From Deinococcales bacterium (GTDB lineage Bacteria; Deinococcota; Deinococci; Deinococcales; JAAFIG01), in assembly GCA_031414595.1 (NCBI GenBank), contig JANNVX010000041.1:32001-96000 (forward strand): a DNA stretch of 64,000 nt, in the 5' to 3' direction. The notes under the pieces are model-generated. The model was not told the DNA's origin and did not search any database. It was given only the letters and a program-made list of their open reading frames with translations. The translations under genes and the position numbers were made by a program. Of this stretch, positions 1-64,000 are shown in pieces (within the stretch, counting starts at the first letter, position 1; every line of letters starts with the position of its first letter).

Positions 1-636
1 GCGCCGCCGTAAGGTCTTAGCGACTTGTTCAAGGGCAGTCCCAAGGTTGGTGTGGGTCGTGGCAGTTTGATTCTCGAGCTTGGTTAATTCATCCACAATA
101 CGCAGCGCCTGTTGCCGTCCACTTCCGGCTGGAATCAGTTTAATGCCTGTAGCACTGACTGCTAACGCCCCAACTTTATCACCGTGTCGGGTGCAAATTC
201 GGGCTGCCAAAGCCGCAAACTCGAGCGCCAATTGATACTTGGTTAAACGCCGTGTGCCAAAGTGCATACTTGGGTTGGCATCAACAATAATCCAAGCGGT
301 AATTTCGCGTTCTTCACGGTACTGACGCACATGCAGTTCGCCAGAACGGGCGGTCACATTCCAATCTATGCGCCGTACCTCATCGCCCGGTTGGTAGGGT
401 CGAACTTCGGCTAAATCTAAGCTGGGTCCGTAAAAGACCCCTGTGTACTCACCGAACAAAAAACCATCCAAGCGTTTAAGAACTGTAAACTCCAGCTTTC
501 GCAGCAATTGTTCTGGTAAGGCTATTGGCTTTACGACACTCGAGACGGCTGGCAAAGCAACAGGAAGCGCTTTTGGTTTCGGGGCGCGTCGCCAAAATGG
601 AACTCGAGCGGGGTTTGAAGATTGAACAAGTGTCAC
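1..636 (-). CDS. DUF58 family protein (MoxR/VWA-associated), 3' end runs off the window
   Basis: Manual translation from GTG at 636: ...LLRKLEFTVLKRLDGFLFGEYTGVFYGPSLDLAEVRPYQPGDEVRRIDWNVTAR...YREERE; directly downstream of moxR. Confidence 0.85.
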   Translation of the reverse strand, partial: MTLVQSSNPARVPFWRRAPKPKALPVALPAVSSVVKPIALPEQLLRKLEFTVLKRLDGFLFGEYTGVFYGPSLDLAEVRPYQPGDEVRRIDWNVTARSGELHVRQYREEREITAWIIVDANPSMHFGTRRLTKYQLALEFAALAARICTRHGDKVGALAVSATGIKLIPAGSGRQQALRIVDELTKLENQTATTHTNLGTALEQVAKTLRRR

Positions 637-657
637 GGTTAATCCTTAGCTTGGGCT

Positions 658-683
658 GGGCGAACACAGAGGTTCGCCCCTAC
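658..683. repeat. REP-like palindrome (GTAG family)
   Basis: GGGCGAAC-acagag-GTTCGCCC-CTAC; near-identical copies at 19025-19050 and 63329-63354. Confidence 0.75.
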
Positions 684-731
684 GGTGTATTGGTGGTGTA
701 TTATTCTTTGGTTGCTCGGTAAAAAACAGGA

Positions 732-1793
732 TTACAAATTAACTTCGATGTTGTTCATTGGGCTGGGGTTAGGAACGGCATCCACCGATTTGTACGGGTC
801 GCCAAGATGAACCCTTGGGAGGGAAATGTTCTGCACAATTTGGCTGATAATGCCCTCCATGCTAATGCCATCTGCCAGCGCATCGTAACTAGGGATAATA
901 CGGTGGCGCAGCACATCAAAGGCTAAGTCGCGGACATCTTCGGGTAGGGCGTATTCGCGTCCACGCATAATCGCAAGGGCTTTAGCACCTAGAATTAAAT
1001 TGATGCTGGCTCGAGGACTTGCACCTATCGAAATAAATTTTTTCAGTTCGGGTAGTTTGGCTTCCGATGGTTCACGGGTGGCTCGAGCCAGACGCACGGC
1101 GTACTCGGTGACACTCGGGTGAACGTACACTTGGTCTGCCATGCCTTGCAGCTTGACCAGTTCGTCTAGGGTCAGTTTAACATCTAACTTATCGAACTTG
1201 GCACTGACACGATCTACAATTGTCATTTCTTCGTGGAAACCAGGATAAGAAATCACGACCTTGAACATAAACCTATCCACTTGGGCTTCAGGCAAAAAGT
1301 ATGTGCCTTCGGACTCGATAGGGTTTTGGGTAGCAAGAACTAAAAACGGGTTAGGCAGTGGAAAAGTCTGTTGCCCAATCGTCACTTGGCGCTCCTGCAT
1401 TGCCTCGAGCAGCGCACTTTGAATTTTAGCTGGAGCGCGGTTAATTTCGTCGGCTAGAATCAGATTTGCCACAATCGGACCAAGTTCGGTTTCAAACTTG
1501 GCTTCTTTTTGATTATAAATTCGCGTGCCAATTAAATCGGCTGGAACAAGGTCTGGGGTAAATTGAATCCGCTTAAAACTTGCGCCAATCGCGTCGGCGG
1601 TGCTTTTAATCGCTAAAGTTTTTGCCAGACCCGGAACACCTTCAATTAAAATATGTCCGCGAGCAATCAAAGCCACCAGTAAGCGCTCGAGCATCACATC
1701 TTGCCCAACGATGACACGTTTGACTTCAAATAAAAGGGTGCGAATTTTAGCGCTGGCATCCATGACATCTTTGGGATTAAGGGGGGTGTTCAT
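732..1793 (-). CDS. moxR: MoxR family AAA+ ATPase
   Basis: Walker A GVPGLAKT, RIQFTPDL, DEINRA, ATQNPIE, LPEAQVDRF. Confidence 0.93.
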   Translation of the reverse strand: MNTPLNPKDVMDASAKIRTLLFEVKRVIVGQDVMLERLLVALIARGHILIEGVPGLAKTLAIKSTADAIGASFKRIQFTPDLVPADLIGTRIYNQKEAKFETELGPIVANLILADEINRAPAKIQSALLEAMQERQVTIGQQTFPLPNPFLVLATQNPIESEGTYFLPEAQVDRFMFKVVISYPGFHEEMTIVDRVSAKFDKLDVKLTLDELVKLQGMADQVYVHPSVTEYAVRLARATREPSEAKLPELKKFISIGASPRASINLILGAKALAIMRGREYALPEDVRDLAFDVLRHRIIPSYDALADGISMEGIISQIVQNISLPRVHLGDPYKSVDAVPNPSPMNNIEVNL

Positions 1794-1869
1794 TATGCTC
1801 CAGTTTGCGGTATGGGAATGAAGGACGTGTGAATAAAGGCAAAGGACAAAAGGTTGAAAACTGTTTTGG

Positions 1870-2334
1870 CTAACTTCTGGGGTTTGTTGGGGTGTTTGGA
1901 CTCGAGGGTGTGCTTGGTGTACTTGGACTCGAGGGTGTACCGGGATTCAAGGGAATCAGTTCTTGCGCTCCGCCGGGTTGACTGGGTTGATTGCCTTGTC
2001 CTTGACCGGGTTGTTGACCGGGGCGCGGAAAGGTAAAGAGTTGACCATCTTGGTAGATTTGCACAGGGCAATCTGCCGGGGCTTGTCCTTGACCGGGTTG
2101 AGGTTGTTGCCCTTGACCAGGTTGCTGACCGTTTGGACCTAATGGAATCAGTTCTCGAGGGTCGTTAGGGGCTGGCTGTTGGGTTTGCGGGGCAGCATTT
2201 TGCACCATCACCAAGGCAGAAGAACTTCGGGCTGCTCGAGCTTCAAGGGCTGTATTTGGAAGACTGACCCGACCCAGAAAAAAGCCAGCACCAAGCAGTG
2301 CAAAAGCGGCTGCCAATAAACCAAGTGATTTCAT
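1870..2334 (-). CDS. Membrane-anchored or secreted Gln/Pro-rich hypothetical protein
   Basis: N-terminal hydrophobic helix, QQPGQG repeats, ELIPL motif twice; TACAAT 6 nt before ATG. Confidence 0.7.
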   Translation of the reverse strand: MKSLGLLAAAFALLGAGFFLGRVSLPNTALEARAARSSSALVMVQNAAPQTQQPAPNDPRELIPLGPNGQQPGQGQQPQPGQGQAPADCPVQIYQDGQLFTFPRPGQQPGQGQGNQPSQPGGAQELIPLNPGTPSSPSTPSTPSSPNTPTNPRS

Positions 2335-2424
2335 GGGTGTATTGTAGCGCTTTTAGTGTGAAGCAATTGAATAGAAAATGACAATAAAATTCACATAAAC
2401 TTCAAAAACGCTATGCTGTGGCGG

Positions 2425-2658
2425 ATGAATCTACATCTCCAAAATGCCTTATTCGATTTGGCTGTCAACCGTGCGGCTCGAGTTACAGCGCTTTTGGGCA
2501 TGGGGCATTTGCAAGTTTGGCATCAAAAAACCAGATTTGCAATTCGGATTCCGATAGAATCCATTCGGGCTGCCCTCGAGAGTCGCCCAAGTGGAATCTA
2601 TCATTGGCGTGGTGGTGAACGAGGGATGTGGCATGAGGGAAAAGCAGTTACTCCATAA
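2425..2658 (+). CDS. Small hypothetical protein (77 aa)
   Basis: ORF 2413..2658; TATGCT box 7 nt before ATG 2425 suggests a leaderless start; fills the gap between flanking genes. Confidence 0.55.
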   Translation: MNLHLQNALFDLAVNRAARVTALLGMGHLQVWHQKTRFAIRIPIESIRAALESRPSGIYHWRGGERGMWHEGKAVTP

Positions 2659-3664
2659 GTTTGATATTTTGCCCTGTGCTACTCGAATCATAACAAGCAA
2701 GCGCAACCCGCAGTCCTTCATACCCATCTTGCCAAGTAATCGGTACGGGTGTGTCTGAACGCACCGCATCCAAAAATGCGCCTAGCATCTTGGCGGTGGC
2801 ATCTGACCCCCAGCCGAGCCAATTGGCAATTCTTGGAGCGCGACTCGAGTAGAGGCTTAATTTACCCGCAAAGGCATCTATTTCAAAAGCCCCATCTTCA
2901 AGAATAACCTCGAGTTTTAGGTGTCCCCAACGTGGATAAATTCCAACAGGGCGACTCCATGAACAATCTATACTGGCTGGTACTCGAGTTTCGCCCGTTC
3001 CTAAAATCAGCGTGGCAAAGCCGGCACTGTCAATCTCGAGGTCTGGAAAAAATGGGTTGCTGACTTCGGCTTGGACGCGACTAACTTCGGTCTCCAGTAG
3101 CCACCTGTACAAGTCGGTCAGGTGAACCGTGTGATCCATCACCGCGCCGCCGCCAGCCAAGGTTTTATTGGCAAACCAAGCGCGGCGGTGCATTGGATTT
3201 TCGGCGTGGTTGATGCCAATAATTGCTAGGACTCGTCCTAAGTCTTTTTGGGCTAAACGCGCTTTTAAGGAAATCAGGCTCGAGTCAAAGCGCATTGGGT
3301 AGGCAGTCATAAATTGTACCCCTGCGGCTTGACAAACCTCCTGCATTTGCAGCGCATCTTCTAAAGTCGTGGCAATCGGTTTTTCGCACAGAATATGCGC
3401 CCCACCTCGAGCCGCCAATCTGGTCAACGGCAAGTGCAACGATGTTTCCGAGCAGATAATTACCGCCTCTGGGCGTTCTGCCATCAGGGCTGCGTGGGTC
3501 GCAAAGTGTTTGAGTTTTGTACTACTCGAGAATGCCTCGGCTCGAGTTACGAGGCTTTCAGAGAAACCTAGAATCTCGATATTTGGAGTACGTTGTAAAA
3601 TATCGGCAAAGCCATCGGCGTGGACATGGGCGGTACTTAAAATTCCAATACGAAGGGTTTTCAT
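2648..3664 (-). CDS. Gfo/Idh/MocA family oxidoreductase
   Basis: HILCEKPIA, GGGAVMDHTVH motifs. Confidence 0.9.
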   Translation of the reverse strand: MKTLRIGILSTAHVHADGFADILQRTPNIEILGFSESLVTRAEAFSSSTKLKHFATHAALMAERPEAVIICSETSLHLPLTRLAARGGAHILCEKPIATTLEDALQMQEVCQAAGVQFMTAYPMRFDSSLISLKARLAQKDLGRVLAIIGINHAENPMHRRAWFANKTLAGGGAVMDHTVHLTDLYRWLLETEVSRVQAEVSNPFFPDLEIDSAGFATLILGTGETRVPASIDCSWSRPVGIYPRWGHLKLEVILEDGAFEIDAFAGKLSLYSSRAPRIANWLGWGSDATAKMLGAFLDAVRSDTPVPITWQDGYEGLRVALACYDSSSTGQNIKLME

Positions 3665-4656
3665 AAGTTCACCACTAAATTGCTGCCCAAGGATTCACGT
3701 ACTGCCAAACCGACTTTTAGGGCAGTCAGGGCATCTTCGGGCGTGACTAAAAATGGTGAATTGGTCTCGAGGGCATGTTTGACATGGGCAATTTGCAAAT
3801 GGTACGGGTCTGCTCCACCACTTAAAACAGGCAGCCCAACGGAGGCAATGCTCTGTGCTACTGGCGGCAAAAAACTCTGGACACTGTTTGCATCATCTGA
3901 GCGCCATTCGATTACACCATCTGTGCCAGCCACATCAAAACCAGTCCGAAAGACACCTTTGGGGTACGCCCATGCCCCCTCGAGATGGGCGATTGCACCA
4001 CTGGCAAAACGTAGTGTCGCAAGAACAACATCGCCTTTGGCATCGGGATGGAGGCTGCGAGAGCTACGCGCAAAAACCCGTGTCACCAGACCAGCGCCTG
4101 CCAGACCAGCAAACCAATTTGCCACATCAAAATCATGCACCATTAAATCCAGTGGCACACCGCCTGAACGGGTTTCGTCCAAAAACCAATTATCACCTTC
4201 TTTGGCAGGTTGATAGCCAGCCCGTTTTAAGCGCATTGTACCAAGCGCCCCAATTTCGCCTCGAGCGATACTAGCAGCCGCCGTTTGGTATTGTTCAAAA
4301 AAACGCACCACATGGGCAATAAAAAGGCGCACACCTGCTTTTTGACAGGTCTCAAGCATGGTGGTTGCATCTTCTAAAGTCAGTGCCATTGGTTTTTCGC
4401 ACACCACATGCTTACCAGCCTTAGCAGCCAAAAGCGTAAACTCGAGATGCTGCGGGGTCGGTAAACAAATATCCACCACATCTGCCAATTCAAGCAGTTC
4501 TGGGAGGCTGCAAACCTTGGCGTTGTGTTCTCGAGCCAGCCGCTCGGTTTGGGCAGTGTTTTGGTCATAGAGTGCCACGACCTCCGCCCCAGCCGCTCGC
4601 CAAGCCGCCAAATGCACCTGCCCCATTAAGCCCAAACCAATTATTCCTATTCGCAT
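3661..4656 (-). CDS. Gfo/Idh/MocA family oxidoreductase
   Basis: GIIGLGLMG, HVVCEKPMA, GGVPLDLMVHDFD; ATGA overlap with the next gene. Confidence 0.9.
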   Translation of the reverse strand: MRIGIIGLGLMGQVHLAAWRAAGAEVVALYDQNTAQTERLAREHNAKVCSLPELLELADVVDICLPTPQHLEFTLLAAKAGKHVVCEKPMALTLEDATTMLETCQKAGVRLFIAHVVRFFEQYQTAAASIARGEIGALGTMRLKRAGYQPAKEGDNWFLDETRSGGVPLDLMVHDFDVANWFAGLAGAGLVTRVFARSSRSLHPDAKGDVVLATLRFASGAIAHLEGAWAYPKGVFRTGFDVAGTDGVIEWRSDDANSVQSFLPPVAQSIASVGLPVLSGGADPYHLQIAHVKHALETNSPFLVTPEDALTALKVGLAVRESLGSNLVVNL

Positions 4657-4730
4657 TATCTTTAGTATACCTACTTGCGAACCCTACAAGAGCAGCAGTA
4701 GACTACAGCCTCAAAACAAATAGGAGGCTT

Positions 4731-5990
4731 ATGAAAAAAGCAGCAACCGTGGCATTTTTATTGGCAACAGGCGCAATTTTAGGTGGTTTGGCATTATCGC
4801 AAGATAAAACCAAAATCAGCATCGAATCTTGGCGCAACGATGACCTAAAAATTTGGCAAACTCAAATTATTCCAGCTTTTAACAAAAAATTCCCGAATAT
4901 CGAAGTGGTTTTTGCACCGAGCGCCCCAACCGAGTACAACGCGGCACTGGATGCAAAACTGCAAGCGGGAAGCGCTGGCGACTTAATAACTTGTCGCCCA
5001 TTTGATAAGAGCCTCGAGTTATTCGCCAAAAAACAACTCGACGCGCTCGACGGCTTAAAAGGCATGAGCAATTTTTCGAGCGTCGCTAAAAGCGCTTGGC
5101 AAACCGACGATGGCAAAAGCACTTTTTGCTTACCAATGGCAAGTGTGATTCACGGCTTTATTTACAATAAAAAAATCTTTACAGAATTAAAGCTGTCTGT
5201 GCCAAAAACCGAAGCCGAAATGTTTAGCTTACTCGAGAAAATCAAGAGCAACGGTAAGTACGCCCCGCTTGTGATGGGAACAAAAGACCAATGGGAAAGC
5301 GCCACCATGGGCTACCAGAACATCGGACCTAACCATTGGGGTGGTGAAGCAGGGCGTTTAGGACTGATTAAAGGCACAGCCAAATACAACACTGGAGGTT
5401 TCTTAAAAGCCTTTGAATCGCTTGGTAAATGGAAAACTTACTTACCTAAAGGCTACCAAGCCATTGCTTACCCTGATGCTCAGAACCTCTTTAGCCTTGG
5501 TAAAGGCGCGATATACCCAGCCGGTTCTTGGGACATCAGCACCTTCAGAGCCGCAAAAATGGATATTGGCGCATTCAAAGCCCCTGCCCCAGCCGGAAGT
5601 AAAAAATGCTATATCTCTGACCACACCGACATCGGTATTGGCTTAAACGCCGCCAGTCCAAACAAAGACGCAGCCAAAACCTTTTTAGAGTGGATGAGCA
5701 GCGACGAATTTGCCAGTATTTACAGTAACGCCCTACCGGGATTTTTTAGCTTAAACAGCAAAGCCAAAGTTAAACTAACCGACCCAGTAGCCCAAGAATT
5801 TGTCTCATGGCGCGGACAATGCGAAAGCACCATCCGCAGTGGCTACCAAATTCTATCTAGGGGAACACCGAACAACGAAAATGACCTTTGGGCAGCCAGT
5901 GCGGCTGTCTTAAACGGCACAAAAACCGCTAAACAAGCGGCGGACGAAGTGCAAAAAGGCTTAGACAGTTGGTACAAGCCCGCCAAGTAA
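4731..5990 (+). CDS. Carbohydrate ABC transporter substrate-binding protein
   Basis: AGGAGG SD before ATG 4731, signal peptide, CUT1-type binding-protein motifs, followed by two permeases. Confidence 0.88.
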   Translation: MKKAATVAFLLATGAILGGLALSQDKTKISIESWRNDDLKIWQTQIIPAFNKKFPNIEVVFAPSAPTEYNAALDAKLQAGSAGDLITCRPFDKSLELFAKKQLDALDGLKGMSNFSSVAKSAWQTDDGKSTFCLPMASVIHGFIYNKKIFTELKLSVPKTEAEMFSLLEKIKSNGKYAPLVMGTKDQWESATMGYQNIGPNHWGGEAGRLGLIKGTAKYNTGGFLKAFESLGKWKTYLPKGYQAIAYPDAQNLFSLGKGAIYPAGSWDISTFRAAKMDIGAFKAPAPAGSKKCYISDHTDIGIGLNAASPNKDAAKTFLEWMSSDEFASIYSNALPGFFSLNSKAKVKLTDPVAQEFVSWRGQCESTIRSGYQILSRGTPNNENDLWAASAAVLNGTKTAKQAADEVQKGLDSWYKPAK

Positions 5991-6009
5991 GCTGGCTCGA
6001 GACATTTAA

Positions 6010-6032
6010 GGGGCAGAAATGCCCCTCTTTTT
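6010..6032 (+). terminator. Intrinsic terminator or mRNA-stabilising hairpin after the binding-protein gene
   Basis: GGGGCA-gaaa-TGCCCC followed by a T run. Confidence 0.6.
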
Positions 6033-6050
6033 GTTCAATAAGAATCAACA

Positions 6051-6962
6051 ATGCCTAAAAAATTCCCTTTTCACATTCTGGTTTTTACTGCCCCAGCCGT
6101 GCTTTTATACTCGGTGTTCATGATTTATCCGCTTTTTGATAGTTTGCGCTTATCGTTATTTGCACAGGGCTTAGATTTCAAACCAGTCTTTGTGGGTTTA
6201 GAAAATTACCATAAACTCTTAACCGATGAACGCCTTGCGCCAACGCTTTGGAATGCTGTCCAGAATAATGCTGTATTCTTTGTGATTCACATGGTTTTGC
6301 AAAATCCAATTGGGCTGGGTTTAGCGGTTTTACTCAATGGCAAGATACGTGGCAGCAGCCTTTACCGCAGCCTGATTTTTATTCCGACCGTGCTTTCGGT
6401 GGTGCTGGTTGGTTTGTCTTGGCGGATGATTTTATCGCCAATTTGGGGCATCGCCGAAGGTGCATTGGGGGTTTTTGGTTTACAAAGTTGGTATCAGCCT
6501 TGGCTTGGTCTCGAGAATTCCGCCCTTTTAACGGTTTCTTTGATGAGTGTTTGGCAGAACGTCGGTATTCCAATGATGCTGTTCTTGGCGGCGCTGGTGC
6601 GAATTCCCGAAGAACTGCTTGAGGCGGCTCGAGTAGATGGGGCTTCTTTTTGGACTATTTTTTGGCGGATTCAATTTCCACTGATTTTGCCAGTTGTCGG
6701 GATTGTAACAGTGCTAACTTTTGTTGGTAATTTTAATGCTTTTGATTTGGTGTACGCTTCACAAGGCGCGTTGGCGGGACCTGACTTTAGTACCGATTTA
6801 TTGGGAACATTTTTTTACCGTACTTTCTTTGGTTTTCAGTTGCAAAGCGGTAATCCGTATCTTGGGGCAAGCATTGCTGGGGTAATGCTGCTGATTATTC
6901 TGGGTGGTTTGTTGTTTTACTTATTTACCTTTGTGCGCCGCGTTGAACAGGTGGAATACTGA
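6051..6962 (+). CDS. Carbohydrate ABC permease (MalF-like)
   Basis: TM helices, EAARVDGA motif. Confidence 0.92.
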   Translation: MPKKFPFHILVFTAPAVLLYSVFMIYPLFDSLRLSLFAQGLDFKPVFVGLENYHKLLTDERLAPTLWNAVQNNAVFFVIHMVLQNPIGLGLAVLLNGKIRGSSLYRSLIFIPTVLSVVLVGLSWRMILSPIWGIAEGALGVFGLQSWYQPWLGLENSALLTVSLMSVWQNVGIPMMLFLAALVRIPEELLEAARVDGASFWTIFWRIQFPLILPVVGIVTVLTFVGNFNAFDLVYASQGALAGPDFSTDLLGTFFYRTFFGFQLQSGNPYLGASIAGVMLLIILGGLLFYLFTFVRRVEQVEY

Positions 6963-7037
6963 TGATTGCTACACAGGTGGAATACGTTTCCCTACAGGTA
7001 AAATACTGATGATTTCCCTACAGGTAAAATACTGATG
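6948..7037 (+). repeat. Four imperfect copies of the permease stop/start junction CAGGTRRAATAC(TGATG)
   Basis: Copies start at 6948, 6974, 6995 and 7021. Confidence 0.85.
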
Positions 7038-7862
7038 AAAAACATCAAATGGAATGTCTTAGCCATTCATGCAGTGCTGCTTTCTTATACTGCCCTTGCC
7101 TTATTTCCAACACTGTTGATGCTGCTTAATTCCCTCAAATCTCGAGAGGCAATTTTTGGTAGCCCATTAGCCTTACCAACTCCGCAAACCTTTGATTTAA
7201 GTGGTTATCAAACAGTTTTCTCGAGTGCTAGGTTTGATTTGTATTTCTTAAATAGTGTACTCGTCACCACAGGTTCTTTAAGCCTGATTCTGCTTGTCTC
7301 CAGTGGAGCGGCTTGGGCTTTGGCGCGGTACGAATTTAAGGGCAGTACATTACTTGGGTTGTACTTATCGCTGGGGATTATGGTTCCAATTCGACTTGGC
7401 ACAATTAGTTTGTTAAAACTGATGGTGTCCTTAAATCTCACCAATACCTTGTGGGCGTTAATTCTGGTCTATACCGCCGGCGGGATTCCACTCGCGGTCT
7501 TTATTCTGACTCAGTTTTTTAAGCAAGTCCCGCGTGAACTCGAGGACGCTGCCAAGATGGATGGTGCGTCTGAATACCAAATTTTTTGGTTGCTGCTGCC
7601 CTTGGTGCGCCCCGCCCTTGGAACAGTCGCGGTCTTTAATATGATTCCAATTTGGAATGACCTGTGGTTTCCCTTAATTCTAGCCCCAAGCGAGAAAAGT
7701 AAAACCGTTATCTTGGGCGCACAAATTTTCTTAGGGCAATTTATCAACGACTGGAACGCAGTTTTGGCAGCTTTAACACTGGCTATTATGCCGATTATGA
7801 TTCTGTATATCATTTTTTCCAAACAACTGATTCGCGGTTTAACCCAAGGTGCAGTCAAGTAA
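7035..7862 (+). CDS. Carbohydrate ABC permease (MalG-like)
   Basis: ELEDAAKMDGA motif, C-terminal GLTQGAVK. Confidence 0.92.
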   Translation: MKNIKWNVLAIHAVLLSYTALALFPTLLMLLNSLKSREAIFGSPLALPTPQTFDLSGYQTVFSSARFDLYFLNSVLVTTGSLSLILLVSSGAAWALARYEFKGSTLLGLYLSLGIMVPIRLGTISLLKLMVSLNLTNTLWALILVYTAGGIPLAVFILTQFFKQVPRELEDAAKMDGASEYQIFWLLLPLVRPALGTVAVFNMIPIWNDLWFPLILAPSEKSKTVILGAQIFLGQFINDWNAVLAALTLAIMPIMILYIIFSKQLIRGLTQGAVK

Positions 7863-7960
7863 AGAAATAACCTTTAGCACAACGCGATTGTGCTTTTTGT
7901 GCTAATTTATGGCTGTACCATGTACAATAGTTGCAGTAGAACACAACAAGGAGGCATTTT

Positions 7961-8416
7961 ATGAAAAAGTGGTTACTGGTTTTCGTAGCAATTCTAGGTT
8001 TCTCGAGTTTGGCTGGCGCTCAGCGCTTCTCTATCGGTGGGGGCATTAGTGGTTCTTTTGGTAGTGGTAGTAGCGCTTTTAGTTTTGGAGTGAACTTGGG
8101 TATTGAAGACCTTGCTCGACTCGGACCGATTGGCGTGGATGCTCGGCTTGACCTTGAGGGAGCTTCGCTTGGTGGTGTCTTTATTTTGGGGGCTGGCGCA
8201 TCTGTGATGGGAACATTTCAAGTGGCTCAATTCACTTTGTACGCCGGTCCTCGGGTTGTCTTTGTTTTTGTGCCAACCACGGCTTTTGGTTTTGGCGCGA
8301 TTGCTGGGGCAAGATACTCGATAGGTGGAGGTTTATCAGCCTATGGTGAACTCAAATTATTGTTTTCCCCTGCTTTTGATTGGCAAATTGGTGTTGGCGT
8401 AAGATTTAATTTTTAA
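7961..8416 (+). CDS. Small outer-membrane beta-barrel protein
   Basis: SD, signal peptide, alternating Gly/aromatic strands, C-terminal GVRFNF. Confidence 0.7.
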   Translation: MKKWLLVFVAILGFSSLAGAQRFSIGGGISGSFGSGSSAFSFGVNLGIEDLARLGPIGVDARLDLEGASLGGVFILGAGASVMGTFQVAQFTLYAGPRVVFVFVPTTAFGFGAIAGARYSIGGGLSAYGELKLLFSPAFDWQIGVGVRFNF

Positions 8417-9579
8417 GACTTTTTTAATCGCTCGAGACGCGTGGCTGCGGCTGCTAAAGTCTCGAGCGATTTGCATATCGCAAATCGCAGGGCATTTGGG
8501 GCGCGACTGCGAGTCGTTGGGTCGTAAAATATGGGGACAGGCATGGCAGCCACGCCGATTTCTGAGACCAAGTAGCGGGCAAATTCTTGGGTGTTATGTG
8601 AAAAATTTTCAATACCAGCCACAATAAAGTATCCACCTTCGGGTCGCATGGGCTTAAAACCAACTCGAGACAGGGTTTGAAATAGGGTATTGCGCTGCTC
8701 GAAAAAGCGCTGTTGCAAAGCCGTGTAGTACCCATTGTGCGCGGCGGTCTCGAGACAAATGGCAGTGGCTTCTTGAACATGCCCTGTGACATGAAACGGT
8801 ATCCATTGGTGCGCTCCGCGCATGGCTTGGGTAATCTGGGCTGGGGCAACTGCCCAACCGATGCGCCAACCTGTGACCGAAAAGATTTTTCCTGCGCTGC
8901 CAATCGTGATGGTGCGCTCACGCATTTCGGGCAAAGAAGCAAAACTAATGTGCGGGGCTTCAAAGGTGATGCGATCATAGACTTCATCGCTAATCACCCA
9001 AAGGTTGTGTTCTAAGACCAAAGCTGCAATGTCCTCGAGTTCAGTTTTGGTAAAAACCTTGCCTGTCGGATTGTGCGGCGAATTAAGAATAATTCCTTTG
9101 GTGCGTGGCGTGATGGCTGCCCCTAATTGCTCGAGATTTAATCTCCAAGTTTCATTTTCTGGCTCGAGCTGCACAAAAACTGGAATGCCATCACACAGCC
9201 GCACTTGTGGGGCATATGAATCAAATTTTGGCTCGAGTAAAATCACTTCGTCCCCAGAATTGACCAAGGACACCAGTGCGGCATGAAGGGCTTGAGTTGC
9301 GCCAACCGTAATCGTGATTTCCTCGAGCGGGTCAATTTTGCCAATCTGTGGCTCGAGTAAGGCTGCGACTGCCTCTAGTAAACGCGGTATACCACGCGGC
9401 GCAGTGTACTGATGCGAAGCGGTTTTTAGGCTTTGAAATGCGGCTGCCAGCACAAAATCCGGCACTGCCCAATCTGGGAAGCCCTGCCCCAAGTTTACGG
9501 CATTGTGTTTGACTGCCAAGGCGGTCAGTTCAGTAAAAGGATTGGGGCTAAAACCCAAAACTCGAGAAGCCAGTTGCAT
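8413..9579 (-). CDS. Class I/II PLP aminotransferase (methionine/kynurenine aminotransferase-like)
   Basis: NLGQGFPD, NSPHNPTGK, SDEVY, SAGKIFSVTGWRIG; TATGCT 7 nt before ATG 9579. Confidence 0.88.
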   Translation of the reverse strand: MQLASRVLGFSPNPFTELTALAVKHNAVNLGQGFPDWAVPDFVLAAAFQSLKTASHQYTAPRGIPRLLEAVAALLEPQIGKIDPLEEITITVGATQALHAALVSLVNSGDEVILLEPKFDSYAPQVRLCDGIPVFVQLEPENETWRLNLEQLGAAITPRTKGIILNSPHNPTGKVFTKTELEDIAALVLEHNLWVISDEVYDRITFEAPHISFASLPEMRERTITIGSAGKIFSVTGWRIGWAVAPAQITQAMRGAHQWIPFHVTGHVQEATAICLETAAHNGYYTALQQRFFEQRNTLFQTLSRVGFKPMRPEGGYFIVAGIENFSHNTQEFARYLVSEIGVAAMPVPIFYDPTTRSRAPNALRFAICKSLETLAAAATRLERLKKS

Positions 9580-9678
9580 GGGCATTAGCATACTGCTTAT
9601 CTGTACAGGATGAAAAAACAGGTATGTCTCGAAATGCCCGTACCTCCAAGCCCTCAGACTTGGTAGAGTGACACAGTT

Positions 9679-10758
9679 GTGATTAGTGGTCGCTTAAAAG
9701 ATGTCCCCATCGAAGACATCCTTAGCCTGATTGCCGGAGGGCGCAAATCGGGGGTCTTGGTGGTCAATCTCGATGAGCGTGAAGCCAAAATTCATTTTGA
9801 GGACGGCAAAATTTTGTATGCTCGAATTGAAGATGGGGCAAACCTCGGGGAGTATATGGTGCGGCTCGAGATGACCACGCCCGAAGATGTGCAGAAACTG
9901 GTGGGCAAACAAAAACAAGAAAATCCGCATACCCCGCTTGGCATGATGGCAGTGCGAAATGGTGTGATTAACGACCAAGACCTTCGCACGGCGCTAGAAG
10001 CCCAAGTGCTTGACGCGATGATCGAAGTGATGATTTGGGCAGATATTCCCCGTTCCAGATTTAACTTTAAGGAACGAGGCTTGGATGCTTCACAAGTCCC
10101 AACGCCGCATTTACTCGATGCTTCTGGGATGCTGATGGAATGCACGCGGCGTTTAGACGAATGGCGGCGTGGGCAAGTCAAACCCCAAGATGTTCTCGAG
10201 GTGGCAGTGGATTTACAAGGCGATAGCCGCACCGCCAAATTAACCCTTGGGCAATGGGAACTGATGTACCTTGTGGATGGGCAACGCAGTGCTGCCAGTA
10301 TTGCCGCCGAACTAAATATCCCTGAAGGCGAGACTTATTACCAACTTTTTTTAATGCAGGAACAAAAACTGCTTCGTCCTGCCGAGGTGCGCGGCGAAGA
10401 CCCTTGGGTGTTAATTGTTTCGACTTCACAAACCACACGGCGGCTTTGTACCCTGACCCTGACCCGAGAACGCTACCGTGTGATGCACGCCACCACCTTG
10501 GAAACTGCCAAGAACCTGCTCGAGACACGCCGTCCAAATACGGTTTTACTGGATTGGGAAGAACCACTCGAGACCATCAAAGCTATTCGTGGTAGACGCA
10601 ATTTAACCCCAATTGTAGCAATAGTTCAAACCGAACCTCGGGTTGGGCTTGGCTTATTTCGTAACCATGCCACCACCAATGTGCGTTACTTGATTAAACC
10701 GTATACCGAAATGCAGCTGATTCGTTCGATTGGCGCAGTCACGGGCAGAGCCGTCTAA
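9679..10758 (+). CDS. DUF4388 (PatA-N-like) protein with a C-terminal receiver-like domain
   Basis: SGRLKDVPIEDILSLI..RKSGVL N-terminus, RRLDEW motif, C-terminal VLLDW...LIKPY. Confidence 0.7.
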   Translation: MISGRLKDVPIEDILSLIAGGRKSGVLVVNLDEREAKIHFEDGKILYARIEDGANLGEYMVRLEMTTPEDVQKLVGKQKQENPHTPLGMMAVRNGVINDQDLRTALEAQVLDAMIEVMIWADIPRSRFNFKERGLDASQVPTPHLLDASGMLMECTRRLDEWRRGQVKPQDVLEVAVDLQGDSRTAKLTLGQWELMYLVDGQRSAASIAAELNIPEGETYYQLFLMQEQKLLRPAEVRGEDPWVLIVSTSQTTRRLCTLTLTRERYRVMHATTLETAKNLLETRRPNTVLLDWEEPLETIKAIRGRRNLTPIVAIVQTEPRVGLGLFRNHATTNVRYLIKPYTEMQLIRSIGAVTGRAV

Positions 10759-10799
10759 GACTAACCACGGTCAATCTAATTTAAGGTATTCTGGGTCTC

Positions 10800-12014
10800 A
10801 TGTCTCGAGTCTTGATGATTGGTGCTGGCGGTGTTGGCGGAGTGGTGGCAAAAAAATGCGCCCAGAACGATTCGGTCTTTACCGAACTGATGATTGCCAG
10901 CCGTACCAAAGCCAAATGCGATAAAATTGCCAGCGAAATAAAAGAATTCTTTCCGAACTCCAAAACCATAATTACCACGGCTCAAGTGGATGCTGATGAT
11001 GTGGCAGCGCTGGTCAAGCTCATTGGTGAGTTCAAACCGAAAATGGTGATTAACGTCGCTCTGCCCTATCAGGATTTGCCGATTATGGATGCTTGTTTAG
11101 AAACAGGGGTGCATTACTTGGACACCGCCAATTATGAACCCAAAGACCTTGCCAAGTTCGAGTATAGCTGGCAATGGGCGTACAAAGAACGCTTTGAAAA
11201 CGCGGGTTTAATGGCGCTTTTGGGTTCTGGTTTTGACCCCGGTGCAACCAATGTTTACAGTGCTTACCACGCCAAGCATCACTTTGACGAAATGCACTAC
11301 ATGGACATTGTTGACTGCAACAACGGTAGCCATGGCAAAGCCTTTGCCACAAATTTTAATCCAGAAATTAACATCCGAGAGATTACGGCAAATGGGCGCT
11401 ACTGGGAAAATGGCGCATGGATAGAAACCAGACCGCTCGAGATTAGCCAAGATATTTACTACCCACGGGTTCAAACCCGCAAGAGTTTTGTGCTGTACCA
11501 CGAAGAACTCGAGAGTCTGGTGAAGCACTACCCAACACTCAAACGGGCGCGTTTTTGGATGACCTTTGGCGAGCAGTACATCAAATACCTGTCTGTTCTC
11601 GAGACGGTCGGTATGACAGCCATAGAACCAATTCGGATTAAAGGGGTGGACATTGCACCCATTGAATTCTTAAAAGCGATTCTACCCGCACCCGAAAGCC
11701 TTGCTGCCAATTACACCGGACAGACCTGTATTGGAGTGCAGATTAAAGGCATCAAAGACGGCAAACCAAAGACCCATTTTATTTATAATGTCTGTGACCA
11801 TGCCGAGACCTTTAAGGAAGTTCAAGCCCAAGGCATTAGCTACACCACTGGCGTACCCGCGATGATAGGCGCAATGCTGATGCTCGAGGGCAAATGGATG
11901 AAACCGGGGGTCTGGAACATGGAACAATTTGACCCAGACCCATTTATGGCAGCCATGAACCAATGGGGTTTGCCGTGGCATGAACTGAGTGATATTGAAC
12001 TGGTTAAAGATTAA
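10800..12014 (+). CDS. Saccharopine dehydrogenase family, carboxy(nor)spermidine dehydrogenase-like
   Basis: IGAGGVG, ALPYQD, YLDTANYE, GFDPG, ATNFNPEINIRE. Confidence 0.85.
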   Translation: MSRVLMIGAGGVGGVVAKKCAQNDSVFTELMIASRTKAKCDKIASEIKEFFPNSKTIITTAQVDADDVAALVKLIGEFKPKMVINVALPYQDLPIMDACLETGVHYLDTANYEPKDLAKFEYSWQWAYKERFENAGLMALLGSGFDPGATNVYSAYHAKHHFDEMHYMDIVDCNNGSHGKAFATNFNPEINIREITANGRYWENGAWIETRPLEISQDIYYPRVQTRKSFVLYHEELESLVKHYPTLKRARFWMTFGEQYIKYLSVLETVGMTAIEPIRIKGVDIAPIEFLKAILPAPESLAANYTGQTCIGVQIKGIKDGKPKTHFIYNVCDHAETFKEVQAQGISYTTGVPAMIGAMLMLEGKWMKPGVWNMEQFDPDPFMAAMNQWGLPWHELSDIELVKD

Positions 12015-12167
12015 ACGCCCCTTGGGATACTTTATTCGAGATGGGATTTGTATTTTTAGCGCAGCCTAGGCACAAGCCTCGAGAGTTGCTTGATTTAATG
12101 CTTAAACAGAGTCTAAAACTACTTTTAAGCACACCGCGTCGGCTCGAGGGCGAAAGACTTAGAGATT

Positions 12168-13946
12168 CTACTCAGCCTCTTCTACTTTTTTGGTCTTCAC
12201 AAAGCGCTTGAGTACGCCACTTAAGCCACTCGAGACTCGAGCTAATAACGTGGGTTTTGCTGGCTCAGTAATTATTGCTGGCTCGATAAGAGTTTCCTCG
12301 AGTGGCTTACCAGTCAATCGGGCATAGGTGCGGCGGTCTGCCATAACCACCAGTTCATCGAGTGGCTCGAGGGTGGTGCTGCCGCGTGGGACACGAACAT
12401 GTCCGTCACGCAAAATAGCCACCAGTAGCGTATCTTGCCAGTCAAGGTCGCGCACCAATTGGTTACGCCATGTTTCTGGTACAGGCAGTCGGTAAAGACG
12501 TTCGTCGTCGGTATCCGAAATCATCAGTGCGTCTTGCTCGAGTAAATCAAGTAGGTCTGGGGTATCGCGTAAGCCAGTGGCACGTTTTAAGTATTCGTTA
12601 ATATGCACTGGACTATTTGAACGAGATTCGGCTTGGGCTGGCAGGATGCTTTCGCGTCCAGTCAGGGCATACCCCGCTAAAGTGGTCATTAAGAGCGGCA
12701 CAAGCAAGCCGTAGCCGCTCCATTCGGTAATTAGCAGCGTGGCGGCGAGTGGTGCATTGACTGCCCCAGCCAAAAAAGCCGCCATGCCTGCCAAAGTAAA
12801 GGCGGCTGGTTCGATGGGGTAGTTTGGAAAAATAATGTTCAGGGTTTGGGCAAATAAATTTCCGATTAACCCGCCCAGCACCAAGCTCGGGGTGATTAAA
12901 CCGCCAGTCACACCACTCGAGCCTGCCAGCAGTACAATTCCAGCCCGAATGATTAGCAATGCCAGTACCGTGCCAATCGGTAGAAAATCGGATAAGGAAA
13001 GCTGCATCCAACCCAATCCGTCACCCAAAGCAAATTCGGTGAAGACTGCTAGGACACCAATTAAAATGGCGGCTAGGGCAGTTCTTACCCAAATCGGGAT
13101 TTTAATTAAATTCCAACCTTCGCGCAGTCCACGTAAGGCAATTACAAAACCAGCCGCCGCCAGTGCCTCGAGTAAGCCCAAGACAAAAAAGGCTGGCAAT
13201 AAAGCGGGGGGCTGCCCTCCGAGTTGTGGCAGTTCAAAAAGGGGTTCAAAACCTCGGAATAAGCCGTAAATTGCAAAGGCAATCACACTCGAGAGGACGG
13301 CGGGCATCAGGGCTTCAATTTCAAATTCAAAACGTCGGTAGAGCATTTCGACCGCTAAAACCGCCGCCGCTAAAGGCGCACGTAAAGCCAAACCAAGCAT
13401 GGCAGCCAAGGTTGCCACAAACATCAAACGTCTGTCCTCGTCGGATAAGCGGGATAAGCGGGTAAAGACAGGCGCGAGAAGCATGGCGAGACTGGCAAAA
13501 ACCCCTTCGCGTCCTAACGGTGCGCCTACACTTGCAGTTAAGATACCTTGGAGTAATTCTAAAGCGGTACGACGCGGTTCTGGGTTGGCATTTTGACCAT
13601 GAAAGGCTTGAACCGCAGCGTTCACCCCGTCTGACTCGAGTGGAGGGGCATCTTTTTGTCTGGCACGCCAGAAAGCCAGCCCAGCAAATCCCAGTAAGGT
13701 CAGGAGTGGCAGTAACCAAGCACTTTGGGCGGTGTAGGCTTGTAAAATCCCGCCTTCACTGGGTAGTCCGGGTGGGCGTAAACCAGTTAAGCCAGATAAA
13801 AACCAGTCTTGTAAACGCTCGAGTACCCATGCCAGCGCTGCCCCGAACGCACCAACCAATAAGCCAGTGCCAATGCTGTACAAGACAACCCGACCAGTCT
13901 CGAGTCGAGCGCCAAAAAAGGGCAATGCGCGGCGTGTCGGTTGCAT
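12168..13946 (-). CDS. ClC family anion channel/antiporter with a C-terminal TrkA-C (RCK_C) domain
   Basis: GREG motif, APLAA repeats, many TM helices, LVAILRDG..VPRGST; TACGCT 7 nt before ATG 13946. Confidence 0.85.
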   Translation of the reverse strand: MQPTRRALPFFGARLETGRVVLYSIGTGLLVGAFGAALAWVLERLQDWFLSGLTGLRPPGLPSEGGILQAYTAQSAWLLPLLTLLGFAGLAFWRARQKDAPPLESDGVNAAVQAFHGQNANPEPRRTALELLQGILTASVGAPLGREGVFASLAMLLAPVFTRLSRLSDEDRRLMFVATLAAMLGLALRAPLAAAVLAVEMLYRRFEFEIEALMPAVLSSVIAFAIYGLFRGFEPLFELPQLGGQPPALLPAFFVLGLLEALAAAGFVIALRGLREGWNLIKIPIWVRTALAAILIGVLAVFTEFALGDGLGWMQLSLSDFLPIGTVLALLIIRAGIVLLAGSSGVTGGLITPSLVLGGLIGNLFAQTLNIIFPNYPIEPAAFTLAGMAAFLAGAVNAPLAATLLITEWSGYGLLVPLLMTTLAGYALTGRESILPAQAESRSNSPVHINEYLKRATGLRDTPDLLDLLEQDALMISDTDDERLYRLPVPETWRNQLVRDLDWQDTLLVAILRDGHVRVPRGSTTLEPLDELVVMADRRTYARLTGKPLEETLIEPAIITEPAKPTLLARVSSGLSGVLKRFVKTKKVEEAE

Positions 13947-13970
13947 TGGGAGTAGCGTATCATTGTTTGT

Positions 13971-14050
13971 TGGAACATTGACCCATATGTAACTGGGACT
14001 TTGACCCATGTGTAACTGGAACATTGACCCATGTGTAACTGGGACTTTGA
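13971..14050. repeat. 23-bp tandem repeat, about 3.5 copies, alternating A/B units
   Basis: TGGAACATTGACCCATRTGTAAC alternating with TGGGACTTTGACCCATGTGTAAC. Confidence 0.9.
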
Positions 14051-14182
14051 TTCGTTCAACTGAACTTTTGCGGATTGTTTGGCGTACATAAAATCAGAGG
14101 ATGTTTAATGACACTGGCGTTTGCGGCAAATTTAATTCAGGTGGGTTCACTACCCAAGCCTTATTTGGTTAGAATGCCAGTC

Positions 14183-14770
14183 ATGAATTCATTGCCAGAG
14201 TTATCAGACGCGGATTTAATTGCGCGTTTTGCTTGGCGTGACGAAGCGGCTTTAGCAGAAATCTATGACCGCTACTCGAGTTTGTTGTTTGGTTTGGCGG
14301 TACGGGTTTCAGGGTCTAAGGAACGAGCCGAGGAAATTGTCCAGGATGCCTTTATGAAACTCTGGCGCAATCCTAGTTTGTTCGATGCGTCTCGAGCCAG
14401 TTTGTCTACTTTTTTAATTACGTTGGTACGAAATGCCTCGATAGATACTCTGCGCCGTGAGCGCTACACCACGCCACTTGAAGACGAAGAAGGCGAGCCG
14501 CTTCCGATAGCCAGTAGCATCGCCACCCCACTCGAGCAAGCAGAACTGGCACAAACGGCAATGCAGGTGCGGGTCGCAATGGCGGAGTTATCGCCAAACC
14601 ACCGACGTACCGTCGAACTAGCCTATTTTAAGGGCGCGTCTCGAGAAGAAATTGCACTGGAAATGGATGTACCTGTAGGGACAGTCAAAAGCCGTTTGAA
14701 GTACGCTCTTGATAAACTTAAGGCTTCGCTCGGCGAATTTTCACTTGGAGGGCAACATGGCACAAATTAA
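14183..14770 (+). CDS. ECF RNA polymerase sigma factor (SigK-like)
   Basis: AEEIVQDAF..LW, RNASIDTLRR, PVGTVKSRL; TAGAAT 7 nt before ATG 14183. Confidence 0.92.
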   Translation: MNSLPELSDADLIARFAWRDEAALAEIYDRYSSLLFGLAVRVSGSKERAEEIVQDAFMKLWRNPSLFDASRASLSTFLITLVRNASIDTLRRERYTTPLEDEEGEPLPIASSIATPLEQAELAQTAMQVRVAMAELSPNHRRTVELAYFKGASREEIALEMDVPVGTVKSRLKYALDKLKASLGEFSLGGQHGTN

Positions 14771-15986
14771 AGAATTGCTCCCAGTGGTTGCGCTTGGTAT
14801 TGCCACACCCGAAGAAGTTCAGTTGGTTAAAGCTGCTCTCGAGTCGGATGTTGCCCTGCAAACCGAGTATGCCGAACTCGAACGGGTTTTAACTGGGCTT
14901 GGTGCAGATGTTGCCCTTGCGCCTCCTGCTACCTTAAAAACCAAAATCCTAGCTGCGGCTCGAGAATCCATTCCAAAAGCTGTTGCCGTTTCTCGAGTTC
15001 GGGCTGCGCCACAAGCTCGGCGTTCTCGTCCAATCGCAAAATTTATTCCGTGGGTCATGGGTGGTTTAGCGGCTGGTTTAACTGCCTTGGCTGTCTTTGT
15101 TGTGCAACCCCAAGCCTCACAAATCAATGCAACTAGCGTGGCAGCCACCTCTGACGGCAGTATTATTTATGCCAATTCTGGGGCGGTGTCACGTACCACA
15201 CCTGTTGTGCTGATGCGGGCTAACGGTCAGAAGATTCCAATTAAATTTGTGGCAGATAAAGAGTGTTTGTTTAAGGCGGCTGTCTCGAGTGACGGCTTAA
15301 CGTACTTACTGGATTCTGCCAATAATATCGTTTTCATTATCGAAGAAAAAACTGGTGAACTGATTGATCGCTGGACTGTACCGAAAAACGCTACCGCCAT
15401 GGATGTGGTTGGAACAACTGTGTTGGTGCGTTCTAGCGAAGTTGCAATCATTTTTAGGCGCAACCAAAGTGGCGAAAAAAGCATGGTCGAAGCACGGCTC
15501 TCGAGTCTCAGTAAACCCAGTGCGAACCCCGAAGCGGCTGTCATAGATGGTGACAACTTATACATCACAGACCAAACAGCAGGGGTGATTCATGTTTTAA
15601 GCAGTATAACGGGTAAAGAAAAAACACAATTTCAAGCACCTGAATTGCCTGTTTCTCTGGCTGTTAGGGGCGGTTTGTGGGTACTTGATGGCAAAGGCGC
15701 ACTGCTAAAACTTGGGTTGCCAAGCGGTCAAGTTCTCGAGAAAATTGCACTTCAAGGCAGACCACAACTTTTACGTCTAACCGATGGGTTTGCCTTTATT
15801 GCTGATTCTGATGGGTTTGTTTCGGTGGTTGACCTTGCAAAAAAGAAAGTAACAGCCCGTAAACGCTTGCAAAATTCGGTCATGGGACTCTCCGATATGC
15901 CCGATGGTCATATGGCAGTTGCGCTCGAGAAAGCTGGAATTGTTGTGCTGGACGATAATCTTGAGGTTGTCAAAAGATTCAACTGA
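14757..15986 (+). CDS. Putative membrane-anchored anti-sigma factor with an extracytoplasmic beta-propeller-like domain
   Basis: Overlaps the sigma stop; RskA-like N-terminus (ELLPVVALG...PPATLKTKIL), one TM helix, beta-rich repeats. Confidence 0.7.
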   Translation: MAQIKELLPVVALGIATPEEVQLVKAALESDVALQTEYAELERVLTGLGADVALAPPATLKTKILAAARESIPKAVAVSRVRAAPQARRSRPIAKFIPWVMGGLAAGLTALAVFVVQPQASQINATSVAATSDGSIIYANSGAVSRTTPVVLMRANGQKIPIKFVADKECLFKAAVSSDGLTYLLDSANNIVFIIEEKTGELIDRWTVPKNATAMDVVGTTVLVRSSEVAIIFRRNQSGEKSMVEARLSSLSKPSANPEAAVIDGDNLYITDQTAGVIHVLSSITGKEKTQFQAPELPVSLAVRGGLWVLDGKGALLKLGLPSGQVLEKIALQGRPQLLRLTDGFAFIADSDGFVSVVDLAKKKVTARKRLQNSVMGLSDMPDGHMAVALEKAGIVVLDDNLEVVKRFN

Positions 15987-16094
15987 GTATAAAATTCTTT
16001 TTGACGATTTCGTGACGGTGCGTTTGTTACAATACACCTATCAAAAGGACGGGCAACGACCCAACCTTTAATTCAGCTTACCCTGGAGGGGTTT

Positions 16095-16295
16095 ATGAAA
16101 CGCACAAACTACATGAAACGCGCCACGCTCCGTTTTCTCGAGGGTACAAAATTCCGTACTCCTGTCGAAGCTGTCGAAGCTGGAGTTCGCAGCTTAGGCG
16201 ACTGGGCAGATATGCTTGCCGAAGAACGCGAAGCCGAAACAGTCCAAAACAGCGTAGACCGTCGTCGTAACCGCGAAGTTATGGCAGAAGCCTAA
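16095..16295 (+). CDS. Small hypothetical protein (66 aa)
   Basis: GGAGG SD, charged helical sequence, no competing ORF. Confidence 0.7.
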   Translation: MKRTNYMKRATLRFLEGTKFRTPVEAVEAGVRSLGDWADMLAEEREAETVQNSVDRRRNREVMAEA

Positions 16296-16296
16296 A

Positions 16297-16573
16297 GAGC
16301 AGCTTTGAGTCATGAGCTATGGGCTTTGAGTAACACCGTCCAAATGGCGTAGCCAACACCAAGTCAATTAGCGCACACGCTTCTTAAAAAAACGCAGTAC
16401 AATAAACCCAAGTTGAACAAACCTCCTCCACCTCGAGACCACGCTTTTAAGCGCTCTCGAGGTTTTGTCGTTTGGTAGCTATTAGCTTCTAGCTGCTAGT
16501 TTTCAGCTTCTAGCTTTTCACCCTTTGTCTTTCGCCTTTCGTCCTCATAGCTCAAGACTCATAGCTCATAGCT
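16297..16573. repeat. Heptamer tandem repeats (ATGAGCT/ATGGGCT and inverted CTCATAG/TAGCTTC types) around a hairpin
   Basis: 16297-16330 and about 16475-16573; the same heptamer recurs at 60247-60277. Confidence 0.7.
16430..16466 (+). terminator. Hairpin terminator with CTCGAG in both arms
   Basis: ACCTCGAGA...TCTCGAGGT then TTT. Confidence 0.6.
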
Positions 16574-16589
16574 TTCTTAGGAGGTTATT

Positions 16590-18305
16590 ACGGAAAAAGT
16601 ACATGGTCATACAAGCGGCTTAAAGCCCAGTATTCTTAAACTCTTATCGAATTTGTACCGCCGCAAAGTCCCACCCAATACGGCTGTCACCCCAGAATTG
16701 GCGCGTAGCCTGACCGAACTGTCTTTAGAGATTAACCGCGAGGTTTGTGTGCTGATTGACAGGCGTGGACGGGTCGTGACGGTTTCGGTCGGTGATGCCA
16801 GCCGAACCGAATTTCCCAGTCTGGATCGTGGACGTGAAGCCGAAGCCCGTCTGCGTGGTTTATGGTTGGTTCATGCCCATCCTAAACCTGCGCCGCTTTC
16901 TAAGTCAGATTTATCCACGCTTTTCTTGAACCGTTTAGATGCGATGGTGGCGATTGAAGTCCGCGCCGATGGCTTACCTGGCAACGCACATCTGGCGCAT
17001 TTAACGCCGCCAAACGCCAAAATTGAAGAAGAAGATTGGCGTATTTACGCGCCGCAAAGTGTGCAGAATCTCGAGAACTGGGATATTGCCGCCAATACCC
17101 GCGCTTTAGAAGAAGAATTTACCCGAACCCAGAAGGTACGCGAAACCAAACGTAGCAGCGAAGAACGTGCCATTTTGGTGCAGCTTGACCGTGGTACTGG
17201 AATTAACGCCGAAACTGCGCTCGAGGAACTCACTGAACTGGCTTGGACGGCTGGGGCAGTGGTTGTCTATAAAGAATTGGTGTTCCGTAAATTTGCCAAA
17301 GCCGATACCTTAATTGGACGCGGTAAACTCGAGGAACTGACCAGTCGGGCGTATCATTTGGACGCTGATGTGCTGATTTTTGGTGAGGGCTTAAATCCTG
17401 CTCAGGCAAGGGAAATCGAAAGCGCTACCAATCTTAAAATCATTGACCGCAACCAGTTAATCCTTGATATTTTTGCCCAGCACGCCAGTGGTCCAGAATC
17501 GAAGTTACAAGTCGAACTGGCACAATTGCAGTACATGAAGCCACGTTTACTTGGGCAAGGCACAAAGTTAAGTAAAATTGGTGGTGGTGCGGCTGGCTCA
17601 GGTGGAGCAATTGGCACTCGTGGACCCGGTGAAACCAAACTCGAGCTTGACCGTCGGCGCATCAATGACCGCATCACCTTTTTAGAACAAACCCTGCGTG
17701 ATTTGAATAAACGCCAACAAGAACGCCGTAAAAGCCGTCTGCGAAGCGGTATCCCCAATGTGGCAATTGTTGGCTACACCAATGCGGGCAAAAGCACACT
17801 GCTGAATGCCTTAACCCACTCGAGTGTATTGGCAGAGAACAAACTCTTTGCGACCCTTGCACCAACCAGTAGGCGCGGTTATTTACCAGACTACGGCGAA
17901 ATTGTTTTCACCGACACGGTGGGCTTTATCCGTGAATTACCGACTGACCTTAAACGGGCTTTTCGCAGCACCCTTGAAGAACTTGATGATGTGGATGTCT
18001 TGCTGCATGTGCTGGATGCCAGTGTCGAAGATGCTCTCGAGCGCCACAGTGCGGTCGAGAGTATTTTAAGTGAACTCGAACTCAATAACTTGCCGCACTT
18101 ACTTGTACTAAATAAATGCGACCATGCCGACCCTTTTGACATAGATGTACTCGAGGAACGGCTCGGCGGAATTCGCATTTCTGCCCAGAACAAACAAGGT
18201 ATTCCCGAACTCAAACACGCCATTCTCAGCGCTATTCTTGAGCATCGCGCCCAGTTGCAAGTGCTGTTTATGGAAGAACAACAAGCCAAATTGCAATACG
18301 CTTAA
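16590..18305 (+). CDS. hflX: GTPase HflX with N-terminal extension; probable ACG start
   Basis: GTRGPGETKLE, VGYTNAGKST, DTVGFI, NKCD; frame open upstream to AGGAGG-N5-ACG. Confidence 0.93.
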   Translation, partial: TEKVHGHTSGLKPSILKLLSNLYRRKVPPNTAVTPELARSLTELSLEINREVCVLIDRRGRVVTVSVGDASRTEFPSLDRGREAEARLRGLWLVHAHPKPAPLSKSDLSTLFLNRLDAMVAIEVRADGLPGNAHLAHLTPPNAKIEEEDWRIYAPQSVQNLENWDIAANTRALEEEFTRTQKVRETKRSSEERAILVQLDRGTGINAETALEELTELAWTAGAVVVYKELVFRKFAKADTLIGRGKLEELTSRAYHLDADVLIFGEGLNPAQAREIESATNLKIIDRNQLILDIFAQHASGPESKLQVELAQLQYMKPRLLGQGTKLSKIGGGAAGSGGAIGTRGPGETKLELDRRRINDRITFLEQTLRDLNKRQQERRKSRLRSGIPNVAIVGYTNAGKSTLLNALTHSSVLAENKLFATLAPTSRRGYLPDYGEIVFTDTVGFIRELPTDLKRAFRSTLEELDDVDVLLHVLDASVEDALERHSAVESILSELELNNLPHLLVLNKCDHADPFDIDVLEERLGGIRISAQNKQGIPELKHAILSAILEHRAQLQVLFMEEQQAKLQYA

Positions 18306-18323
18306 GAGGCAAAAGGCAAAGAT

Positions 18324-19994
18324 TTATTGAGATGGTCGTTTACTCGAGAAAAAAGTCGTCAGCAATAACTGGGCTTCTTTCTCGAGTAAACCTGTTCGGA
18401 TACTAAATTGATGATTCCAATTAGCTCGAGACGCATCTAAGACACTGCCCAGCGCTCCAGATTTTGGGTTTCGGGCTGCAAATACAATTCGTGCTATTCG
18501 AGCTTCAAGGGCTGCACCAAGGCACATCAGGCAAGGCTCGAGGGTCACAACCAAGGTGCAATCAGTCAGGTATGGGGTTTTTAGGGCTTGGGTCGCTAAA
18601 CGTAAGACCTCGAGTTCGGCGTGTTGGGTCATGTCACCCAATTCTCGAGACCGATTATGTGCCTCGGTAATCACCACACCATTGTGCAAAATCACCGCAC
18701 CGACTGGCACTTCGCCTTGAGTTGCCGCGATTTGGGCTTGGGCTAATGCTTGGCGCATTGCCTCGAGTTCAGGGTTTTTGACTGGCGGCAAACTCACATC
18801 GAGTAACGGCGGCTCGAGACCTACAAAAACAATTTTTTGCTCAACCGCAAGCACTGGAATTTGGTCTCGGGATTCTCGAGGAATTTTACGGTCAATCAGG
18901 ACTTGCGACAGTTTTTTAGTCCCACCAGACAAGGTTATAAAATCACCGTTTTCTCGAGTTCGCAAAACCGCCTCTGGAAAAGCCTTTTGCGCCAACATAA
19001 ACGCGGATTCATTGCCCAAACCTCGTAAGGGCGAACCCCCGTGTTCGCCCTGCTTTTGCCTATCGCGTTTGTCTGGGTCAGGACAGACACGGGGGTCTGT
19101 CCCTACGGTTGATGGGTGGACATTGATATTGCCGTTTTGCACAAGACCTGTGTAATTATTTGGTAATGAAATTCTGGTGGTTTGCGGTAACTCGAGGGCA
19201 AGTCTGAGGTTTTCAATATGCTGGTAATCCGTTGGAATACTTCGTTGCTCGAGAATTTTACGAATAGCTCGGCGTTGAATAATGGTTTCTTCGAGTCGTA
19301 AATCAGTCCATTCTGGTAAACTTGAGGCTTGTTCTAAATAAGCATCTTCGTCTCGAGCATTTTGGGCATACCTTGCGAGGCGTTGAACAGCATTCGGAAA
19401 ACGCTCAATCAGGCGTGGCAGTATCTCGAGTCTGACCCAGTTGCGAGTAAATTTGGGGTCTTGGTTGCTCGGGTCTTCACGCCAAGTCAAGCCATGCTCG
19501 AGCAGGTATTTCTCGAGAACAGTTTTTGGAATCCCTAAAAGCGGACGATAAACCCGTGCGTTGCGTGGTGGTATGCCAGTGGCTCTGGCTGTGCCGCGCA
19601 AAAGCTGCATCAGAACTGTTTCGGCATTGTCCTCGAGTGTATGCGCTGTTAAAATTGTTTGGCATGAATTTTTCTTCGCTGTTCGGCTTAAAAATTCATA
19701 ACGCACATTTCGGGCAGCTTCCTCGAGCGACCAACTACGTTTTTCGGCGATGCTCGAGACTAAAATCGTTTCCGTAAAAAATTGAATGCCAAGGTTGGCG
19801 CAAATTCGACCCACAAAATCAGCATCCAAGCTCGAGTTTTCACGCAGGGCATGGTCAAGGTGAGCCACCACAATCTCGAGCTTGGCAGCATGAGCCAAAT
19901 GCAGCAGCGCCATAGAATCCCGCCCGCCAGAAACCGCCAGTAAAAACGGGGCTTTGCACGGCTCGAGTTGCGTTTGAAGGTGTGAAACCAGCAT
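18324..19994 (-). CDS. tilS: tRNA(Ile)-lysidine synthetase TilS fused to a TadA-like deaminase
   Basis: AVSGGRDSMAL, TAHTLEDNAET, RNWVR; C-terminal GEVPVGAV, HAE, TLEPCLMC; TGATG-coupled to the upstream gene. Confidence 0.92.
   Translation of the reverse strand: MLVSHLQTQLEPCKAPFLLAVSGGRDSMALLHLAHAAKLEIVVAHLDHALRENSSLDADFVGRICANLGIQFFTETILVSSIAEKRSWSLEEAARNVRYEFLSRTAKKNSCQTILTAHTLEDNAETVLMQLLRGTARATGIPPRNARVYRPLLGIPKTVLEKYLLEHGLTWREDPSNQDPKFTRNWVRLEILPRLIERFPNAVQRLARYAQNARDEDAYLEQASSLPEWTDLRLEETIIQRRAIRKILEQRSIPTDYQHIENLRLALELPQTTRISLPNNYTGLVQNGNINVHPSTVGTDPRVCPDPDKRDRQKQGEHGGSPLRGLGNESAFMLAQKAFPEAVLRTRENGDFITLSGGTKKLSQVLIDRKIPRESRDQIPVLAVEQKIVFVGLEPPLLDVSLPPVKNPELEAMRQALAQAQIAATQGEVPVGAVILHNGVVITEAHNRSRELGDMTQHAELEVLRLATQALKTPYLTDCTLVVTLEPCLMCLGAALEARIARIVFAARNPKSGALGSVLDASRANWNHQFSIRTGLLEKEAQLLLTTFFSSKRPSQ
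19025..19106. repeat. Inverted REP doublet inside the tilS coding sequence
   Basis: GTAAGGGCGAACCCCCGTGTTCGCCC ... GGACAGACACGGGGGTCTGTCCCTAC. Confidence 0.8.
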
Positions 19995-20674
19995 CAGACC
20001 CCCAGAAACCAATAAGGCAAATCTAAATACTGAACCGTAGGGGTTTGCCATGGCAAACCCTGCCCCGAAATTTCGATTTTGGTGTAAAACGGTTCAGCCA
20101 TAATTCCTGTGTTCGGATGCCATTCACGCCCAATACTCACAGCAATGATTAACCCCTGTGCATCTCCAATGGGTGTGAATGAACTCGAGCCTTCGCGGTA
20201 CTTGGGTATGGAAAGAGTTTTTTTTGTCCAATCTGCAAATTCGCTTGCATCTGGTACTGCCATGCCAATTTCTGAGATGCTGAGAATACCTCTCGAGGTG
20301 AATGGTACAGTTTCGTCGTGGTTGAGTTCGTGTCGGGCGATTAACTCGAGGATATTGCCAGCAGGGTCATAAAAATAAATCGCATGGGCGTTCCAATTTA
20401 GAAAATCAGCAATGAAGTCTGACCCGTCTAGTACAATCTCAACTCGAGCCTCGAGCCAAGTTGCTGCCGCTTCTATTTGTTGCTCGGGGATATTAAAAGC
20501 AAAGTGGTACTTAGCGTTTGAAGCTGGTTTCTCGAGAAAGACCAATTCACTCGAGCCAATCTGAATCTGTAAAACACCATTCTCGAGCATCACAGGTAAC
20601 TCCAGAATTTCACCATAAAAAACCTTGAGTGGTGCTAAATCGGTTGTCTCGAGGGTCAAGCGGTGGATGTTCAC
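19994..20674 (-). CDS. VOC/glyoxalase family protein
   Basis: FYGEIL, YHFAFNIP, IYFYDPAGNILELIAR. Confidence 0.85.
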   Translation of the reverse strand: MNIHRLTLETTDLAPLKVFYGEILELPVMLENGVLQIQIGSSELVFLEKPASNAKYHFAFNIPEQQIEAAATWLEARVEIVLDGSDFIADFLNWNAHAIYFYDPAGNILELIARHELNHDETVPFTSRGILSISEIGMAVPDASEFADWTKKTLSIPKYREGSSSFTPIGDAQGLIIAVSIGREWHPNTGIMAEPFYTKIEISGQGLPWQTPTVQYLDLPYWFLGV

Positions 20675-20705
20675 CCACTCAGTTTAGCCTGTTAGAATAC
20701 AGGAC
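20675..20705. promoter_or_regulatory. Back-to-back leaderless promoters
   Basis: TAAACT 6 nt before GTG 20674 (-) and TAGAAT 7 nt before GTG 20706 (+) within a 31-bp gap. Confidence 0.6.
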
Positions 20706-22364
20706 GTGAAAAGCGATACGATTAAACAAGGTCCGCAACAAGCCCCCGCTCGAGCCATGCTTCGTGCCATTGGTATTACCGATGCCGAATTTAAGATTCC
20801 GTGGGTCGGGATTATTAACACCTGGACAGAAGGAATGCCCTGTAATTTCCATTTGCGCGACCTTGCCCAAGACTTAAAAGAAGGTTGTAAAGAAGCGGGG
20901 ATTCATCCATTTGAATTTGGTGCGCCCGCCATTTCCGACGGCATCAGCATGGGAACACCGGGGATGCGAGCCAGTCTGGTCTCGAGGGAACTGATTGCCG
21001 ATTGCGTCGAAATCGTGGCTCAAGGCTATATGTATGATGCGATGGTGGCGCTTGTTGCCTGTGATAAAACCAATCCGGGTGGTGCAATGGGCTTAATTCG
21101 AGCCAATGTTCCGGGTTTGGTGCTGTACGGCGGAAGCATTGCGCCAGGTCGTTTGGGCGATAAGAACCTGACCGTGGTCAGTGTTTTTGAAGCCGTTGGA
21201 CAACATGCGGCGGGTAAAATCACCGATGCCGAACTTGATGCCGTTGAACGGGTCGCCATTCCGGGGGCTGGAGCATGTGGTGGTCAGTACACCGCCAACA
21301 CCATGAGCATGGCGCTCGAGGTGCTAGGTTTATCGCCAGTCGGCTACAACAGCATTCCAGCCACTGCGCCTGAGAAAAAAGAAGCCACCCGTAAAGCTGG
21401 TTATGTGCTGATGGACGCAATCAAGCACAACCGAAAGCCGCGTGATTTTTTGACCCGCCAAAGTTTCTTAAATGCAATTGCGGCAGTAGCAGCCACGGGC
21501 GGCAGCACCAACGCGGTACTGCACTTAATGGCAATTGCCAGAGAAACAGACATTCACCTCGAGTTACAAGATTTTGATACGGTCTCGAGGGCAACGCCAG
21601 TCATTGCCAACATGCGCCCGTGGGGGGTGTATACCGCTTGGGAACTCTGGGAGGCTGGTGGAATTCCACTGATTATCAAAAACCTGATAGACGGCGGTAT
21701 GATTGACGGTCATCAAATGACAGTCACAGGTAAGACTTTGGCACAAGAAGTTGAAGGTGTGACTGAAACGGCTGGGCAACAAGTCGTGGTGACAAGGGAA
21801 CATGCTTTTAAGCCAACTGGTGGTTTGTTGGTGCTGCATGGCAACCTTGCTCCAGATGGTGCAGTGCTAAAACTGGCTGGCACAGAACGCCACGAACACA
21901 CAGGCATCGCTCGGGTTTTTGATAACGAACAAAGCGCCATGAAAGCCGTGCTGCATAAACAGATTAACCACGGGGATGTGGTCGTGATTCGCTACGTTGG
22001 ACCAAAAGGCGCACCCGGAATGCCCGAGATGCTTTCAGTCACCAGTGCGATTGTCGGCGAAGGCATTGGCGAGCATGTGGCAATGGTCACAGATGGGCGT
22101 TTTAGTGGCGGCACAAAGGGTTTAATGATTGGGCATGTATCCCCAGAAGCCCAAGTTGGCGGGGCGATTGCGCTGGTGCGTGAAGGCGATATTATCCATA
22201 TCAATTGCGACACGGGTTTACTCGAGTTACGGGTGGATGAAGCAGAATTGGCGGCTCGAGCCAAAACTTGGGTTGCACCTGAACTCGAGTTTAAGACTGG
22301 GCTTTTTGCAAGGTACGCCAAGCAAGTTTCAAGTGCCAAGTACGGTGCAATTCTCGAGGATTAA
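20706..22364 (+). CDS. ilvD: Dihydroxy-acid dehydratase
   Basis: PCNFHL, ISDGISMG, CDKTNPG, CGGQYTANTM, GGSTNA, TDGRFSGGT. Confidence 0.95.
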   Translation: MKSDTIKQGPQQAPARAMLRAIGITDAEFKIPWVGIINTWTEGMPCNFHLRDLAQDLKEGCKEAGIHPFEFGAPAISDGISMGTPGMRASLVSRELIADCVEIVAQGYMYDAMVALVACDKTNPGGAMGLIRANVPGLVLYGGSIAPGRLGDKNLTVVSVFEAVGQHAAGKITDAELDAVERVAIPGAGACGGQYTANTMSMALEVLGLSPVGYNSIPATAPEKKEATRKAGYVLMDAIKHNRKPRDFLTRQSFLNAIAAVAATGGSTNAVLHLMAIARETDIHLELQDFDTVSRATPVIANMRPWGVYTAWELWEAGGIPLIIKNLIDGGMIDGHQMTVTGKTLAQEVEGVTETAGQQVVVTREHAFKPTGGLLVLHGNLAPDGAVLKLAGTERHEHTGIARVFDNEQSAMKAVLHKQINHGDVVVIRYVGPKGAPGMPEMLSVTSAIVGEGIGEHVAMVTDGRFSGGTKGLMIGHVSPEAQVGGAIALVREGDIIHINCDTGLLELRVDEAELAARAKTWVAPELEFKTGLFARYAKQVSSAKYGAILED

Positions 22365-22405
22365 CAAAAACTTTAGGGACTCATAAATTCTGAGTATGAG
22401 TCCCT

Positions 22406-22669
22406 TTAGAACCGTAATTTGTCATAATCGCCGTGCGAACCAATCCACCACCAATGCACGGTATCATCCTCGAGTAAACCAACGGCTCTGTACCCTATTC
22501 CAACCCGAACCGAATACATGGGAACTCTTTGCCCAATGCACTTAAAATGCAAACTTGGATGGTTTGGATTTTGTCTAAATAATTGGTAACTGGCTCGAGC
22601 TTGCTTGCGGATTTCTTCGGGTAACTTACGGTACATTGTCCAAAAAGACTCGAGGGTATTTGAGTTCAC
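22406..22669 (-). CDS. ParE/RelE-like type II toxin
   Basis: FW..YRKLP..I...A..YQLF..NPNHPSLHFK, SVRVGIGYRA, WIGSHGDYDKL. Confidence 0.82.
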   Translation of the reverse strand: MNSNTLESFWTMYRKLPEEIRKQARASYQLFRQNPNHPSLHFKCIGQRVPMYSVRVGIGYRAVGLLEDDTVHWWWIGSHGDYDKLRF

Positions 22670-22881
22670 AGTTTCTCAAAATCCATTGGTTTACTTTGAC
22701 CCGCTGCTATCTCAGCTTGGATTTTTAATGTCATGGCTTCAAGATAATTTTGCGATTCTGGTGTGGAGGTTTTTAAGCTCCACTCGTGTTCTTCTTCGAG
22801 CCGGGCAATAAAATCCTTGAGCGCTGCCAAGTTTTGTGGTGGCACTGCCGCAATTGCATTTTTTAACTCACTCAAACTCAT
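22666..22881 (-). CDS. Putative antitoxin
   Basis: 71-aa acidic protein overlapping the toxin start (GTGA); TAAACT 7 nt before ATG 22881. Confidence 0.7.
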   Translation of the reverse strand: MSLSELKNAIAAVPPQNLAALKDFIARLEEEHEWSLKTSTPESQNYLEAMTLKIQAEIAAGQSKPMDFEKL

Positions 22882-22980
22882 GTGAAACAGTTTAGCACAA
22901 GAGGTTCGTACTCCTCGAGAATTTTGGCTTTGGGTATTTAAGAAATTCAGGACTCGTTTATTGCCGATGTGCAAACTGGT

Positions 22981-25533
22981 TCATTGCCGATGCTGCCTAA
23001 CCCGATTCAAATTTAGCCTATCCTGACTGAGTTGAATAATCGTGTCGGTCTCGAGTGAATGGGCTACACCCAGCACAGCTTTGGCATAAGCAAATCCAGC
23101 TAAGTGCAATCCAGCCAGGACTTGACTTAGAACTTGCTCGAGCGGTTGGTTCTCGAGTGGTGTGCTTGTTTCGATCAGAACCGCAAATTCGCTGCTGCTG
23201 ACGCGGTAGGTGCGTCCTAATTCGGCAAATTGTTGCTCGAGATGTTGGGCAAATTGTTGTAAAAGTTGTGTGCCAGTGCCTTTACCTGAGCGTTCGTTGG
23301 TGATGATAATACCGTCAAGTTCGATAGAAATAACGTGTAAGGCATGGTCTTGACGCTGAGCGCGGCTGAGTTCATTCTCAAAATCGGCATCAAAGGCTTT
23401 GCGGTTATTCAGACCTGTTAGGGTGTCGGTATAGGCTTGGCGCTCGAGTTGAATGGCACGGTATTCGGCTTGTAATCGGGCTTGCTCGAGGTCGTTAATC
23501 TGTTGGCGCATTTGTTGTTCGTGCGGTTGGGTCGGCTCATCGGTTTCTTCTTCTTGGTTGGCAAGGACATAGAAACTCAAGTCATCTTGTTCGTTGGGCA
23601 ATTCTAGGGCATCTGGGTCGCTCAAGGCTCGAATAGCGGCTTGAATCACACTCGGGTCAAATTGAGTTCCACTACCGCGTTCAAGTTCACGCAAGGCTTC
23701 ATCGGCTCGCCATGCACGTTTGTATGGGCGTACTTGAGTCAGGGCATCGTAGACATCGGCAACTGCCACAATCCGCCCCTCGAGTGGAATCACTTCTCCG
23801 GGCAGGTTATACGGGTAGCCTTGTCCATTCCATTGCTCATGGTGTGAAATGGCAATCCGTTCTGCCATTCGCAGTAATTTTGAACGTCCACCCGACAGAA
23901 TTCTCGAGCCAATAACGGTGTGCTGTTTCATTTGATTAAATTCTTCAAGGCTGAGTTTGGCTGGTTTTAAGAGAATTTCATCTGGAATTCCTATTTTCCC
24001 AACATCGTGCAAACGGGCGGCAAGACGCAGTAAGCGCACTTGTGCATCTTTTTGCCCCAATTGTTTGGCAATCAGTGCCGAATAGTGTCCGACCCGAAAG
24101 GTATGTTGTCCTGTGCGGTCATCGCGGTATTCGGCAGCCACAGCCAAGCGCGTCACCACTTCGATTTGCGATTTCTCGAGTTCAAGGGTGCGTTGTCTGA
24201 CTTTGGTTTCGGCTTCAGTTCGGGCTTGTTGGGCGGTAACGGTGCGAAGTCGGTAGACTTCAGCTTCGTTGCGGGCGCGTTCTAAGTCAAACCGAGCCGA
24301 GATGATACGGGTTTGTTTATCGCGTTCCTCATTAAAAGTTCGGCTTCGCAGGGCATAAAAATGCCGATGGTGCATCAAGGCGGTTTTTTCCTTACCTGTT
24401 GCTTCATAGACCGAGGATAAAACCTCATGGGCTTGAAATTGCCCACGTACACTGCCGACCGCTTCAGCCACGTTTAGGGCAATGTGCAAATACTCAAGGG
24501 CTTCTTGATTCGAGTTTAATTCAAAATGGTCTCGTCCTAAGTGCAGCAATGCTTCGAGTTCTTGTTCACGATCCCTAATACTTCGGGCAATTTCAAGCAC
24601 AATCATATGCTGACTAATCGCTTCTTGGAATTGGCTCAGTTGCCTAAAAACCTGTCCTAAACCATCAAGGGCTGCCATTTGCCCTTGTTGAAACCCCGAT
24701 TCTTTGGCGTACATCAGGGCTTCTGAAAAACGTTCTTGAGCGCGGGCAAAGTCAGCCGATTTACGATCCAATTGCCCAAGATTTAAGATATTGACACAAA
24801 GAATAACCGGGTCGCCTAAACTCCGCGCCGCTTCTAATGCTCTTAAGTAATACTCTTGGGCGTTTTGTAAGTCCTCTAAATGTTCAAATGCCAAACCGAT
24901 ATTGACCAAATTGGTAATCTCGAGTTTGCTATCATCTATTGTTTTTAGCAGCGAATGCGCGTCAAATAAGTAGCGCAATGCCATTTCATACTCGCCTAAT
25001 TTAATATAGGTTAAACCCGTGTTGGTCAGGGTTTTGGTCAATTGCTTATTGTCACCAAGGGTTCTTTGTAGTTCTAAGGTTTGTTGCAGTGCCGTTAAAC
25101 TTTCGGTGTAATGCCCCAGTTGTAACTCAACGCTGGCAATCCCCGAACGGGCTTCGATTTCCAGTTTGATTTGATTGTCCTGTTTGGCATAGGCTAAAAC
25201 TTCAAGAAAATGCTTCTTAGCTTCTTCAAAACGCCCAAGCTGGCGTTCAAGTTGCGCCACTTGCAATAAAGATTGAAACGCCAAGTCAAATTCTTCTAAC
25301 CGGCTATACTGACGTGCCGAACGGTACAAAAATCCTCGCGCTAAACGCAGTTCGCCTTGTTGACGTTCTAACAAACCTAGCTTTTCGAGCATTACGGCTC
25401 GAGCCACTGGCTTATTTTTTGTTTCTATAAACCATGAACGCAGTGCAATTCGAGCTTGACTGCGTTCCAGTGGCTTTAATTCTGCTTCAAGCCAGACTTG
25501 TACTTCAAGTAGTGCAGATGGAAAGGAAGTCAT
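22981..25533 (-). CDS. TPR-repeat + HD-GYP phosphodiesterase + degenerate GGDEF protein
   Basis: Long TPR array; LHDVGKIG, HHEQWNGQGYP, DVYDALT..RPYK; TDTLTGLNNR with YRVSSSEF in place of RxGGDEF. Confidence 0.9.
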   Translation of the reverse strand: MTSFPSALLEVQVWLEAELKPLERSQARIALRSWFIETKNKPVARAVMLEKLGLLERQQGELRLARGFLYRSARQYSRLEEFDLAFQSLLQVAQLERQLGRFEEAKKHFLEVLAYAKQDNQIKLEIEARSGIASVELQLGHYTESLTALQQTLELQRTLGDNKQLTKTLTNTGLTYIKLGEYEMALRYLFDAHSLLKTIDDSKLEITNLVNIGLAFEHLEDLQNAQEYYLRALEAARSLGDPVILCVNILNLGQLDRKSADFARAQERFSEALMYAKESGFQQGQMAALDGLGQVFRQLSQFQEAISQHMIVLEIARSIRDREQELEALLHLGRDHFELNSNQEALEYLHIALNVAEAVGSVRGQFQAHEVLSSVYEATGKEKTALMHHRHFYALRSRTFNEERDKQTRIISARFDLERARNEAEVYRLRTVTAQQARTEAETKVRQRTLELEKSQIEVVTRLAVAAEYRDDRTGQHTFRVGHYSALIAKQLGQKDAQVRLLRLAARLHDVGKIGIPDEILLKPAKLSLEEFNQMKQHTVIGSRILSGGRSKLLRMAERIAISHHEQWNGQGYPYNLPGEVIPLEGRIVAVADVYDALTQVRPYKRAWRADEALRELERGSGTQFDPSVIQAAIRALSDPDALELPNEQDDLSFYVLANQEEETDEPTQPHEQQMRQQINDLEQARLQAEYRAIQLERQAYTDTLTGLNNRKAFDADFENELSRAQRQDHALHVISIELDGIIITNERSGKGTGTQLLQQFAQHLEQQFAELGRTYRVSSSEFAVLIETSTPLENQPLEQVLSQVLAGLHLAGFAYAKAVLGVAHSLETDTIIQLSQDRLNLNRVRQHRQ

Positions 25534-25535
25534 GG

Positions 25536-26867
25536 TTATTTCAGAACAGTTTTGAGGTAATTATCTAGATTGAGTCGCCCTTTATAGCCAAGTGTTCCGA
25601 AATAACCTTGATTAGTTGGAGTGCTAAAAGCAAAACCACTATTTTCAGGTAATTGGTAAATACTTGAATCCGCCGTCATCCATGTTTGACGAGCAATCGC
25701 ATCAGAGGTAAATGCCAATCGGTCTGCGCCTTCGCCCAATGCCAAGGCAGCCGCACCACTGGCTACAGCCGTTGCCATCGAAGTTCCAGAAGCCGAAACG
25801 CTGCGGTTTCCCGGAAAAGCAGTGATGATTCCTTGACCTGGTGCGCTTAATTCAAGGTTTGCACCATAATTTGAGAAATTTGATTTAACACCGCCCACAT
25901 CAACACTACCGACACTGATTACACTGCTCGGACCAACCGCTAAAGTGGCTGGGAAGTTCAGGGCAGCATTAAAATTACCAGCCGATAAGAAGACCGCGAT
26001 TTTTTTATTGCCTGCGGCTTGAATCGCCCGTTTGACTGGCTCAGAAAAACCATTGACACTAAGGCTAATGTTAATCACATTTGCTCCGCTCGAGACTGCA
26101 TAATTGATCGCTTGAGCCAATTTATCAGCGTCGCCAGTCCCATCAGCCCCAATCACCCGAAGCGGCAAAATAGTTGCACCGGGGGCAATTTGTAAAGCAA
26201 TCGCAGCCACGGCTGTTCCATGTCCGTTAACAGTATCATCAGGGATGGTATCATCATCTACATAGTCACGCATTTGCGAAGCGGCAACCAAAGAGCGCTT
26301 AAAAGCAGGATGATTTAAGTCAATACCACTATCAATTATAGCGATTTTAATAGATTTACCAAGTTTTGGCGCTCGGGCTTGCCCTTGTTGCAATTTAATA
26401 CTTGTCCAGTTGTTGGTATTGACTGGAATTGGCGCAAATTGACCATCTGCCCAGAGTCCTAAACTACCGTCTGCCCAGAGTCCAAGGCTACCATCCGCCC
26501 AAAGCCCTAAACTACCGTCTGCCCAAAGTCCTAAACTACCATCATTGGTGGTGACTTGATCGACTGCCAAGACATCGGCATTTGGCTCGAGAACCTCTGA
26601 TGACTGCAATCTGGCTTGTGCTGTTTGCAACTGCGAAGTCTGAAAACCAAGCACCGCATACCCTTCTTGTTGGTCAAAAATAATCACCGAAGCCTTGTGT
26701 TTTTCTTCTAAACTGGCTTGGCTGTCTAAATCTTGCAAATCAACAGTTAAAGTGTAGGCATAGCTCGGCACAGGCGAAGTTTGGGTGGCTAGGTTAGTAC
26801 ACGCCGAAAATCCAATTCCGAGTGCCGCTAGTAAGGTCAGTGTTTTTGAGTTTAAGTTCATAGTCAT
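25536..26867 (-). CDS. S8 subtilase lipoprotein with 4x GSLGLWAD repeat
   Basis: Lipobox GFSAC; triad IIDSG, NGHGT, SGTSMA; start could be 26861. Confidence 0.9.
   Translation of the reverse strand: MTMNLNSKTLTLLAALGIGFSACTNLATQTSPVPSYAYTLTVDLQDLDSQASLEEKHKASVIIFDQQEGYAVLGFQTSQLQTAQARLQSSEVLEPNADVLAVDQVTTNDGSLGLWADGSLGLWADGSLGLWADGSLGLWADGQFAPIPVNTNNWTSIKLQQGQARAPKLGKSIKIAIIDSGIDLNHPAFKRSLVAASQMRDYVDDDTIPDDTVNGHGTAVAAIALQIAPGATILPLRVIGADGTGDADKLAQAINYAVSSGANVINISLSVNGFSEPVKRAIQAAGNKKIAVFLSAGNFNAALNFPATLAVGPSSVISVGSVDVGGVKSNFSNYGANLELSAPGQGIITAFPGNRSVSASGTSMATAVASGAAALALGEGADRLAFTSDAIARQTWMTADSSIYQLPENSGFAFSTPTNQGYFGTLGYKGRLNLDNYLKTVLK
26445..26540 (-). repeat. 4 x 24-bp coding repeat (GSLGLWAD)
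   Basis: Units 26445-68, 26469-92, 26493-516, 26517-40; all differences are synonymous. Confidence 0.95.
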
Positions 26868-27088
26868 TCCTTATGAGAGAGTTTAGAAAACTTCATCTTT
26901 CTTAAGTCTTACAAACAACCGATTAAACTCCTAAGCGCACAATATCACGTTTGAAGTCTTTTTTTTGTTCTCAGCACACGCTTAATAACAATTTGTACAG
27001 AATTTATTGAAGGTAGACTCAGTATAAAATTTTATAAATCCCTTCGATTTACACAAGCCAATGTCGGAAATGCACACCATTTTTTGGA

Positions 27089-28174
27089 TTAAGATTGCAA
27101 GGCAGCACTCAGCAATTGGTGGAAGTGATGCACACAGGCTTCACGGGCTGGACTAAACCGCCCAGTGTTATAAAATCTCGAGCGAACCCCACGTTGTACC
27201 GCCTCAACCACCACTTCATCTTCGCGTTCAACTCGGTCTAAACCCGCCCCAGCCCCAGACTCGAGGCTACTTGCATCCCAGATATACGGTATAAAACTGA
27301 CCTTACAACGGTCATGAGATAGTGGGCGCACGACGTTAATACTGAGTCCCCACGGATAAAAATTCAGCATTATATTTGGAAACACCCAGTAGTAATAAGC
27401 CGCTATTTTCTGCCCATAATCTGGACTCGAGCGCGGCAAATCAAAAACGCTTTCACCACTGCTGGCAACCCCAAGTTGGAGATTGCACCAATCGTACTGT
27501 TCGGTGGTGTAACTGCCGTAATCTATGGCGGCGTTTAAGCTGGCATGAATATAGGGGATATGAAACCCCTCAAGGTAATTGTCGCAGTAGAGCGCCCAAT
27601 TTGCCCTGACCAAGTAATCTCGCGCCCTTGTTTGGTCAAAATAAAATTCTCGCAACGGCAACCAGCCGAGGCGGGCTTTAATCGGTGCAAGCATCGTCTC
27701 GAGACTGACGCTTGGATTGAGATTGACAAAGCCCAGTTTATCCCATGTTTCAAAAGCAATTTTAGGCAAATTGTCGGCTTGAGTCGGGAAATTCTGGACT
27801 GCTTCAAATTCGGGCATACTGTGGAAACAACCATCCAACCCAAACCGCCGCCCATGATAACGACAACGTAGAAAACGCTCTACGCCACCAGTTTCTGCCA
27901 CTAACATACCACGGTGGGTACAGACATTAGAAAGCCCGTGCAATTGGTCATTAAAATCCCGAGTCAGTAAAATCGGTTCGTCCAGACACCCTTCCAGAAC
28001 CGTGATGGGTTTCACACTTCCGGGGGCTTTTAGCTCGTCGGTATCACCAACAAATTGCCAAGACCGTGCAAAGATTTTTTCTTTAGACAACTCAAACATA
28101 CTTGGGTCTTTGTAAAAAGAACTGGGCAGTGTGGCGGCTTGGGTGATGTCTGGGTGAACCTCGAGTGATGACAT
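27089..28174 (-). CDS. Rieske non-heme iron oxygenase alpha subunit (choline monooxygenase-like)
   Basis: CTHRG...CRYHG Rieske motif, DNYLEGFHIPYIH iron site. Confidence 0.88.
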   Translation of the reverse strand: MSSLEVHPDITQAATLPSSFYKDPSMFELSKEKIFARSWQFVGDTDELKAPGSVKPITVLEGCLDEPILLTRDFNDQLHGLSNVCTHRGMLVAETGGVERFLRCRYHGRRFGLDGCFHSMPEFEAVQNFPTQADNLPKIAFETWDKLGFVNLNPSVSLETMLAPIKARLGWLPLREFYFDQTRARDYLVRANWALYCDNYLEGFHIPYIHASLNAAIDYGSYTTEQYDWCNLQLGVASSGESVFDLPRSSPDYGQKIAAYYYWVFPNIMLNFYPWGLSINVVRPLSHDRCKVSFIPYIWDASSLESGAGAGLDRVEREDEVVVEAVQRGVRSRFYNTGRFSPAREACVHHFHQLLSAALQS

Positions 28175-28178
28175 GGCG

Positions 28179-30104
28179 CTATTCTACACGCCTCAAATCT
28201 TTGGCAAAACGCACAAAAAACTCGAGCGAACTTGGGTTACTGAGCGCATCTGCATTCAGAACTTTATTGGCATCTGCGCCAAGCAGAATTTTGCGAATCG
28301 GTAACTCGAGTTTCTTACCGCTTAGGGTACGCGGGATTTCAGACACAACCAAAATTGCATCTGGAATTAAACGCGGTGATAATTCGCTGCGAATGGCGGT
28401 TTTTATGCGCTGCTCGAGGTCTGGCGTGAGGTTTTCGCCTTGGCGTAAAACCACAAAAAGCGGCATAAAAGAAGGTTTACCCATTTGCTCGAGGTCAATG
28501 ATTAAACTGTCCAGCACTTCGGGGATGCGTTCGACCACGTTGTAGACTTCGGCTGTTCCCATTCGTACACCACCTTTATTCAAGGTGGCATCGGAACGCC
28601 CATAAATAATGGCACTGCCTCGAGCCGTAATTTTGACCCAATCGCCGTGTCGCCAAACACCAGCATAATCAGCAAAATAACTCTCGAAGTACCGTTTGTT
28701 ACCCGTATCATTCCAGAATTTCACGGGCATACTTGGCATCGGCTTGGTCAGTACCAATTCGCCGACTGTCTCGAGAACGGCTCTCCCCTGCTCGTCAAAA
28801 CTTTGTACATCCGCTCCTAGACTGCGGCAGGATAACTCACCCGCCCAGACCGGACTCCATGGACTGCCCCCTAAAAAAGCACTGCATATATCTGTGCCGC
28901 CCGAGGTGCTAAAGAGTTGCAGATGATCGCCCACTTTCTCAAAAACAAAAGCAAAGCCATCCATCGAAAGCGGTGAGCCTGTGCTGCCGATAGCCCGTAA
29001 GTGTGATAGGTCAAAGGAGTTCTTTGGCTCGAGACCAAGTTTGATATTGCCATGCAGGTAAGCTGCCCCACAACCAAAAACCGTGATTTTGGCACGTTCG
29101 CACAAATGCCATAGAGCATCTGGGTTTGGATGGGTCGGTGAACCATCCCACAGCACAATGCTCGAGCCAACCAACAAGCCCGAAACAAGGTAATTCCACA
29201 TCATCCAACCGGTGGTGGTAAACCAAAAAAAGCGGTCTTTAGAGGTTAAATCAATTTGTAAACCCAAATGCTTGTAATGCTCAAGTAAAATCCCACCATG
29301 CCCATGGACAATTGGTTTGGGTAAGCCTGTTGTGCCACTCGAGTAAAGAATATAAAGCGGATGGTCAAATGGCACTGCTTCAAATTCGAGCGGGGCTTCT
29401 TGGGTCAGAAGCGAATCGAATTCTGCACCAAGGCGAATGGTTTTTTCTAAACTTGGTAAGGCATTCTCGAGGTCACTCACAAGACTGGTGCGGTCAAAGA
29501 ACTTGCCGTTATAGCTGTAACTGGTTGCCGCAAAGAGTATTTTAGGTTCAATCTGCGAGAACCTGTCCACCACGCTACCCAAACCCATCTCCAAGCTGGT
29601 GCTGCTCCAAATCGCACCCAGACTGGCGGTGGCTAAAAACGCCACAATCGCTTCGGGTGTGTTGCCAACATAAGCCGCGACCCTATCCCCTCGAGTCACC
29701 CCTAAAGAACGCAAATACGCCGCTAAACTCGAGACTTGAGACTTTAATTCTGCCCAAGAGATTTCAATGTAGTCCCCAGATTCATTCGCCGCAATCAGGG
29801 CTGGATTATCCGAATCTGAGCGTAAGCAGTGGGCGGCATAATTTAAGCTCGAGCCAGTAAACCACTGGGCATTGGGCATGATTCGCGCCTCGAGTACACT
29901 GCTATACGGTGTGCCATCCACCTTAAAAAAATCCCAGACCGATTCCCAAAAATCCTCAAGAAAATCCACGCTCCAAGTGTGCAGCGACGCATAATCCGAG
30001 AATTCAAGTCCTCGAGAAGCCTTCAAAAACGCTGCAAAAGCACTTAACTGACTCGAATCTCGAGATTCTGAGCTTGGCGACCAGAGTAATTGACCTTCCT
30101 GCAT
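28179..30104 (-). CDS. Acetoacetate-CoA ligase
   Basis: ILYSSGTTGLPKPIVH, TTGWMMWN, SGGTDIC, WRHGDW, GRSDATL. Confidence 0.92.
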   Translation of the reverse strand: MQEGQLLWSPSSESRDSSQLSAFAAFLKASRGLEFSDYASLHTWSVDFLEDFWESVWDFFKVDGTPYSSVLEARIMPNAQWFTGSSLNYAAHCLRSDSDNPALIAANESGDYIEISWAELKSQVSSLAAYLRSLGVTRGDRVAAYVGNTPEAIVAFLATASLGAIWSSTSLEMGLGSVVDRFSQIEPKILFAATSYSYNGKFFDRTSLVSDLENALPSLEKTIRLGAEFDSLLTQEAPLEFEAVPFDHPLYILYSSGTTGLPKPIVHGHGGILLEHYKHLGLQIDLTSKDRFFWFTTTGWMMWNYLVSGLLVGSSIVLWDGSPTHPNPDALWHLCERAKITVFGCGAAYLHGNIKLGLEPKNSFDLSHLRAIGSTGSPLSMDGFAFVFEKVGDHLQLFSTSGGTDICSAFLGGSPWSPVWAGELSCRSLGADVQSFDEQGRAVLETVGELVLTKPMPSMPVKFWNDTGNKRYFESYFADYAGVWRHGDWVKITARGSAIIYGRSDATLNKGGVRMGTAEVYNVVERIPEVLDSLIIDLEQMGKPSFMPLFVVLRQGENLTPDLEQRIKTAIRSELSPRLIPDAILVVSEIPRTLSGKKLELPIRKILLGADANKVLNADALSNPSSLEFFVRFAKDLRRVE

Positions 30105-30312
30105 GGCACAGTCTACTCGAGACTGAGGTTTAGTTACACATCGGTGCGCGAAAAAGCCTTACCCAGTACAAAATTACTCGAGAATCCCATGACTGCGCCA
30201 GTTAAGTACAGAATTAAGCTATTTTTTGCTGCTGCCACAGTGTCTATGATGAATTTCATGGTAAAAAACAATTTTGGGTTTAGACTGGACTTGCTTAACC
30301 CAAGGAGGTTTT

Positions 30313-31257
30313 ATGAAATTGTTTCATTGGCTCATCATTGGCGCATTGGCGCTTGTACTCGCATCTTGTGGTGGAACGCCCATCCCAGCCAAACCAAATG
30401 TGGCGGCAAAACCGGTTAGCAGCAACTTGAATGGCACAACTGCAACCGCCAAAAGAAACGGAATTCGTGGCAATGCCAAAGGTATTACTACTTTGATGGG
30501 TTTTGGACGCTTATTCAAAGCAGGTGCGCCGCTGACTCAAATGCTCAGTCAGGTCTTACCTCAATTGACCCAAACCCAAGTCATGGCAGCAACCAAAAGT
30601 ATCGGACTTGCCAAAGGTAACATGCAATTGCAAGCCGCATCAGGTTGCCTCAGTGGGACAATTAGCTCACCAATCAGCCGTTCGACCGATGCCGACGGTG
30701 ATGGTATCCCGGTTGAAGTCTTGGTGCTATTCTCTAATTGTGTCCTTGATTTAGGTGCTACACCAAATCCTGTTCTCAACGGCGCGATTTACATTAAAGA
30801 CGGCAATGATGCCAGCGCCACCAGCAGCTATACCGTGATTATAGACCTAACCATCAGCAACGGAGCAGACTCAATCAAACTTGGTCTGGGCGTAGATTAC
30901 ACTGCCCCTGCCACAATTGGTGGCGCACACGGATTCAACTTTGTAATTCAACTCAAATCAACCACGGCTGGGGTTGTTTCTGAGGTTGGCGTAGCCTTTA
31001 ATTCGACTTTTCAACCAACAACTGGAACAGACCCATTTGGTAACGGCACACTGAATTTTACTGGCACATATGCGGAAACCGCAGGCGCAGATTCTTACAG
31101 CTTTAATTTAACAGGTACAAACCTTGGAGTCGCTACAAGCTGTGATGACTTCAACGCTGGTACACTGCGGGTCGCCGATGCTGATAGTTTCTTCCAAGTC
31201 AATTACACCAGTTGCGGACATGGCACATACACAGGTGACACAACAGGCACATTCTAA
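30313..31257 (+). CDS. Hypothetical beta-rich lipoprotein
   Basis: AGGAGG SD, lipobox LASC, DADGDG motif, Thr/Gly-rich. Confidence 0.75.
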   Translation: MKLFHWLIIGALALVLASCGGTPIPAKPNVAAKPVSSNLNGTTATAKRNGIRGNAKGITTLMGFGRLFKAGAPLTQMLSQVLPQLTQTQVMAATKSIGLAKGNMQLQAASGCLSGTISSPISRSTDADGDGIPVEVLVLFSNCVLDLGATPNPVLNGAIYIKDGNDASATSSYTVIIDLTISNGADSIKLGLGVDYTAPATIGGAHGFNFVIQLKSTTAGVVSEVGVAFNSTFQPTTGTDPFGNGTLNFTGTYAETAGADSYSFNLTGTNLGVATSCDDFNAGTLRVADADSFFQVNYTSCGHGTYTGDTTGTF

Positions 31258-31263
31258 ACAACC

Positions 31264-31304
31264 AAAGAACCTCGAGCCATTAAGCTCGAGGTTCTTTTAT
31301 TTTT
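31264..31304 (+). terminator. Intrinsic terminator, 14-bp stem built on CTCGAG
   Basis: AAAGAACCTCGAGC-cattaa-GCTCGAGGTTCTTT then T-rich. Confidence 0.8.
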
Positions 31305-31535
31305 CCCCTGTGACGCATTTGTGAAACACAGGTACTTTAATCGGTGCGTATGCCAAAAATAGCATCCAAAAAAAGACATGACCTTTCTCAATGCTTAGGG
31401 AATTGATTGAACCACTGCATTTTTTGAAATTTTAACTCGAGTAGAGAAATGAGGAAGTTACTTGTGCTATCAACTGTTGACAAACGTTATAATTTGTTAC
31501 AATATGTTGGAGTCTGTAAAATTTAAGGAGGCAAT

Positions 31536-32828
31536 ATGAAAACATACTGGAAAGGTATTCTCGCAGCATCACTTTTGGGAGGGGCAACCGTGGCGGTGAT
31601 CACCTCGGTTTCGGCTCAGGGTGGCGTTACAATTCGGATTGGTTGTGGCACAGTTGGCAGTCAGCAAGCACTCTGTAAAACCGCCGCCGATAGATGGGCA
31701 GCCAAAACAGGTAACAAAGTTGATGTTGTGCCAAATGTGGCTTCGTCTAACGAGCGCTTGGCGTTATTTCAGCAGCAACTCTCGGCGGGTTCTTCGGATG
31801 TCGATGTCTATCAAATCGAAAACATCTGGCCTGGGCTGTTGGCAGACTATTTTGTGGACATGAAAGAGTATGTCTCAGAAGCTGCGCTGAAAGAGTTCTT
31901 TCCAAGTATGATTGAAGCCGATACCGTGGATGGGAAACTGGTCAATTTACCGTGGTATGGCGACGCTGGACTGCTGTATTACCGCAAAGACTTGCTCGAG
32001 AAATACGGCTACAAAACCCCACCGACAACGTGGGCGCAACTGACCTCGATGTCTACCAAAATCCAAGCTGGCGAGCGTAAAAGTAATCCAAATTTCTGGG
32101 GCTATGTCTGGCAGGGCAATTCCTATGAAGGGCTGACCTGCGATGCGCTCGAGTGGGTCTATTCGTATGGTGGCGGTACAATTGTCGATAAAGCTGGAAA
32201 TGTCACAATCAATAATCCTCGGGCGGCGGCGGCTTTGGATATGGCAGCCAAATGGGTTGGCACGATTTCGCCCAAGGGTGTGACCACCTATTCTGAAGAA
32301 GAATCTCGAGGTGTCTGGCAAGCGGGCAATGCGGCTTTTATGCGGAATTGGCCCTATGCCTACACCCTTGGCAACGGCGACTCGAGTCCAATTAAAAATA
32401 AGTTTGATGTCACGGTTCTACCAAAAGGACCTGGTACAGCCGGACGCAACGCCGCAACTTTTGGTGGACATAGCTTAGCGGTTAATCGTTTTTCTAAGAA
32501 CGCCAAAGCTGCCGCCGATTTGGTGGTCTACATGACCAGTGCCGAAGTCCAAAAAGAACGGGCAATCGTGGCTGGCTATAACCCATCACGCCCCGCAATT
32601 TATAAAGATGCCGATGTCTTAAAAGCCAATCCATTCTTGGGTCGTTTGTTCAATGTCTTTACCAGTGCTGTGGTGCGCCCAACCACGGTCACAGCCACCA
32701 AATACCCTCGAGTTTCTGAAGCCTTCTGGAATGCTTCCAATTCGGTTTTGACCGGTAAAACCAAAGCTGCACCAGCCCTAAAAGCCCTTGAGGATGAACT
32801 CAAACGCATTAAAGGCGCAAAGTGGTAA
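31536..32828 (+). CDS. Trehalose/maltose-type ABC substrate-binding protein
   Basis: DAGLLYYRKDLL, WQGNSYEGLTCD, FMRNWPYA. Confidence 0.88.
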   Translation: MKTYWKGILAASLLGGATVAVITSVSAQGGVTIRIGCGTVGSQQALCKTAADRWAAKTGNKVDVVPNVASSNERLALFQQQLSAGSSDVDVYQIENIWPGLLADYFVDMKEYVSEAALKEFFPSMIEADTVDGKLVNLPWYGDAGLLYYRKDLLEKYGYKTPPTTWAQLTSMSTKIQAGERKSNPNFWGYVWQGNSYEGLTCDALEWVYSYGGGTIVDKAGNVTINNPRAAAALDMAAKWVGTISPKGVTTYSEEESRGVWQAGNAAFMRNWPYAYTLGNGDSSPIKNKFDVTVLPKGPGTAGRNAATFGGHSLAVNRFSKNAKAAADLVVYMTSAEVQKERAIVAGYNPSRPAIYKDADVLKANPFLGRLFNVFTSAVVRPTTVTATKYPRVSEAFWNASNSVLTGKTKAAPALKALEDELKRIKGAKW

Positions 32829-32846
32829 AGCGCTGACCTCCTCCTT

Positions 32847-32875
32847 CCTGCTCGAGCAACCTCGAGCAGGTTTTT
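32847..32875 (+). terminator. Hairpin after the binding-protein gene, built on CTCGAG
   Basis: CCTGCTCGAG-caac-CTCGAGCAGG-TTTTT. Confidence 0.75.
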
Positions 32876-32905
32876 CTATTGTGTCATTCAAGTCAAGGAA
32901 TCATT

Positions 32906-33814
32906 GTGCTGAATCAAAAGAATCCAAAAAAACGCTATTCACTCGAGGCGTGGCGCACCCGTACTGCTTGGCTTTTTTTAGCGCCTAGTTTAGTTATTTT
33001 GTTACTGGTGGCGGCGTACCCGTTGTTTCGGACTTTTCAACTGAGTTTTTTTGATGTCAGTATCTTAAAATTTCCGTTGCAAGCCACTTGGGTTGGTTTT
33101 GATAACTACGTAGCACTCTTTAGCGACCCACGCTGGTGGCGTTCGGTCTGGAACACCGTGGTTTTTACCTTTTATTCGGTTGGCTTAGAAACTGTGCTGG
33201 GTTTAATTATTGCCTTGATTGTCCACAGCGAATTTCGTGGGCGCGGTTTGGTTCGCACCGCCATGCTTGTGCCGTGGGCGATTCCGGGCGTGGTCTCGAG
33301 CCAGATGTGGCGTTGGATGCTCAACGATGTCTACGGTGTGATTAACGACCTTTTTATGCGCTTGCGGATTATTAAAACACCGATGGCGTGGTTAGCTGAG
33401 CCAGCTTTGGTGCTGCCAGCCTTAATCATGATTGATGTCTGGAAAACCACACCGTTTATGGCACTGATTTTATTGGCGGGTTTACAGGGTATCCCCAAAG
33501 AACTCTACGAGGCGGCTCGAGTCGACGGAGCAAGTCCTGTACAACAATTTTGGCGAATTACCATGCCGCTTTTGCGCCCAAGTTTACTGGTGGCTTTAAT
33601 TTTTAGAACCCTCGATGCGTTGCGCGTTTTTGATATGATTTATATCGTGGCTGGCACACAAGTCGAAACCATCAGTATGTCTATTTATGCCCGTCAGCAA
33701 CTGATTAGCTTTGGTTCGCTTGGTTACGGGTCGGCAGTTGCAGCAGGGATTTTCTTAATTCTGGCGATGTACATCAGTGTTTATTTGGTGACGCTCAAAG
33801 TCGAGGTTAAATAA
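32906..33814 (+). CDS. Sugar ABC permease (MalF-like)
   Basis: [21 protein letters not shown] start after AAGGA. Confidence 0.92.
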
Positions 33815-34668
33815 TGCGCCGTCAAAAGCTGACCATTCAAGGTTTTTTAGCCAAATCGCTGTTTATTTTTGGTGTTGGTGTGCTGCTGTTCTACTTATTG
33901 TTTCCGTTTTATTGGGCAATTGTCAGTTCCTTAAAATCCTCAAATCAATTGTTTGCCACACCGATTACTTACTTTCCGCCCACACCACAATGGGCAAATT
34001 ACCAAACGATTTTTACCACTCAACCATTCGGGCGCTTTTTATTAAATTCGTTTTTGGTGGCGGGCGGTACAACTTTATTATCGCTGTTTATCGGCTTATT
34101 TGCTGCTTATGCGATAGGGCGCTTTTCTTTTCGCGGGCGACAACCGATTTACTACACGATGTTAGCCGTCACGATGTTCCCTTCAATTAGTGTGCTGGGT
34201 GGCTTATTTGTTTTGGTGCGTGGCTTGGGGCTATATGATTCGATTCCGGGGTTAATTCTGACCTATTTACTTTTTACCCTGCCATTTACGATTTGGATTC
34301 TGACCAGTTTTGTCCGAGAAATCCCGATTGAACTCGAGGAAGCCGCTTATATCGATGGCGCAACCCCAGTCCAAGCGCTATTTAAGGTGATGCTGCCCGT
34401 GATTGCTCCGGGGATGGTCACGGCGGGACTACTGGCGTTTATTCAGGCTTGGAATGAGTTTTTATTTGCCCTGACTTTTACAGTCAATGAACGCTCGAGA
34501 ACCGTGCCTGTGGCGATTGCGCTTTTTAGCGGCACAAGCAGCTTTGAATTGCCGTGGAATCAGATTATGGCAGCTTCGGTGGTGGTGACTGTGCCATTGT
34601 TGGTGCTAGTATTGATTTTCCAACAACGAATCGTGGCGGGTTTAACGGCTGGGGCGGTTAAAGGATAA
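33814..34668 (+). CDS. Sugar ABC permease (MalG-like)
   Basis: [28 protein letters not shown]. Confidence 0.92.
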
Positions 34669-34670
34669 TC

Positions 34671-35426
34671 ATGCAGAACTTAGTTGTACTGGTCACAGGA
34701 GCGGCTGGTGGTATTGGCTCGAGTATCAGCGAACAGTTTGTGCTGGCTGGTGCTTCCGTGGGCTTACTCGACCGTGCTGGAGAGGCATTAAACCAACTCG
34801 AGGCACGGCTACAAGGTTTGGGTGGACAGGTGCTGGCGCTACCCACCGATATTACCAGTGCTGCTCAGGTCTCGAGGGCGGTTGATTTGGCAGTGGCACA
34901 CTTTGGGGGTTTAACAACCTTGGTCAATGCGGTTGGTTTGTTGCGCCAAGGACTGGTGGATGAAATGCTCGAGACTGATTGGGACGACCTCATGGCAGTC
35001 AATGTTAAAGGTGTGTTTTTAGCCTGTAAATATGGTGTGCCAGCCTTAAAAGTGGCGGGTGGGTCAATCACCAATCTTTCTTCGGTTTCGGCATTTGTGG
35101 GTTCAACAGGTAGTTTTGCCTACAGCGCCAGCAAAGGCGCGGTTTTAAGCCTAACGTATGGGCTTGCCCAAGAACTCGCGCCATTTGGGATTCGGGTCAA
35201 CGCCATTTGCCCCGGTTGGGTCGATGCTGGGTTTACGCACCAAGCAATGCAAGCGGCTACCGACCCAAGTAGGCTGCTCGATCAAGCCAAAAATGCCCAT
35301 GTGTTGGGGCGAATGGCAGCCCCAAGCGAAATTGCCGAGGCAGTGATTTTTTTGTCTTCAAAAGCCGCTTCGTTTATTACGGGAACGGCTTTGAATGTAG
35401 ACGGCGGCTTTATGATTAAACGCTAA
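34671..35426 (+). CDS. SDR family oxidoreductase
   Basis: TGAAGGIG, YSASK, RVNAICPG. Confidence 0.92.
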   Translation: MQNLVVLVTGAAGGIGSSISEQFVLAGASVGLLDRAGEALNQLEARLQGLGGQVLALPTDITSAAQVSRAVDLAVAHFGGLTTLVNAVGLLRQGLVDEMLETDWDDLMAVNVKGVFLACKYGVPALKVAGGSITNLSSVSAFVGSTGSFAYSASKGAVLSLTYGLAQELAPFGIRVNAICPGWVDAGFTHQAMQAATDPSRLLDQAKNAHVLGRMAAPSEIAEAVIFLSSKAASFITGTALNVDGGFMIKR

Positions 35427-36220
35427 CGCGCAATGCGTACATCAATGCCGATGGCTCGTAAACTCGAGACAGCTTCACTTGGCGCAGCCGCATCGGTGAT
35501 AATCGTTTGAATTTGGGTCAGTGGCAACAACAACGACAACGAACGCTGCCCAAATTTACTCGAGTCGAGCATCAAAATAACGTGGTCTACACTGGCTGCC
35601 ATGGCACGTTTAACTTGAATCTCGAGCAGGTTGGGGTCGGTCACACCACCTTCTAAAGTCATGCCACTGGCGCTCAAAAAAAGGGTTTTACCACGTATCT
35701 CACGAAAAAAATGTTCGGCTTGTGGTCCGACAAAGGTATGCGAAACTTCGCGCAGAATCCCGCCGCAACACATCACACTTAAATCTGGCAATAAAGATGC
35801 GGCTTCATTGACCGTCTCGAGTCCGTTGGTCATGATTGTTAAGTGCTTATGGCGCAAGTGCTTGACCATTGCCGACACGGTTGTGCCAGCCTCGAGAATA
35901 ATAAAATCGCCATCTTTGATAAAGTTCTGGGCGGCATATTTGGCAATTTGTTCTTTTTGTTTTTTATGGACTTGGCGTTTGGCAAAATAAACTGGCTCGT
36001 TGCTGTTTTCGCTTTCGGCTTGGACTGCGCCACCACGCACAAAACGCAATTTTCCTAGCGTCTCGAGGGTTTTTAAGTCACGGTAAATGGTCATATGTGA
36101 AACCGCAAATTGCTGGCTCAGTTGTTCGGCACTGACCGTGCCTTGGGTCACAACCAAGTCGGCAATCATCGCACGGCGTTGTTCGGTTAGAATTTTGTTG
36201 GCGACCTTGCTACTTTGCAT
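35423..36220 (-). CDS. DeoR/GlpR family transcriptional regulator
   Basis: VSHMTIYRDL HTH, LEAGTT, DSSKFG. Confidence 0.92.
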   Translation of the reverse strand: MQSSKVANKILTEQRRAMIADLVVTQGTVSAEQLSQQFAVSHMTIYRDLKTLETLGKLRFVRGGAVQAESENSNEPVYFAKRQVHKKQKEQIAKYAAQNFIKDGDFIILEAGTTVSAMVKHLRHKHLTIMTNGLETVNEAASLLPDLSVMCCGGILREVSHTFVGPQAEHFFREIRGKTLFLSASGMTLEGGVTDPNLLEIQVKRAMAASVDHVILMLDSSKFGQRSLSLLLPLTQIQTIITDAAAPSEAVSSLRAIGIDVRIAR

Positions 36221-36362
36221 AGAATTTTCCTTGGTCAGAATAACGTGTTTACGGGTGTTGGGTCAATTTTTTCCAAAACAACTTGTTAAGCTGTTAAATC
36301 TTGTTATATAATGTGACAATTCGTTGCCATGATACACCATTTTTTATAAAGGACGACATCGT

Positions 36363-36941
36363 ATGGATTATCTTAAACACTTTGACCTGAACAGCGCCCA
36401 AATAGAATCCATGACGCGAACCGAACGCCATCTTAGTCAACTTGAAGGTTGTTTTACAGATACTGGTGCTTACCACGCCGCCTTGCTACAAGACGACCCA
36501 ATTGTTTACAGCGTCTCAAGTTATGAACCTGCTAATGGCAATGGCGATTTACACATTGGGCTTGGGCGAATCATGCCCGGTAAAATCGGCAACGAATACT
36601 ATTTAACCCGTGGTCATTTGCATTCTTGGCGCGAAGCCGCCGAAATTTATATCGGTCTAAGCGGCACTGGGCAAATGCTGCTCGAGGGTCAAGATGGTAC
36701 TGCTTCTAGTCTGACACTGACCCAAAACAGCTTTGTCTATGTACCTGGTCATACAGCGCACCGCACGGTCAACACTGGCTCGAGTCCGCTTTTGTATTTG
36801 GGAATTTATCCTGCCAAGGCTGGACATGATTACGCGGCAATTGCCAAAGATAATTTTCGCCAAGTTGTGCTTGAAGTGGCTGGACAAGCCCAAACCATGC
36901 TGCGCCAGACATGGCTCGAGTCTAAAGGAGCAGCCCGATGA
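36363..36941 (+). CDS. Cupin-type (archaeal PgiA-like) glucose-6-phosphate isomerase
   Basis: EYYLTRGHLH, EIYIGLSG, YVPGHTAHRTVNTG, AGHDY. Confidence 0.85.
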   Translation: MDYLKHFDLNSAQIESMTRTERHLSQLEGCFTDTGAYHAALLQDDPIVYSVSSYEPANGNGDLHIGLGRIMPGKIGNEYYLTRGHLHSWREAAEIYIGLSGTGQMLLEGQDGTASSLTLTQNSFVYVPGHTAHRTVNTGSSPLLYLGIYPAKAGHDYAAIAKDNFRQVVLEVAGQAQTMLRQTWLESKGAAR

Positions 36942-37324
36942 GTTATGTCACCAAGCCGATTCCAGAAAATAAGCCAGAAGTGGATTTTGTCACCCGTCCA
37001 TGGGGTTCGTTTAAGCAGTACGCCAATAATACCGAAACGACCGTCAGCCTGATGACGGTGCTACCCAATCAGCGCCTAAGTTTACAATCACACACGGCTC
37101 GAAGCGAACTTTGGATTGTTTTAGATGATGGCGCAGAAGTGCAAATTAACGAGACTGTGCTGCATCCAAAAGCGGGTGATGAACTTTGGATTCCAGCGCT
37201 GGCGCGGCATCGGCTCTCGAGCCTTGGCGCGACCGTGCGGGTTCTCGAGGTGGCGTTTGGCAATTGGCAGCAAGCCGATATTGCCCGTTTTGCTGATGAT
37301 TACGCCCGAGGAGACAAGCCGTGA
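36938..37324 (+). CDS. Phosphomannose isomerase type II C-terminal cupin (stand-alone)
   Basis: RPWGSF, RLSLQSH..RSELW, EVAFG...DIARF.DDY. Confidence 0.85.
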   Translation: MSYVTKPIPENKPEVDFVTRPWGSFKQYANNTETTVSLMTVLPNQRLSLQSHTARSELWIVLDDGAEVQINETVLHPKAGDELWIPALARHRLSSLGATVRVLEVAFGNWQQADIARFADDYARGDKP

Positions 37325-39099
37325 ATTGGCGCAAAACCACGCAAGCACTCGCGCCAGTGCAGCACCAAGCCACACCGCAGGGGCAGTACGATATGTACCC
37401 AGCTTTTGCAGTTGGGGCTGGAAAAATCGAGCTTGGCTTTGAAGCGCTTGCCGACCAGATTTTAGAGCAATCGATTGTGACCATCGATGGCTACGGTGGG
37501 GTTTTCTGGCAGGATTTTCGGGGGCAATTAAACACTGTACTCGAGGCTCGAGGCATCAAAGCAAATTGGATTAACGTCGAGACTGCTTTGTTCGACAGCG
37601 AGCGACTAGAAATTTTGGTACAGCCATTTTTAGGTGGTAGCGACCCGATTTTTGGTAAGCGTTTTACTGGGCAACTCGAGGATTTTTTTGACATGACCAA
37701 GCTGTCTGCCTTGCGCCCAGACCCAAGCGCTGGGTTTAATCTGATTTATGGCTGTGGCGCGGCACTCGCGGCTTGGACTGGGCTGTTGGTGTATTTAGAT
37801 GTCCCAAAAAATGAGCTTCAATTTCGCGCTCGAGCAGGACGGGTTTTTAATCTTGGCTCGAGTCTGACCGAGGATGCCAAAAGCATCTATAAGCGAATGT
37901 ATTTTGTTGATTGGATTGTGCTTAATCAGCACAAAGAAAAATTACTTTCCAACCTTGATTTAATCGTTGATGTCCAACGCCCAGACCAACCTGTGTTGAT
38001 GCAAGGCTCAGATTTTCGGGCGGCGCTCGAGACCATGACCCACAATTTTTTTCGTGTCCGCCCATGGTTTGAACCAGGTCCTTGGGGTGGGCAATGGATT
38101 AAGCAACAAGTACCAGACCTACCACAAGATGCTCCTAATTATGCTTGGAGCTTTGAACTGATTACCCCAGAAAATGGCTTGATGCTCGAGTCGAATGGCT
38201 TATTGCTCGAGGTCTCTTTTGATTTTTTGATGTTTTTTAATTACCAAGCAGTGCTAGGGCAGGCAGCAGCCCGTTTTGGTTTTGAATTCCCAATTCGCTT
38301 TGACTGGTTAGATACGGTTCAGGGCGGCAATTTATCGCTGCAAGTTCATCCTAGCCCAAGCTATGCCAAGCAGCATTTTGGCGAAACCTTCACCCAAGAC
38401 GAAACCTACTATATGCTCGAGGCAAACAATAACGCGACTGTCTACTTGGGTTTCCAAGCCGACCTTGACCCACTCGAGTTTAGAGCCGCTCTCGAGCAGA
38501 GCCAAATGCAAAATACACCGCTTGAAGTCGAAAAATTTGTACAACGCCACAGCGCCAAAAAGCACGATTTATTTTTAATTCCACACGGCACAATTCATTG
38601 TTCTGGGGAGGGCAGCGTGGTACTTGAAATCAGTGCCACACCTTATATTTTTACTTTTAAGATGTATGACTGGTTGCGCCTAGACTTAGACGGAAAACCA
38701 AGACCGTTAAATATCGCTCGAGCTTTTGAAAACCTTGACTTTACACGGCGCGGACAAGCTGTGCCGCAAACGCTAATTTCCAAACCAGTGGTGGCTAAAG
38801 AGGGTCTGGATTGGCGAATTATCCATCTTCCGACCCACCCAGACCATTTCTACGACATTGAACGGCTCGAGTTTACCAGCAGCCTCGAGGTATTGACCGA
38901 AAACTCTTGTCATGTGCTGTGTTTGGTCGAAGGCTCGTCGGTGCGGCTCGAGACCGCAAATGGACTGCACCAAGATTTTAATTATGCCGAAACATTTGTG
39001 ATTCCAGCCGCCGCCACGTCTTATCGATTAACCAATCTAGGCGCTGGCGAAGCCAAAGTGATTCGGGCTTTTGTGCGTCCGCTCGAGTCAGCGATATGA
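37321..39099 (+). CDS. Class I mannose-6-phosphate isomerase-like protein with a large N-terminal domain
   Basis: PGPWGGQW, WSFELI, LSLQVHP, QDETYY, GTIH, LEISATP. Confidence 0.8.
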   Translation: MNWRKTTQALAPVQHQATPQGQYDMYPAFAVGAGKIELGFEALADQILEQSIVTIDGYGGVFWQDFRGQLNTVLEARGIKANWINVETALFDSERLEILVQPFLGGSDPIFGKRFTGQLEDFFDMTKLSALRPDPSAGFNLIYGCGAALAAWTGLLVYLDVPKNELQFRARAGRVFNLGSSLTEDAKSIYKRMYFVDWIVLNQHKEKLLSNLDLIVDVQRPDQPVLMQGSDFRAALETMTHNFFRVRPWFEPGPWGGQWIKQQVPDLPQDAPNYAWSFELITPENGLMLESNGLLLEVSFDFLMFFNYQAVLGQAAARFGFEFPIRFDWLDTVQGGNLSLQVHPSPSYAKQHFGETFTQDETYYMLEANNNATVYLGFQADLDPLEFRAALEQSQMQNTPLEVEKFVQRHSAKKHDLFLIPHGTIHCSGEGSVVLEISATPYIFTFKMYDWLRLDLDGKPRPLNIARAFENLDFTRRGQAVPQTLISKPVVAKEGLDWRIIHLPTHPDHFYDIERLEFTSSLEVLTENSCHVLCLVEGSSVRLETANGLHQDFNYAETFVIPAAATSYRLTNLGAGEAKVIRAFVRPLESAI

Positions 39100-39121
39100 A
39101 CCAGACCTTGCATGGGGGCGC

Positions 39122-40042
39122 ATGAAGCAATTCGTGCTTGGTATTGATGGTGGCGGAACAAAAACCCTTGCCACGATTTGTGATTCAGACGGCTTGGTAC
39201 TTGGCGCTGGGCAAGCTGGGGCTGCTAACATTGACGATGTAGGAATTCAGACCGCTACGCTAAACATTGCCCAAGCTGTTGCCGAGGCTCGAGCCGCCGC
39301 CCAACTCGAGATTGTACCATTTGCATCGGCTTTTTTAGGCTTGGCAGGTATTGTTTCGCCCAAAGACCGCGAGTTGGTTTATGGCATTGCCAAGAGCCTT
39401 GATTTGGCACCGATTGTCGAAACTGACCACGATTGCCGCATTGCCTTGGCAGGCGGGTTGTCTGGGCGCGAAGGCATTGTCTTGATTGTTGGCACTGGCT
39501 CGAGTTGCTATGGTCGCAATGCGGCTGGGCAGACATGGCGGGCGGGTGGCTGGGGGTGGCTGATTTCCGACGAGGGCAGTGGCTACGATATTGGTAAGCA
39601 AAGCCTGATGGCGGTGGTGCGTGCCATCGACGGGCGCGGTGCAAAAACTGGGCTAACCGACCTGATGCTTGGCTTATTGGGTATTACGCACCCAGACCAA
39701 ATGCTGCACCGCTTGTATCTGACTGGTTTAACCCGAGCCGAAATTGCGGCGCTTGCTCCGCCTGTCCTCGAGCTTGCCAGACAAGGCGATATGGTCGCCC
39801 TCGAGTTACTACATCGTGGCTGGCAGCAACTGTCTGAATGTGTGGTGGCGGTCGCCAAAAAACTCGAACTCGAGCAAGCCGAAGTTGTACTGGTCGGTGG
39901 AATCTCGGACAGTTGGGCAAAACCTTTTATTCAAAGCGCGATTCTACAAGCCTTACCAAACTGCACAATCACCGAACCAGAGTTGTCGCCCGTTCTTGGC
40001 GCGTGTCTGTTGGCACGGCGCTTACTCATGAGGTCAGCATGA
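39122..40042 (+). CDS. BadF/BadG/BcrA/BcrD-type sugar kinase (GlcNAc kinase-like)
   Basis: GIDGGGTKT, IVGTGS, GGWGWLISDEGSG. Confidence 0.88.
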   Translation: MKQFVLGIDGGGTKTLATICDSDGLVLGAGQAGAANIDDVGIQTATLNIAQAVAEARAAAQLEIVPFASAFLGLAGIVSPKDRELVYGIAKSLDLAPIVETDHDCRIALAGGLSGREGIVLIVGTGSSCYGRNAAGQTWRAGGWGWLISDEGSGYDIGKQSLMAVVRAIDGRGAKTGLTDLMLGLLGITHPDQMLHRLYLTGLTRAEIAALAPPVLELARQGDMVALELLHRGWQQLSECVVAVAKKLELEQAEVVLVGGISDSWAKPFIQSAILQALPNCTITEPELSPVLGACLLARRLLMRSA

Positions 40043-42288
40043 TTATTCAACATCCAGAGTACCAACACGCCCTTGAGTTTAACGAAGAGACAGGTTTACC
40101 AAGCGCAATTTTTTTGCGCCAACAACCTTTGGCTCGAGTCCGACTCGAGAATTTAGAATTTTCTTTGTTATTGGATGGCACAGAAGTTCGTTCTGCAACT
40201 GGTGGCATTGATTACGAAGCGGCAATCACGCTGGCTGGTACGACCGCAAACGGTGCGCCTATCTGGTCTTCGAGTGCTGAGGGAGACGCTTGTTCCGTGC
40301 CAATTCGCCTTGGCGAGGTGGCTGCATATTTTGAGTGTCTCTTTCGGCGGCATGGTCCAGCCCTGACGATGCGCTTGGTTGTGGTTGGCGATGCGAATTC
40401 AACCCGATTGATTCGCAACATCAGCCTAGTAGCCGATTTTATCTTTGAACCAGACAACTGGATACTGAACGCGCCCGGAAATGGCATGGCTCGAGATACG
40501 GCTTTTGGGACGGTCGGGGCTTGGACTGGAATCTCAGCGATAGGTGGTTTGCGCGGCTCGAGTGCAGTGCTGCACATGGCTGGACAAGATTCTAGGGCGG
40601 CGTTGTGGTTGCGCCATGAACTCGAGGTGACCGATATTCGCGTCAAATCCGACATACCAAACACAATTTCACTCGAGCTTGCGACCAATTTTGCCGCCGA
40701 TTTAAGGCTGGTTTCTCATGCCAAAATTGACTTATTTGATTTTGATTGGCGTGTTCCAGATTTTGCGGATTTCCCACAGACTTTTGCGACTTGGTTACGC
40801 TTAGGTGGGCATACCACACCAGATAATCCGCCAGCTTGGATTGCAAGTGCCAGTATTTTTGAAGCCCAGATTGGTTTCTCGGTTTTTTATCTTAATCATC
40901 GTTACGCCCCCTACCCAGAAGTGAGCGATTTAACCGCCGACCTCGGGCGAATCGCTGCCCTTGGTTTTAGCGTCATTCAACTGATGCCGCGCCAGCCCTA
41001 CCCAAGTTATAACGTCCACGATTATTGGGATATTGCCACTTCTTTTGGCAATGTACAAGAAATCAAAGGGCTGGTTCTAAAAGCCCACCGACTTGGGCTG
41101 CGAATTATTTTGGATGTTCTGCTGCACGGGGTACTTGACCAAGAATCAATTGCGGCGGCTGCCGATGGCGTGCGGGCTGGACCATATGCCCAATTGGTCT
41201 CTAGCCAAACTGCCGACAGTTTTAGTGCCGATGTTGGCGAGTGGAGCGATTACTTGGTGGCATGGTCGCGGCACATTATTGACTTTGAACCATTTTGGAA
41301 ATCCGGTAGCCCCGCCGTTTCGCCTTTAATTGAACAGCACCCAGACTGGTTTTTTAAGGATTCTAACGGCAAAGTGGCGGGAATTTACACCAAAGCCTTT
41401 GATGCCCGAAACCCAGAATGGCAAGATTATTTTATAAGTGCAATGAAGTTTTTATTGTTTGAACTACAGATAGACGGCTTTCGTTTTGATGCGCCAACCT
41501 ACAACGATTTTCCCAATTGGGCGCAGTGGTCGCGCCACCGTGCCAGTTTATCGAGTTTGGCGTGTGTGCCGTTGTTTGAGCGTCTACGCCCCGAATTAAA
41601 AGCCATCCAGACCGATGCTTTAATGTACACCGAGCCATCGGGAATTTTACTGCGCCGTTCAATGGACTTAAATTATAATTATGATGAACAGTGGCTGGTC
41701 ACGGCAATCTCCGAGCCAAGTAAAACCAAGCCTTGGAGTGTCTCGAGCGCCCGAGGTTTAGCCCGTTGGGTACAAGACCGCGATGCGTTTTTGCCAAAAG
41801 GCGCAATCACGGCGCACCATATCGATTCACACGATACCTTTTGGTGGCCCAGTTGGGGGCAAAAATGGCGACGCGAACAATTTAGCGTGGCTCACACACA
41901 ATTACTGACCTTGATTTTTATGTCTTTGCCAGGTCCGTACATGATGTTTATTGGTGGCGAAATTGGTATCGAAACTGTCTTACAAAACTTTAATGCCCTA
42001 AAAGCCGCAACTCGAGACTGGGCAAGCATGAACATTCAATGGCTGACCGATGAATTAATTCCAGAAAATGTGTTCGGCATGATTCGCAGTAACGCCATGC
42101 TCGAGATGATAACCTTGGTCAATCTTTCTGATACGCCCGAAATGGTTGTACTGCCCTCAAACAAGACTGTACCAACCATCCGATTGACAGTCGGTACAGA
42201 CCTAACTCTGCTACACATCACCGCCGCAAGCCTCGAGTTACCCGCCAAATCTGGGGTTGTTCTAAAGCGCCATCTGCATCTCGTATAG
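40039..42288 (+). CDS. GH13 alpha-amylase-family glycoside hydrolase with a long N-terminal domain
   Basis: IQLMP, ILDVLLH, DGFRFDA, YTEP, SHDT; ATGA-coupled start at 40039. Confidence 0.8.
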   Translation: MIIQHPEYQHALEFNEETGLPSAIFLRQQPLARVRLENLEFSLLLDGTEVRSATGGIDYEAAITLAGTTANGAPIWSSSAEGDACSVPIRLGEVAAYFECLFRRHGPALTMRLVVVGDANSTRLIRNISLVADFIFEPDNWILNAPGNGMARDTAFGTVGAWTGISAIGGLRGSSAVLHMAGQDSRAALWLRHELEVTDIRVKSDIPNTISLELATNFAADLRLVSHAKIDLFDFDWRVPDFADFPQTFATWLRLGGHTTPDNPPAWIASASIFEAQIGFSVFYLNHRYAPYPEVSDLTADLGRIAALGFSVIQLMPRQPYPSYNVHDYWDIATSFGNVQEIKGLVLKAHRLGLRIILDVLLHGVLDQESIAAAADGVRAGPYAQLVSSQTADSFSADVGEWSDYLVAWSRHIIDFEPFWKSGSPAVSPLIEQHPDWFFKDSNGKVAGIYTKAFDARNPEWQDYFISAMKFLLFELQIDGFRFDAPTYNDFPNWAQWSRHRASLSSLACVPLFERLRPELKAIQTDALMYTEPSGILLRRSMDLNYNYDEQWLVTAISEPSKTKPWSVSSARGLARWVQDRDAFLPKGAITAHHIDSHDTFWWPSWGQKWRREQFSVAHTQLLTLIFMSLPGPYMMFIGGEIGIETVLQNFNALKAATRDWASMNIQWLTDELIPENVFGMIRSNAMLEMITLVNLSDTPEMVVLPSNKTVPTIRLTVGTDLTLLHITAASLELPAKSGVVLKRHLHLV

Positions 42289-42492
42289 CTTGAGTTTGAG
42301 CAGAACCCTGACAGTAGTCCGATAAACGATTGCGTATACCAAATTGCAGAGGTCAAGTCACGTGTTAAACTCGACATGAAAATCAAGTGGATGTGCTACT
42401 CACCGACCTCGAGTTGTTGACCCAGAAGAAATGCAGACTGTGAGGCTTGTTGCCAAAAAAATTCAGTCTCGAGGGGCAATTCCAGCCCGAAA

Positions 42493-42777
42493 CTAAACAA
42501 CTGGCAATAAGGCTCGAGCCTCGACAATTGGCATCCAGTTTTCACCCATTTTGGCATCTATCGCCTCGAGTTCGGCTTGGGGAATAGATTTCCAACTGTT
42601 TAGGCTTTCCCAGCGAATCATGGTGACGACATGACCCGTTTCTTGGTCAATCCAAACTTCTTTGCCAATAAACCCGGGGTAGGTACTCAGGGCGGCTGTC
42701 CAGATGGCGGCATCGGCTTTTAGGAAGGCAGCTCGTTTTTCAAGGCTTACCTCAAAACGTAAGAATTCGATAACCAT
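42493..42777 (-). CDS. TIGR03792-like ABM-fold small protein
   Basis: MVIEFLRF...D..IWT..L..YPGF.GKEVW...IRWES...WKSIP; TACAAT 6 nt before ATG. Confidence 0.75.
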   Translation of the reverse strand: MVIEFLRFEVSLEKRAAFLKADAAIWTAALSTYPGFIGKEVWIDQETGHVVTMIRWESLNSWKSIPQAELEAIDAKMGENWMPIVEARALLPVV

Positions 42778-42824
42778 AGTTATATTGTACAATGCACAAT
42801 ATAGGCGAAATAGTAACTCGGGTA

Positions 42825-42853
42825 ACATATGTCAAAAGAATTTTGACATATGT
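42825..42853. promoter_or_regulatory. Perfect inverted repeat (13-3-13), operator-like
   Basis: ACATATGTCAAAA-gaa-TTTTGACATATGT in a divergent intergenic region. Confidence 0.55.
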
Positions 42854-42938
42854 CTGGTTTTGTATGAACAATTTTCGGAAATAATCTGATTTTTGCTGCT
42901 GTTGTACCTTAAAACATTTACACTTGCAAGTTTTTTAC

Positions 42939-42968
42939 TTGACAGTTTACAAATCAAAACGTTATATT
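42939..42968 (+). promoter_or_regulatory. Sigma70-type promoter for the NitT/TauT operon
   Basis: TTGACA-N18-TATATT. Confidence 0.5.
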
Positions 42969-43006
42969 TTGTTAAATTTTTATTATTCTTTAACCCAAAG
43001 GAATTC

Positions 43007-43786
43007 ATGACCGCAATTATCAATCCCACAAAAACACTGGTGCGGGTGCATGGCGTAGATAAACAATATGCCAATGGCACAATTGCGATAGAAGGCGTGA
43101 GTCTCGAGGTCAAAGAGAACGAGTTTGTCAGTCTGGTCGGACCTTCGGGCTGCGGCAAAAGTACACTGCTGCGAATTATTGCCGGTCTGGGCGATGCCAC
43201 GGCTGGTGAAGTCAGCGTTGATGGTCGGCAACCGGGCGACCTACAAGCTCGAGGGCAATCGAGTTTTGTTTTCCAAGAAGCCACGCTTTTACCGTGGCGC
43301 ACAGTACGCCAGAATGTCGAACTGCCACTCGAGTTAATGCGGATGCCAAAAGCCAGTTGGAATTCTGTGGTTTCTGATGCCCTCGAGATGGTGGGTCTGA
43401 GCGGTTTTATCAATGCCTTCCCAAGGGAACTGAGTGGTGGCATGAAAATGCGGGTTTCAATTGCCAGGGCTTTGGTCACCAAACCGCGTTTGCTCTTAAT
43501 GGACGAACCTTTTGGGGCGCTTGATGAAATCACCCGTCAGAAACTCAACGACGACCTGATGAAGGTCCGCGAATTGACCAAAGCCACGATTATTTTTGTG
43601 ACCCACAATGTTTTTGAAGCGGTCTTCTTATCCAGCCGAATTGTTGTGATGAGTGTTCGTCCGGGCAGAATTTTGGATGAATTTAAGCTCGACACGCCTT
43701 ACCCAAGAATGTCCGAGCATCGTGGTACAGCAGAATTTGCCCAAGGCGTAAACTCGGTCATGAAGCTCTTAGCCCACACCCATTAA
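43007..43786 (+). CDS. NitT/TauT ABC ATP-binding protein
   Basis: GPSGCGKST, LSGGMKMR, LMDEPFGALD. Confidence 0.93.
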   Translation: MTAIINPTKTLVRVHGVDKQYANGTIAIEGVSLEVKENEFVSLVGPSGCGKSTLLRIIAGLGDATAGEVSVDGRQPGDLQARGQSSFVFQEATLLPWRTVRQNVELPLELMRMPKASWNSVVSDALEMVGLSGFINAFPRELSGGMKMRVSIARALVTKPRLLLMDEPFGALDEITRQKLNDDLMKVRELTKATIIFVTHNVFEAVFLSSRIVVMSVRPGRILDEFKLDTPYPRMSEHRGTAEFAQGVNSVMKLLAHTH

Positions 43787-43806
43787 TTCCCCTTGAGGTG
43801 AATCCC

Positions 43807-44640
43807 ATGACCGAAGCCAAACCGATTGCTCGAGTTCAAAAAACCAAAACGCAAATTCCAGCTTGGCTCGAGCGGATATTCCCGCCAATGGTTACTTTTG
43901 TAATTTTTATTACCATTTGGCAAAGTATTATTACGATTGCCAACCTTAAGCCTTATATTCTGCCCAGTCCACTTCGTGTGGTTGGTGCTTTTATCGAACA
44001 CCGCGAGAGCTTACTGACTTCGGCTTGGTTTACTTTTCAGGCTTCGTTTGTGGCATTTTTAGTGGTGATGGTGCTTGGTACTGCCCTGTCTTTTTTACTC
44101 TCGAGCAGCAAATTTATCGAAAAAGCCTTATACCCCTATGCGGTCATGCTACAAAGCACCCCAGTCATTGCCATCGCCCCAATCATTATTATTTGGTTTG
44201 ATATTGGTTTTGCCAGTATTGTTACCATCAGTGTGATTATTGCTATTTTTGCAGTGGTGGCAAATACCACCCAAGGTTTAATCAGTGTCGAAAATAATTT
44301 GCAGAATCTCTTTAAGCTCTACGGCGCTTCTAAGCCACAAACCCTGTTCAAGTTGCGCCTGCCATTTGCGCTGCCCTACATGGTCACGGGCTGGCGAATT
44401 GCAGCCGCCCAAGTCGTGATTGGCACAATCGTTGGTGAGTATATGGCAGGGGCTGGCGGCGGCATGGGCGGGCTGGGGATTATCATTGCCGAAACCAGCG
44501 CTCGACTGCAAACCGGTTACTTATTTGCTTCGGCACTGAGTGCTGCCTTACTTGGTATTGCTTTTTTTTTAATGGTCAATTTCTTTGGGCATCTGCTCTT
44601 AAAAAACTGGCATGAATCGGCAGTGCAGCACGAAAACTAG
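43807..44640 (+). CDS. NitT/TauT ABC permease
   Basis: ILPSP, QSTPVIAIAP, KLRLPFALP. Confidence 0.9.
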   Translation: MTEAKPIARVQKTKTQIPAWLERIFPPMVTFVIFITIWQSIITIANLKPYILPSPLRVVGAFIEHRESLLTSAWFTFQASFVAFLVVMVLGTALSFLLSSSKFIEKALYPYAVMLQSTPVIAIAPIIIIWFDIGFASIVTISVIIAIFAVVANTTQGLISVENNLQNLFKLYGASKPQTLFKLRLPFALPYMVTGWRIAAAQVVIGTIVGEYMAGAGGGMGGLGIIIAETSARLQTGYLFASALSAALLGIAFFLMVNFFGHLLLKNWHESAVQHEN

Positions 44641-44641
44641 G

Positions 44642-44716
44642 GTGAAAAGGTAAAAAGTAGAAAAGGTAAAAATAACCCTTTAACTTTTAACCCTTTAACC
44701 CTTTCCCCTTTTAACC
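44642..44716. repeat. Inverted arrays of about 8-nt repeats (GGTAAAAA-like / CCCTTTAA-like)
   Basis: Purine-rich array followed by its approximate reverse complement. Confidence 0.6.
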
Positions 44717-44748
44717 TGACGTTTTGCCCCCTTGGGCTGGAGGAAATA

Positions 44749-45720
44749 ATGAAGAAATTAGGTTTGGTTCTGCTTGGCGCTGGTTTAACGGTTGGTGTGG
44801 CTTCTTTGGTTTCGGCACAAAAAATGCCAGAAGTCAGCATCATTCTTAATTGGTTCGCTGAACCGCCGCATGGTGGCTACTATGCAGCCGTTCAAGACGG
44901 CTTGTACGAAGCCAAAGGCGTAAAAGTCAAACTGATTCCTGGCGGTCCTAATGTGGCTGGCTATCAGTTGGTGGCAACCGGTAAAGCGGCTTTTGCCCAA
45001 ATGGACACGGGTGGTATTTTGCAGTCTCGAGAAGAGGGGCTACCAGTGGTTGGTGTCTTTGCCGATTTACAACTCTCGCCACAAGTTTTAATGTACCACA
45101 AGGACAACCCAGTTAAAGGCTTTGCTGATTTGGCTGGTCGCCAAGTTGCTGTTACCCCGGGCGCTCCGTACTGGGATTACATTGTTGCTAAATATAAATT
45201 GCAGGGTAAAGTCCAACAAGTCAATTACTCTGGGCAAGTTGCGACTTTCTTAAACAACAAAAAACTGGTCTCTCAAGGCTACGCAGTTGCCGAGCCGTAT
45301 ACCATCAAAGAGGCTGGTGGTGATATTGATTACTTACTGGTTTCTGATTCTGGCTTTAGCCCATATGGGGTTTTAGGCACAACCGAAGAGTACATCCAAA
45401 AAAATCGTAAAGTCGTAGAAGCAGTGGTGTCTGCCAGCCAAGAAGGATGGAATCGGTACATTGCCAACCCAGCCAAGTACGGCGCAGCCTTAACCGCCGA
45501 TAACCGCGACTTAAACCCCGCTTTCCTCGAGTGGAGCGGCAAAGCCGTGATTCCATTTGCCACAGGCAAAGATGGGCAAGTCAAGAAATTCGGTTTTGGT
45601 ACAATGCAGCTTAGCCGTTGGACCGAAGTCTACAAAGCCCTGAAAGCCGTTGGCATCCTGAAAAAAGACCAAGATGTCAAAAAAGCCTTCAGCACCGTGT
45701 TTCTTCAAAAGCCAAAATAA
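44749..45720 (+). CDS. NMT1/THI5-like ABC substrate-binding protein
   Basis: Signal peptide, LNWFAEPPHGGYYAA..GLY, PGGPNV. Confidence 0.85.
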   Translation: MKKLGLVLLGAGLTVGVASLVSAQKMPEVSIILNWFAEPPHGGYYAAVQDGLYEAKGVKVKLIPGGPNVAGYQLVATGKAAFAQMDTGGILQSREEGLPVVGVFADLQLSPQVLMYHKDNPVKGFADLAGRQVAVTPGAPYWDYIVAKYKLQGKVQQVNYSGQVATFLNNKKLVSQGYAVAEPYTIKEAGGDIDYLLVSDSGFSPYGVLGTTEEYIQKNRKVVEAVVSASQEGWNRYIANPAKYGAALTADNRDLNPAFLEWSGKAVIPFATGKDGQVKKFGFGTMQLSRWTEVYKALKAVGILKKDQDVKKAFSTVFLQKPK

Positions 45721-45795
45721 GAACGCTTGACCTCGAAAAAACAGGGGCGAAAACCATTTCGTCCTTGTTATACTTAAAACTAGCGAGGACACAAC

Positions 45796-46260
45796 ATGGA
45801 TTTGAATTTAATCACCTTAAAGCAGGGCATTATTTTAACTTGGGCAACATGGTTATCGTTGGTGTTGTTGCTGAATTTTTTAGATGTGGCTAAGAATCTT
45901 AAAATCTTGCCCGAAACATGGAAATTTAGCAGTGGCAATTATCCGTTTATGCAGGCTGTTACCAAGGTTTTTAACACCCCCAATTGGTTGACTTGGATGA
46001 TGTATATTTCGGCGATTATCTGGGAAATCGTGGCGGTTTATTTGCTCTGGGCGGCGCTTGGCAGCTTTGACCCGAATAATTTACGGCTGGTCAATCTGGC
46101 ATTTATGGTCAATCTGGCGCTCTGGGCAGCTTTTATGGTCATGGATGAACTTTTTCTGGCTTGGTTGATACCCGGATTTAATATCATGGAAACGCACCGC
46201 AGTTTATTCACCGCTAATTTGGTTAGTTTAATGGCAATTCATCTGTTGCCAAATACCTAA
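45796..46260 (+). CDS. Hypothetical 4-TM membrane protein
   Basis: GAGG SD, four hydrophobic segments. Confidence 0.7.
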   Translation: MDLNLITLKQGIILTWATWLSLVLLLNFLDVAKNLKILPETWKFSSGNYPFMQAVTKVFNTPNWLTWMMYISAIIWEIVAVYLLWAALGSFDPNNLRLVNLAFMVNLALWAAFMVMDELFLAWLIPGFNIMETHRSLFTANLVSLMAIHLLPNT

Positions 46261-46338
46261 ACTCGAGATTGTGAAATTCGGCTGGCTTTGCAAAAACCAT
46301 AACAGGTAATTGGGAAATCAAAAAATATCGTCATATAT

Positions 46339-46362
46339 GGGTGAGGCATACCTCGCCCCTAC
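46339..46362. repeat. REP-like palindrome variant
   Basis: GGGTGAGG-cata-CCTCGCCC-CTAC. Confidence 0.55.
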
Positions 46363-46383
46363 GGTTAAAAAAGGGGATGTTGA

Positions 46384-47157
46384 ATGGACTCGAGGTACTT
46401 ACCCAATTTAAGTTGGACAACCATTCGTGACTTGGATAAATCCGAAGGGGTGGTGGTGCTACCGATTGGGGCTATCGAGCAGCACGGGGCGCATTTACCG
46501 ACAGCGACCGATGCGCTGCTTGCCGAACGCATGACGATACTGGCACTGGGGAAATTACCAATGGATGCCAAAGTTTGGCGGCTTCCCGTGCAGAGTTATG
46601 GCAAATCCAACGAACATCTGGGCTTTGCTGGCACAATTTCGTTGCGGGCAGAAACCCTGATGATGGTACTGCACGATATTGCCTCGAGCGTGGCAGCATC
46701 TGGTTTTAAGCGTTTGTGTTTTGTCAATGCCCATGGTGGCAACAGTGCGCTTTTAGCGATGATGGCGCGAGAAATCCGTGTGGCAACAGGGCTGATGGTG
46801 TTTAATACCTTCACCAATGCGGGTGCGCCCGACCCGATAGAAATTCCTGCCATAGAAGCCAAATACGGGATTCATGCCAACGACTGGGAAACCAGTTTGC
46901 TGCTGCATCTCGAGCCAGATTTGGTGGACATGACCAAAGCCGTACAGCACTACCCTGATATTCCCGATGGTTCAGTTGGCTTAACAGGTGGTGCAGCAAC
47001 TGCTTCGTGGCTAACCCGCGATTGGAGTGCTGGTGGTGTGTTTGGCGACCCAACCTTGGCAACTCCTGAACGCGGCGCAGCACGGTGCGAGGCAGCCACC
47101 ACTGCTCTTGCTAAGGTTCTGCTCGAGATGAGTTTATTTGGAGTGCCTCATGGATGA
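46384..47157 (+). CDS. Creatininase family amidohydrolase
   Basis: GAIEQHGAHLP..TD, SNEHLGFAGT, NAHGGN, HANDWETS. Confidence 0.92.
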   Translation: MDSRYLPNLSWTTIRDLDKSEGVVVLPIGAIEQHGAHLPTATDALLAERMTILALGKLPMDAKVWRLPVQSYGKSNEHLGFAGTISLRAETLMMVLHDIASSVAASGFKRLCFVNAHGGNSALLAMMAREIRVATGLMVFNTFTNAGAPDPIEIPAIEAKYGIHANDWETSLLLHLEPDLVDMTKAVQHYPDIPDGSVGLTGGAATASWLTRDWSAGGVFGDPTLATPERGAARCEAATTALAKVLLEMSLFGVPHG

Positions 47158-48157
47158 AATTATCTTTGGCGGGTTCACCGAAAGCCATTGTCACCTCGAT
47201 AAAACCTTAAGCATCAAAGCTGTGGGCAATCCGTCTGGTACGCTGATGGAAGCCATTTACAAGTGGGTGGCGTATAAACCAAGCATCACCAAAGCCGATT
47301 ATTTGCACCGTGGCAGCCTCGCACTCAAAATGGCACTATCGGCTGGCACAACCCGCCTTAGAACCCATGTGGACGTGGATGCAAGCGGCTTTCTGGCTTT
47401 AGAGGCGATGCTCGAGTTACGTGAGCAGTACAAAGATAAAATCCTAATTCAAATTGTGGCACTTGGTAATCCATCCCAAGAACTGCACCTGATGCGCCAA
47501 GCCATGCAATTGGGCGCAGACGCGGTGGGTGGCTGCCCGGCAATTCGCCCTGATGGTGCGCTTGAAGTTAAAAATGCCCTTGAGTTGGCAGCAGAATTTA
47601 ATAAGCCCGTGGATTTACACATGGACGAAAACGACAACAGCAATTTTCTCGAGGTACTAGCCGATTTGGTAATCAAAACAGGATTTAACCTGCCTGTGGT
47701 GGCTGGACATTGTTGTAGCCTTGATTTTTTGCCCGAATCCGACGCGGCACGGGTGATTGAAAAAGTAGCTGCCGCAAAAATCAGTATTGTGTCGTTACCT
47801 GCTTGTAATCTCAATTTGCAAGGACGCGGTATTCACCCAATGCCACGCGGTATCACACGGGTAGCACAACTACTCGAGGCTGGGGTGAATGTTTGTTTTG
47901 CTTCGGATAACGTTCAAGACCCGTTTCATCCGGTTGGAAATTACGATTTGCTCTACGCCGCACATTTGGGGGCAACTGCTACCCACTTAACCCATGAAGC
48001 TGGACTCGAGGCGGCATTTAAGATGATTACCAGTAACGCCGAGGCTGCCCTTGGTCTCGAGCCATTAAGCACAAAAAAGGTCGTACTCGAGGCAGAATCA
48101 GCCGTAGATGCAGTACGAAGTATTGCCAGACGGCGCATTCTCGAGGGGCTGGTATGA
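47150..48157 (+). CDS. Cytosine/pterin deaminase-like amidohydrolase (short N-terminus)
   Basis: HCHLDK, RTHVD, DLHMDE, GHCCS, SDNVQDPF. Confidence 0.85.
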   Translation: MDEIIFGGFTESHCHLDKTLSIKAVGNPSGTLMEAIYKWVAYKPSITKADYLHRGSLALKMALSAGTTRLRTHVDVDASGFLALEAMLELREQYKDKILIQIVALGNPSQELHLMRQAMQLGADAVGGCPAIRPDGALEVKNALELAAEFNKPVDLHMDENDNSNFLEVLADLVIKTGFNLPVVAGHCCSLDFLPESDAARVIEKVAAAKISIVSLPACNLNLQGRGIHPMPRGITRVAQLLEAGVNVCFASDNVQDPFHPVGNYDLLYAAHLGATATHLTHEAGLEAAFKMITSNAEAALGLEPLSTKKVVLEAESAVDAVRSIARRRILEGLV

Positions 48158-48160
48158 AAG

Positions 48161-48275
48161 CCCCTCATCTGCCTTCGGCAGCTTCTCCCTTGGGAGAAGC
48201 CTTCGGGTTTTTCTGTGTTTTTACAATCTCCAACGCTAAAGCACCCCTCTTTTCGAGGGGGAGTAAGTGGGGGCT
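48161..48275. repeat. Intergenic multi-hairpin element
   Basis: CCCCTCATCTGCCTTCGGCAGCTTCTCCCTTGGGAGAAGC ... CCCCTCTTTTCGAGGGG. Confidence 0.5.
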
Positions 48276-48281
48276 AATTTA

Positions 48282-49517
48282 ATGGACATCCTGCTTAAAA
48301 ATGCCTTTCTCTCGAGCGGTCAAACTTTGGATATTGCCATTCAGGATGGTGTTATCGCGCACCTCGAGCCAAACCTAAACATGACGGCAAAACTCGAGCT
48401 AGATGCTGCACAATGCCTGACCATGCCAACTTTTGTCAATGGTCATCTTCATGCTTGTAAGTCGGATTGGCGCAAACTGTTGCCTGATACTTTTAATTAC
48501 TCAAGTATGCAAAATCGCTTTACGGCAATTACCGAGGTCAAACGCAAGTACACAAAAGCCGAAGTTCTGGCTCGAGCTGAAGCCACCGTGCGTTTAGCCA
48601 TTCGCCATGGTACGGGCGCATTACGCTTATTTGCCGATGTTGATGCTGATGCGGGGCTGCGGGCATTTGAGGCGCTGCTGGAGCTTAAAAAACGCTATGC
48701 GGCTTGGCTCGAGATTCAAGTGGCGGCGTTTCCACAAAATGGGGTTTTTAGTGCTAAGGAAAGTACCACCCAGCTTTTGACCCAAGCCCTCGAGATGGGA
48801 GCGGATGTGATTGGCGGGATTCCGTGGCTCGAGCCTACAGAATCCTCGCAAATGGCGCATATTGATTTGGTGCTTGGTTTGGCGCAGCACTATAAAATTC
48901 CAGCCCATTTTGTGCTGGACGATACCGACGACCCCACTTCGCGCACCGCCGAGATGGTGGCTGCCAAAACGATTGAACTTGGAATGCTAGGACAAGTTTG
49001 CGGCACACAAAGTAATGCCTTAGCATTTTATGACCCAGCCCATGCGGATAGGGTGATTCGGCTTTTCAAACAAGCAGGGATGACGATTTTTTCCAACGCC
49101 CATGTTGCTTTGGTCACAACCGCTCAGCGCAGCCAACCCGCCGCTCGAGGTCACGCCCCAATCCTTGAGTTATTAAAAGCTGGTGTGCCAGTTGCCACCG
49201 CCCAAGACGACATCGGCAATCCGTATTATCCCTTTGGACGTAACGACCTGCTCGAGGTGGCGCATTTTATGGCACACCTCGCACCGCTGGCTTGGGGGGA
49301 TGAAGTCCATCAAGTTCTTGAAATGGTCACGACCACCCCAGCCAAAGCCATTGGACTCGAGCAGTACGGCTTAGCGGTAGGCTGTAAAGCCAATTTACTT
49401 GTGTTGGATGCGCCAAATTGGTTTGAAGCCCTCAAAAATCAATCCGAGAAGAAATGGGTTATTTTGAATGGTAAAATTGCCTGCCAAGCCGAGCGTCAAA
49501 TCACCACCCATTTCTAA
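48282..49517 (+). CDS. Cytosine deaminase-like amidohydrolase with an altered active site
   Basis: GHLHACK, AFPQNG, GGIPW, HFVLDDTDDP, QDDIGNPYYPFG. Confidence 0.85.
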   Translation: MDILLKNAFLSSGQTLDIAIQDGVIAHLEPNLNMTAKLELDAAQCLTMPTFVNGHLHACKSDWRKLLPDTFNYSSMQNRFTAITEVKRKYTKAEVLARAEATVRLAIRHGTGALRLFADVDADAGLRAFEALLELKKRYAAWLEIQVAAFPQNGVFSAKESTTQLLTQALEMGADVIGGIPWLEPTESSQMAHIDLVLGLAQHYKIPAHFVLDDTDDPTSRTAEMVAAKTIELGMLGQVCGTQSNALAFYDPAHADRVIRLFKQAGMTIFSNAHVALVTTAQRSQPAARGHAPILELLKAGVPVATAQDDIGNPYYPFGRNDLLEVAHFMAHLAPLAWGDEVHQVLEMVTTTPAKAIGLEQYGLAVGCKANLLVLDAPNWFEALKNQSEKKWVILNGKIACQAERQITTHF

Positions 49518-49541
49518 CCGATGTCCCTTTGAGGTCAATCT

Positions 49542-50939
49542 ATGAACCCCGAAATTATTTCTGCCTTAAAAACCATTGTTAGCGAAAAACAAGTCTTCAC
49601 CGATGCTCGGTCGCTCGAGATTTTTAGCCTTGACCATTATTGGTATTCGCCTGTGTTGCTCGAGTTACTTGCCAGTAAACGAGCCGACGTGGTGGTTGCC
49701 CCAGCCAACAAATACGAATTGCTCGAGGTGGTGCGCTTAGCAGTTAAACACAGCATCCCACTGACCATTCGCGGCGCGGGTACAGGCAATTACGGGCAGT
49801 GTGTGCCGCTTTCGGGTGGGATTGTGGCGAATATGCACCGCTTAAACAACATCATCTCCATAGACCAAGAAACTGGTGTGGCTCGAGTCGAAGCAGGGGT
49901 ACGAATGGGGGCGCTGGAACGCAAAGGGCGCGAATTGGGTTGGGAGCTCAAAATCTACCCGAGTACCTGGGCAACTTGTACCATTGGTGGTTTTGTTGGT
50001 GGTGGTTTTGGCGGGGTCGGCAGCATTAACCACGGTACACTCTGGGATAACAATGTGCTGGCAGCCGAAGTCCTGACCCTGACCGATGAACCCGAAATCC
50101 TTGAGTTAAAAGGCTGGGACTGCGCCAGTGTGATTCATGCCTACGGCACAACTGCAATTATACTTGAACTGAGTATTCCGCTTGCCAAAGCCCAGAATTG
50201 GACTGAAGCGGTGCTGAGTTTCCCCAGTCTCGAGGCAGCCATTTCTTTTGGTCATGCTTTGGCGCTTGATACCAGTATTCCCAAGCGAGAACTTGCGATT
50301 AACCAAGCGGGTATTCCAGAGTTTTTTACGCCACTGGTCGCTGATGGCGGGGTGCAGATTGGTCGGGCAAATGCGTTGCTAGAAGTCGAAGCCACCTTTC
50401 TCAAAACGGCAGTTGATTTAGCCGCCAAGTTTGATGGCACACTCGATTGGCATAATCCGCCCGAAAAGTACCATAAGTCCTCGTTTGCGATTTCGGATTT
50501 TACTTGGAATCACACCACACTATGGGCAATGAAAGCCGACCCAGGTATCACTTATTTGCAAGGGCGTTTTATGGCGAATCGGGTTCTCGAGCAATGCAAA
50601 TTGTTAAGTGCAAAATTTCCAGCTGAAATCCTGATGCACCTCGAGTTTATCCACGAAAACTTAAGTTCTGGTGGAACGTTGGTGGCGGCTTCGTTACCAC
50701 TGATTCGCTACTCGAGCAAGGAGCGGCTTTACGAAATTATTGATTACTGCGAAGAAATCGGGATTCAAATTGCCAATCCGCACGTTTATTACCTCGACCA
50801 AGACCCGCGTTGGAGCGGCGAGGCGGTGCTTGAAGGAGTCAAGAAATTCAACCCAAAGTGGTTGCTTAATCCTGGTAAAATCAGGCAACTCGAGACTGGC
50901 GAAAAAGGCGTGACGGCTGGGTCATGGTTTAGATCATGA
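49542..50939 (+). CDS. FAD-binding oxidoreductase (GlcD/VAO-type FAD domain)
   Basis: RGAGTGNYGQC, TIGGFVGGG..G.GSI..G, HAYGT, WNHTT, LLNPGK. Confidence 0.88.
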   Translation: MNPEIISALKTIVSEKQVFTDARSLEIFSLDHYWYSPVLLELLASKRADVVVAPANKYELLEVVRLAVKHSIPLTIRGAGTGNYGQCVPLSGGIVANMHRLNNIISIDQETGVARVEAGVRMGALERKGRELGWELKIYPSTWATCTIGGFVGGGFGGVGSINHGTLWDNNVLAAEVLTLTDEPEILELKGWDCASVIHAYGTTAIILELSIPLAKAQNWTEAVLSFPSLEAAISFGHALALDTSIPKRELAINQAGIPEFFTPLVADGGVQIGRANALLEVEATFLKTAVDLAAKFDGTLDWHNPPEKYHKSSFAISDFTWNHTTLWAMKADPGITYLQGRFMANRVLEQCKLLSAKFPAEILMHLEFIHENLSSGGTLVAASLPLIRYSSKERLYEIIDYCEEIGIQIANPHVYYLDQDPRWSGEAVLEGVKKFNPKWLLNPGKIRQLETGEKGVTAGSWFRS

Positions 50940-51943
50940 CCAACGCTTGCCCAAAAGACATGCTTTACGGACCGTGTGCTGGAATGCGCTCAGATACCGA
51001 GTGCGAGATTCCGGGGGTTTCGTGTCCGTTTATCGCTCGAGCAACCGTCCCCGAATGGTCTGGGGCTGTACCAAGCCAAGCTGTCACGGCAGCTGGTGGT
51101 TTGGCAATCCTTGAAATCATGACCCGCCGCCCAATAATTATTACCGACATCCCGACCATTCCCTTAAATGCCGACAAAATCCTTGAGATTGCCGACCAGA
51201 TTCGCGGTAGTGCCGATGCCTATTTAATCGGTGACCACGGTGGCGCTCGGGTTCAATTTCCACCCGCTTACCGCGCTTGGCTGATGAAAAATGCGGGTCT
51301 CGAGTCTTGGGTTGGTTTTAATTGCCGTGACCGTAACCGCGTAGCCCTCGAGTCCGAAGCTGTTGCCTTGGCGCATCTTGGTGTGGCTGGCGTAAATTGC
51401 GTGACGGGCGACCATACCCTATCTGGACACCGCGCCGATGCCAAAGCCGTTTTTGATTTAGACAGCACCCGCTTGGCTGCCTTGGCTCGAGCCGCAGGGT
51501 TACTGGTTTCGGTCGGCGAAAAGCCAAATGCCATTCCAACCCAGCTTCGTGCCGAACGATTAGCCCAAAAAGTCAAAGCTGGAGCGCATATCTGTATGGT
51601 CAATATGCCACACAGTACCGAACTGGTGGCAGACTTTAGAGCGCAAACTTTATCAGCAGGCGCAGACGTGCCATTTGTGGTCGGTATTCCCGTGATTACT
51701 TCGCTCGAGTCACTGCACGGGGCAGTCGGTTTTTACAATCTGCAATTGCCAATTGGCTTAGCAACTCGGCTCGAGAATGCCAAGAACATTCGGCTCGAGG
51801 GGATTAAATTTGCCATCGAATACGGTCAGGCGATGCTTACTTTAGCTGGGGTACGAGGCTTAAATTTATCAGGGCTGGCAGCCACTCATCAAGAACTCGA
51901 GATGGCAAAAGACTTTGCCCTGATTGGACGAGAATTTCTTTGA
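50936..51943 (+). CDS. Methylenetetrahydrofolate reductase-like protein with an N-terminal Cys motif
   Basis: CPK...GPC.G....CE.....CPF N-terminus, CRDRNRVALES, CVTGDH, KVKAGA. Confidence 0.8.
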   Translation: MTNACPKDMLYGPCAGMRSDTECEIPGVSCPFIARATVPEWSGAVPSQAVTAAGGLAILEIMTRRPIIITDIPTIPLNADKILEIADQIRGSADAYLIGDHGGARVQFPPAYRAWLMKNAGLESWVGFNCRDRNRVALESEAVALAHLGVAGVNCVTGDHTLSGHRADAKAVFDLDSTRLAALARAAGLLVSVGEKPNAIPTQLRAERLAQKVKAGAHICMVNMPHSTELVADFRAQTLSAGADVPFVVGIPVITSLESLHGAVGFYNLQLPIGLATRLENAKNIRLEGIKFAIEYGQAMLTLAGVRGLNLSGLAATHQELEMAKDFALIGREFL

Positions 51944-51989
51944 AAACCTTTGGAACTGCTTTTTTCAAAGCTCATCGCCAAACGCCCCA

Positions 51990-52102
51990 CTAAGTTTGCA
52001 TTCGGCGCGTCAGCCACAAGAAAAAATTCTGCCAAGTAGGTCGGGACAATCCCGACGGGTGATTCCCCAAGACGAATCAGGGTTCTTGCCCCTAAATCTG
52101 AG
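51990..52102 (-). pseudogene. Remnant of the 3' end of a btuC/FecCD permease gene
   Basis: [19 protein letters not shown] vs [19 protein letters not shown] of btuC; 26 nt identical (52073-52098 = 57014-57039); frameshifted FLWL tail. Confidence 0.75.
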
Positions 52103-52260
52103 CGCCACCTGTAAAAAAATAGACTCATTGGAATAATTTTAAATAAAGTCCTCGGTCTACTCGTGCCTTGGTGAACTTCTCGAGAAAAGGCTAAAGTTTA
52201 CCCAGACCTAATGTGTGCAAAACGCGATATCCAAAAGCGAATTGAGTTACACTGTCAAGA

Positions 52261-53001
52261 ATGCAAACGATTTTCTCATATCAAAAAATGCCGTACCTGA
52301 TGCTCGCAGGGGCTATCTGGCTGGTTTGGGTGTTTGGGGCAATCACCCAAACACCATTTCGTAGCTTGGCGGTGTTGATGTTTGATACTTTAGGCGCTTT
52401 TATCCTGATTCGGCTGTCAAGCAAACTGCCTGCAACCTTGCGCCCAAGTGTGCTTGGTTTGGGGGTTGCCTTGGCATTTATTACCCTTGGAGACGCGATT
52501 TTGACCTATTCGTTATTTGCTGGAATCCCTCGAGCCGATTCGAGTTTTATCCGTGACCCGCTTTATTATGCTGGTTCTCTGGTGGTGGTGATTTCTTCAA
52601 TTGCTTTTCCGTTTGCGATGCAGCGACAAGGTTTATATGCCCGCGCCCAAGCCTTAAGGTTGGTGCTTGGAAGCGTTTTTTTTGCGCTTTTTCTAACCGT
52701 GATTGTCACCTTAATCACCCAAGCCACGATTGGTAATATGGCACAATCAGCAATCAGTCAAATTATTTTCCAATTTGTGGTCTATTTACTGACTGCACTT
52801 TTTGGCAGTCAAACCGTGGTCTTAGGACGTGGGCGATTAGCCAATACCCTGCGCCAACTCTCAATCGTTTTTTTATTGGTCAGTTTAGCCAGAATCGCCA
52901 CAATTGTGATTGGTGGACAGTATTACGGCGAATTAACCTATGATTTTTTGTGGTGCGCTGGGATGAGCATGTCAGCTTGGATGATGGCAAACAGGGAGTA
53001 A
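52261..53001 (+). CDS. Hypothetical multi-pass membrane protein
   Basis: About 7-8 TM segments; TACACT 7 nt before ATG. Confidence 0.75.
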   Translation: MQTIFSYQKMPYLMLAGAIWLVWVFGAITQTPFRSLAVLMFDTLGAFILIRLSSKLPATLRPSVLGLGVALAFITLGDAILTYSLFAGIPRADSSFIRDPLYYAGSLVVVISSIAFPFAMQRQGLYARAQALRLVLGSVFFALFLTVIVTLITQATIGNMAQSAISQIIFQFVVYLLTALFGSQTVVLGRGRLANTLRQLSIVFLLVSLARIATIVIGGQYYGELTYDFLWCAGMSMSAWMMANRE

Positions 53002-53021
53002 GATTCGAGCTTTGGTCTTAT

Positions 53022-54422
53022 CTATTGTATCAACCCTGCAACTCGTGTCCAATCAAGCGAGGCTTGGACTTGAGTTGCGATTCGGTCAAGCCGTGCATCC
53101 AGTGCCTCGAGTGGTTTAGGTGAGTTTAATCCTGCACTGTTTAAGAAGGCTTCTAAAAAAGCAGGATTCTCGAGTAATCCGTGGGCATAAACACCGCGTA
53201 CATTGCCATTGCGCCAACCAATGGCTTCGCCGCCCAGTTGAAGACAAATGCTTGCCGTGCCAGAAGTTCGTCCGATATGAATTTCATAGCCATGTAATTT
53301 GGTTTTTAATTCAAGATCGGTAAATTCGGCGGCTCGAGTGATTTTGTGTGTCATAAAGCTGGTCTCAAGGTCAAGTAAACCCAGTCCTTGGCTTGTGCCT
53401 CCACCTTCGATATGTTCTGGGTCGTGGACAGTATGCCCAAGCATTTGTAGCCCACCACAAATCCCGAGAATTGGCACGCCCGCTTTGGCAGCACGGGTAA
53501 TCGCGGCGGCTAAACCAGTGGTTCGTAACCATTCAAGGTCTGCTCGGGTGCTTTTAGAACCCGGAATGATAATTGCTCGAATCTGGTCAAGGTCGTGGGG
53601 TTCTCGAGCAATCCGAAGTACATCACCAAGCGGCGCAAATTCATCAAGGTTAGCAATACGCGGCAAGCTAATCACCGCCACTGTCCCCGAGCTTTGTGAG
53701 GTTTCAAATGCCATCCCGTCTTCTTCGGGCAGTGGAATGTTTAGCATTGGTACAACCCCAAGTGTTGGTACGCCCGTGCGTTGCTCGAGCCAAGCTGGGG
53801 CTGGGGTAAGCAAACTAGCATCACCACGAAAACGGTTTAAGATAAAACCTTTGACCAGGGCTTGTTCGGCAGGGCTAAAACACTGGTATGTGCCGAGCAG
53901 ATGCGCGAAACTACCACCTCGGTCAATATCTGAAACCAGTAAGACATTGGCGTTGACCTCGAGCGCAATGCTCATATTGACAATATCCGAGGCACGCAAA
54001 TTGATTTCGGCGGGGCTACCTGCGCCTTCAATCACCAGCACGTCGTAATCGAAGGCTAAGCTATGCAAAGCGGTTTTAACAGTTTTCCATAGGTGCGCTT
54101 TGCGTTCATGCCACGGTAATGCCGATAAGTTCAGGTCAGCTTTGCCTAGCACCACCACTTGCGAGCGGGTGTCGGCTTCGGGTTTCAGCAGGACTGGATT
54201 CATCCGCACATCGGGTTCAACCCGGGCTGCCATGGCTTGGACAATTTGCGCCCTGCCCATCTCGAGACCAGCTTTGGTGACACCTGCGTTGTTACTCATG
54301 TTCTGGGCTTTGAAAGGAGCAACCCGCACGCCTTGGTTTGCCAGAATTCGGCAGATGGCAGCAGTTAAATACGATTTACCCGCCGAGGAAGTACAACCTT
54401 GAATCATCAGCATTTTAGCCAT
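53022..54422 (-). CDS. cobQ: Cobyric acid synthase
   Basis: QGCTSSAGKS, PFKAQNMSNN, EGAGSPAEINL, GICGGLQMLG, GYEIH. Confidence 0.93.
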   Translation of the reverse strand: MAKMLMIQGCTSSAGKSYLTAAICRILANQGVRVAPFKAQNMSNNAGVTKAGLEMGRAQIVQAMAARVEPDVRMNPVLLKPEADTRSQVVVLGKADLNLSALPWHERKAHLWKTVKTALHSLAFDYDVLVIEGAGSPAEINLRASDIVNMSIALEVNANVLLVSDIDRGGSFAHLLGTYQCFSPAEQALVKGFILNRFRGDASLLTPAPAWLEQRTGVPTLGVVPMLNIPLPEEDGMAFETSQSSGTVAVISLPRIANLDEFAPLGDVLRIAREPHDLDQIRAIIIPGSKSTRADLEWLRTTGLAAAITRAAKAGVPILGICGGLQMLGHTVHDPEHIEGGGTSQGLGLLDLETSFMTHKITRAAEFTDLELKTKLHGYEIHIGRTSGTASICLQLGGEAIGWRNGNVRGVYAHGLLENPAFLEAFLNSAGLNSPKPLEALDARLDRIATQVQASLDWTRVAGLIQ

Positions 54423-55422
54423 GCAGAACCTCTGATAATGCTTTGAGTAACTTTGTATTGGCTGGCTCGAGTTGGGTCGAGATGCGAATTCTACTCGGGT
54501 AGCCATAACTGGTGCAGTCGCGCACACGGATATTGTGTTTCAGCAGGGCTTGGGTTATTTGACTGGCATCACCAACTTCGAGCGTAAAAAAGGGCAAGCC
54601 CGTAAAATGCACACTGCAAATTTTCGCCAGTTGACCACTCAATTGCTGACTTAACCCAAGCAATTTGGGAATGGTTTTGGTCAGATAATCTTGGGCGTTT
54701 GGTAATGCCTCAAACGCTGCGGCTGTGGCACTAGGCAGTACCCAAGCAGGGGCTAGATTCTCCAAGTGCAAGGCGGTATTTGGTGCAGCAAGCGCATAAC
54801 TTAAACGTAGCCCAACCAACCCGTGGGCTTTACCGGGCGATAAGACCCGAATGATACTCGGATGCTCGATTGGCAAAAGTTGTGGCGCAAAAGGTGCATA
54901 GGCTTGGTCGAGAATGAAATGTGCATGGTGTTGTTCGCACCATGTCGCAAGCTCGAGCAACAAGGGGGGTTCAAGACAGTTTCCAAGTGGATTATTGGGG
55001 CTGGAAGCGTAAACCAAACGCGGCTTTAGTTGCTCGAGGGTCAACCAAGCATTTTCTGGCTTACAGACTGTTAAGGCGCAACGCTCGAGTGCCACAGCGC
55101 GGGCAAATTCTCCAAAGGGCGGCAGTACCGAAACCACATCTTGATCAGGTTCTAGCCAAACTCGGGCAATGCGTTGCAGAATTTCGGAAGCCCCAACGCC
55201 AAGAATTATACTGTCTGGCTGGCAACCATGAAACCCTGCCAAAGCCGCTTTTAGGTTGCTGTAATTCGGGTCTGGGTAAGCCTCGAGGTTGGCGGTTCGG
55301 GCTACGAATAGCAAAACAGGGTTTGCTCCAAATGGATTGGTATTGACACTAAAATCTATGCTTGTAAAGCCAGTCTGGTTTGCGCCACCGTGCTTGGCGG
55401 GGGCTAATAATGGGTATTTCAA
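54415..55422 (-). CDS. cobD: Threonine-phosphate decarboxylase / HisC-like PLP enzyme
   Basis: HGG, DFSVNTNP, PNNPLG, PGKAHGLVGLR, VRDCTSYG; operon context; TTG start overlapping the upstream stop. Confidence 0.8.
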   Translation of the reverse strand: MKYPLLAPAKHGGANQTGFTSIDFSVNTNPFGANPVLLFVARTANLEAYPDPNYSNLKAALAGFHGCQPDSIILGVGASEILQRIARVWLEPDQDVVSVLPPFGEFARAVALERCALTVCKPENAWLTLEQLKPRLVYASSPNNPLGNCLEPPLLLELATWCEQHHAHFILDQAYAPFAPQLLPIEHPSIIRVLSPGKAHGLVGLRLSYALAAPNTALHLENLAPAWVLPSATAAAFEALPNAQDYLTKTIPKLLGLSQQLSGQLAKICSVHFTGLPFFTLEVGDASQITQALLKHNIRVRDCTSYGYPSRIRISTQLEPANTKLLKALSEVLHG

Positions 55423-56313
55423 GAAAGTACCTCGAGCAGTACACAACACCCTAAAAAAATCAGTAAGGCTTGTTTTGCCAATGTCTTTGCCCTTGAAATA
55501 TCGGTCAGTATTGGCGCTCGAGCCTCGGCATTTAGGGCATACAAATTGCGTTTCTCAAGCCGAATTGCCAATGCACCCGCACCCGCCGCCATTGGAATTC
55601 CGGCGTTTGGGCTACTGGTTTGCAGTCCGTCACGCAGCATGATGCGCCACGCTACCAAGTTCAAAGCCGCTAAGCATCCCCCAGTGACTCGGGCTGGAAT
55701 TAGATTGAGTAAATCATCGGCTCGAGCCGCTATTTTGCCCGAATATAGAAATGCTGGAGTACGGTAGCCCCACATCGCGTCGGCAGTATTGGCAAATCGG
55801 TACAAGGCTGCCAGTGGTAAACCACTAATTAAAAAACAAAGTATTGGGGCAATCAAAGCATCAGATAGATTCTCGAATAAACTCTCGATGCTCGCCCCAA
55901 TCACTTCGTCCTCGCGCAATTGGCTTGTGTCCCGACTGACCAAATGCCATGCCAGCATTTTACGAGCATTTTCCAGTAAGCCCAGTTCAAGTGGGTGCTG
56001 AACGGCTCGCACGGCTGCAAATAAAGACTTGAGACTGAGCATTGGTTTAAGCAGTAAAACCGTGCCAAATACCTCGAGCCAAGCTTGGGAGTAAACGCAG
56101 TAAATTTGAAACCATCAAAGCAAGACCAAAGACACTTATCGCCCCAAGTAACCACCATCCGCCGCCCTCGAGCAACTGGGTCTTAGGGCTGCTTGCCCTC
56201 CAGCGCGAACGAGCAAATTTTAGATAATCACCCATCCAGACCACCGCATGAAAACGCACTGGCGGTTCACCAAAAATCAGGTCTAGCAGTAAGGTCAAAG
56301 TAACAATCAGCAT
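55419..56313 (-). pseudogene. cbiB: Adenosylcobinamide-phosphate synthase, frameshifted near 56085
   Basis: 5' part DLIFGEPP..HAVVWMG and 3' part LVSRDT, ENLSD, NTADAMWGY, SPNAG lie in different frames. Confidence 0.8.
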
Positions 56314-56314
56314 T

Positions 56315-56929
56315 TCAATGTTCGATACCCGCTTGGGCTTCTATACCACGCTGATAAGCGTGTTTAATAAGCTGCATTTCGGTTACGGTGTCGGCGATTT
56401 CAAGCAGTTCAGGCAGCGCATTGCGTCCAGTAATGACAATGTGCAATCTTGGGTCTCGAGCCAGCAGCACCGCCTGTACTTCTAGCCAATCAACCCAACC
56501 GTAACTCAGGGTATAAGTGAATTCGTCCAGCACAATTAAGTCCCACTGCATGGATTCTATTGCGGCTTTAACCTCGAGCCAACCAGCTTGTGCCATTGCC
56601 TCGGACTGGTCTAAATCCTTGGAACGCCAAGTAAACCCGTCCCCTAAACCCTGAAAAGCCAAACCCAGTTATGTCAGTTGCCGATGCTCGCCAAACATCG
56701 CGTTTTCATGCTTTAAGAACTGAAATAATTTAACTTTCAGTCCACGCCCAGAAGCCCGTAACATCTGCCCAAGTGCGGCTGTACTTTTGCCTTTGCCGTT
56801 GCCCGTGTTGACCATTAGCAGCCCGTGCCGCCGCTCGCCGCTCGGCATTTTAGGGTTGGCTTTTTTCTGCGCCTCGTACTCGAGTTTTTGAGCTTCTAAA
56901 GCACTCCGAGCCGCTTTTTTATCTACCAT
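56315..56929 (-). pseudogene. cobO: Cob(I)alamin adenosyltransferase (CobO/BtuR) with an in-frame TAA at 56671-56669
   Basis: [16 protein letters not shown] ... ACA TAA CTG ... GDGFTW, VLDE, ITGR, ADTVTEM in one frame. Confidence 0.82.
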
Positions 56930-57963
56930 CATAAGCCTCCTTTTCGCATCAGCCATAAGAAAAAAGGTCCTCCAAGCAGGGTTGTAACAATCCCCACCGG
57001 TAATTCCCCAGGGCGAATCAGGGTTCTTGCCCCTAAATCCGAGAGCAACAACAAACTCGAGCCAGCCAGTGCCGAAGCAATTATTAACGGACGATGCGAT
57101 GCGCCACACAAACGGCGCATGATGTGCGGCGCAACCAAGCCCACAAAACCAATAATTCCAGCAAAACTGACGGCGGCGGCTGTCATTAGACTGGCAGCAG
57201 CAATCACCGCGATTTTAAGCCATAAGACCCGAATACCAAGGGTTTGGGCTGTGTCCTCACCGAGTTGCAGGGCATCTAAGGGTTTTGCCAAAAGCAGCAA
57301 CAACCCCAGACCCAATAAGGCAATTGGCAACACCACCAGCACTTCAGACCAACCCGCTAATGCCAAGTTGCCCAGTGTCCAAGAAAATACGGCGCGTAAT
57401 CTATCGGCATCAAAGAGTTGAATATAAGTGGTAATAGCCGTAATCATGCTGCCAATCACCACACCTGATAAAATTAAAGCATTACGACTGCTTTTGGCTG
57501 TGCCAGATAGTAAAATAGTTAAAGTCACAGCCAGCATTGCCCCAAAAAAAGCAAAGATTGGCACTAGCCCACTGCCAGCCGCCCTTGCCGAAAAAAGCGC
57601 AGGAGCAAAGGCTGGGGCAGCACTCGAGGTTAAAAAAATTGCGACTGTTGCCCCAAAAGCCGCGCCGCTTGCTACGCCCACAAGGTATGGGTCGGCTAAT
57701 GGATTTTGAAACACGCCCTGCATGGCGACCCCACTGGCGGCTAGGGTTGCCCCGACCAGAATTGCAAAAACCACCCGAGGCAGCCGTAAATTCCAGACGA
57801 TGGCTTCTAAACCCTCGAGTGACTGTCCGCTTAAACCTTTTTGAATGGCATTCCATGTCTGGCTTGGGGTAATCTCGAGTGTGCCATTAGAAACAGCCAA
57901 CAAAACCGCCAGCAGCAGCAAGCCAAAAGCAGCCAGTATCATCAGGCTCGGGCGGTGATTCAT
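56929..57963 (-). CDS. btuC: Cobalamin ABC permease (FecCD family)
   Basis: [25 protein letters not shown]; under the B12 riboswitch. Confidence 0.88.
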
Positions 57964-58836
57964 TTAGAACTTGATGTCTGGATGTAAAAAGCGCACAAGG
58001 ACTTTAAGTGCCACAGGTAAACGTGGACCAGGACGAACAATCGCATCGTTTTCCTCAGAGGTTGCGCGGTAAACACGGTTATTTTTGACCGCCGCGATAG
58101 TTGCCCAACCTGGACGAAGCAGCAAATCCTCGAGCTTTGCGCCAATAATCACACTTGGGTTGCTGCTGACCACAATTTCTGGACTGATTTTTGGAAATGC
58201 CCCAAGTGTAGCTGGCAAAATGTTTATCCCACCGGCTCGAGACAACATCTCGCCAATAAAACTGCTTGGTCCTGCGGCGTATGGGGTTGGATCAACTTCA
58301 AAGTAAGCACTGACCCTTGGACGACCAGCTATTTTTGCGGCAATACTGTTGATTTCGCTTCGCATACCCGTAATTAAACGCAAAGAATTGGCTTCACGAT
58401 TGACCATCCGCCCAAGCGCCGCGATTTTCTCAAAGGTCTCGAGGTACGTTTGTGCCGAAGCGCCGTAGACCGTAATCCCCAGCTTCTCGAGGCTGGAGAC
58501 CAATTTAGAACTGGTGCTTTCGTCGGCTAAAACTAAATCGGGTTTGAGGGCTGCGATTGCCTCGAGATTCGGTACAAAACCACTGCCAACTTTTTGGATT
58601 TTACTGGTCTCGAGTTTTGGATAATTGCTATATTCGTCTATGCCGACCAATTTAGCCCCAGCCCCAAGTGCAAAAAGTGTTTCGGTGTGGCTCGGCAGCA
58701 TCGCAATAATTCGTTTTGGTTCGGATTTTAAGGTGATGCTGCGCCCCAAATCATCGGTGATACTAAGCGGGTAGGAACTGGCAAGAGAAGACGAGAACAA
58801 GCAAGCAACAAGGAAAACAACTAATTTCTTCAACAT
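57964..58836 (-). CDS. btuF: Cobalamin ABC substrate-binding protein
   Basis: DDLGR...PKRII...PSHTE, NLEAIAALKPDLV, RPGPR; first gene after the riboswitch. Confidence 0.85.
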   Translation of the reverse strand: MLKKLVVFLVACLFSSSLASSYPLSITDDLGRSITLKSEPKRIIAMLPSHTETLFALGAGAKLVGIDEYSNYPKLETSKIQKVGSGFVPNLEAIAALKPDLVLADESTSSKLVSSLEKLGITVYGASAQTYLETFEKIAALGRMVNREANSLRLITGMRSEINSIAAKIAGRPRVSAYFEVDPTPYAAGPSSFIGEMLSRAGGINILPATLGAFPKISPEIVVSSNPSVIIGAKLEDLLLRPGWATIAAVKNNRVYRATSEENDAIVRPGPRLPVALKVLVRFLHPDIKF

Positions 58837-58965
58837 AAAAACCTCTAACAAGAAGGCGAAAAACACAAAAAGACGCACTGGAAACACCAGAACGTCAACC
58901 TATAAAAACTCAAATACCATAAAAACGCCCCCTTTCTCTCGAGAGGTGAACCCAAAAGGTTCAGA

Positions 58966-59076
58966 TTTGGCAGGCATTCGGGCTTATGAACAAATCAATT
59001 ACCGTTGCGGAACAGCGCTGGAATTGCACCAGCTTCCCCATTTTTATCTCGAGATTACGCACCTCGAGAACCAAAC
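58966..59076 (-). ncRNA. Cobalamin riboswitch
   Basis: Minus strand GGGAAGCTGGTGCAATTCCAGCGCTGTTCCGCAACGGT...AGCCCGAATGCCTGCC; TAGACT box just upstream; boundaries approximate. Confidence 0.92.
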
Positions 59077-59160
59077 GGGTGCAGTCTACACTTTTTAGGT
59101 ACATCAGTGCGTTCATGTGACGGTACATCTTGACCACTTGTGCAGGATTACACTAAGTCC

Positions 59161-60255
59161 ATGAATGCCTCAGACCAAGACCTCGAGAAAGCCCTGACTG
59201 GATTGCGTCTCGAGAACCATGAATTGCTGGCACTGTACGACGCACCTTTGCCAGACCTTGCCAGTGTTGCCCATCAGTTGCGCCTGAAACGCACTTTGGG
59301 TGATACAGTCACCTATTTGATTGACCGCAATATCAATTACACCAATATTTGCAATGTCGGTTGTAATTTTTGTGCTTTTTATCGCACCCCACGACAAGGC
59401 GACGCGTACACTTTAACTTTTGAACAAATCTCCGAGAAAGTTGCGGAACTCGAGGCAATAGGCGGCACACGGATTCTGCTCCAAGGTGGGGTCAATCCAG
59501 CCCTGCCATTTGACTGGTATCTCGAGATGTTACGTTTTTTGAAAACCCATCACCCAAGCATTAAACTTGATGCCTTTAGCCCCGAGGAAATTTTAGGACT
59601 CGAGAAAATCACGGGTTTAGATGCTTTAGCAATCATCACCCAAATGAAAGAAGCTGGCTTAGACGGTTTACCCGGCGCGGGTGGTGAAATTCTCGAGGAT
59701 GAAGTGCGACTAGAAGCTGCTCCAGCCCGAATTCCCAGTGCTGATTGGTTTAGAATTTTAGATGTTGCCCAGAGCCTCGGCTTGTATACGATTTCGACCA
59801 TGGTAATCGGTTTTGGTGAAACCATGCAGCACCGTGTTAATCATCTTCTAAAAATTCGCGCTCAACAAGATAAAGCGCTACTTGAATACGGTAATGGCTT
59901 TAGTGGTTTTGCGATGTGGACATTACAAACCGAACACACCAGACTGTATGGCAAAGCCCCCGGCGCAAGCGCCCATGAATACCTCAAAAACTTGGCGGTC
60001 TCGAGAATTGCCCTCGATAACATTGTCAACATCCAAGTTAGCTGGCCCACGCTCGGATTTAAGGTCGGACAAGTCGGATTGTTTTACGGCGCAAATGACT
60101 TTGGCAGCACAATGATGGAAGAGAACGTGGTTTCCCAAGCTGGTGGACATGACCGTGTGCGTGTCACTGAAAAAGAAATTATCAGGCATATTTCGGACGC
60201 AGGTTTTAAGGCAGCCCAGCGCAACTCGAGATTCCAGATTTTGAAAGAGCTTTGA
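59161..60255 (+). CDS. mqnC: Cyclic dehypoxanthinyl futalosine synthase (radical SAM)
   Basis: IDRNINYTNICNVGCNFCAFYR, LPGAGGEIL, DFGSTMMEENVV; TACACT 6 nt before ATG 59161. Confidence 0.9.
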   Translation: MNASDQDLEKALTGLRLENHELLALYDAPLPDLASVAHQLRLKRTLGDTVTYLIDRNINYTNICNVGCNFCAFYRTPRQGDAYTLTFEQISEKVAELEAIGGTRILLQGGVNPALPFDWYLEMLRFLKTHHPSIKLDAFSPEEILGLEKITGLDALAIITQMKEAGLDGLPGAGGEILEDEVRLEAAPARIPSADWFRILDVAQSLGLYTISTMVIGFGETMQHRVNHLLKIRAQQDKALLEYGNGFSGFAMWTLQTEHTRLYGKAPGASAHEYLKNLAVSRIALDNIVNIQVSWPTLGFKVGQVGLFYGANDFGSTMMEENVVSQAGGHDRVRVTEKEIIRHISDAGFKAAQRNSRFQILKEL

Positions 60256-60310
60256 GCTATGGGCTATGAGCTTTGAGGCAATTCGTTTTTCACAGGATTC
60301 TCGAGGGATT

Positions 60311-60766
60311 ATGGACATTAGAATTGATGATTTAAGTGGGACAGAAATTGCGGCACTGCTCGAGGAACACATTGCCGATATGCGCCGCATTTCGCCACCA
60401 GAAAGTAAACATGCGCTTGACCTAAACGGTTTACGCCAGCCAGAAATTACCTTCTGGACAATCTGGGATAATGGGTTAGCAGGTTGTGGAGCGCTAAAAG
60501 AACTAAGCAGCACCCACGGCGAAATTAAGTCTATGCGAACTGCCCAAACACACCGAAGGAAAGGTGTGGCGGCTAAAATGCTTGGTCATTTAATCGAAGA
60601 AGCCACGCGGCGCAAGTACACCAAACTCAGTTTGGAAACGGGTTCGATGCCGTTTTTTGCGCCTGCTCGAGAACTTTATAAAGGTTTTGGATTTATCGAA
60701 AGCCACGCCTTTGGCAGTTACTCCGATGACCCCAACAGTGTTTTTATGACAAAGGCACTTGAGTAG
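60311..60766 (+). CDS. GNAT N-acetyltransferase (YedL-like)
   Basis: [31 protein letters not shown]. Confidence 0.9.
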
Positions 60767-61640
60767 CCTCGAATTTTCTTGAAGGCTGCACAAACTCGTC
60801 CTGCGCCGCAATCAACTGAATTTCTCGAGTCCCCAAAGTGTGGGTTAATAGAAGTAAATTGTATAGCGCACTGCCAGCCTTCTCGAGGGCAGTTTTGACA
60901 TTTTTTGTTTTCAAGTAATGCCCTAAAAAAAGCGCCGCAATACAATCGCCTGTGCCGTTGCGTGGTGGGTCAAGCGGGATTTTTGGAGTCTCGAGCAACC
61001 ATGCCCCATCACTTGAAACCGCCAGAACTTCGATGCTGCTTGTTAAACGCTCCAAACTTGTGACCAGCACAATTGCACCTTTGGGCATTTTTGAACGCAG
61101 GGTTTGAGCCGCAAAAACAGCCTCCTCGAGCGTTTGAATTTTTATTCCCGTCAACAACTCGAGTTCAAATTGATTTGGCGTGAGAATATCGGCTTGGGGG
61201 ACAACCGTTTCACGGATTAAATCTGGTAATTCAGGGCGGACAAAAATGCCGCGTCCAACATCGCCCATGACGGGATCACAACAAAAAAGGGCTTTGGGGT
61301 TGGCAGCACGAACTTTTTGCACCGCTTTGAGAATCGCATTGGCGGTGTCTGGCGCTCCCATATACCCAGAAAGCACCGCCGCACAATCTGGCAAGACTCC
61401 ACGGTCGGCGATGCCCTGAACCAAGGCTTGGGTTTGTTCGGCTGGAAAAACCTGTCCAGTCCAAGCGCCGTACCCTGTGTGATTACTAAACTGCACCGTA
61501 TGGACTGCCCAGACTTCAAAACCGAGGCGTTGCAATGGAAAAACTGCCGCCGCATTGCCCGCATGACCATAGGCAACCCAGCTTTGAATGGACAAAATGT
61601 TTAGCGGAAGCATCATGCCACTGCTAGTTTGCGACATCAT
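60744..61640 (-). CDS. pdxY: Pyridoxal kinase
   Basis: [42 protein letters not shown]. Confidence 0.92.
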
Positions 61641-62101
61641 GCCACCATTGGTTTACTGGTTTTACCGCTTAAGCTCCTGAACCTCGAGACGGCATTGACA
61701 TCTTCGGCTAACTCGAGCATATCAAGGTAAATATCATCAGCATAATACGCCAGCGCCGTTAGTCCTTCGGCAAAGACTTCGTAACGCAGTGCCGAAACTG
61801 GTAGTTCTACAGTTAAAGTCACATCTTCGTCTTCATCGAGGACAAACTTGGCAAGGTTCATTTCCCGGTTAAAATGCAGCATCGCTTCCATCGTATGCAC
61901 CCGAGTTTTCTCGAGTTCAGGGGCTGGCACAAATGGCGAGATGGTCATGTACAACCACGCCTCGGTCAAGCGCATGTAAATGGTAAAAAAACCATTTTCG
62001 CCCTTAAAACCTGTGCGCCAGACACCATCACCAATGGTTTCAAAGCTCCAGCCGTATTCGCCAAAGAATTTTTCTACTGTTTGAGGTTTGACTTCCGTCA
62101 C
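61637..62101 (-). CDS. YbjN domain protein
   Basis: Acidic protein with N...LAKF.LD pattern; TAGAAT 7 nt before GTG 62101. Confidence 0.65.
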
Positions 62102-62154
62102 GCCTTGTATTCTAACCTTGTTGCCCAATAAGTCATGCGCCAAATGTCCAAGGT

Positions 62155-63228
62155 TTAACCAAGTACATTCGCCAAGCGTTTCATGCCTTGGTCTATTTCG
62201 TCAAAAGTCAGCGCACAAAATGGCAAACGCAAGAAGTTATTGCCGTCAGTTGGATTGACAAAAAAACCCCGTCCGTCGGTTAGTGCTAAGCCCGCACCTG
62301 CGGCTCTGGCAAGAACATCGCTGATACTCGAGCCGCTTGGTAAACGAATGGATAAGAAAAAACCACCTTCGGGTTCGTAGAAGTCGGTCAGACCATTAGC
62401 CCTAAGTGCCGTTGCCATGCGTTCTAAACGCGGGGCGTATAAGGCGCGTAAACGCTCGAGTTGCGGTTCTAAATGACCTTGCCGTAAGAATTCAAAAACC
62501 GTGGCTTGCCCCAAGAACGCCCCAGAAATATAGGTATCGTTGGCAGCTTTGGCAAGTTTTGCCAGCCATAGTTTATCGCCAACCAGTGTTCCAACCCGTA
62601 CTCCGGGCGAAATTTGTTTGGTGTACGAACTCATCTGCATGACTCGAGTCGGATTCAACTCAAATAAACTGGGGATATTGATGCCTTTGTAGCGCAAGGG
62701 GCGGTACGGCGCATCCTCGAGAATCATAAAGTCATGGGCTTGGGCTAGTTCTAACACTGCTTGGCGTTTTTCTAGGCTCATGGTTGCCCCACTTGGGTTT
62801 TGAAAATCGGCAATTAAGTACACCAGACTTGGTTTGTGGGTTTCCACGGCTTTTTTGAAGGCTTCGAGATTCACGCCGTCATTCTCGAGTGGGACTAAGA
62901 CAATGTTGACCCCGTGGCGTTTTAAGAGCGTGATGGTACGGTCATAGGTTGGCGATTCAACCAGTACGGTTGCACCAGTGGGCAGAATCAAACCCAGCAA
63001 ATCCACAAACGATAAACTGCCGTTGCCAATCAGCACTTGGTCGGGGCTGACTCCGTTCTGAACGGCTAAAAGTTCACGAAGCGGCGTAAAACCATAGCCA
63101 GTCCCATAACGCATTGCCTCGAGTGCCAGTTTCGGGTCTTGCATCACGGCGGCAGCACATTCGCGTACCAACTCGAGCGGATAGGATTCATCGGCGGGAA
63201 CACCACGGGTCAGTTGAATCGTTTGCAT
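62155..63228 (-). CDS. PLP-dependent aminotransferase (LysN/MocR-type catalytic domain)
   Basis: ESPTY, DFQNPSG, EDAPY, SYTKQISPGVRVG, PEGGFF. Confidence 0.88.
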   Translation of the reverse strand: MQTIQLTRGVPADESYPLELVRECAAAVMQDPKLALEAMRYGTGYGFTPLRELLAVQNGVSPDQVLIGNGSLSFVDLLGLILPTGATVLVESPTYDRTITLLKRHGVNIVLVPLENDGVNLEAFKKAVETHKPSLVYLIADFQNPSGATMSLEKRQAVLELAQAHDFMILEDAPYRPLRYKGINIPSLFELNPTRVMQMSSYTKQISPGVRVGTLVGDKLWLAKLAKAANDTYISGAFLGQATVFEFLRQGHLEPQLERLRALYAPRLERMATALRANGLTDFYEPEGGFFLSIRLPSGSSISDVLARAAGAGLALTDGRGFFVNPTDGNNFLRLPFCALTFDEIDQGMKRLANVLG

Positions 63229-63328
63229 ACAATTGGGATGCTAACATTTACCTCTGAGAATCGTTCACTAGAGCCCCCGAAAAGTCCAGATTCTTAGGCA
63301 GACCAGTGCATCACAAACCAGAAAATCA

Positions 63329-63443
63329 GGGCGAACACGGGGGTTCGCCCCTACAAAATACATTGTTATGCCCTTTTTGTAGGGACAGGCGACCATGCCC
63401 GTCAGGTGCGCGTTTATGGTCAAGACACCCCTGTGTCTGTCCT
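63329..63443. repeat. REP cluster (one intact copy and one interrupted copy)
   Basis: GGGCGAACACGGGGGTTCGCCCCTAC ... GTAGGGACAG[insert]GACACCCCTGTGTCTGTCCT. Confidence 0.75.
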
Positions 63444-63536
63444 ATAACTAACGATGAAATGGCATTCTTTCGGAGGCTCTATCAGCCTGTGTTCGGCTGA
63501 CATAGACAGCCTGTGTCCTTAAGGTAAGCTAAGACT

Positions 63537-64000
63537 ATGGAATATCGTTTATTGGGTCGTACAGATTTTAACATTTCAACCATCAGTTTTGGCGCGTGGG
63601 CAATTGGTGGAACTTGGGGTGAAGTGCGTGACGAGGATAGCCTTGGGGCGCTCCACAAAGCCCTTGATTTGGGTGTCAATTTTATTGACACCGCCGATGT
63701 CTACGGCGATGGGCGCTCGGAGCGTTTAATTGCCAAGTTGCGTTCAGAACGCTCTGAGCCTTTTTTTGTTGCCACCAAAGCAGGGCGCAGACTGCCTAAG
63801 CAAACAGTAGACGGCTACAGCAAAGAAAACCTACATGCTTGGGTCAAAGACAGCTTGGATAACCTTAAAACTGAGACGATAGACTTATTACAACTGCACT
63901 GCCCACCAACTGATTTATACCACTCAGACACGGTTTTTGGCATTCTCGAGCAGATGAAAAAAGATGGCATGATTCGTCATTACGGGATTTCAGTGGAAAC
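63537..64000 (+). CDS. Aldo/keto reductase, runs off the window
   Basis: Manual translation MEYRLLGRT..ISTISFGAWAIGG...GVNFIDTADVYGDGRSE...VATKAG...IDLLQLHCP. Confidence 0.9.
   Translation, partial: MEYRLLGRTDFNISTISFGAWAIGGTWGEVRDEDSLGALHKALDLGVNFIDTADVYGDGRSERLIAKLRSERSEPFFVATKAGRRLPKQTVDGYSKENLHAWVKDSLDNLKTETIDLLQLHCPPTDLYHSDTVFGILEQMKKDGMIRHYGISVE

Follow-up and report, generated by a model that had tools for sequence, protein, structure and literature searches.

A hyper-abundant CTCGAG palindrome maintained by a weak, pervasive bias in a family of Deinococcales

The palindrome CTCGAG is the commonest hexamer, by a factor of three, in the genome of the Deinococcales bacterium analysed here (G000), where it occurs 23,235 times, equivalent to 5.2 copies per kb or about one copy per 190 bases. 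A weak and pervasive bias favours the complete word, overrides codon choice, and approximately doubles the frequency of Leu-Glu in the encoded proteins. CTCGAG is tentatively regarded as a HIP-type palindrome, kept by this weak bias and quite possibly served by a word-reading protein and a drive linked to DNA uptake or recombination.

Abundance and distribution

The window, which is the whole stretch of 64,000 nucleotides (C41:32001-96000), was found by direct count to hold 346 copies of CTCGAG (5.4/kb). In 100 dinucleotide-preserving shuffles of the window the word occurred 7.37 ± 2.87 times with a maximum of 16, so that none of the shuffles reached 346, and the enrichment by this measure is about 47-fold. 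Across the genome the excess is 24-fold over base composition and 67- to 79-fold over Markov models of order 1 to 3 fitted to the genome with CTCGAG masked. A maximal-order Markov model gave an observed to expected ratio of 1.16, and this measure was rejected because the conditioning 5-mers derive mostly from CTCGAG itself. CTCGAG accounts for 69 % of all TCGA in the genome. The sequence flanking the word carries at most 0.026 bit per position, which leaves a bare 6-bp word, and the asymmetric word of 9 to 12 nt expected of Neisseria or Pasteurellaceae uptake sequences (DUS and USS) is absent. An earlier note on this DNA had counted 27 sites in the first 4.6 kb and 22 in tilS, and both counts proved exact (Table 1). 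The same note had put the enrichment at about 20-fold; the enrichment itself stands, and its size was set too low by each of the three measures above, including the genome-wide Markov correction that the note had proposed.

Table 1 Features of the 64-kb window and their CTCGAG content
Feature	Position	Strand	CTCGAG content and remarks
Whole window	1..64000	.	346 sites; 295 within ORFs of at least 150 aa, 51 outside
First 4.6 kb	1..4600	.	27 sites
tilS-tadA fusion ORF, 575 aa	18324..20051	-	22 sites, 12.7/kb; TilS N and C domains, TadA
ilvD (IlvD)	20706..22364	+	12 sites
Doublet CTCGAGNCTCGAG	12229..12241	.	Copies 7 bp apart; one of three in the window
Other 7-bp doublets	20443-20455; 37540-37552
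Longest site-free stretch, 1,094 bp	30177..31276	.	Covers a 327-aa ORF without a site (30274-31257)

The assembly consists of 120 contigs, and all 90 that exceed 10 kb contain the word at 5.18 ± 0.79 per kb, which shows an even spread across the assembly. A primer-pattern search for 16S found no rRNA gene in it, and the tRNA genes hold 7 copies of CTCGAG against 27.5 expected at the genome density. All 19 sampled genomes of the family to which the organism belongs contain 4.3 to 6.8 copies per kb; 18 of these are drafts (completeness 57 to 94 %) and one, G013, is closed. Closed genomes from other Deinococcales families are also enriched, more weakly, and their enrichment persists after codon correction (genomes G042, G059 and G019 were used for comparison). 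The strength is about 4 in the family and about 1 in the closed genomes of two other families, and the genera g9 and g7 show none. Relatives of the g13, g21, g22 and g23 type carry 2 to 3 sites per kb. The excess is therefore not confined to one contig, being found on every contig above 10 kb, throughout the family and, in weaker form, across the order.

CTCGAG is scarcer in recently acquired islands: densities of 1.3 to 2.6 copies per kb were measured in a polysaccharide cluster, in a locus for an RHS toxin and in a Cu/redox island. Other palindromes are strongly avoided: TTCGAA, ATCGAT and GTCGAC are present in 29, 89 and 26 copies, CGATCG in 3, dozens of 6-bp palindromes in fewer than 50, and GGCC and GATC are found at 0.01 and 0.14 times expectation. 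No phages of the family were found; the clustered-three-site scan of viral contigs gave mostly high-GC phages among the matches listed, and three lower-GC viral records had ordinary CTCGAG densities.

Reading frames, codons and proteins

Sites lie in every reading frame and between genes, as had been noticed from the window by eye. In the window, 51 ORFs of at least 150 aa hold 183, 57 and 55 sites in frames 0, 1 and 2, and the 9,117 bases outside them hold 51 sites (5.6/kb); in the whole genome the density is 5.14 per kb within ORFs and 5.35 per kb outside. The excess outlives correction for codon and dipeptide usage, since the 19,163 sites within ORFs compare with 1,849 after shuffling of synonymous codons (10-fold) and 848 after shuffling of codon order (23-fold). 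By frame, 11,423, 3,712 and 4,028 sites were observed against 1,228, 375 and 247 after the synonymous shuffle, so that frames 1 and 2 are enriched 10-fold and 16-fold. CTC makes up 85.5 % of Leu codons before GAG and 7.9 % elsewhere, and GAG makes up 92.7 % of Glu codons after CTC compared with 20 %. Leu-Glu is the most over-used dipeptide of the proteome (observed to expected ratio 2.23), while the reverse order, Glu-Leu, stands at 0.98. The tilS-tadA ORF is among the densest genes of the window. A codon alignment of ilvD from 12 genomes showed sites at the same places as in G000 for 12 of 12 in G001, 11 in G006, 10 in G007 and 4 to 6 in other genera, and some of the relatives' sites fall where G000 encodes a different amino acid.

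Conservation and spacing

Maintenance of the word was assessed over 77 kb aligned between the genome and its sister G001 (88.6 % identity). CTCGAG is conserved at 383 of 448 and 383 of 452 sites (85 %), compared with 57 % for any hexamer. Synonymous third-position differences inside the word against elsewhere were 5.0 % and 27.1 % for CTC, 7.0 % and 31.8 % for GAG, 5.3 % and 23.9 % for CGA, and 4.5 % and 17.3 % for TCG; this comparison of synonymous positions in relatives, which the earlier note had suggested as a check, thus separates 4.5 to 7.0 % within the word from 17 to 32 % outside it. Differences in non-ORF DNA are 6.1 inside CTCGAG and 13.0 outside. Sites are lost at a rate four to five times below that of the same codons in other contexts. 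Words with one mismatch are conserved at 36 to 43 %, against 57 % for control hexamers; among them the transition neighbours are conserved at 36 %, and 20.6 % of these face a full site in the sister genome. The scaled bias is 2.3 to 2.8 from the rates and 3.2 to 4.9 from codon-pair ratios, or about 3. Structural selection or biased repair would predict an identical pattern of conservation.

Neighbouring copies interfere with one another. Where two Leu-Glu pairs are 3, 4 or 5 codons apart, both are written as CTCGAG at only 0.15, 0.26 and 0.51 times expectation; copies 8 to 20 bp apart interfere and the second is seldom kept, which indicates action locus by locus. Genome-wide, doublets at a spacing of 7 bp number 101, compared with 17 at 8 bp and 20 at 9 bp, and the flanks of the 7-bp doublets are unrelated to each other. 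This exception does not fit a simple footprint. Hairpin avoidance was considered as the source of the short-range interference and rejected, as folding energy does not vary in step with the depletion.

Methyltransferases, nucleases and competence genes

Pfam profile searches identified about 26 DNA methyltransferase genes in the genome. The earlier statement that the window contains none holds for the five families searched (PF00145, PF01555, PF02384, PF07669 and PF02086), and the nearest match lies upstream of the window at C41:6070-9579. The lead itself, a methyltransferase specific for CTCGAG or TCGA, was not borne out, as none of the approximately 26 genes, including two gamma-class enzymes (C4 and C89) with a TaqI-like specificity domain, has family-wide orthologues. 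No orthologue common to the 19 family genomes was found in PF00145, PF01555, PF02384/PF07669 or PF02086, these absences being soft because 18 of the genomes are drafts at 57 to 94 % completeness, and a link to a methylase in the manner of HIP1 is therefore not supported. The family may carry an unrecognised or fast-diverging methylase.

Several candidates were set aside individually. The C4 enzyme (TaqI_C domain) was present, among 12 other f1 genomes of the order-level sample, in G001 and G003 only. The C89 enzyme was present in 3 of 18 family genomes; in the PDB it is related to CamA and M.BseCI, and a plasmid search for it gave no informative names among the matches. One of the two gamma-class enzymes is 49 % identical to a Planktothrix protein labelled at source 'Modification methylase BstVI', BstVI being a CTCGAG enzyme. 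Whole methyltransferase classes are missing from G013, the closed genome of the family: PF01555 was found neither in it nor in G002. G010 has no C5 methylase, and G006 and G013 have one each. Enzymes of the D12 class are present in 18 of the 19 genomes of the family as unrelated groups at different loci, and the widest of these groups was rejected as the CTCGAG methylase because it is missing from G000 and its loci differ; in G001 an enzyme of this group stands at the position taken in G000 by a C5 methylase. Very-short-patch repair was also rejected, as the search of G000 found no Vsr and the neighbours of CTCGAG expected from deamination are enriched, not depleted. The XhoI-family nuclease profile PF04555 had no match, and the control likewise had none in any genome, so that this search carries little information.

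The genome encodes ComEC (C41:159371-160177) and two secretins. The same competence families also match in control genomes that lack the CTCGAG excess, and they therefore discriminate nothing.

Explanations considered

The reading favoured for the function of CTCGAG is a putative word-reading protein combined with a drive at uptake or recombination. A dimeric protein would read duplex CTCGAG, and DNA bearing the word would be favoured at uptake or at recombination between cells or between chromosome copies. The resulting spread would be a molecular drive, a process familiar from uptake sequences and lately suggested for HIP1 as well. The search for a reader of CTCGAG yielded no candidate protein. 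Further points against this reading are the 7-bp doublets, the contrast with DUS and USS in length, symmetry and density, and the reported dependence of HIP1's effect on transformation on methylation, since no methylase common to the family was found here. A by-product origin can be practically discounted, whether the source is taken to be base composition, the usage of codons or dipeptides, a dispersed repeat element, or the fact that the remaining NTCGAN palindromes are avoided. CTC GAG does encode Leu-Glu, a common pair, and TTCGAA, ATCGAT and GTCGAC are indeed avoided, but the 10-fold and 23-fold excesses over the two shuffles, the parity of ORF and non-ORF DNA, the enrichment of frames 1 and 2, the bare flanks and the slowed loss within the word together refute it. 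A mismatch-repair ratchet directed by methylation, after Elhai's model for HIPs, is a more serious rival and is judged unlikely. Under it an orphan CTCGAG or TCGA methyltransferase would mark full sites, repair of mismatches within or beside near-sites would be biased to the methylated strand, and full sites would accumulate as a by-product. CTCGAG is a classic type II target, a palindromic 6-mer suits a dimeric or symmetric enzyme, and the methyltransferases described above, among them the gamma-class enzymes and the D12 class, offer candidates. Deviations by one mismatch also concentrate at the outer positions (5,263, compared with 3,181 and 3,548), as Elhai (2015, PMC4390886) reports for HIP1. 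The ratchet is made less likely by the lack of a methyltransferase common to the family, the candidates being restricted or patchy in distribution or falling into unrelated groups, and the results on Vsr and on deamination-type neighbours also count against it. Under Elhai's model sites should saturate at around 1 per kb and interfere over about 1 kb, whereas 5 sites per kb and interference over about 20 bp were observed.

Selection for a chromosomal function is likewise considered improbable. Here the sites would bind an abundant nucleoid-associated or organising protein with a tiny gain at each, as argued for HIP1 by Xu et al. (PMC5861425). Conservation beyond codons, whatever the frame and also in non-coding DNA, agrees in test and outcome with what is described there, interference over 8 to 20 bp would suit a protein footprint, and the sites are evenly spread along the genome. 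The scaled effect is nevertheless only about 3 per site and selection would have to see each of 23,000 sites; words with one mismatch are conserved less than controls, the opposite of what PMC5861425 gives for HIP1 variants; and no candidate protein was found. It seems very unlikely that CTCGAG labels self DNA for a nuclease, as Chi or a defence system would, with CTCGAG-rich DNA spared or productively processed and other DNA degraded. The avoidance of GGCC, GATC and dozens of other palindromes points to extreme restriction pressure, the word is less dense in acquired islands, and a Chi-like role has been suggested for HIP1. Against this, no nuclease candidate was found. Chi itself is asymmetric and oriented, and a palindrome cannot be oriented. 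To return to the favoured reading, its extended form would make CTCGAG an independent, methylase-free counterpart of HIP1, read by a dimeric protein in polyploid, transformable bacteria and spread by a molecular drive that rewrites codons and proteins; this whole combination is somewhat doubtful. The abundance of CTCGAG across genome and family, its active upkeep and its effect on proteins mark it as a second and denser HIP1 counterpart in another phylum.

Significance

To our knowledge, work on the HIP1 question, open since the 1990s, has kept to a single phylum. The present system differs in word and phylum and has a higher density, a measurable strength, short-range interference and apparently no shared methyltransferase; with such a second system available, general features become separable from cyanobacterial peculiarities, and if the extended reading is true it would provide a comparable case for a 30-year-old question. 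If the drive reading is true, the gradient within Deinococcales would allow phyletic correlation, an approach already applied to HIP1 (PMC13756078), to trace the reader gene, and relatives in culture could then serve to test it. The closed genomes of other families that carry the weaker form are probably from cultured organisms and offer a route to experiments. CTCGAG also sharply separates native from acquired DNA in these genomes, it skews codon and dipeptide statistics in ways that matter for gene calling, codon-based inference and binning, and enzymes of the XhoI type are frequent cutters of this DNA.

Comparison with known systems

HIP1 is GCGATCGC, and Elhai (2015, PMC4390886) and Xu, Lawrence & Durand (2018, PMC5861425) list GGCGCC, GCsGC, rCCGGy and GGGATCCC as alternate cyanobacterial HIPs. 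According to the former, HIP1 occurs at 300 to 2,700 sites per Mb and is tracked by GATC and CGATCG methylases; according to the latter, its distribution is periodic at 10 to 90 kb, codons are more conserved inside HIP1 than outside, which was taken as selection, and variants of HIP1 are conserved above controls. It has been proposed as an uptake signal and is reported to raise transformation in a methylation-dependent way. The resemblance to HIP1 drawn in the earlier note is upheld: CTCGAG is likewise a short palindrome with a genome-wide excess of tens of times, present in every frame and between genes, its codons are more conserved within the word by the same test as that of Xu et al. (PMC5861425), and it is scarcer in acquired DNA. 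It differs in that its host is a member of the Deinococcota and not a cyanobacterium, that the word has no GATC- or GC-rich core and is 6 rather than 8 bp long at about 5 per kb, that no co-distributed methyltransferase was found among 19 family genomes, and that its one-mismatch variants are conserved less than controls where those of HIP1 are conserved more. The short-range interference and the 2.2-fold excess of Leu-Glu were measured in the present analysis. No paper on CTCGAG hyper-abundance was found in the literature covered.

Like the DUS of Neisseria and the USS of Pasteurellaceae, CTCGAG is a short, dense word in genes and spacers that is poorer in foreign islands. The carriers of DUS and USS are naturally transformable, and competence machinery was found here; the spread of those words is attributed to a weak drive and not to a function at each site. 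DUS and USS are asymmetric words of 9 to 12 nt at about 1 per kb, and the DUS receptor is known, while CTCGAG is palindromic, 6 bp long and present at 5 per kb. CTCGAG is also the word read by the dimeric type II enzymes of XhoI-type restriction-modification systems, of which a pair is predicted in Mycolicibacterium smegmatis (PMC7526240); genomes carrying such a system avoid the site, whereas here it is the commonest hexamer. Because no flanking sequence is conserved beyond the core word, the 7-bp doublets included, CTCGAG is not a repeat element of the REP or MITE kind. Finally, Chi words are oriented with replication, an arrangement closed to CTCGAG because it is its own reverse complement.

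Abundance and distribution of CTCGAG

The window holds 346 copies of CTCGAG against 7.37 ± 2.87 (maximum 16) in 100 dinucleotide-preserving shuffles, and a recount confirmed exactly the local figures of the earlier note, 27 for the first 4.6 kb and 22 for the tilS ORF. The window spans C41:32001-96000 of the source assembly, G000 (4.49 Mb, 120 contigs, 47.2 % G+C), which contains 23,235 copies (5.18 per kb); CTCGAG is the top hexamer of G000, 3 times ahead of the next, and ranks 2 to 7 are hexamers that overlap it. This is 24 times the base-composition expectation and 67 to 79 times that of Markov models of order 1 to 3 trained on the word-masked genome, and 69 % of TCGA tetramers sit within the word. 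Sites occur on 90 of 90 contigs longer than 10 kb (5.18 ± 0.79 per kb, range 2.55-8.6), and counts per 5-kb window average 25.9 with variance 40.4. The word is exactly 6 bases long, with flanking positions carrying at most 0.026 bit each, C being slightly rare before it and G slightly rare after it. No report of CTCGAG as an iterated palindrome was found in the full-text literature, a scope that excludes most subscription journals.

Coordinates of features in the window, in the source assembly (G000) and in its sister genome (G001)
Sequence	Positions	Strand	Feature
Window	12229-12241		7-bp doublet
Window	18324-20051	-	tilS-tadA fusion, 575 aa; lysidine synthetase N and C domains and tadA-like tRNA adenosine deaminase
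Window	20443-20455		7-bp doublet
Window	22981-25533	-	850-aa protein; TPR repeats, HD-type phosphodiesterase-like part and GGDEF domain
Window	37540-37552		7-bp doublet
G000, C14	27187-38127 (L278:1187-12127)		Giant 3,646-aa ORF; RHS repeats and pretoxin-HINT domain
G000, C56	144-4674 (L282)		27 tRNA genes in 4.6 kb, all on one strand; most amino acids covered
G000, C90	33087-35055		C5 cytosine methylase
G001, C245	L239:1546-3518		D12 adenine methylase

The tilS-tadA ORF is among the CTCGAG-richest genes (12.7 per kb). Near copies of the 850-aa protein were seen only in Deinococcales metagenome-assembled genomes (MAGs), and its central part has matches of about 40 % identity in Lachnospiraceae MAGs.

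Spacing in G000 is near-exponential (mean 191, CV 0.99), with short distances under-represented, a slight excess of gaps of 50-200 bp and a long tail (11 gaps above 2 kb, 0.6 expected). Density is lowest, at 1.3-2.6 per kb, in a low-GC cluster of polysaccharide genes on contig C46, at an RHS-toxin locus on C14 and in a copper/redox island on C79. Loci of these kinds are typically exchangeable, and CTCGAG therefore accumulates with the time that DNA resides in the genome; the methyltransferase genes, themselves mobile, mostly have ordinary density. After the giant ORF on C14 come a SUKH-family gene and small ORFs, an arrangement that looks like a polymorphic-toxin locus. The tRNA genes, 68 by ARAGORN in the entire assembly, carry 7 sites where genome density would give 27.5, and the C56 array holds 5 of the 7.

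Coding context and codon tests

The 3,244 ORFs of at least 150 aa contain 19,163 sites, distributed over the three frames as 11,423, 3,712 and 4,028, and density is 5.35 per kb outside these ORFs (DNA that still includes short genes) versus 5.14 within. Shuffling synonymous codons within each gene, which preserves proteins and a codon usage already inflated by the word, left 1,849 sites, and shuffling codon order left 848. The excess therefore neither vanishes under codon and dipeptide correction nor is confined to one contig, the two outcomes that the earlier note had set against its own claim. Leucine preceding GAG is encoded by CTC in 85.5 % of cases versus 7.9 % elsewhere, and glutamate following CTC by GAG in 92.7 % versus 20 %. 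The proteins themselves are affected: Leu-Glu is the most over-used dipeptide (observed/expected 2.23, 18,995 copies) and Ser-Ser reaches 1.5, with Glu-Leu at 0.98 and Val-Glu (0.72) and Met-Glu (0.53) under-used. In an ilvD alignment, several sites of relatives align with a different amino acid in other genomes.

Interference between close copies

Pairs of Leu-Glu lying k codons apart were compared with the protein sequence fixed, the expected fraction with both as CTCGAG being 0.36. Both were CTCGAG in 0 of 122 pairs at k = 2, where the pair would create GAGCTC, in 14 of 267 at k = 3 (0.15 times expectation), in 25 of 269 at k = 4 (0.26 times) and in 51 of 280 at k = 5 (0.51 times), rising to 0.7-0.8 times at k = 6-8 and 0.94-0.99 times at k = 25-30. 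Pairs at 8-20 bp are depleted in every frame combination. The 7-bp doublets CTCGAGNCTCGAG (101 in G000, 73 of them in ORFs) stand at random expectation, about 5 times commoner than 8-10 bp doublets, with N unbiased and flanks unrelated; the other short spacings are all depleted. Hairpin avoidance was rejected as the cause, the energies of word-spacer-word hairpins not tracking the depletion profile. The depletion of close copies indicates that the advantage attaches to loci about 20 bp in size rather than to individual copies, which is consistent with a protein footprint or with redundancy, the 7-bp spacing being the exception.

Maintenance between sister genomes

Alignment of 77 kb of G001 to G000 (88.6 % identity) found 383 of 448 G000 sites intact in G001 and 383 of 452 in the reverse direction, with any hexamer conserved at 57 %; the unshared sites (65 and 69) indicate balanced loss and gain. 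Synonymous third positions were compared within and outside the word, following Xu et al. (PMC5861425), and differed within versus outside CTCGAG in 5.0 versus 27.1 % (CTC), 7.0 versus 31.8 % (GAG), 5.3 versus 23.9 % (CGA) and 4.5 versus 17.3 % (TCG) of cases; for non-ORF DNA the values were 6.1 and 13.0 %. One-mismatch words behaved oppositely to the full word: transition neighbours were 36 % conserved, with 20.6 % aligned to the full word in the sister sequence, and transversion neighbours 43 % conserved, with 6.2 % opposite a full site. Across G000, transition neighbours are enriched 1.5-2.3 times and transversion neighbours at positions 2-3 depleted (0.6-0.9 times). A one-parameter model favouring only the full word gave a scaled bias of 2.3-2.8 from rate reduction and of 3.2-4.9 from equilibrium codon-pair ratios; the force per site is weak, comparable in magnitude to codon-usage selection or biased gene conversion, and acts across more than 23,000 sites.

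Spread across relatives

Records of close relatives bear the titles of Deinococcota or Deinococcales MAGs. Within the family, density is 4.3-6.8 sites per kb (rounded genome sizes) in all 19 genomes, which represent five genera and have local G+C of 44 to 62 %, and the reversed word GAGCTC is nearly absent (6 copies in G000). The phylum sample comprised 151 genomes, with none further from the CTCGAG-rich family. Densities per kb were 0.01-0.3 in 77 genomes of group g7, 0.6-1.6 in 27 of g9 (on par with the reversed word), 1.4-3.4 in 20 of g13, g22 and g23, and 1.5-2.4 in three of g6 and g21. The codon shuffle was repeated on 120-140 kb apiece from three genomes that are closed or nearly so. In G042 (g13, 63 % GC) CTCGAG reached 2.4 times the shuffle (frame 1, 17 versus 3.0; frame 2, 23 versus 7.1), with 1.6 per kb outside ORFs versus 0.34 expected; in G059 (g21) it reached 2.6 times (31 versus 1.3 and 37 versus 8.6), and in G019 (g6) 1.7 times. 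GAGCTC had no comparable excess in these tests, and the trait is therefore graded through the Deinococcales and most extreme in the source family.

Methyltransferases and possible mechanisms

About 26 DNA methyltransferase genes were counted in G000. Five are C5 enzymes, about eight N4/N6 (PF01555), about ten gamma-class (four HsdM-like, several type IIG, two with a TaqI-like specificity domain) and one D12-class; Vsr was not found in this assembly. Avoidance of many other palindromes is extreme (GGCC 152 copies, 0.01 times expectation; GATC 0.14 times; CCGG 0.28 times; GAGCTC 6, TGCGCA 2, CGATCG 3, GGCGCC 3 and GACGTC 3 copies); with its methyltransferase genes, G000 is a restriction-scarred genome much like cyanobacterial ones. 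The C90 methylase and its G001 counterpart lie between flanks 96 % and 90 % identical, an allelic swap of modification genes.

The pattern is a frame-blind, family-wide bias at the DNA level for the complete palindrome, weak per site, exerted per locus and dependent on residence time. A ratchet of methylation-directed repair could produce such an excess, and the earlier note had named a methylation- or repair-driven process among its options; no family-wide orthologue was found in the searched families across the 19 genomes. PF00145 is absent from G010 and single-copy in G006 and G013, and PF01555 is absent from the closed genome G013 and from G002. For the TaqI_C enzyme on C4, orthologues in the 12 other sampled genomes of the family were limited to G001 and G003, and the C89 enzyme, 49 % identical to a protein source-labelled 'Modification methylase BstVI', is present in 3 of 18. 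D12 enzymes are present in 18 of the 19 genomes but fall into unrelated groups. The widest group spans seven genomes and three genera at differing loci and is missing from G000; its G001 member sits at the position of the C5 methylase on G000 C90. The order-level D12 pattern is suggestive, though imperfect. The ratchet is considered unlikely. A structural role, in which CTCGAG is selected for a chromosomal function, is given the same low standing, and a role as a marker of the cell's own DNA seems more improbable still.

The favoured explanation is a drive tied to DNA uptake or to recombination, which would spread the word through recognition by a putative dimeric reader protein. It is preferred because it needs no strand marking, is compatible with the lack of a shared methylase and would make neighbouring copies redundant; G000 also has ComEC and secretins, though these do not discriminate. 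The cyanobacterial palindrome HIP1 is marked by a co-distributed methyltransferase, according to Elhai 2015 (PMC4390886), and a similar co-distribution with CTCGAG was not found for the searched families in the 19 genomes, 18 of which are drafts, with enzymes compared by family and orthology and not by target sequence. A drive through uptake or recombination is favoured also because it points in the same direction as recent work on HIP1.

Follow-up and report, generated by a model that had tools for sequence, protein, structure and literature searches.

What is a subtilisin-family protease that carries a row of identical tryptophan-containing octapeptides doing directly before a gene for a TPR protein equipped with cyclic-dinucleotide signalling domains? 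The question is raised by two adjacent genes of a Deinococcales bacterium, found in the window (i.e., the whole 64,000-nucleotide stretch of DNA that was analysed), which lie on the minus strand together with all the features described below. The first encodes an S8 subtilase lipoprotein (P0001; 25536..26867; 443 aa) and the second a predicted soluble protein with TPR, HD-GYP and degenerate GGDEF domains (P0002; 22981..25533; 850 aa), both recognised from their open reading frames, translations and Pfam matches. The stop codon of the S8 gene ends at position 25536 and the next ATG lies at 25533, leaving a gap of 2 nt, and given this spacing the two genes are probably translationally coupled. 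A previous sequence-only reading of this DNA had reported that 2-nt distance, the lipobox, D/H/S triad and four identical GSLGLWAD units before the catalytic domain of the protease, and, in its partner, the TPR array, an HD-GYP domain that is intact, a GGDEF domain that is degenerate and no obvious signal peptide or TM segment; all of these traits were seen again here, with ORF coordinates in agreement. The gene pair looks like an undescribed cell-signalling cassette; the same reading was not aware of a description of the architecture, and our full-text literature searches found no description of an S8-array and TPR cassette. To our knowledge, peptide signalling via cytoplasmic TPR receptors has so far been described for Bacillota and their phages. 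Within Deinococcus, an excerpt of a review lists an acyl-homoserine-lactone system and AI-2, peptide quorum sensing not being among the systems listed there (PMC6300522).

The S8 protein begins with a lipoprotein signal peptide (26799..26867) that ends in the lipobox FSAC (Cys23), as read from the sequence and from an 18-member alignment of the family, in which Cys23 is invariant (18/18) and a script search found a lipobox-type motif in every member. It continues with an I9-like pro-domain of beta-alpha-beta-beta-alpha-beta topology (residues 33-105; 26553..26771), assigned from the AF2 fold (pLDDT 83-94) and Foldseek, the Pfam I9 profile giving no match on P0001. The four GSLGLWAD copies (residues 110-141; 26445..26540), identified in the sequence and by TRF, form a candidate peptide cassette, and are followed by the catalytic domain (residues 170-399; 25671..26360), matched by Peptidase_S8 (PF00082) with 129.4 bits against a cut-off of 21.8 (2.1e-37). 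Its residues D179, H216 and S363, as well as the oxyanion N298, are invariant in 18/18 aligned members (alignment A1). For the AF2 model of P0001, the top Foldseek matches, and the structures it resembles, are those of pro-subtilisin E (3whi) and pro-Tk-subtilisin (2z2z) in unautoprocessed form; E-values against pro-subtilisins ranged from 1e-22 to 1e-19 over 419-463 aligned columns, a span that covers the pro-domain. These data show the S8 protein to be a lipoprotein zymogen, composed of signal peptide, I9-like pro-domain, an array of 2-7 Trp units and catalytic domain. With classical pro-subtilisins (subtilisin E, Tk-subtilisin; PDB 3whi, 2z2z, 2e1p) it has in common the pro-domain docked on the catalytic fold, the D-H-S triad and the oxyanion Asn; unlike them, the P0001 family has identical Trp units arrayed over 16-56 residues at the pro/mature junction, P0001 has an N-terminal lipid anchor ahead of the pro-domain, and the S8 gene is paired with a TPR neighbour. 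Two other protease classes were rejected with NCBIfam equivalog models, namely the type VII mycosins (TIGR03921, score 117 against a cut-off of 278.75) and the PatA-PatG cyanobactin proteases (TIGR03895, 63.3 against 421.05).

The array itself was detected by TRF with a period of 24 and 4.2 copies. Among the four DNA copies of the unit, 8 of the 24 nucleotide positions differ, and since 8/8 of these differences are synonymous, both a recent duplication and an assembly artefact were ruled out as its origin. The array region (residues 107-140) is disordered in the AF2 model (pLDDT <50); it follows the docked pro-domain and precedes the mature N-terminus, so that it would be accessible to a protease. 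Across the family, at least two exact copies of a unit occur in 123 of 149 representatives (a 7-mer in 99, an 8-mer in 24), and every one of these 123 units contains Trp. The frame [AS]-[GSD]-G...W is nearly fixed, with 2-4 hypervariable residues in its middle (entropy 2.5-3.0 bits), and the unit differs between loci, a variation that the sequence-only reading had asked about. Copies within a gene are identical at the protein level with up to 7/8 codons synonymously different; one orthologue presents the same Leu-to-Val change in all 5 copies, some arrays hold two different units in A-B-A order, and the unit is kept as SLG[LIV]W where the surrounding N-terminal region drops to 53-59% identity. 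On sequence grounds, the repeats behave like products, not like a spacer, and the peptide arrays are taken to be maintained by selection.

The second protein opens with a TPR superhelix (residues 8-378; 24400..25512; Pfam TPR_12, 1.1e-32), which AF2 models as 19 helices in about 9.5 repeats of 40 residues (mean pLDDT 92.2). A single long helix (residues 382-439; 24217..24390; AF2 secondary structure), which may act as a signalling or dimerisation helix, leads from the TPR array to the HD-GYP domain (residues 467-629; 23647..24135; HD_5, 112.7 bits against a cut-off of 27.2, 2.1e-32), whose motifs are intact (HD at 508, HHE at 564, GYP at 572). In the degenerate GGDEF domain (residues 700-811; 23101..23436), the Pfam match (1.1e-16) covers only profile positions 1-112 of 161, and the site reads SSSEF at 779, GGDEF being retained in three aligned relatives; an active GGDEF diguanylate cyclase was therefore rejected, as P0002 is devoid of a GG[DE]EF motif and matches the profile partially. 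No hydrophobic segment was found in P0002 (maximum Kyte-Doolittle 19-residue mean of 1.58), nor any transmembrane segment in P0002 and the 16 related TPR partners checked. RpfG is an HD-GYP phosphodiesterase with a receiver domain as input. P0002 has in common with RpfG-type enzymes the HD and GYP motifs and the HD_5 match, but its input is a TPR array, not a receiver, and its predicted substrate is c-di-GMP or another cyclic dinucleotide.

The TPR domain finds its best structural and profile matches in LGN/Pins and kinesin light chain (PDB 6hc2, 3sf4, 4wnd), the LGN/Pins TPR domains leading the Foldseek search with target-normalised TM-scores of 0.75-0.84, and profile matches being strongest for LGN (1e-48) and KLC1 (1e-32), followed by NprR (2.5e-17) and RapF (9e-15). 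No RRNPP receptor chain was present among the Foldseek matches listed for this domain (ranks up to 49). The receptor is no demonstrable member of the RRNPP group, on which the previous reading had modelled it, and its fold is closest to LGN/Pins. LGN/Pins and KLC are likewise superhelices of 40-residue TPRs, with an inner groove that binds extended linear peptides, and the KLC domains recognise short peptides including Trp-acidic motifs, according to an excerpt of one study (PMC6214655), GSLGLWAD ending in Trp-Ala-Asp; these proteins, however, are eukaryotic scaffolds without enzymatic output, and they are alike only in fold and type of repeat.

Of the 301 Deinococcota genomes sampled, 141 yielded a member of the S8 family. 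In a first set of 26 distinct loci, 20 have a TPR protein next to the Trp-repeat S8 gene; in a second set of 60 further genomes, 57 have one next to the best S8 match, with A4-profile E-values between 1e-99 and 1e-155. Both fractions are biased upward, because the two censuses began with the top hits of a profile whose members were mostly TPR-linked; one second-set locus may also duplicate a first-set locus, their Pfam rows being identical. In 55 of the 57 second-set pairs the TPR gene lies directly downstream on the same strand. Among 876 flanking ORFs of the 60 loci, no third gene family recurred in more than 4, and no modification or export genes were recurrently linked to the cassette. The output domains of the 57 second-set partners comprised, at the threshold used, HD_5 plus GGDEF (27), HD_5 only (27) and TPR only (3), to which the first set adds HATPase_c kinases, GGDEF-EAL, GGDEF and CHAT proteins and a stand-alone TPR protein. 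This gene-neighbourhood evidence indicates that the S8 and TPR pair is a conserved two-gene cassette of Deinococcota, in which the TPR sensor is kept and the output domain swapped between lineages; whether the two genes are conserved as neighbours, a point left to be checked by the previous reading, is thereby settled in its favour. The Deinococcota S8 N-terminal profile was also run on the phyla to which an Amycolatopsis locus and a Caldilineaceae locus belong, and matched nothing in 301 and 201 genomes, respectively. Trp-repeat S8 genes without a TPR neighbour were also encountered (6/26 in the first set, 3/60 in the second), among them one of the two 600-aa S8-CBM paralogues in the present genome; hence, the repeats serve some function for which no TPR gene next door is required.

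The covariation of repeat and TPR domain that had been anticipated was recovered across 67 loci, although with a test that is weak and confounded by relatedness, the sequences not being independent: repeat similarity tracked TPR identity when S8 catalytic-domain identity was controlled (partial Mantel r 0.183, a small effect; p 0.001, i.e., 1 of 1000 permutations), and the reverse partial, between repeat similarity and the S8 catalytic domain, gave r 0.048 (p 0.13). A faster-evolving TPR domain alone could yield this result without co-evolution.

We tentatively favour, at somewhat under an even chance, the reading in which one zymogen serves as precursor and as maturase of a peptide that the TPR protein senses; peptide release, import, TPR binding and control of phosphodiesterase activity are all proposed steps. 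The exported S8 enzyme would autoprocess, cutting within the constant frame of the disordered array, where the simplest site would be behind each Trp (as P1 residue), which in this organism would free several copies of an ADGSLGLW-type 8-mer (in this register, Trp is the last residue of the unit). The peptide would be taken up, presumably via a housekeeping Opp/Dpp-type permease, and dock in the concave groove of the TPR superhelix, a cytoplasmic partner co-translated with the protease; binding would be relayed by the long helix to the HD-GYP domain, altering hydrolysis of a cyclic dinucleotide, probably c-di-GMP. In other lineages the same sensor would drive a diguanylate cyclase, a GGDEF-EAL pair, a histidine kinase or a CHAT protease, and the 2-4 hypervariable residues before Trp would constitute a lineage-specific signal word. 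The genome has 15 SBP_bac_5 (Opp/Dpp-type) matches, which are not specific evidence for peptide import, and an SBP_bac_5 gene lies within 4.5 kb in 1 of the 60 loci, so no importer is linked. This weighs against a pheromone, as the peptide would arise outside the cytoplasmic membrane with the sensor inside and the importer unlinked; the repeats without a TPR neighbour and a TPR domain apparently nearer to LGN/KLC than to RRNPP receptors weigh in the same direction. The signalling module put forward in the sequence-only reading has gained from its genomic predictions (linkage, repeat variation and tracking of the TPR domain), but its receptor could not be demonstrated to belong to the RRNPP group.

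Subtilisins favour large hydrophobic P1 residues. A constant frame around an aromatic residue is what a repeated cleavage site is expected to look like, and in a fold of pro-subtilisin type the array falls precisely where pro-domain and mature enzyme meet; it may be a zymogen maturation device only (a cleavage-site cassette, a brake of pseudo-substrate type or a spacer timing activation), the TPR protein sensing something else and the genes adjoining because c-di-GMP signalling and an envelope protease serve one co-expressed lifestyle switch. The S8 genes that carry repeats without a TPR neighbour agree with this explanation, which we consider unlikely but deserving of real weight: within-gene identity of the copies, combined with hypervariability between lineages, is nothing a spacer or brake requires, and this explanation leaves unexplained both the partial correlation of the repeat with the TPR domain and the presence of a homologous TPR sensor, whatever its output, in 57/60 genomes without other conserved neighbour.

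The probable translational coupling of genes 2 nt apart, together with a cytoplasmic sensor and an unlinked importer, would also suit a TPR protein that reads the array inside the cell, on unexported precursor or a cytoplasmic fraction, the cassette then reporting synthesis or export of the protease instead of an extracellular signal. This is improbable, since the whole family keeps the lipoprotein signal peptide and its Cys, from which it follows that the bulk of the S8 protein is exported, pre-proteins do not as a rule persist in the cytoplasm, and no reason is given for several identical copies. That the freed peptides work extracellularly, for instance against microbes, in adhesion or as surface-active agents, with the TPR protein merely regulating the operon or answering to envelope state, is equally improbable, for although short amphipathic Trp peptides in many copies per precursor, and arrays mixing two units in A-B-A order, would suit it, the units have only 7-8 residues, mostly Gly, Ser and Ala plus one Trp, no modification or export genes are linked, and the fidelity of the TPR partner and its swapped signalling outputs are left unexplained.

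Taking up again the reading of the zymogen as peptide precursor, a close parallel in organisation is found in the RRNPP(A) systems of Bacillota (Rap-Phr, NprR-NprX, PlcR-PapR), where the gene of an exported precursor likewise adjoins that of a cytoplasmic TPR-type receptor. Further likenesses are a short peptide, cut in our proposal by an extracellular protease, that varies between lineages and may be present in several copies per precursor, and a cytoplasmic sensor with a TPR-type superhelix (no TM segment, about 9.5 TPRs); for Rap-Phr, some propeptides hold tandemly duplicated pheromones, as given in an excerpt (PMC11343458). In contrast to the 30-70 aa propeptides of RRNPP(A), the only candidate precursor here is the 443-aa processing protease itself, with no small propeptide gene adjoining; the outputs are HD-GYP, GGDEF, EAL, HATPase_c kinase or CHAT instead of HTH or Rap phosphatase/anti-activator functions; and the phylum is Deinococcota, peptide import and TPR binding being proposed in this case. 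A second parallel comes from fungi: yeast alpha-factor consists of tandem identical Trp-containing signal peptides that Kex2, an S8 protease, excises at dibasic sites, and its receptor is a GPCR. Such Kex2-processed precursors combine, as here, tandem identical short Trp peptides with a subtilisin-family protease, but in fungi precursor and protease are separate proteins and here one polypeptide, and the P0001 array has no Lys-Arg spacers.

More broadly, many Deinococcota may harbour an unrecognised pheromone class, a possibility we regard as serious though on balance more doubtful than probable, in which a polyprotein lodged in the zymogen of its own protease carries lineage-specific words in a Trp frame and is read by a cytoplasmic LGN-like TPR receptor wired to cyclic-dinucleotide enzymes or kinases. 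If true, a peptide would feed directly into c-di-GMP signalling, a signal would be encoded in a new manner, its precursor and its maturase sharing one polypeptide, and the dozens of different units observed would offer orthogonal peptide-sensor pairs ready for use. Should the signalling reading fail, there would still be a two-gene unit to explain that is conserved in about half of the Deinococcota genomes sampled and whose arrays are apparently maintained by selection. The cassette is present in cultured species, which makes the hypothesis directly testable; in Deinococcus aquaticus, for instance, it corresponds to M8445_RS16715/16720, where the annotations go no further than 'S8 family serine peptidase' and 'HD domain-containing phosphohydrolase'.

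The S8 subtilase gene (25536-26867, minus strand, 443 aa) and the gene of its TPR/HD-GYP/GGDEF partner (22981-25533, minus strand, 850 aa) are separated by only 2 nt, counted from the S8 stop codon to the ATG of the TPR gene. The genes flanking this pair are not related to it: on the upstream side they encode a Rieske oxygenase and an acyl-CoA synthetase, and on the downstream side lie ilvD and a pair with a ParE-like toxin. Our results show that the cassette formed by these two genes is real and conserved, and it is apparently undescribed. The S8 protein is a lipoprotein pro-subtilisin which harbors, at its processing junction, a disordered array of identical units kept by selection, and its almost constant and sole conserved neighbor is a cytoplasmic TPR sensor with swappable signaling outputs. 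A promoter and terminator scan of 22300-27400 yielded counts that do not exceed those of shuffled controls, and is thus uninformative about an operon; no Rfam match was found in or close to the pair in a search over the whole window.

The S8 subtilase match covers residues 170-399 (Pfam 2.1e-37), and the signal peptide is terminated by the lipobox FSAC. In an alignment of 18 members, D179, H216, N298, S363 and the lipobox Cys23 were invariant, and the lipobox, catalytic triad, four identical GSLGLWAD units and 2-nt spacing described in the sequence-only reading were all confirmed. An AlphaFold2 model obtained from the same alignment (mean pLDDT 80.5) displays a confident beta-alpha-beta-beta-alpha-beta domain at residues 33-105, with a short strand at 100-102, followed by the disordered repeats (residues 107-140, pLDDT <50) and then by the catalytic domain. 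The top PDB matches of this model were unautoprocessed pro-subtilisin E (3whi) and pro-Tk-subtilisin (2z2z, 2e1p), with alignments spanning 419-463 columns, and thus covering the pro-domain. Subtilisins self-cleave at the junction between the pro-domain and the catalytic domain, and the Trp array is thus an insertion exactly at the position of this subtilisin junction. No NCBIfam model reached its cut-off for the S8 or the TPR protein, the clusters of 10 family representatives bore no names other than "S8 family serine peptidase [Trueperaceae bacterium]" and "thermitase", and one cassette is publicly annotated only as "S8 family serine peptidase" plus "HD domain-containing phosphohydrolase". 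A cyanobactin-type or other RiPP precursor was rejected, as NCBIfam scores were far under the cut-off and modifying enzymes were not linked.

The four GSLGLWAD units occupy residues 110-141, and their DNA copies vary at 8 of 24 positions, all of them synonymous. All relatives from the same order carry tandem units of 7-8 residues in which the Trp is invariant in position, while the unit itself differs (GSVSAWAG, GRSGMWAD, GKISMWSG, GLSTIWSG, GRARIWSG and many others), as anticipated by the proposal that the repeat sequence would vary by locus. Among 1.84 billion representatives, an N-terminal profile comprising the pro-domain and the array retrieved only 280 clusters (E <=1e-3). At least two exact copies were present in 123 of the 149 representatives examined, with a period of 7 in 99 and of 8 in 24, and Trp was found in all 123 exact-copy units; the remaining 26 had no exact tandem. 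The unit frame, [AS]-[GSD]-G ... [A/L/V]-W, hardly varies, and the 2-4 middle positions display an entropy of 2.5-3.0 bits. Copies within a gene encode the same protein, yet synonymous variation affects as many as 7 of 8 codons; since arrays were defined by exact protein identity in this comparison, the lack of non-synonymous differences arises by construction, and the depth of synonymous divergence is the informative point. In an orthologue at 73% identity, a Leu-to-Val change is present in 5/5 copies, and in closer relatives the unit remains SLG[LIV]W, with identity of the surrounding N-terminal region down to 53-59%.

Among the 60 genomes of our second census, 18 lacked an exact tandem. From these, 16 display an A-B-A array, that is, two identical units flanking another, for example GGSRSIWAS-GDIQAWA-GGSRSIWAS (loci L127, L138, L142, L147, L151-L154, L156, L160, L163, L166, L168, L172, L173 and L181); these arrays suggest that one precursor gives rise to two distinct peptides. 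The two other loci have three different units (L148) or outer units with a single-residue difference around a middle unit (L183).

Relatives carry the names Deinococcales, Deinococcaceae, Thermaceae or Deinococcota, and a full-length profile (E <=1e-80) detected a family member in 141 of 301 sampled Deinococcota genomes, with counts by taxonomic family of 9/9, 87/112, 29/103, 15/62 and 0/14. The N-terminal profile, for which the genome containing the window served as a positive control with 3 matches, had none in 301 sampled genomes from the phylum of an Amycolatopsis locus, nor in 201 from that of a Caldilineaceae locus. Searching with the full S8 alignment mainly recovered generic S8 proteases from other phyla, with full-length relatives at 5 of 80 loci, and a word-based protein search with residues 30-170 found 14 close relatives. 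Within the own genome, Trp repeats occur in only 3 of 13 S8 ORFs: the window gene and two paralogues of ~600 aa with a C-terminal CBM_4_9 domain (L121:5353-8219 and L122:5564-7363), which carry GWATWSS / GWSTWSS repeats at the corresponding junction. The first of these paralogues is followed by a stand-alone TPR protein of 350 aa, and the second has no TPR neighbor.

The conservation of the pair was assessed in two sets: 26 distinct Trp-repeat S8 loci, drawn from the best-scoring matches of the window protein, and 60 additional genomes, each represented by its best S8 match. The TPR gene adjoins the S8 gene in 20/26 and 57/60 loci, respectively, in samples that are both biased toward relatives of TPR-linked members, and identical Pfam rows imply that the two sets may share one locus; the two genes are thus conserved as neighbors, as the sequence-only reading had proposed. 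Contigs ending at the S8 gene (L005/L120, L014 and L016) were not scored. Outputs of the 20 first-set partners were HD-GYP only (8), HD-GYP plus GGDEF (4, including the window), HATPase_c kinase (3), GGDEF (2), GGDEF-EAL (1), CHAT (1) and none (1). The 57 second-set partners matched the TPR-domain profile at 1e-99 to 1e-155; 55 immediately follow the S8 gene in the same orientation, the other 2 being divergent, and their outputs were HD_5 plus GGDEF (27), HD_5 only (27) or TPR only (3) at E <=1e-12. The pair is also present in cultured, non-pathogenic species such as Deinococcus aquaticus, D. psychrotolerans and D. alpinitundrae, and several genomes harbor 2-5 cassettes. A third conserved gene was not found among 876 flanking ORFs, the largest flanking family being present in 4/60 loci.

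Loci without a TPR neighbor were L022, L024, L025, L103, L118 and L122 in the first set, and L147, L152 and L168 in the second. Tandem Trp-repeat S8 genes without an adjoining TPR gene were observed at L118 (two), where a 7TM-PAS-GGDEF protein follows in place of the TPR protein, at L022 (two), and at L185, on Deinococcus deserti plasmid 1 (DEIDE_RS13890/13885). At L103:2575-5853, the S8 gene (GSVTAWSG x5) precedes a 1093-aa eCIS_core-domain protein rather than a TPR protein. Another locus (L116:3213-7735) comprises the S8 gene, a 1006-aa TPR-CHAT protease and a REC-PAS-HD-GYP response regulator, an arrangement that ties the cassette to a caspase-like output. In the closest relative (L002:2832-3998, S8 98% identical), the reading frame of the TPR gene is closed at 389 aa, with 133 nt of the contig left, which could reflect a pseudogene or an assembly problem.

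The partner description of the sequence-only reading also stood: a long TPR array is accompanied by an HD_5 (HD-GYP) domain, in which HD, HHE and GYP are all present, and by a truncated GGDEF match with SSSEF at its active site, and the protein lacks any hydrophobic segment. As membrane segments are absent from the TPR protein, we rejected the reading that this c-di-GMP protein controls the protease directly in a LapD/LapG-like manner. In the model of the TPR domain (pLDDT 92.2), 19 helices recur at a period of 40 residues, and one long helix (residues 382-439) connects the array to the HD-GYP domain. LGN/Pins TPR domains ranked first in Foldseek (TM-score normalized to target 0.75-0.84), the listed matches, which extend to rank 49, include no RRNPP receptor, and the sequence profile matched LGN (1e-48), Pins and kinesin light chain (1e-32). 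Weaker matches were obtained to NprR (2.5e-17) and RapF (9e-15); the domain is closer to LGN/Pins than to these RRNPP receptors, and any membership in RRNPP is putative. In LGN and kinesin light chain, the inner groove accommodates extended peptides; the fold is thus of the peptide-reading kind. Kinesin light chain recognizes Trp-acidic motifs (PMC6214655).

Across 67 S8-TPR pairs, the identity of the four residues before Trp correlated with that of the TPR domain (r 0.35) and with that of the S8 catalytic domain (r 0.31). When the catalytic domain was controlled for, the partial correlation with the TPR domain was 0.183, a value reached by 1 of 1000 permutations, and the reverse partial was 0.048 (p 0.13). 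This lends weak support to the predicted co-variation of repeat and sensor, since the sequences share ancestry, a situation in which Mantel tests are liberal.

With the integration of these findings, we infer that peptide signaling is the best-supported reading of the cassette. The exported S8 enzyme would trim the array at a constant frame, the freed 7-9-mers would be imported and bind the TPR groove, and the long helix would pass binding on to the HD-GYP domain. Subtilisins favor large hydrophobic P1 residues, and Met or Phe takes the place of Trp in the degenerate unit immediately preceding the first true repeat; for both reasons, cleavage after Trp would be favored. Taken as a whole, from trimming to HD-GYP signaling, we regard this sequence of events as tentative, at slightly below an even chance. 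The array could instead be a pure maturation device at the junction, the regulator being merely co-expressed, which we judge unlikely. Concerning import, an SBP_bac_5 gene (Opp-type binding protein) was located within 4.5 kb in only 1/60 loci. It is improbable that the peptides act extracellularly, and that an unexported precursor is read inside the cell seems equally improbable. A complex prediction of TPR residues 1-440 with array segment 103-146 scored 0.02, and speaks neither for nor against the binding step of peptide signaling.

The fungal alpha-factor is cut by the S8 protease Kex2, and the cassette resembles this system in its logic. A similar likeness exists to RRNPP signaling, including Rap-Phr, whose propeptides can hold tandemly duplicated pheromones (PMC11343458). 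Unlike both systems, the cassette has its precursor fused into its own protease, outputs consisting of cyclic-dinucleotide enzymes and kinases, a receptor structurally nearest LGN/Pins, and Deinococcota as its phylum. The supposition that this architecture had not been described agrees with a full-text search of a limited literature collection, which found no description of the S8-TPR pair or its repeats; the excerpt of a Deinococcus review that we consulted mentions only another subtilase pairing, DR_A0283 with DR_A0281/0282 (PMC6300522).

Further features were observed elsewhere in the window. Directly downstream of the TPR gene, an 87-aa ORF for a ParE-like toxin (Pfam PF24732, 8.2e-11) shares 4 nt with the 102-aa ORF that precedes it, which has no Pfam match (22406-22974, minus strand), and both probably constitute a toxin-antitoxin pair. 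An ORF of 575 aa (18324-20051, minus strand) combines a TilS-type PP-loop and the TilS C-terminal domain with a deaminase domain of the cytidine/deoxycytidylate type (MafB19-like, 2.1e-29), an unusual joining of two tRNA-modification-type enzymes. Finally, the sole Rfam match in the window was a cobalamin riboswitch (RF00174, 58.2 bits) at 58952-59090 on the minus strand.
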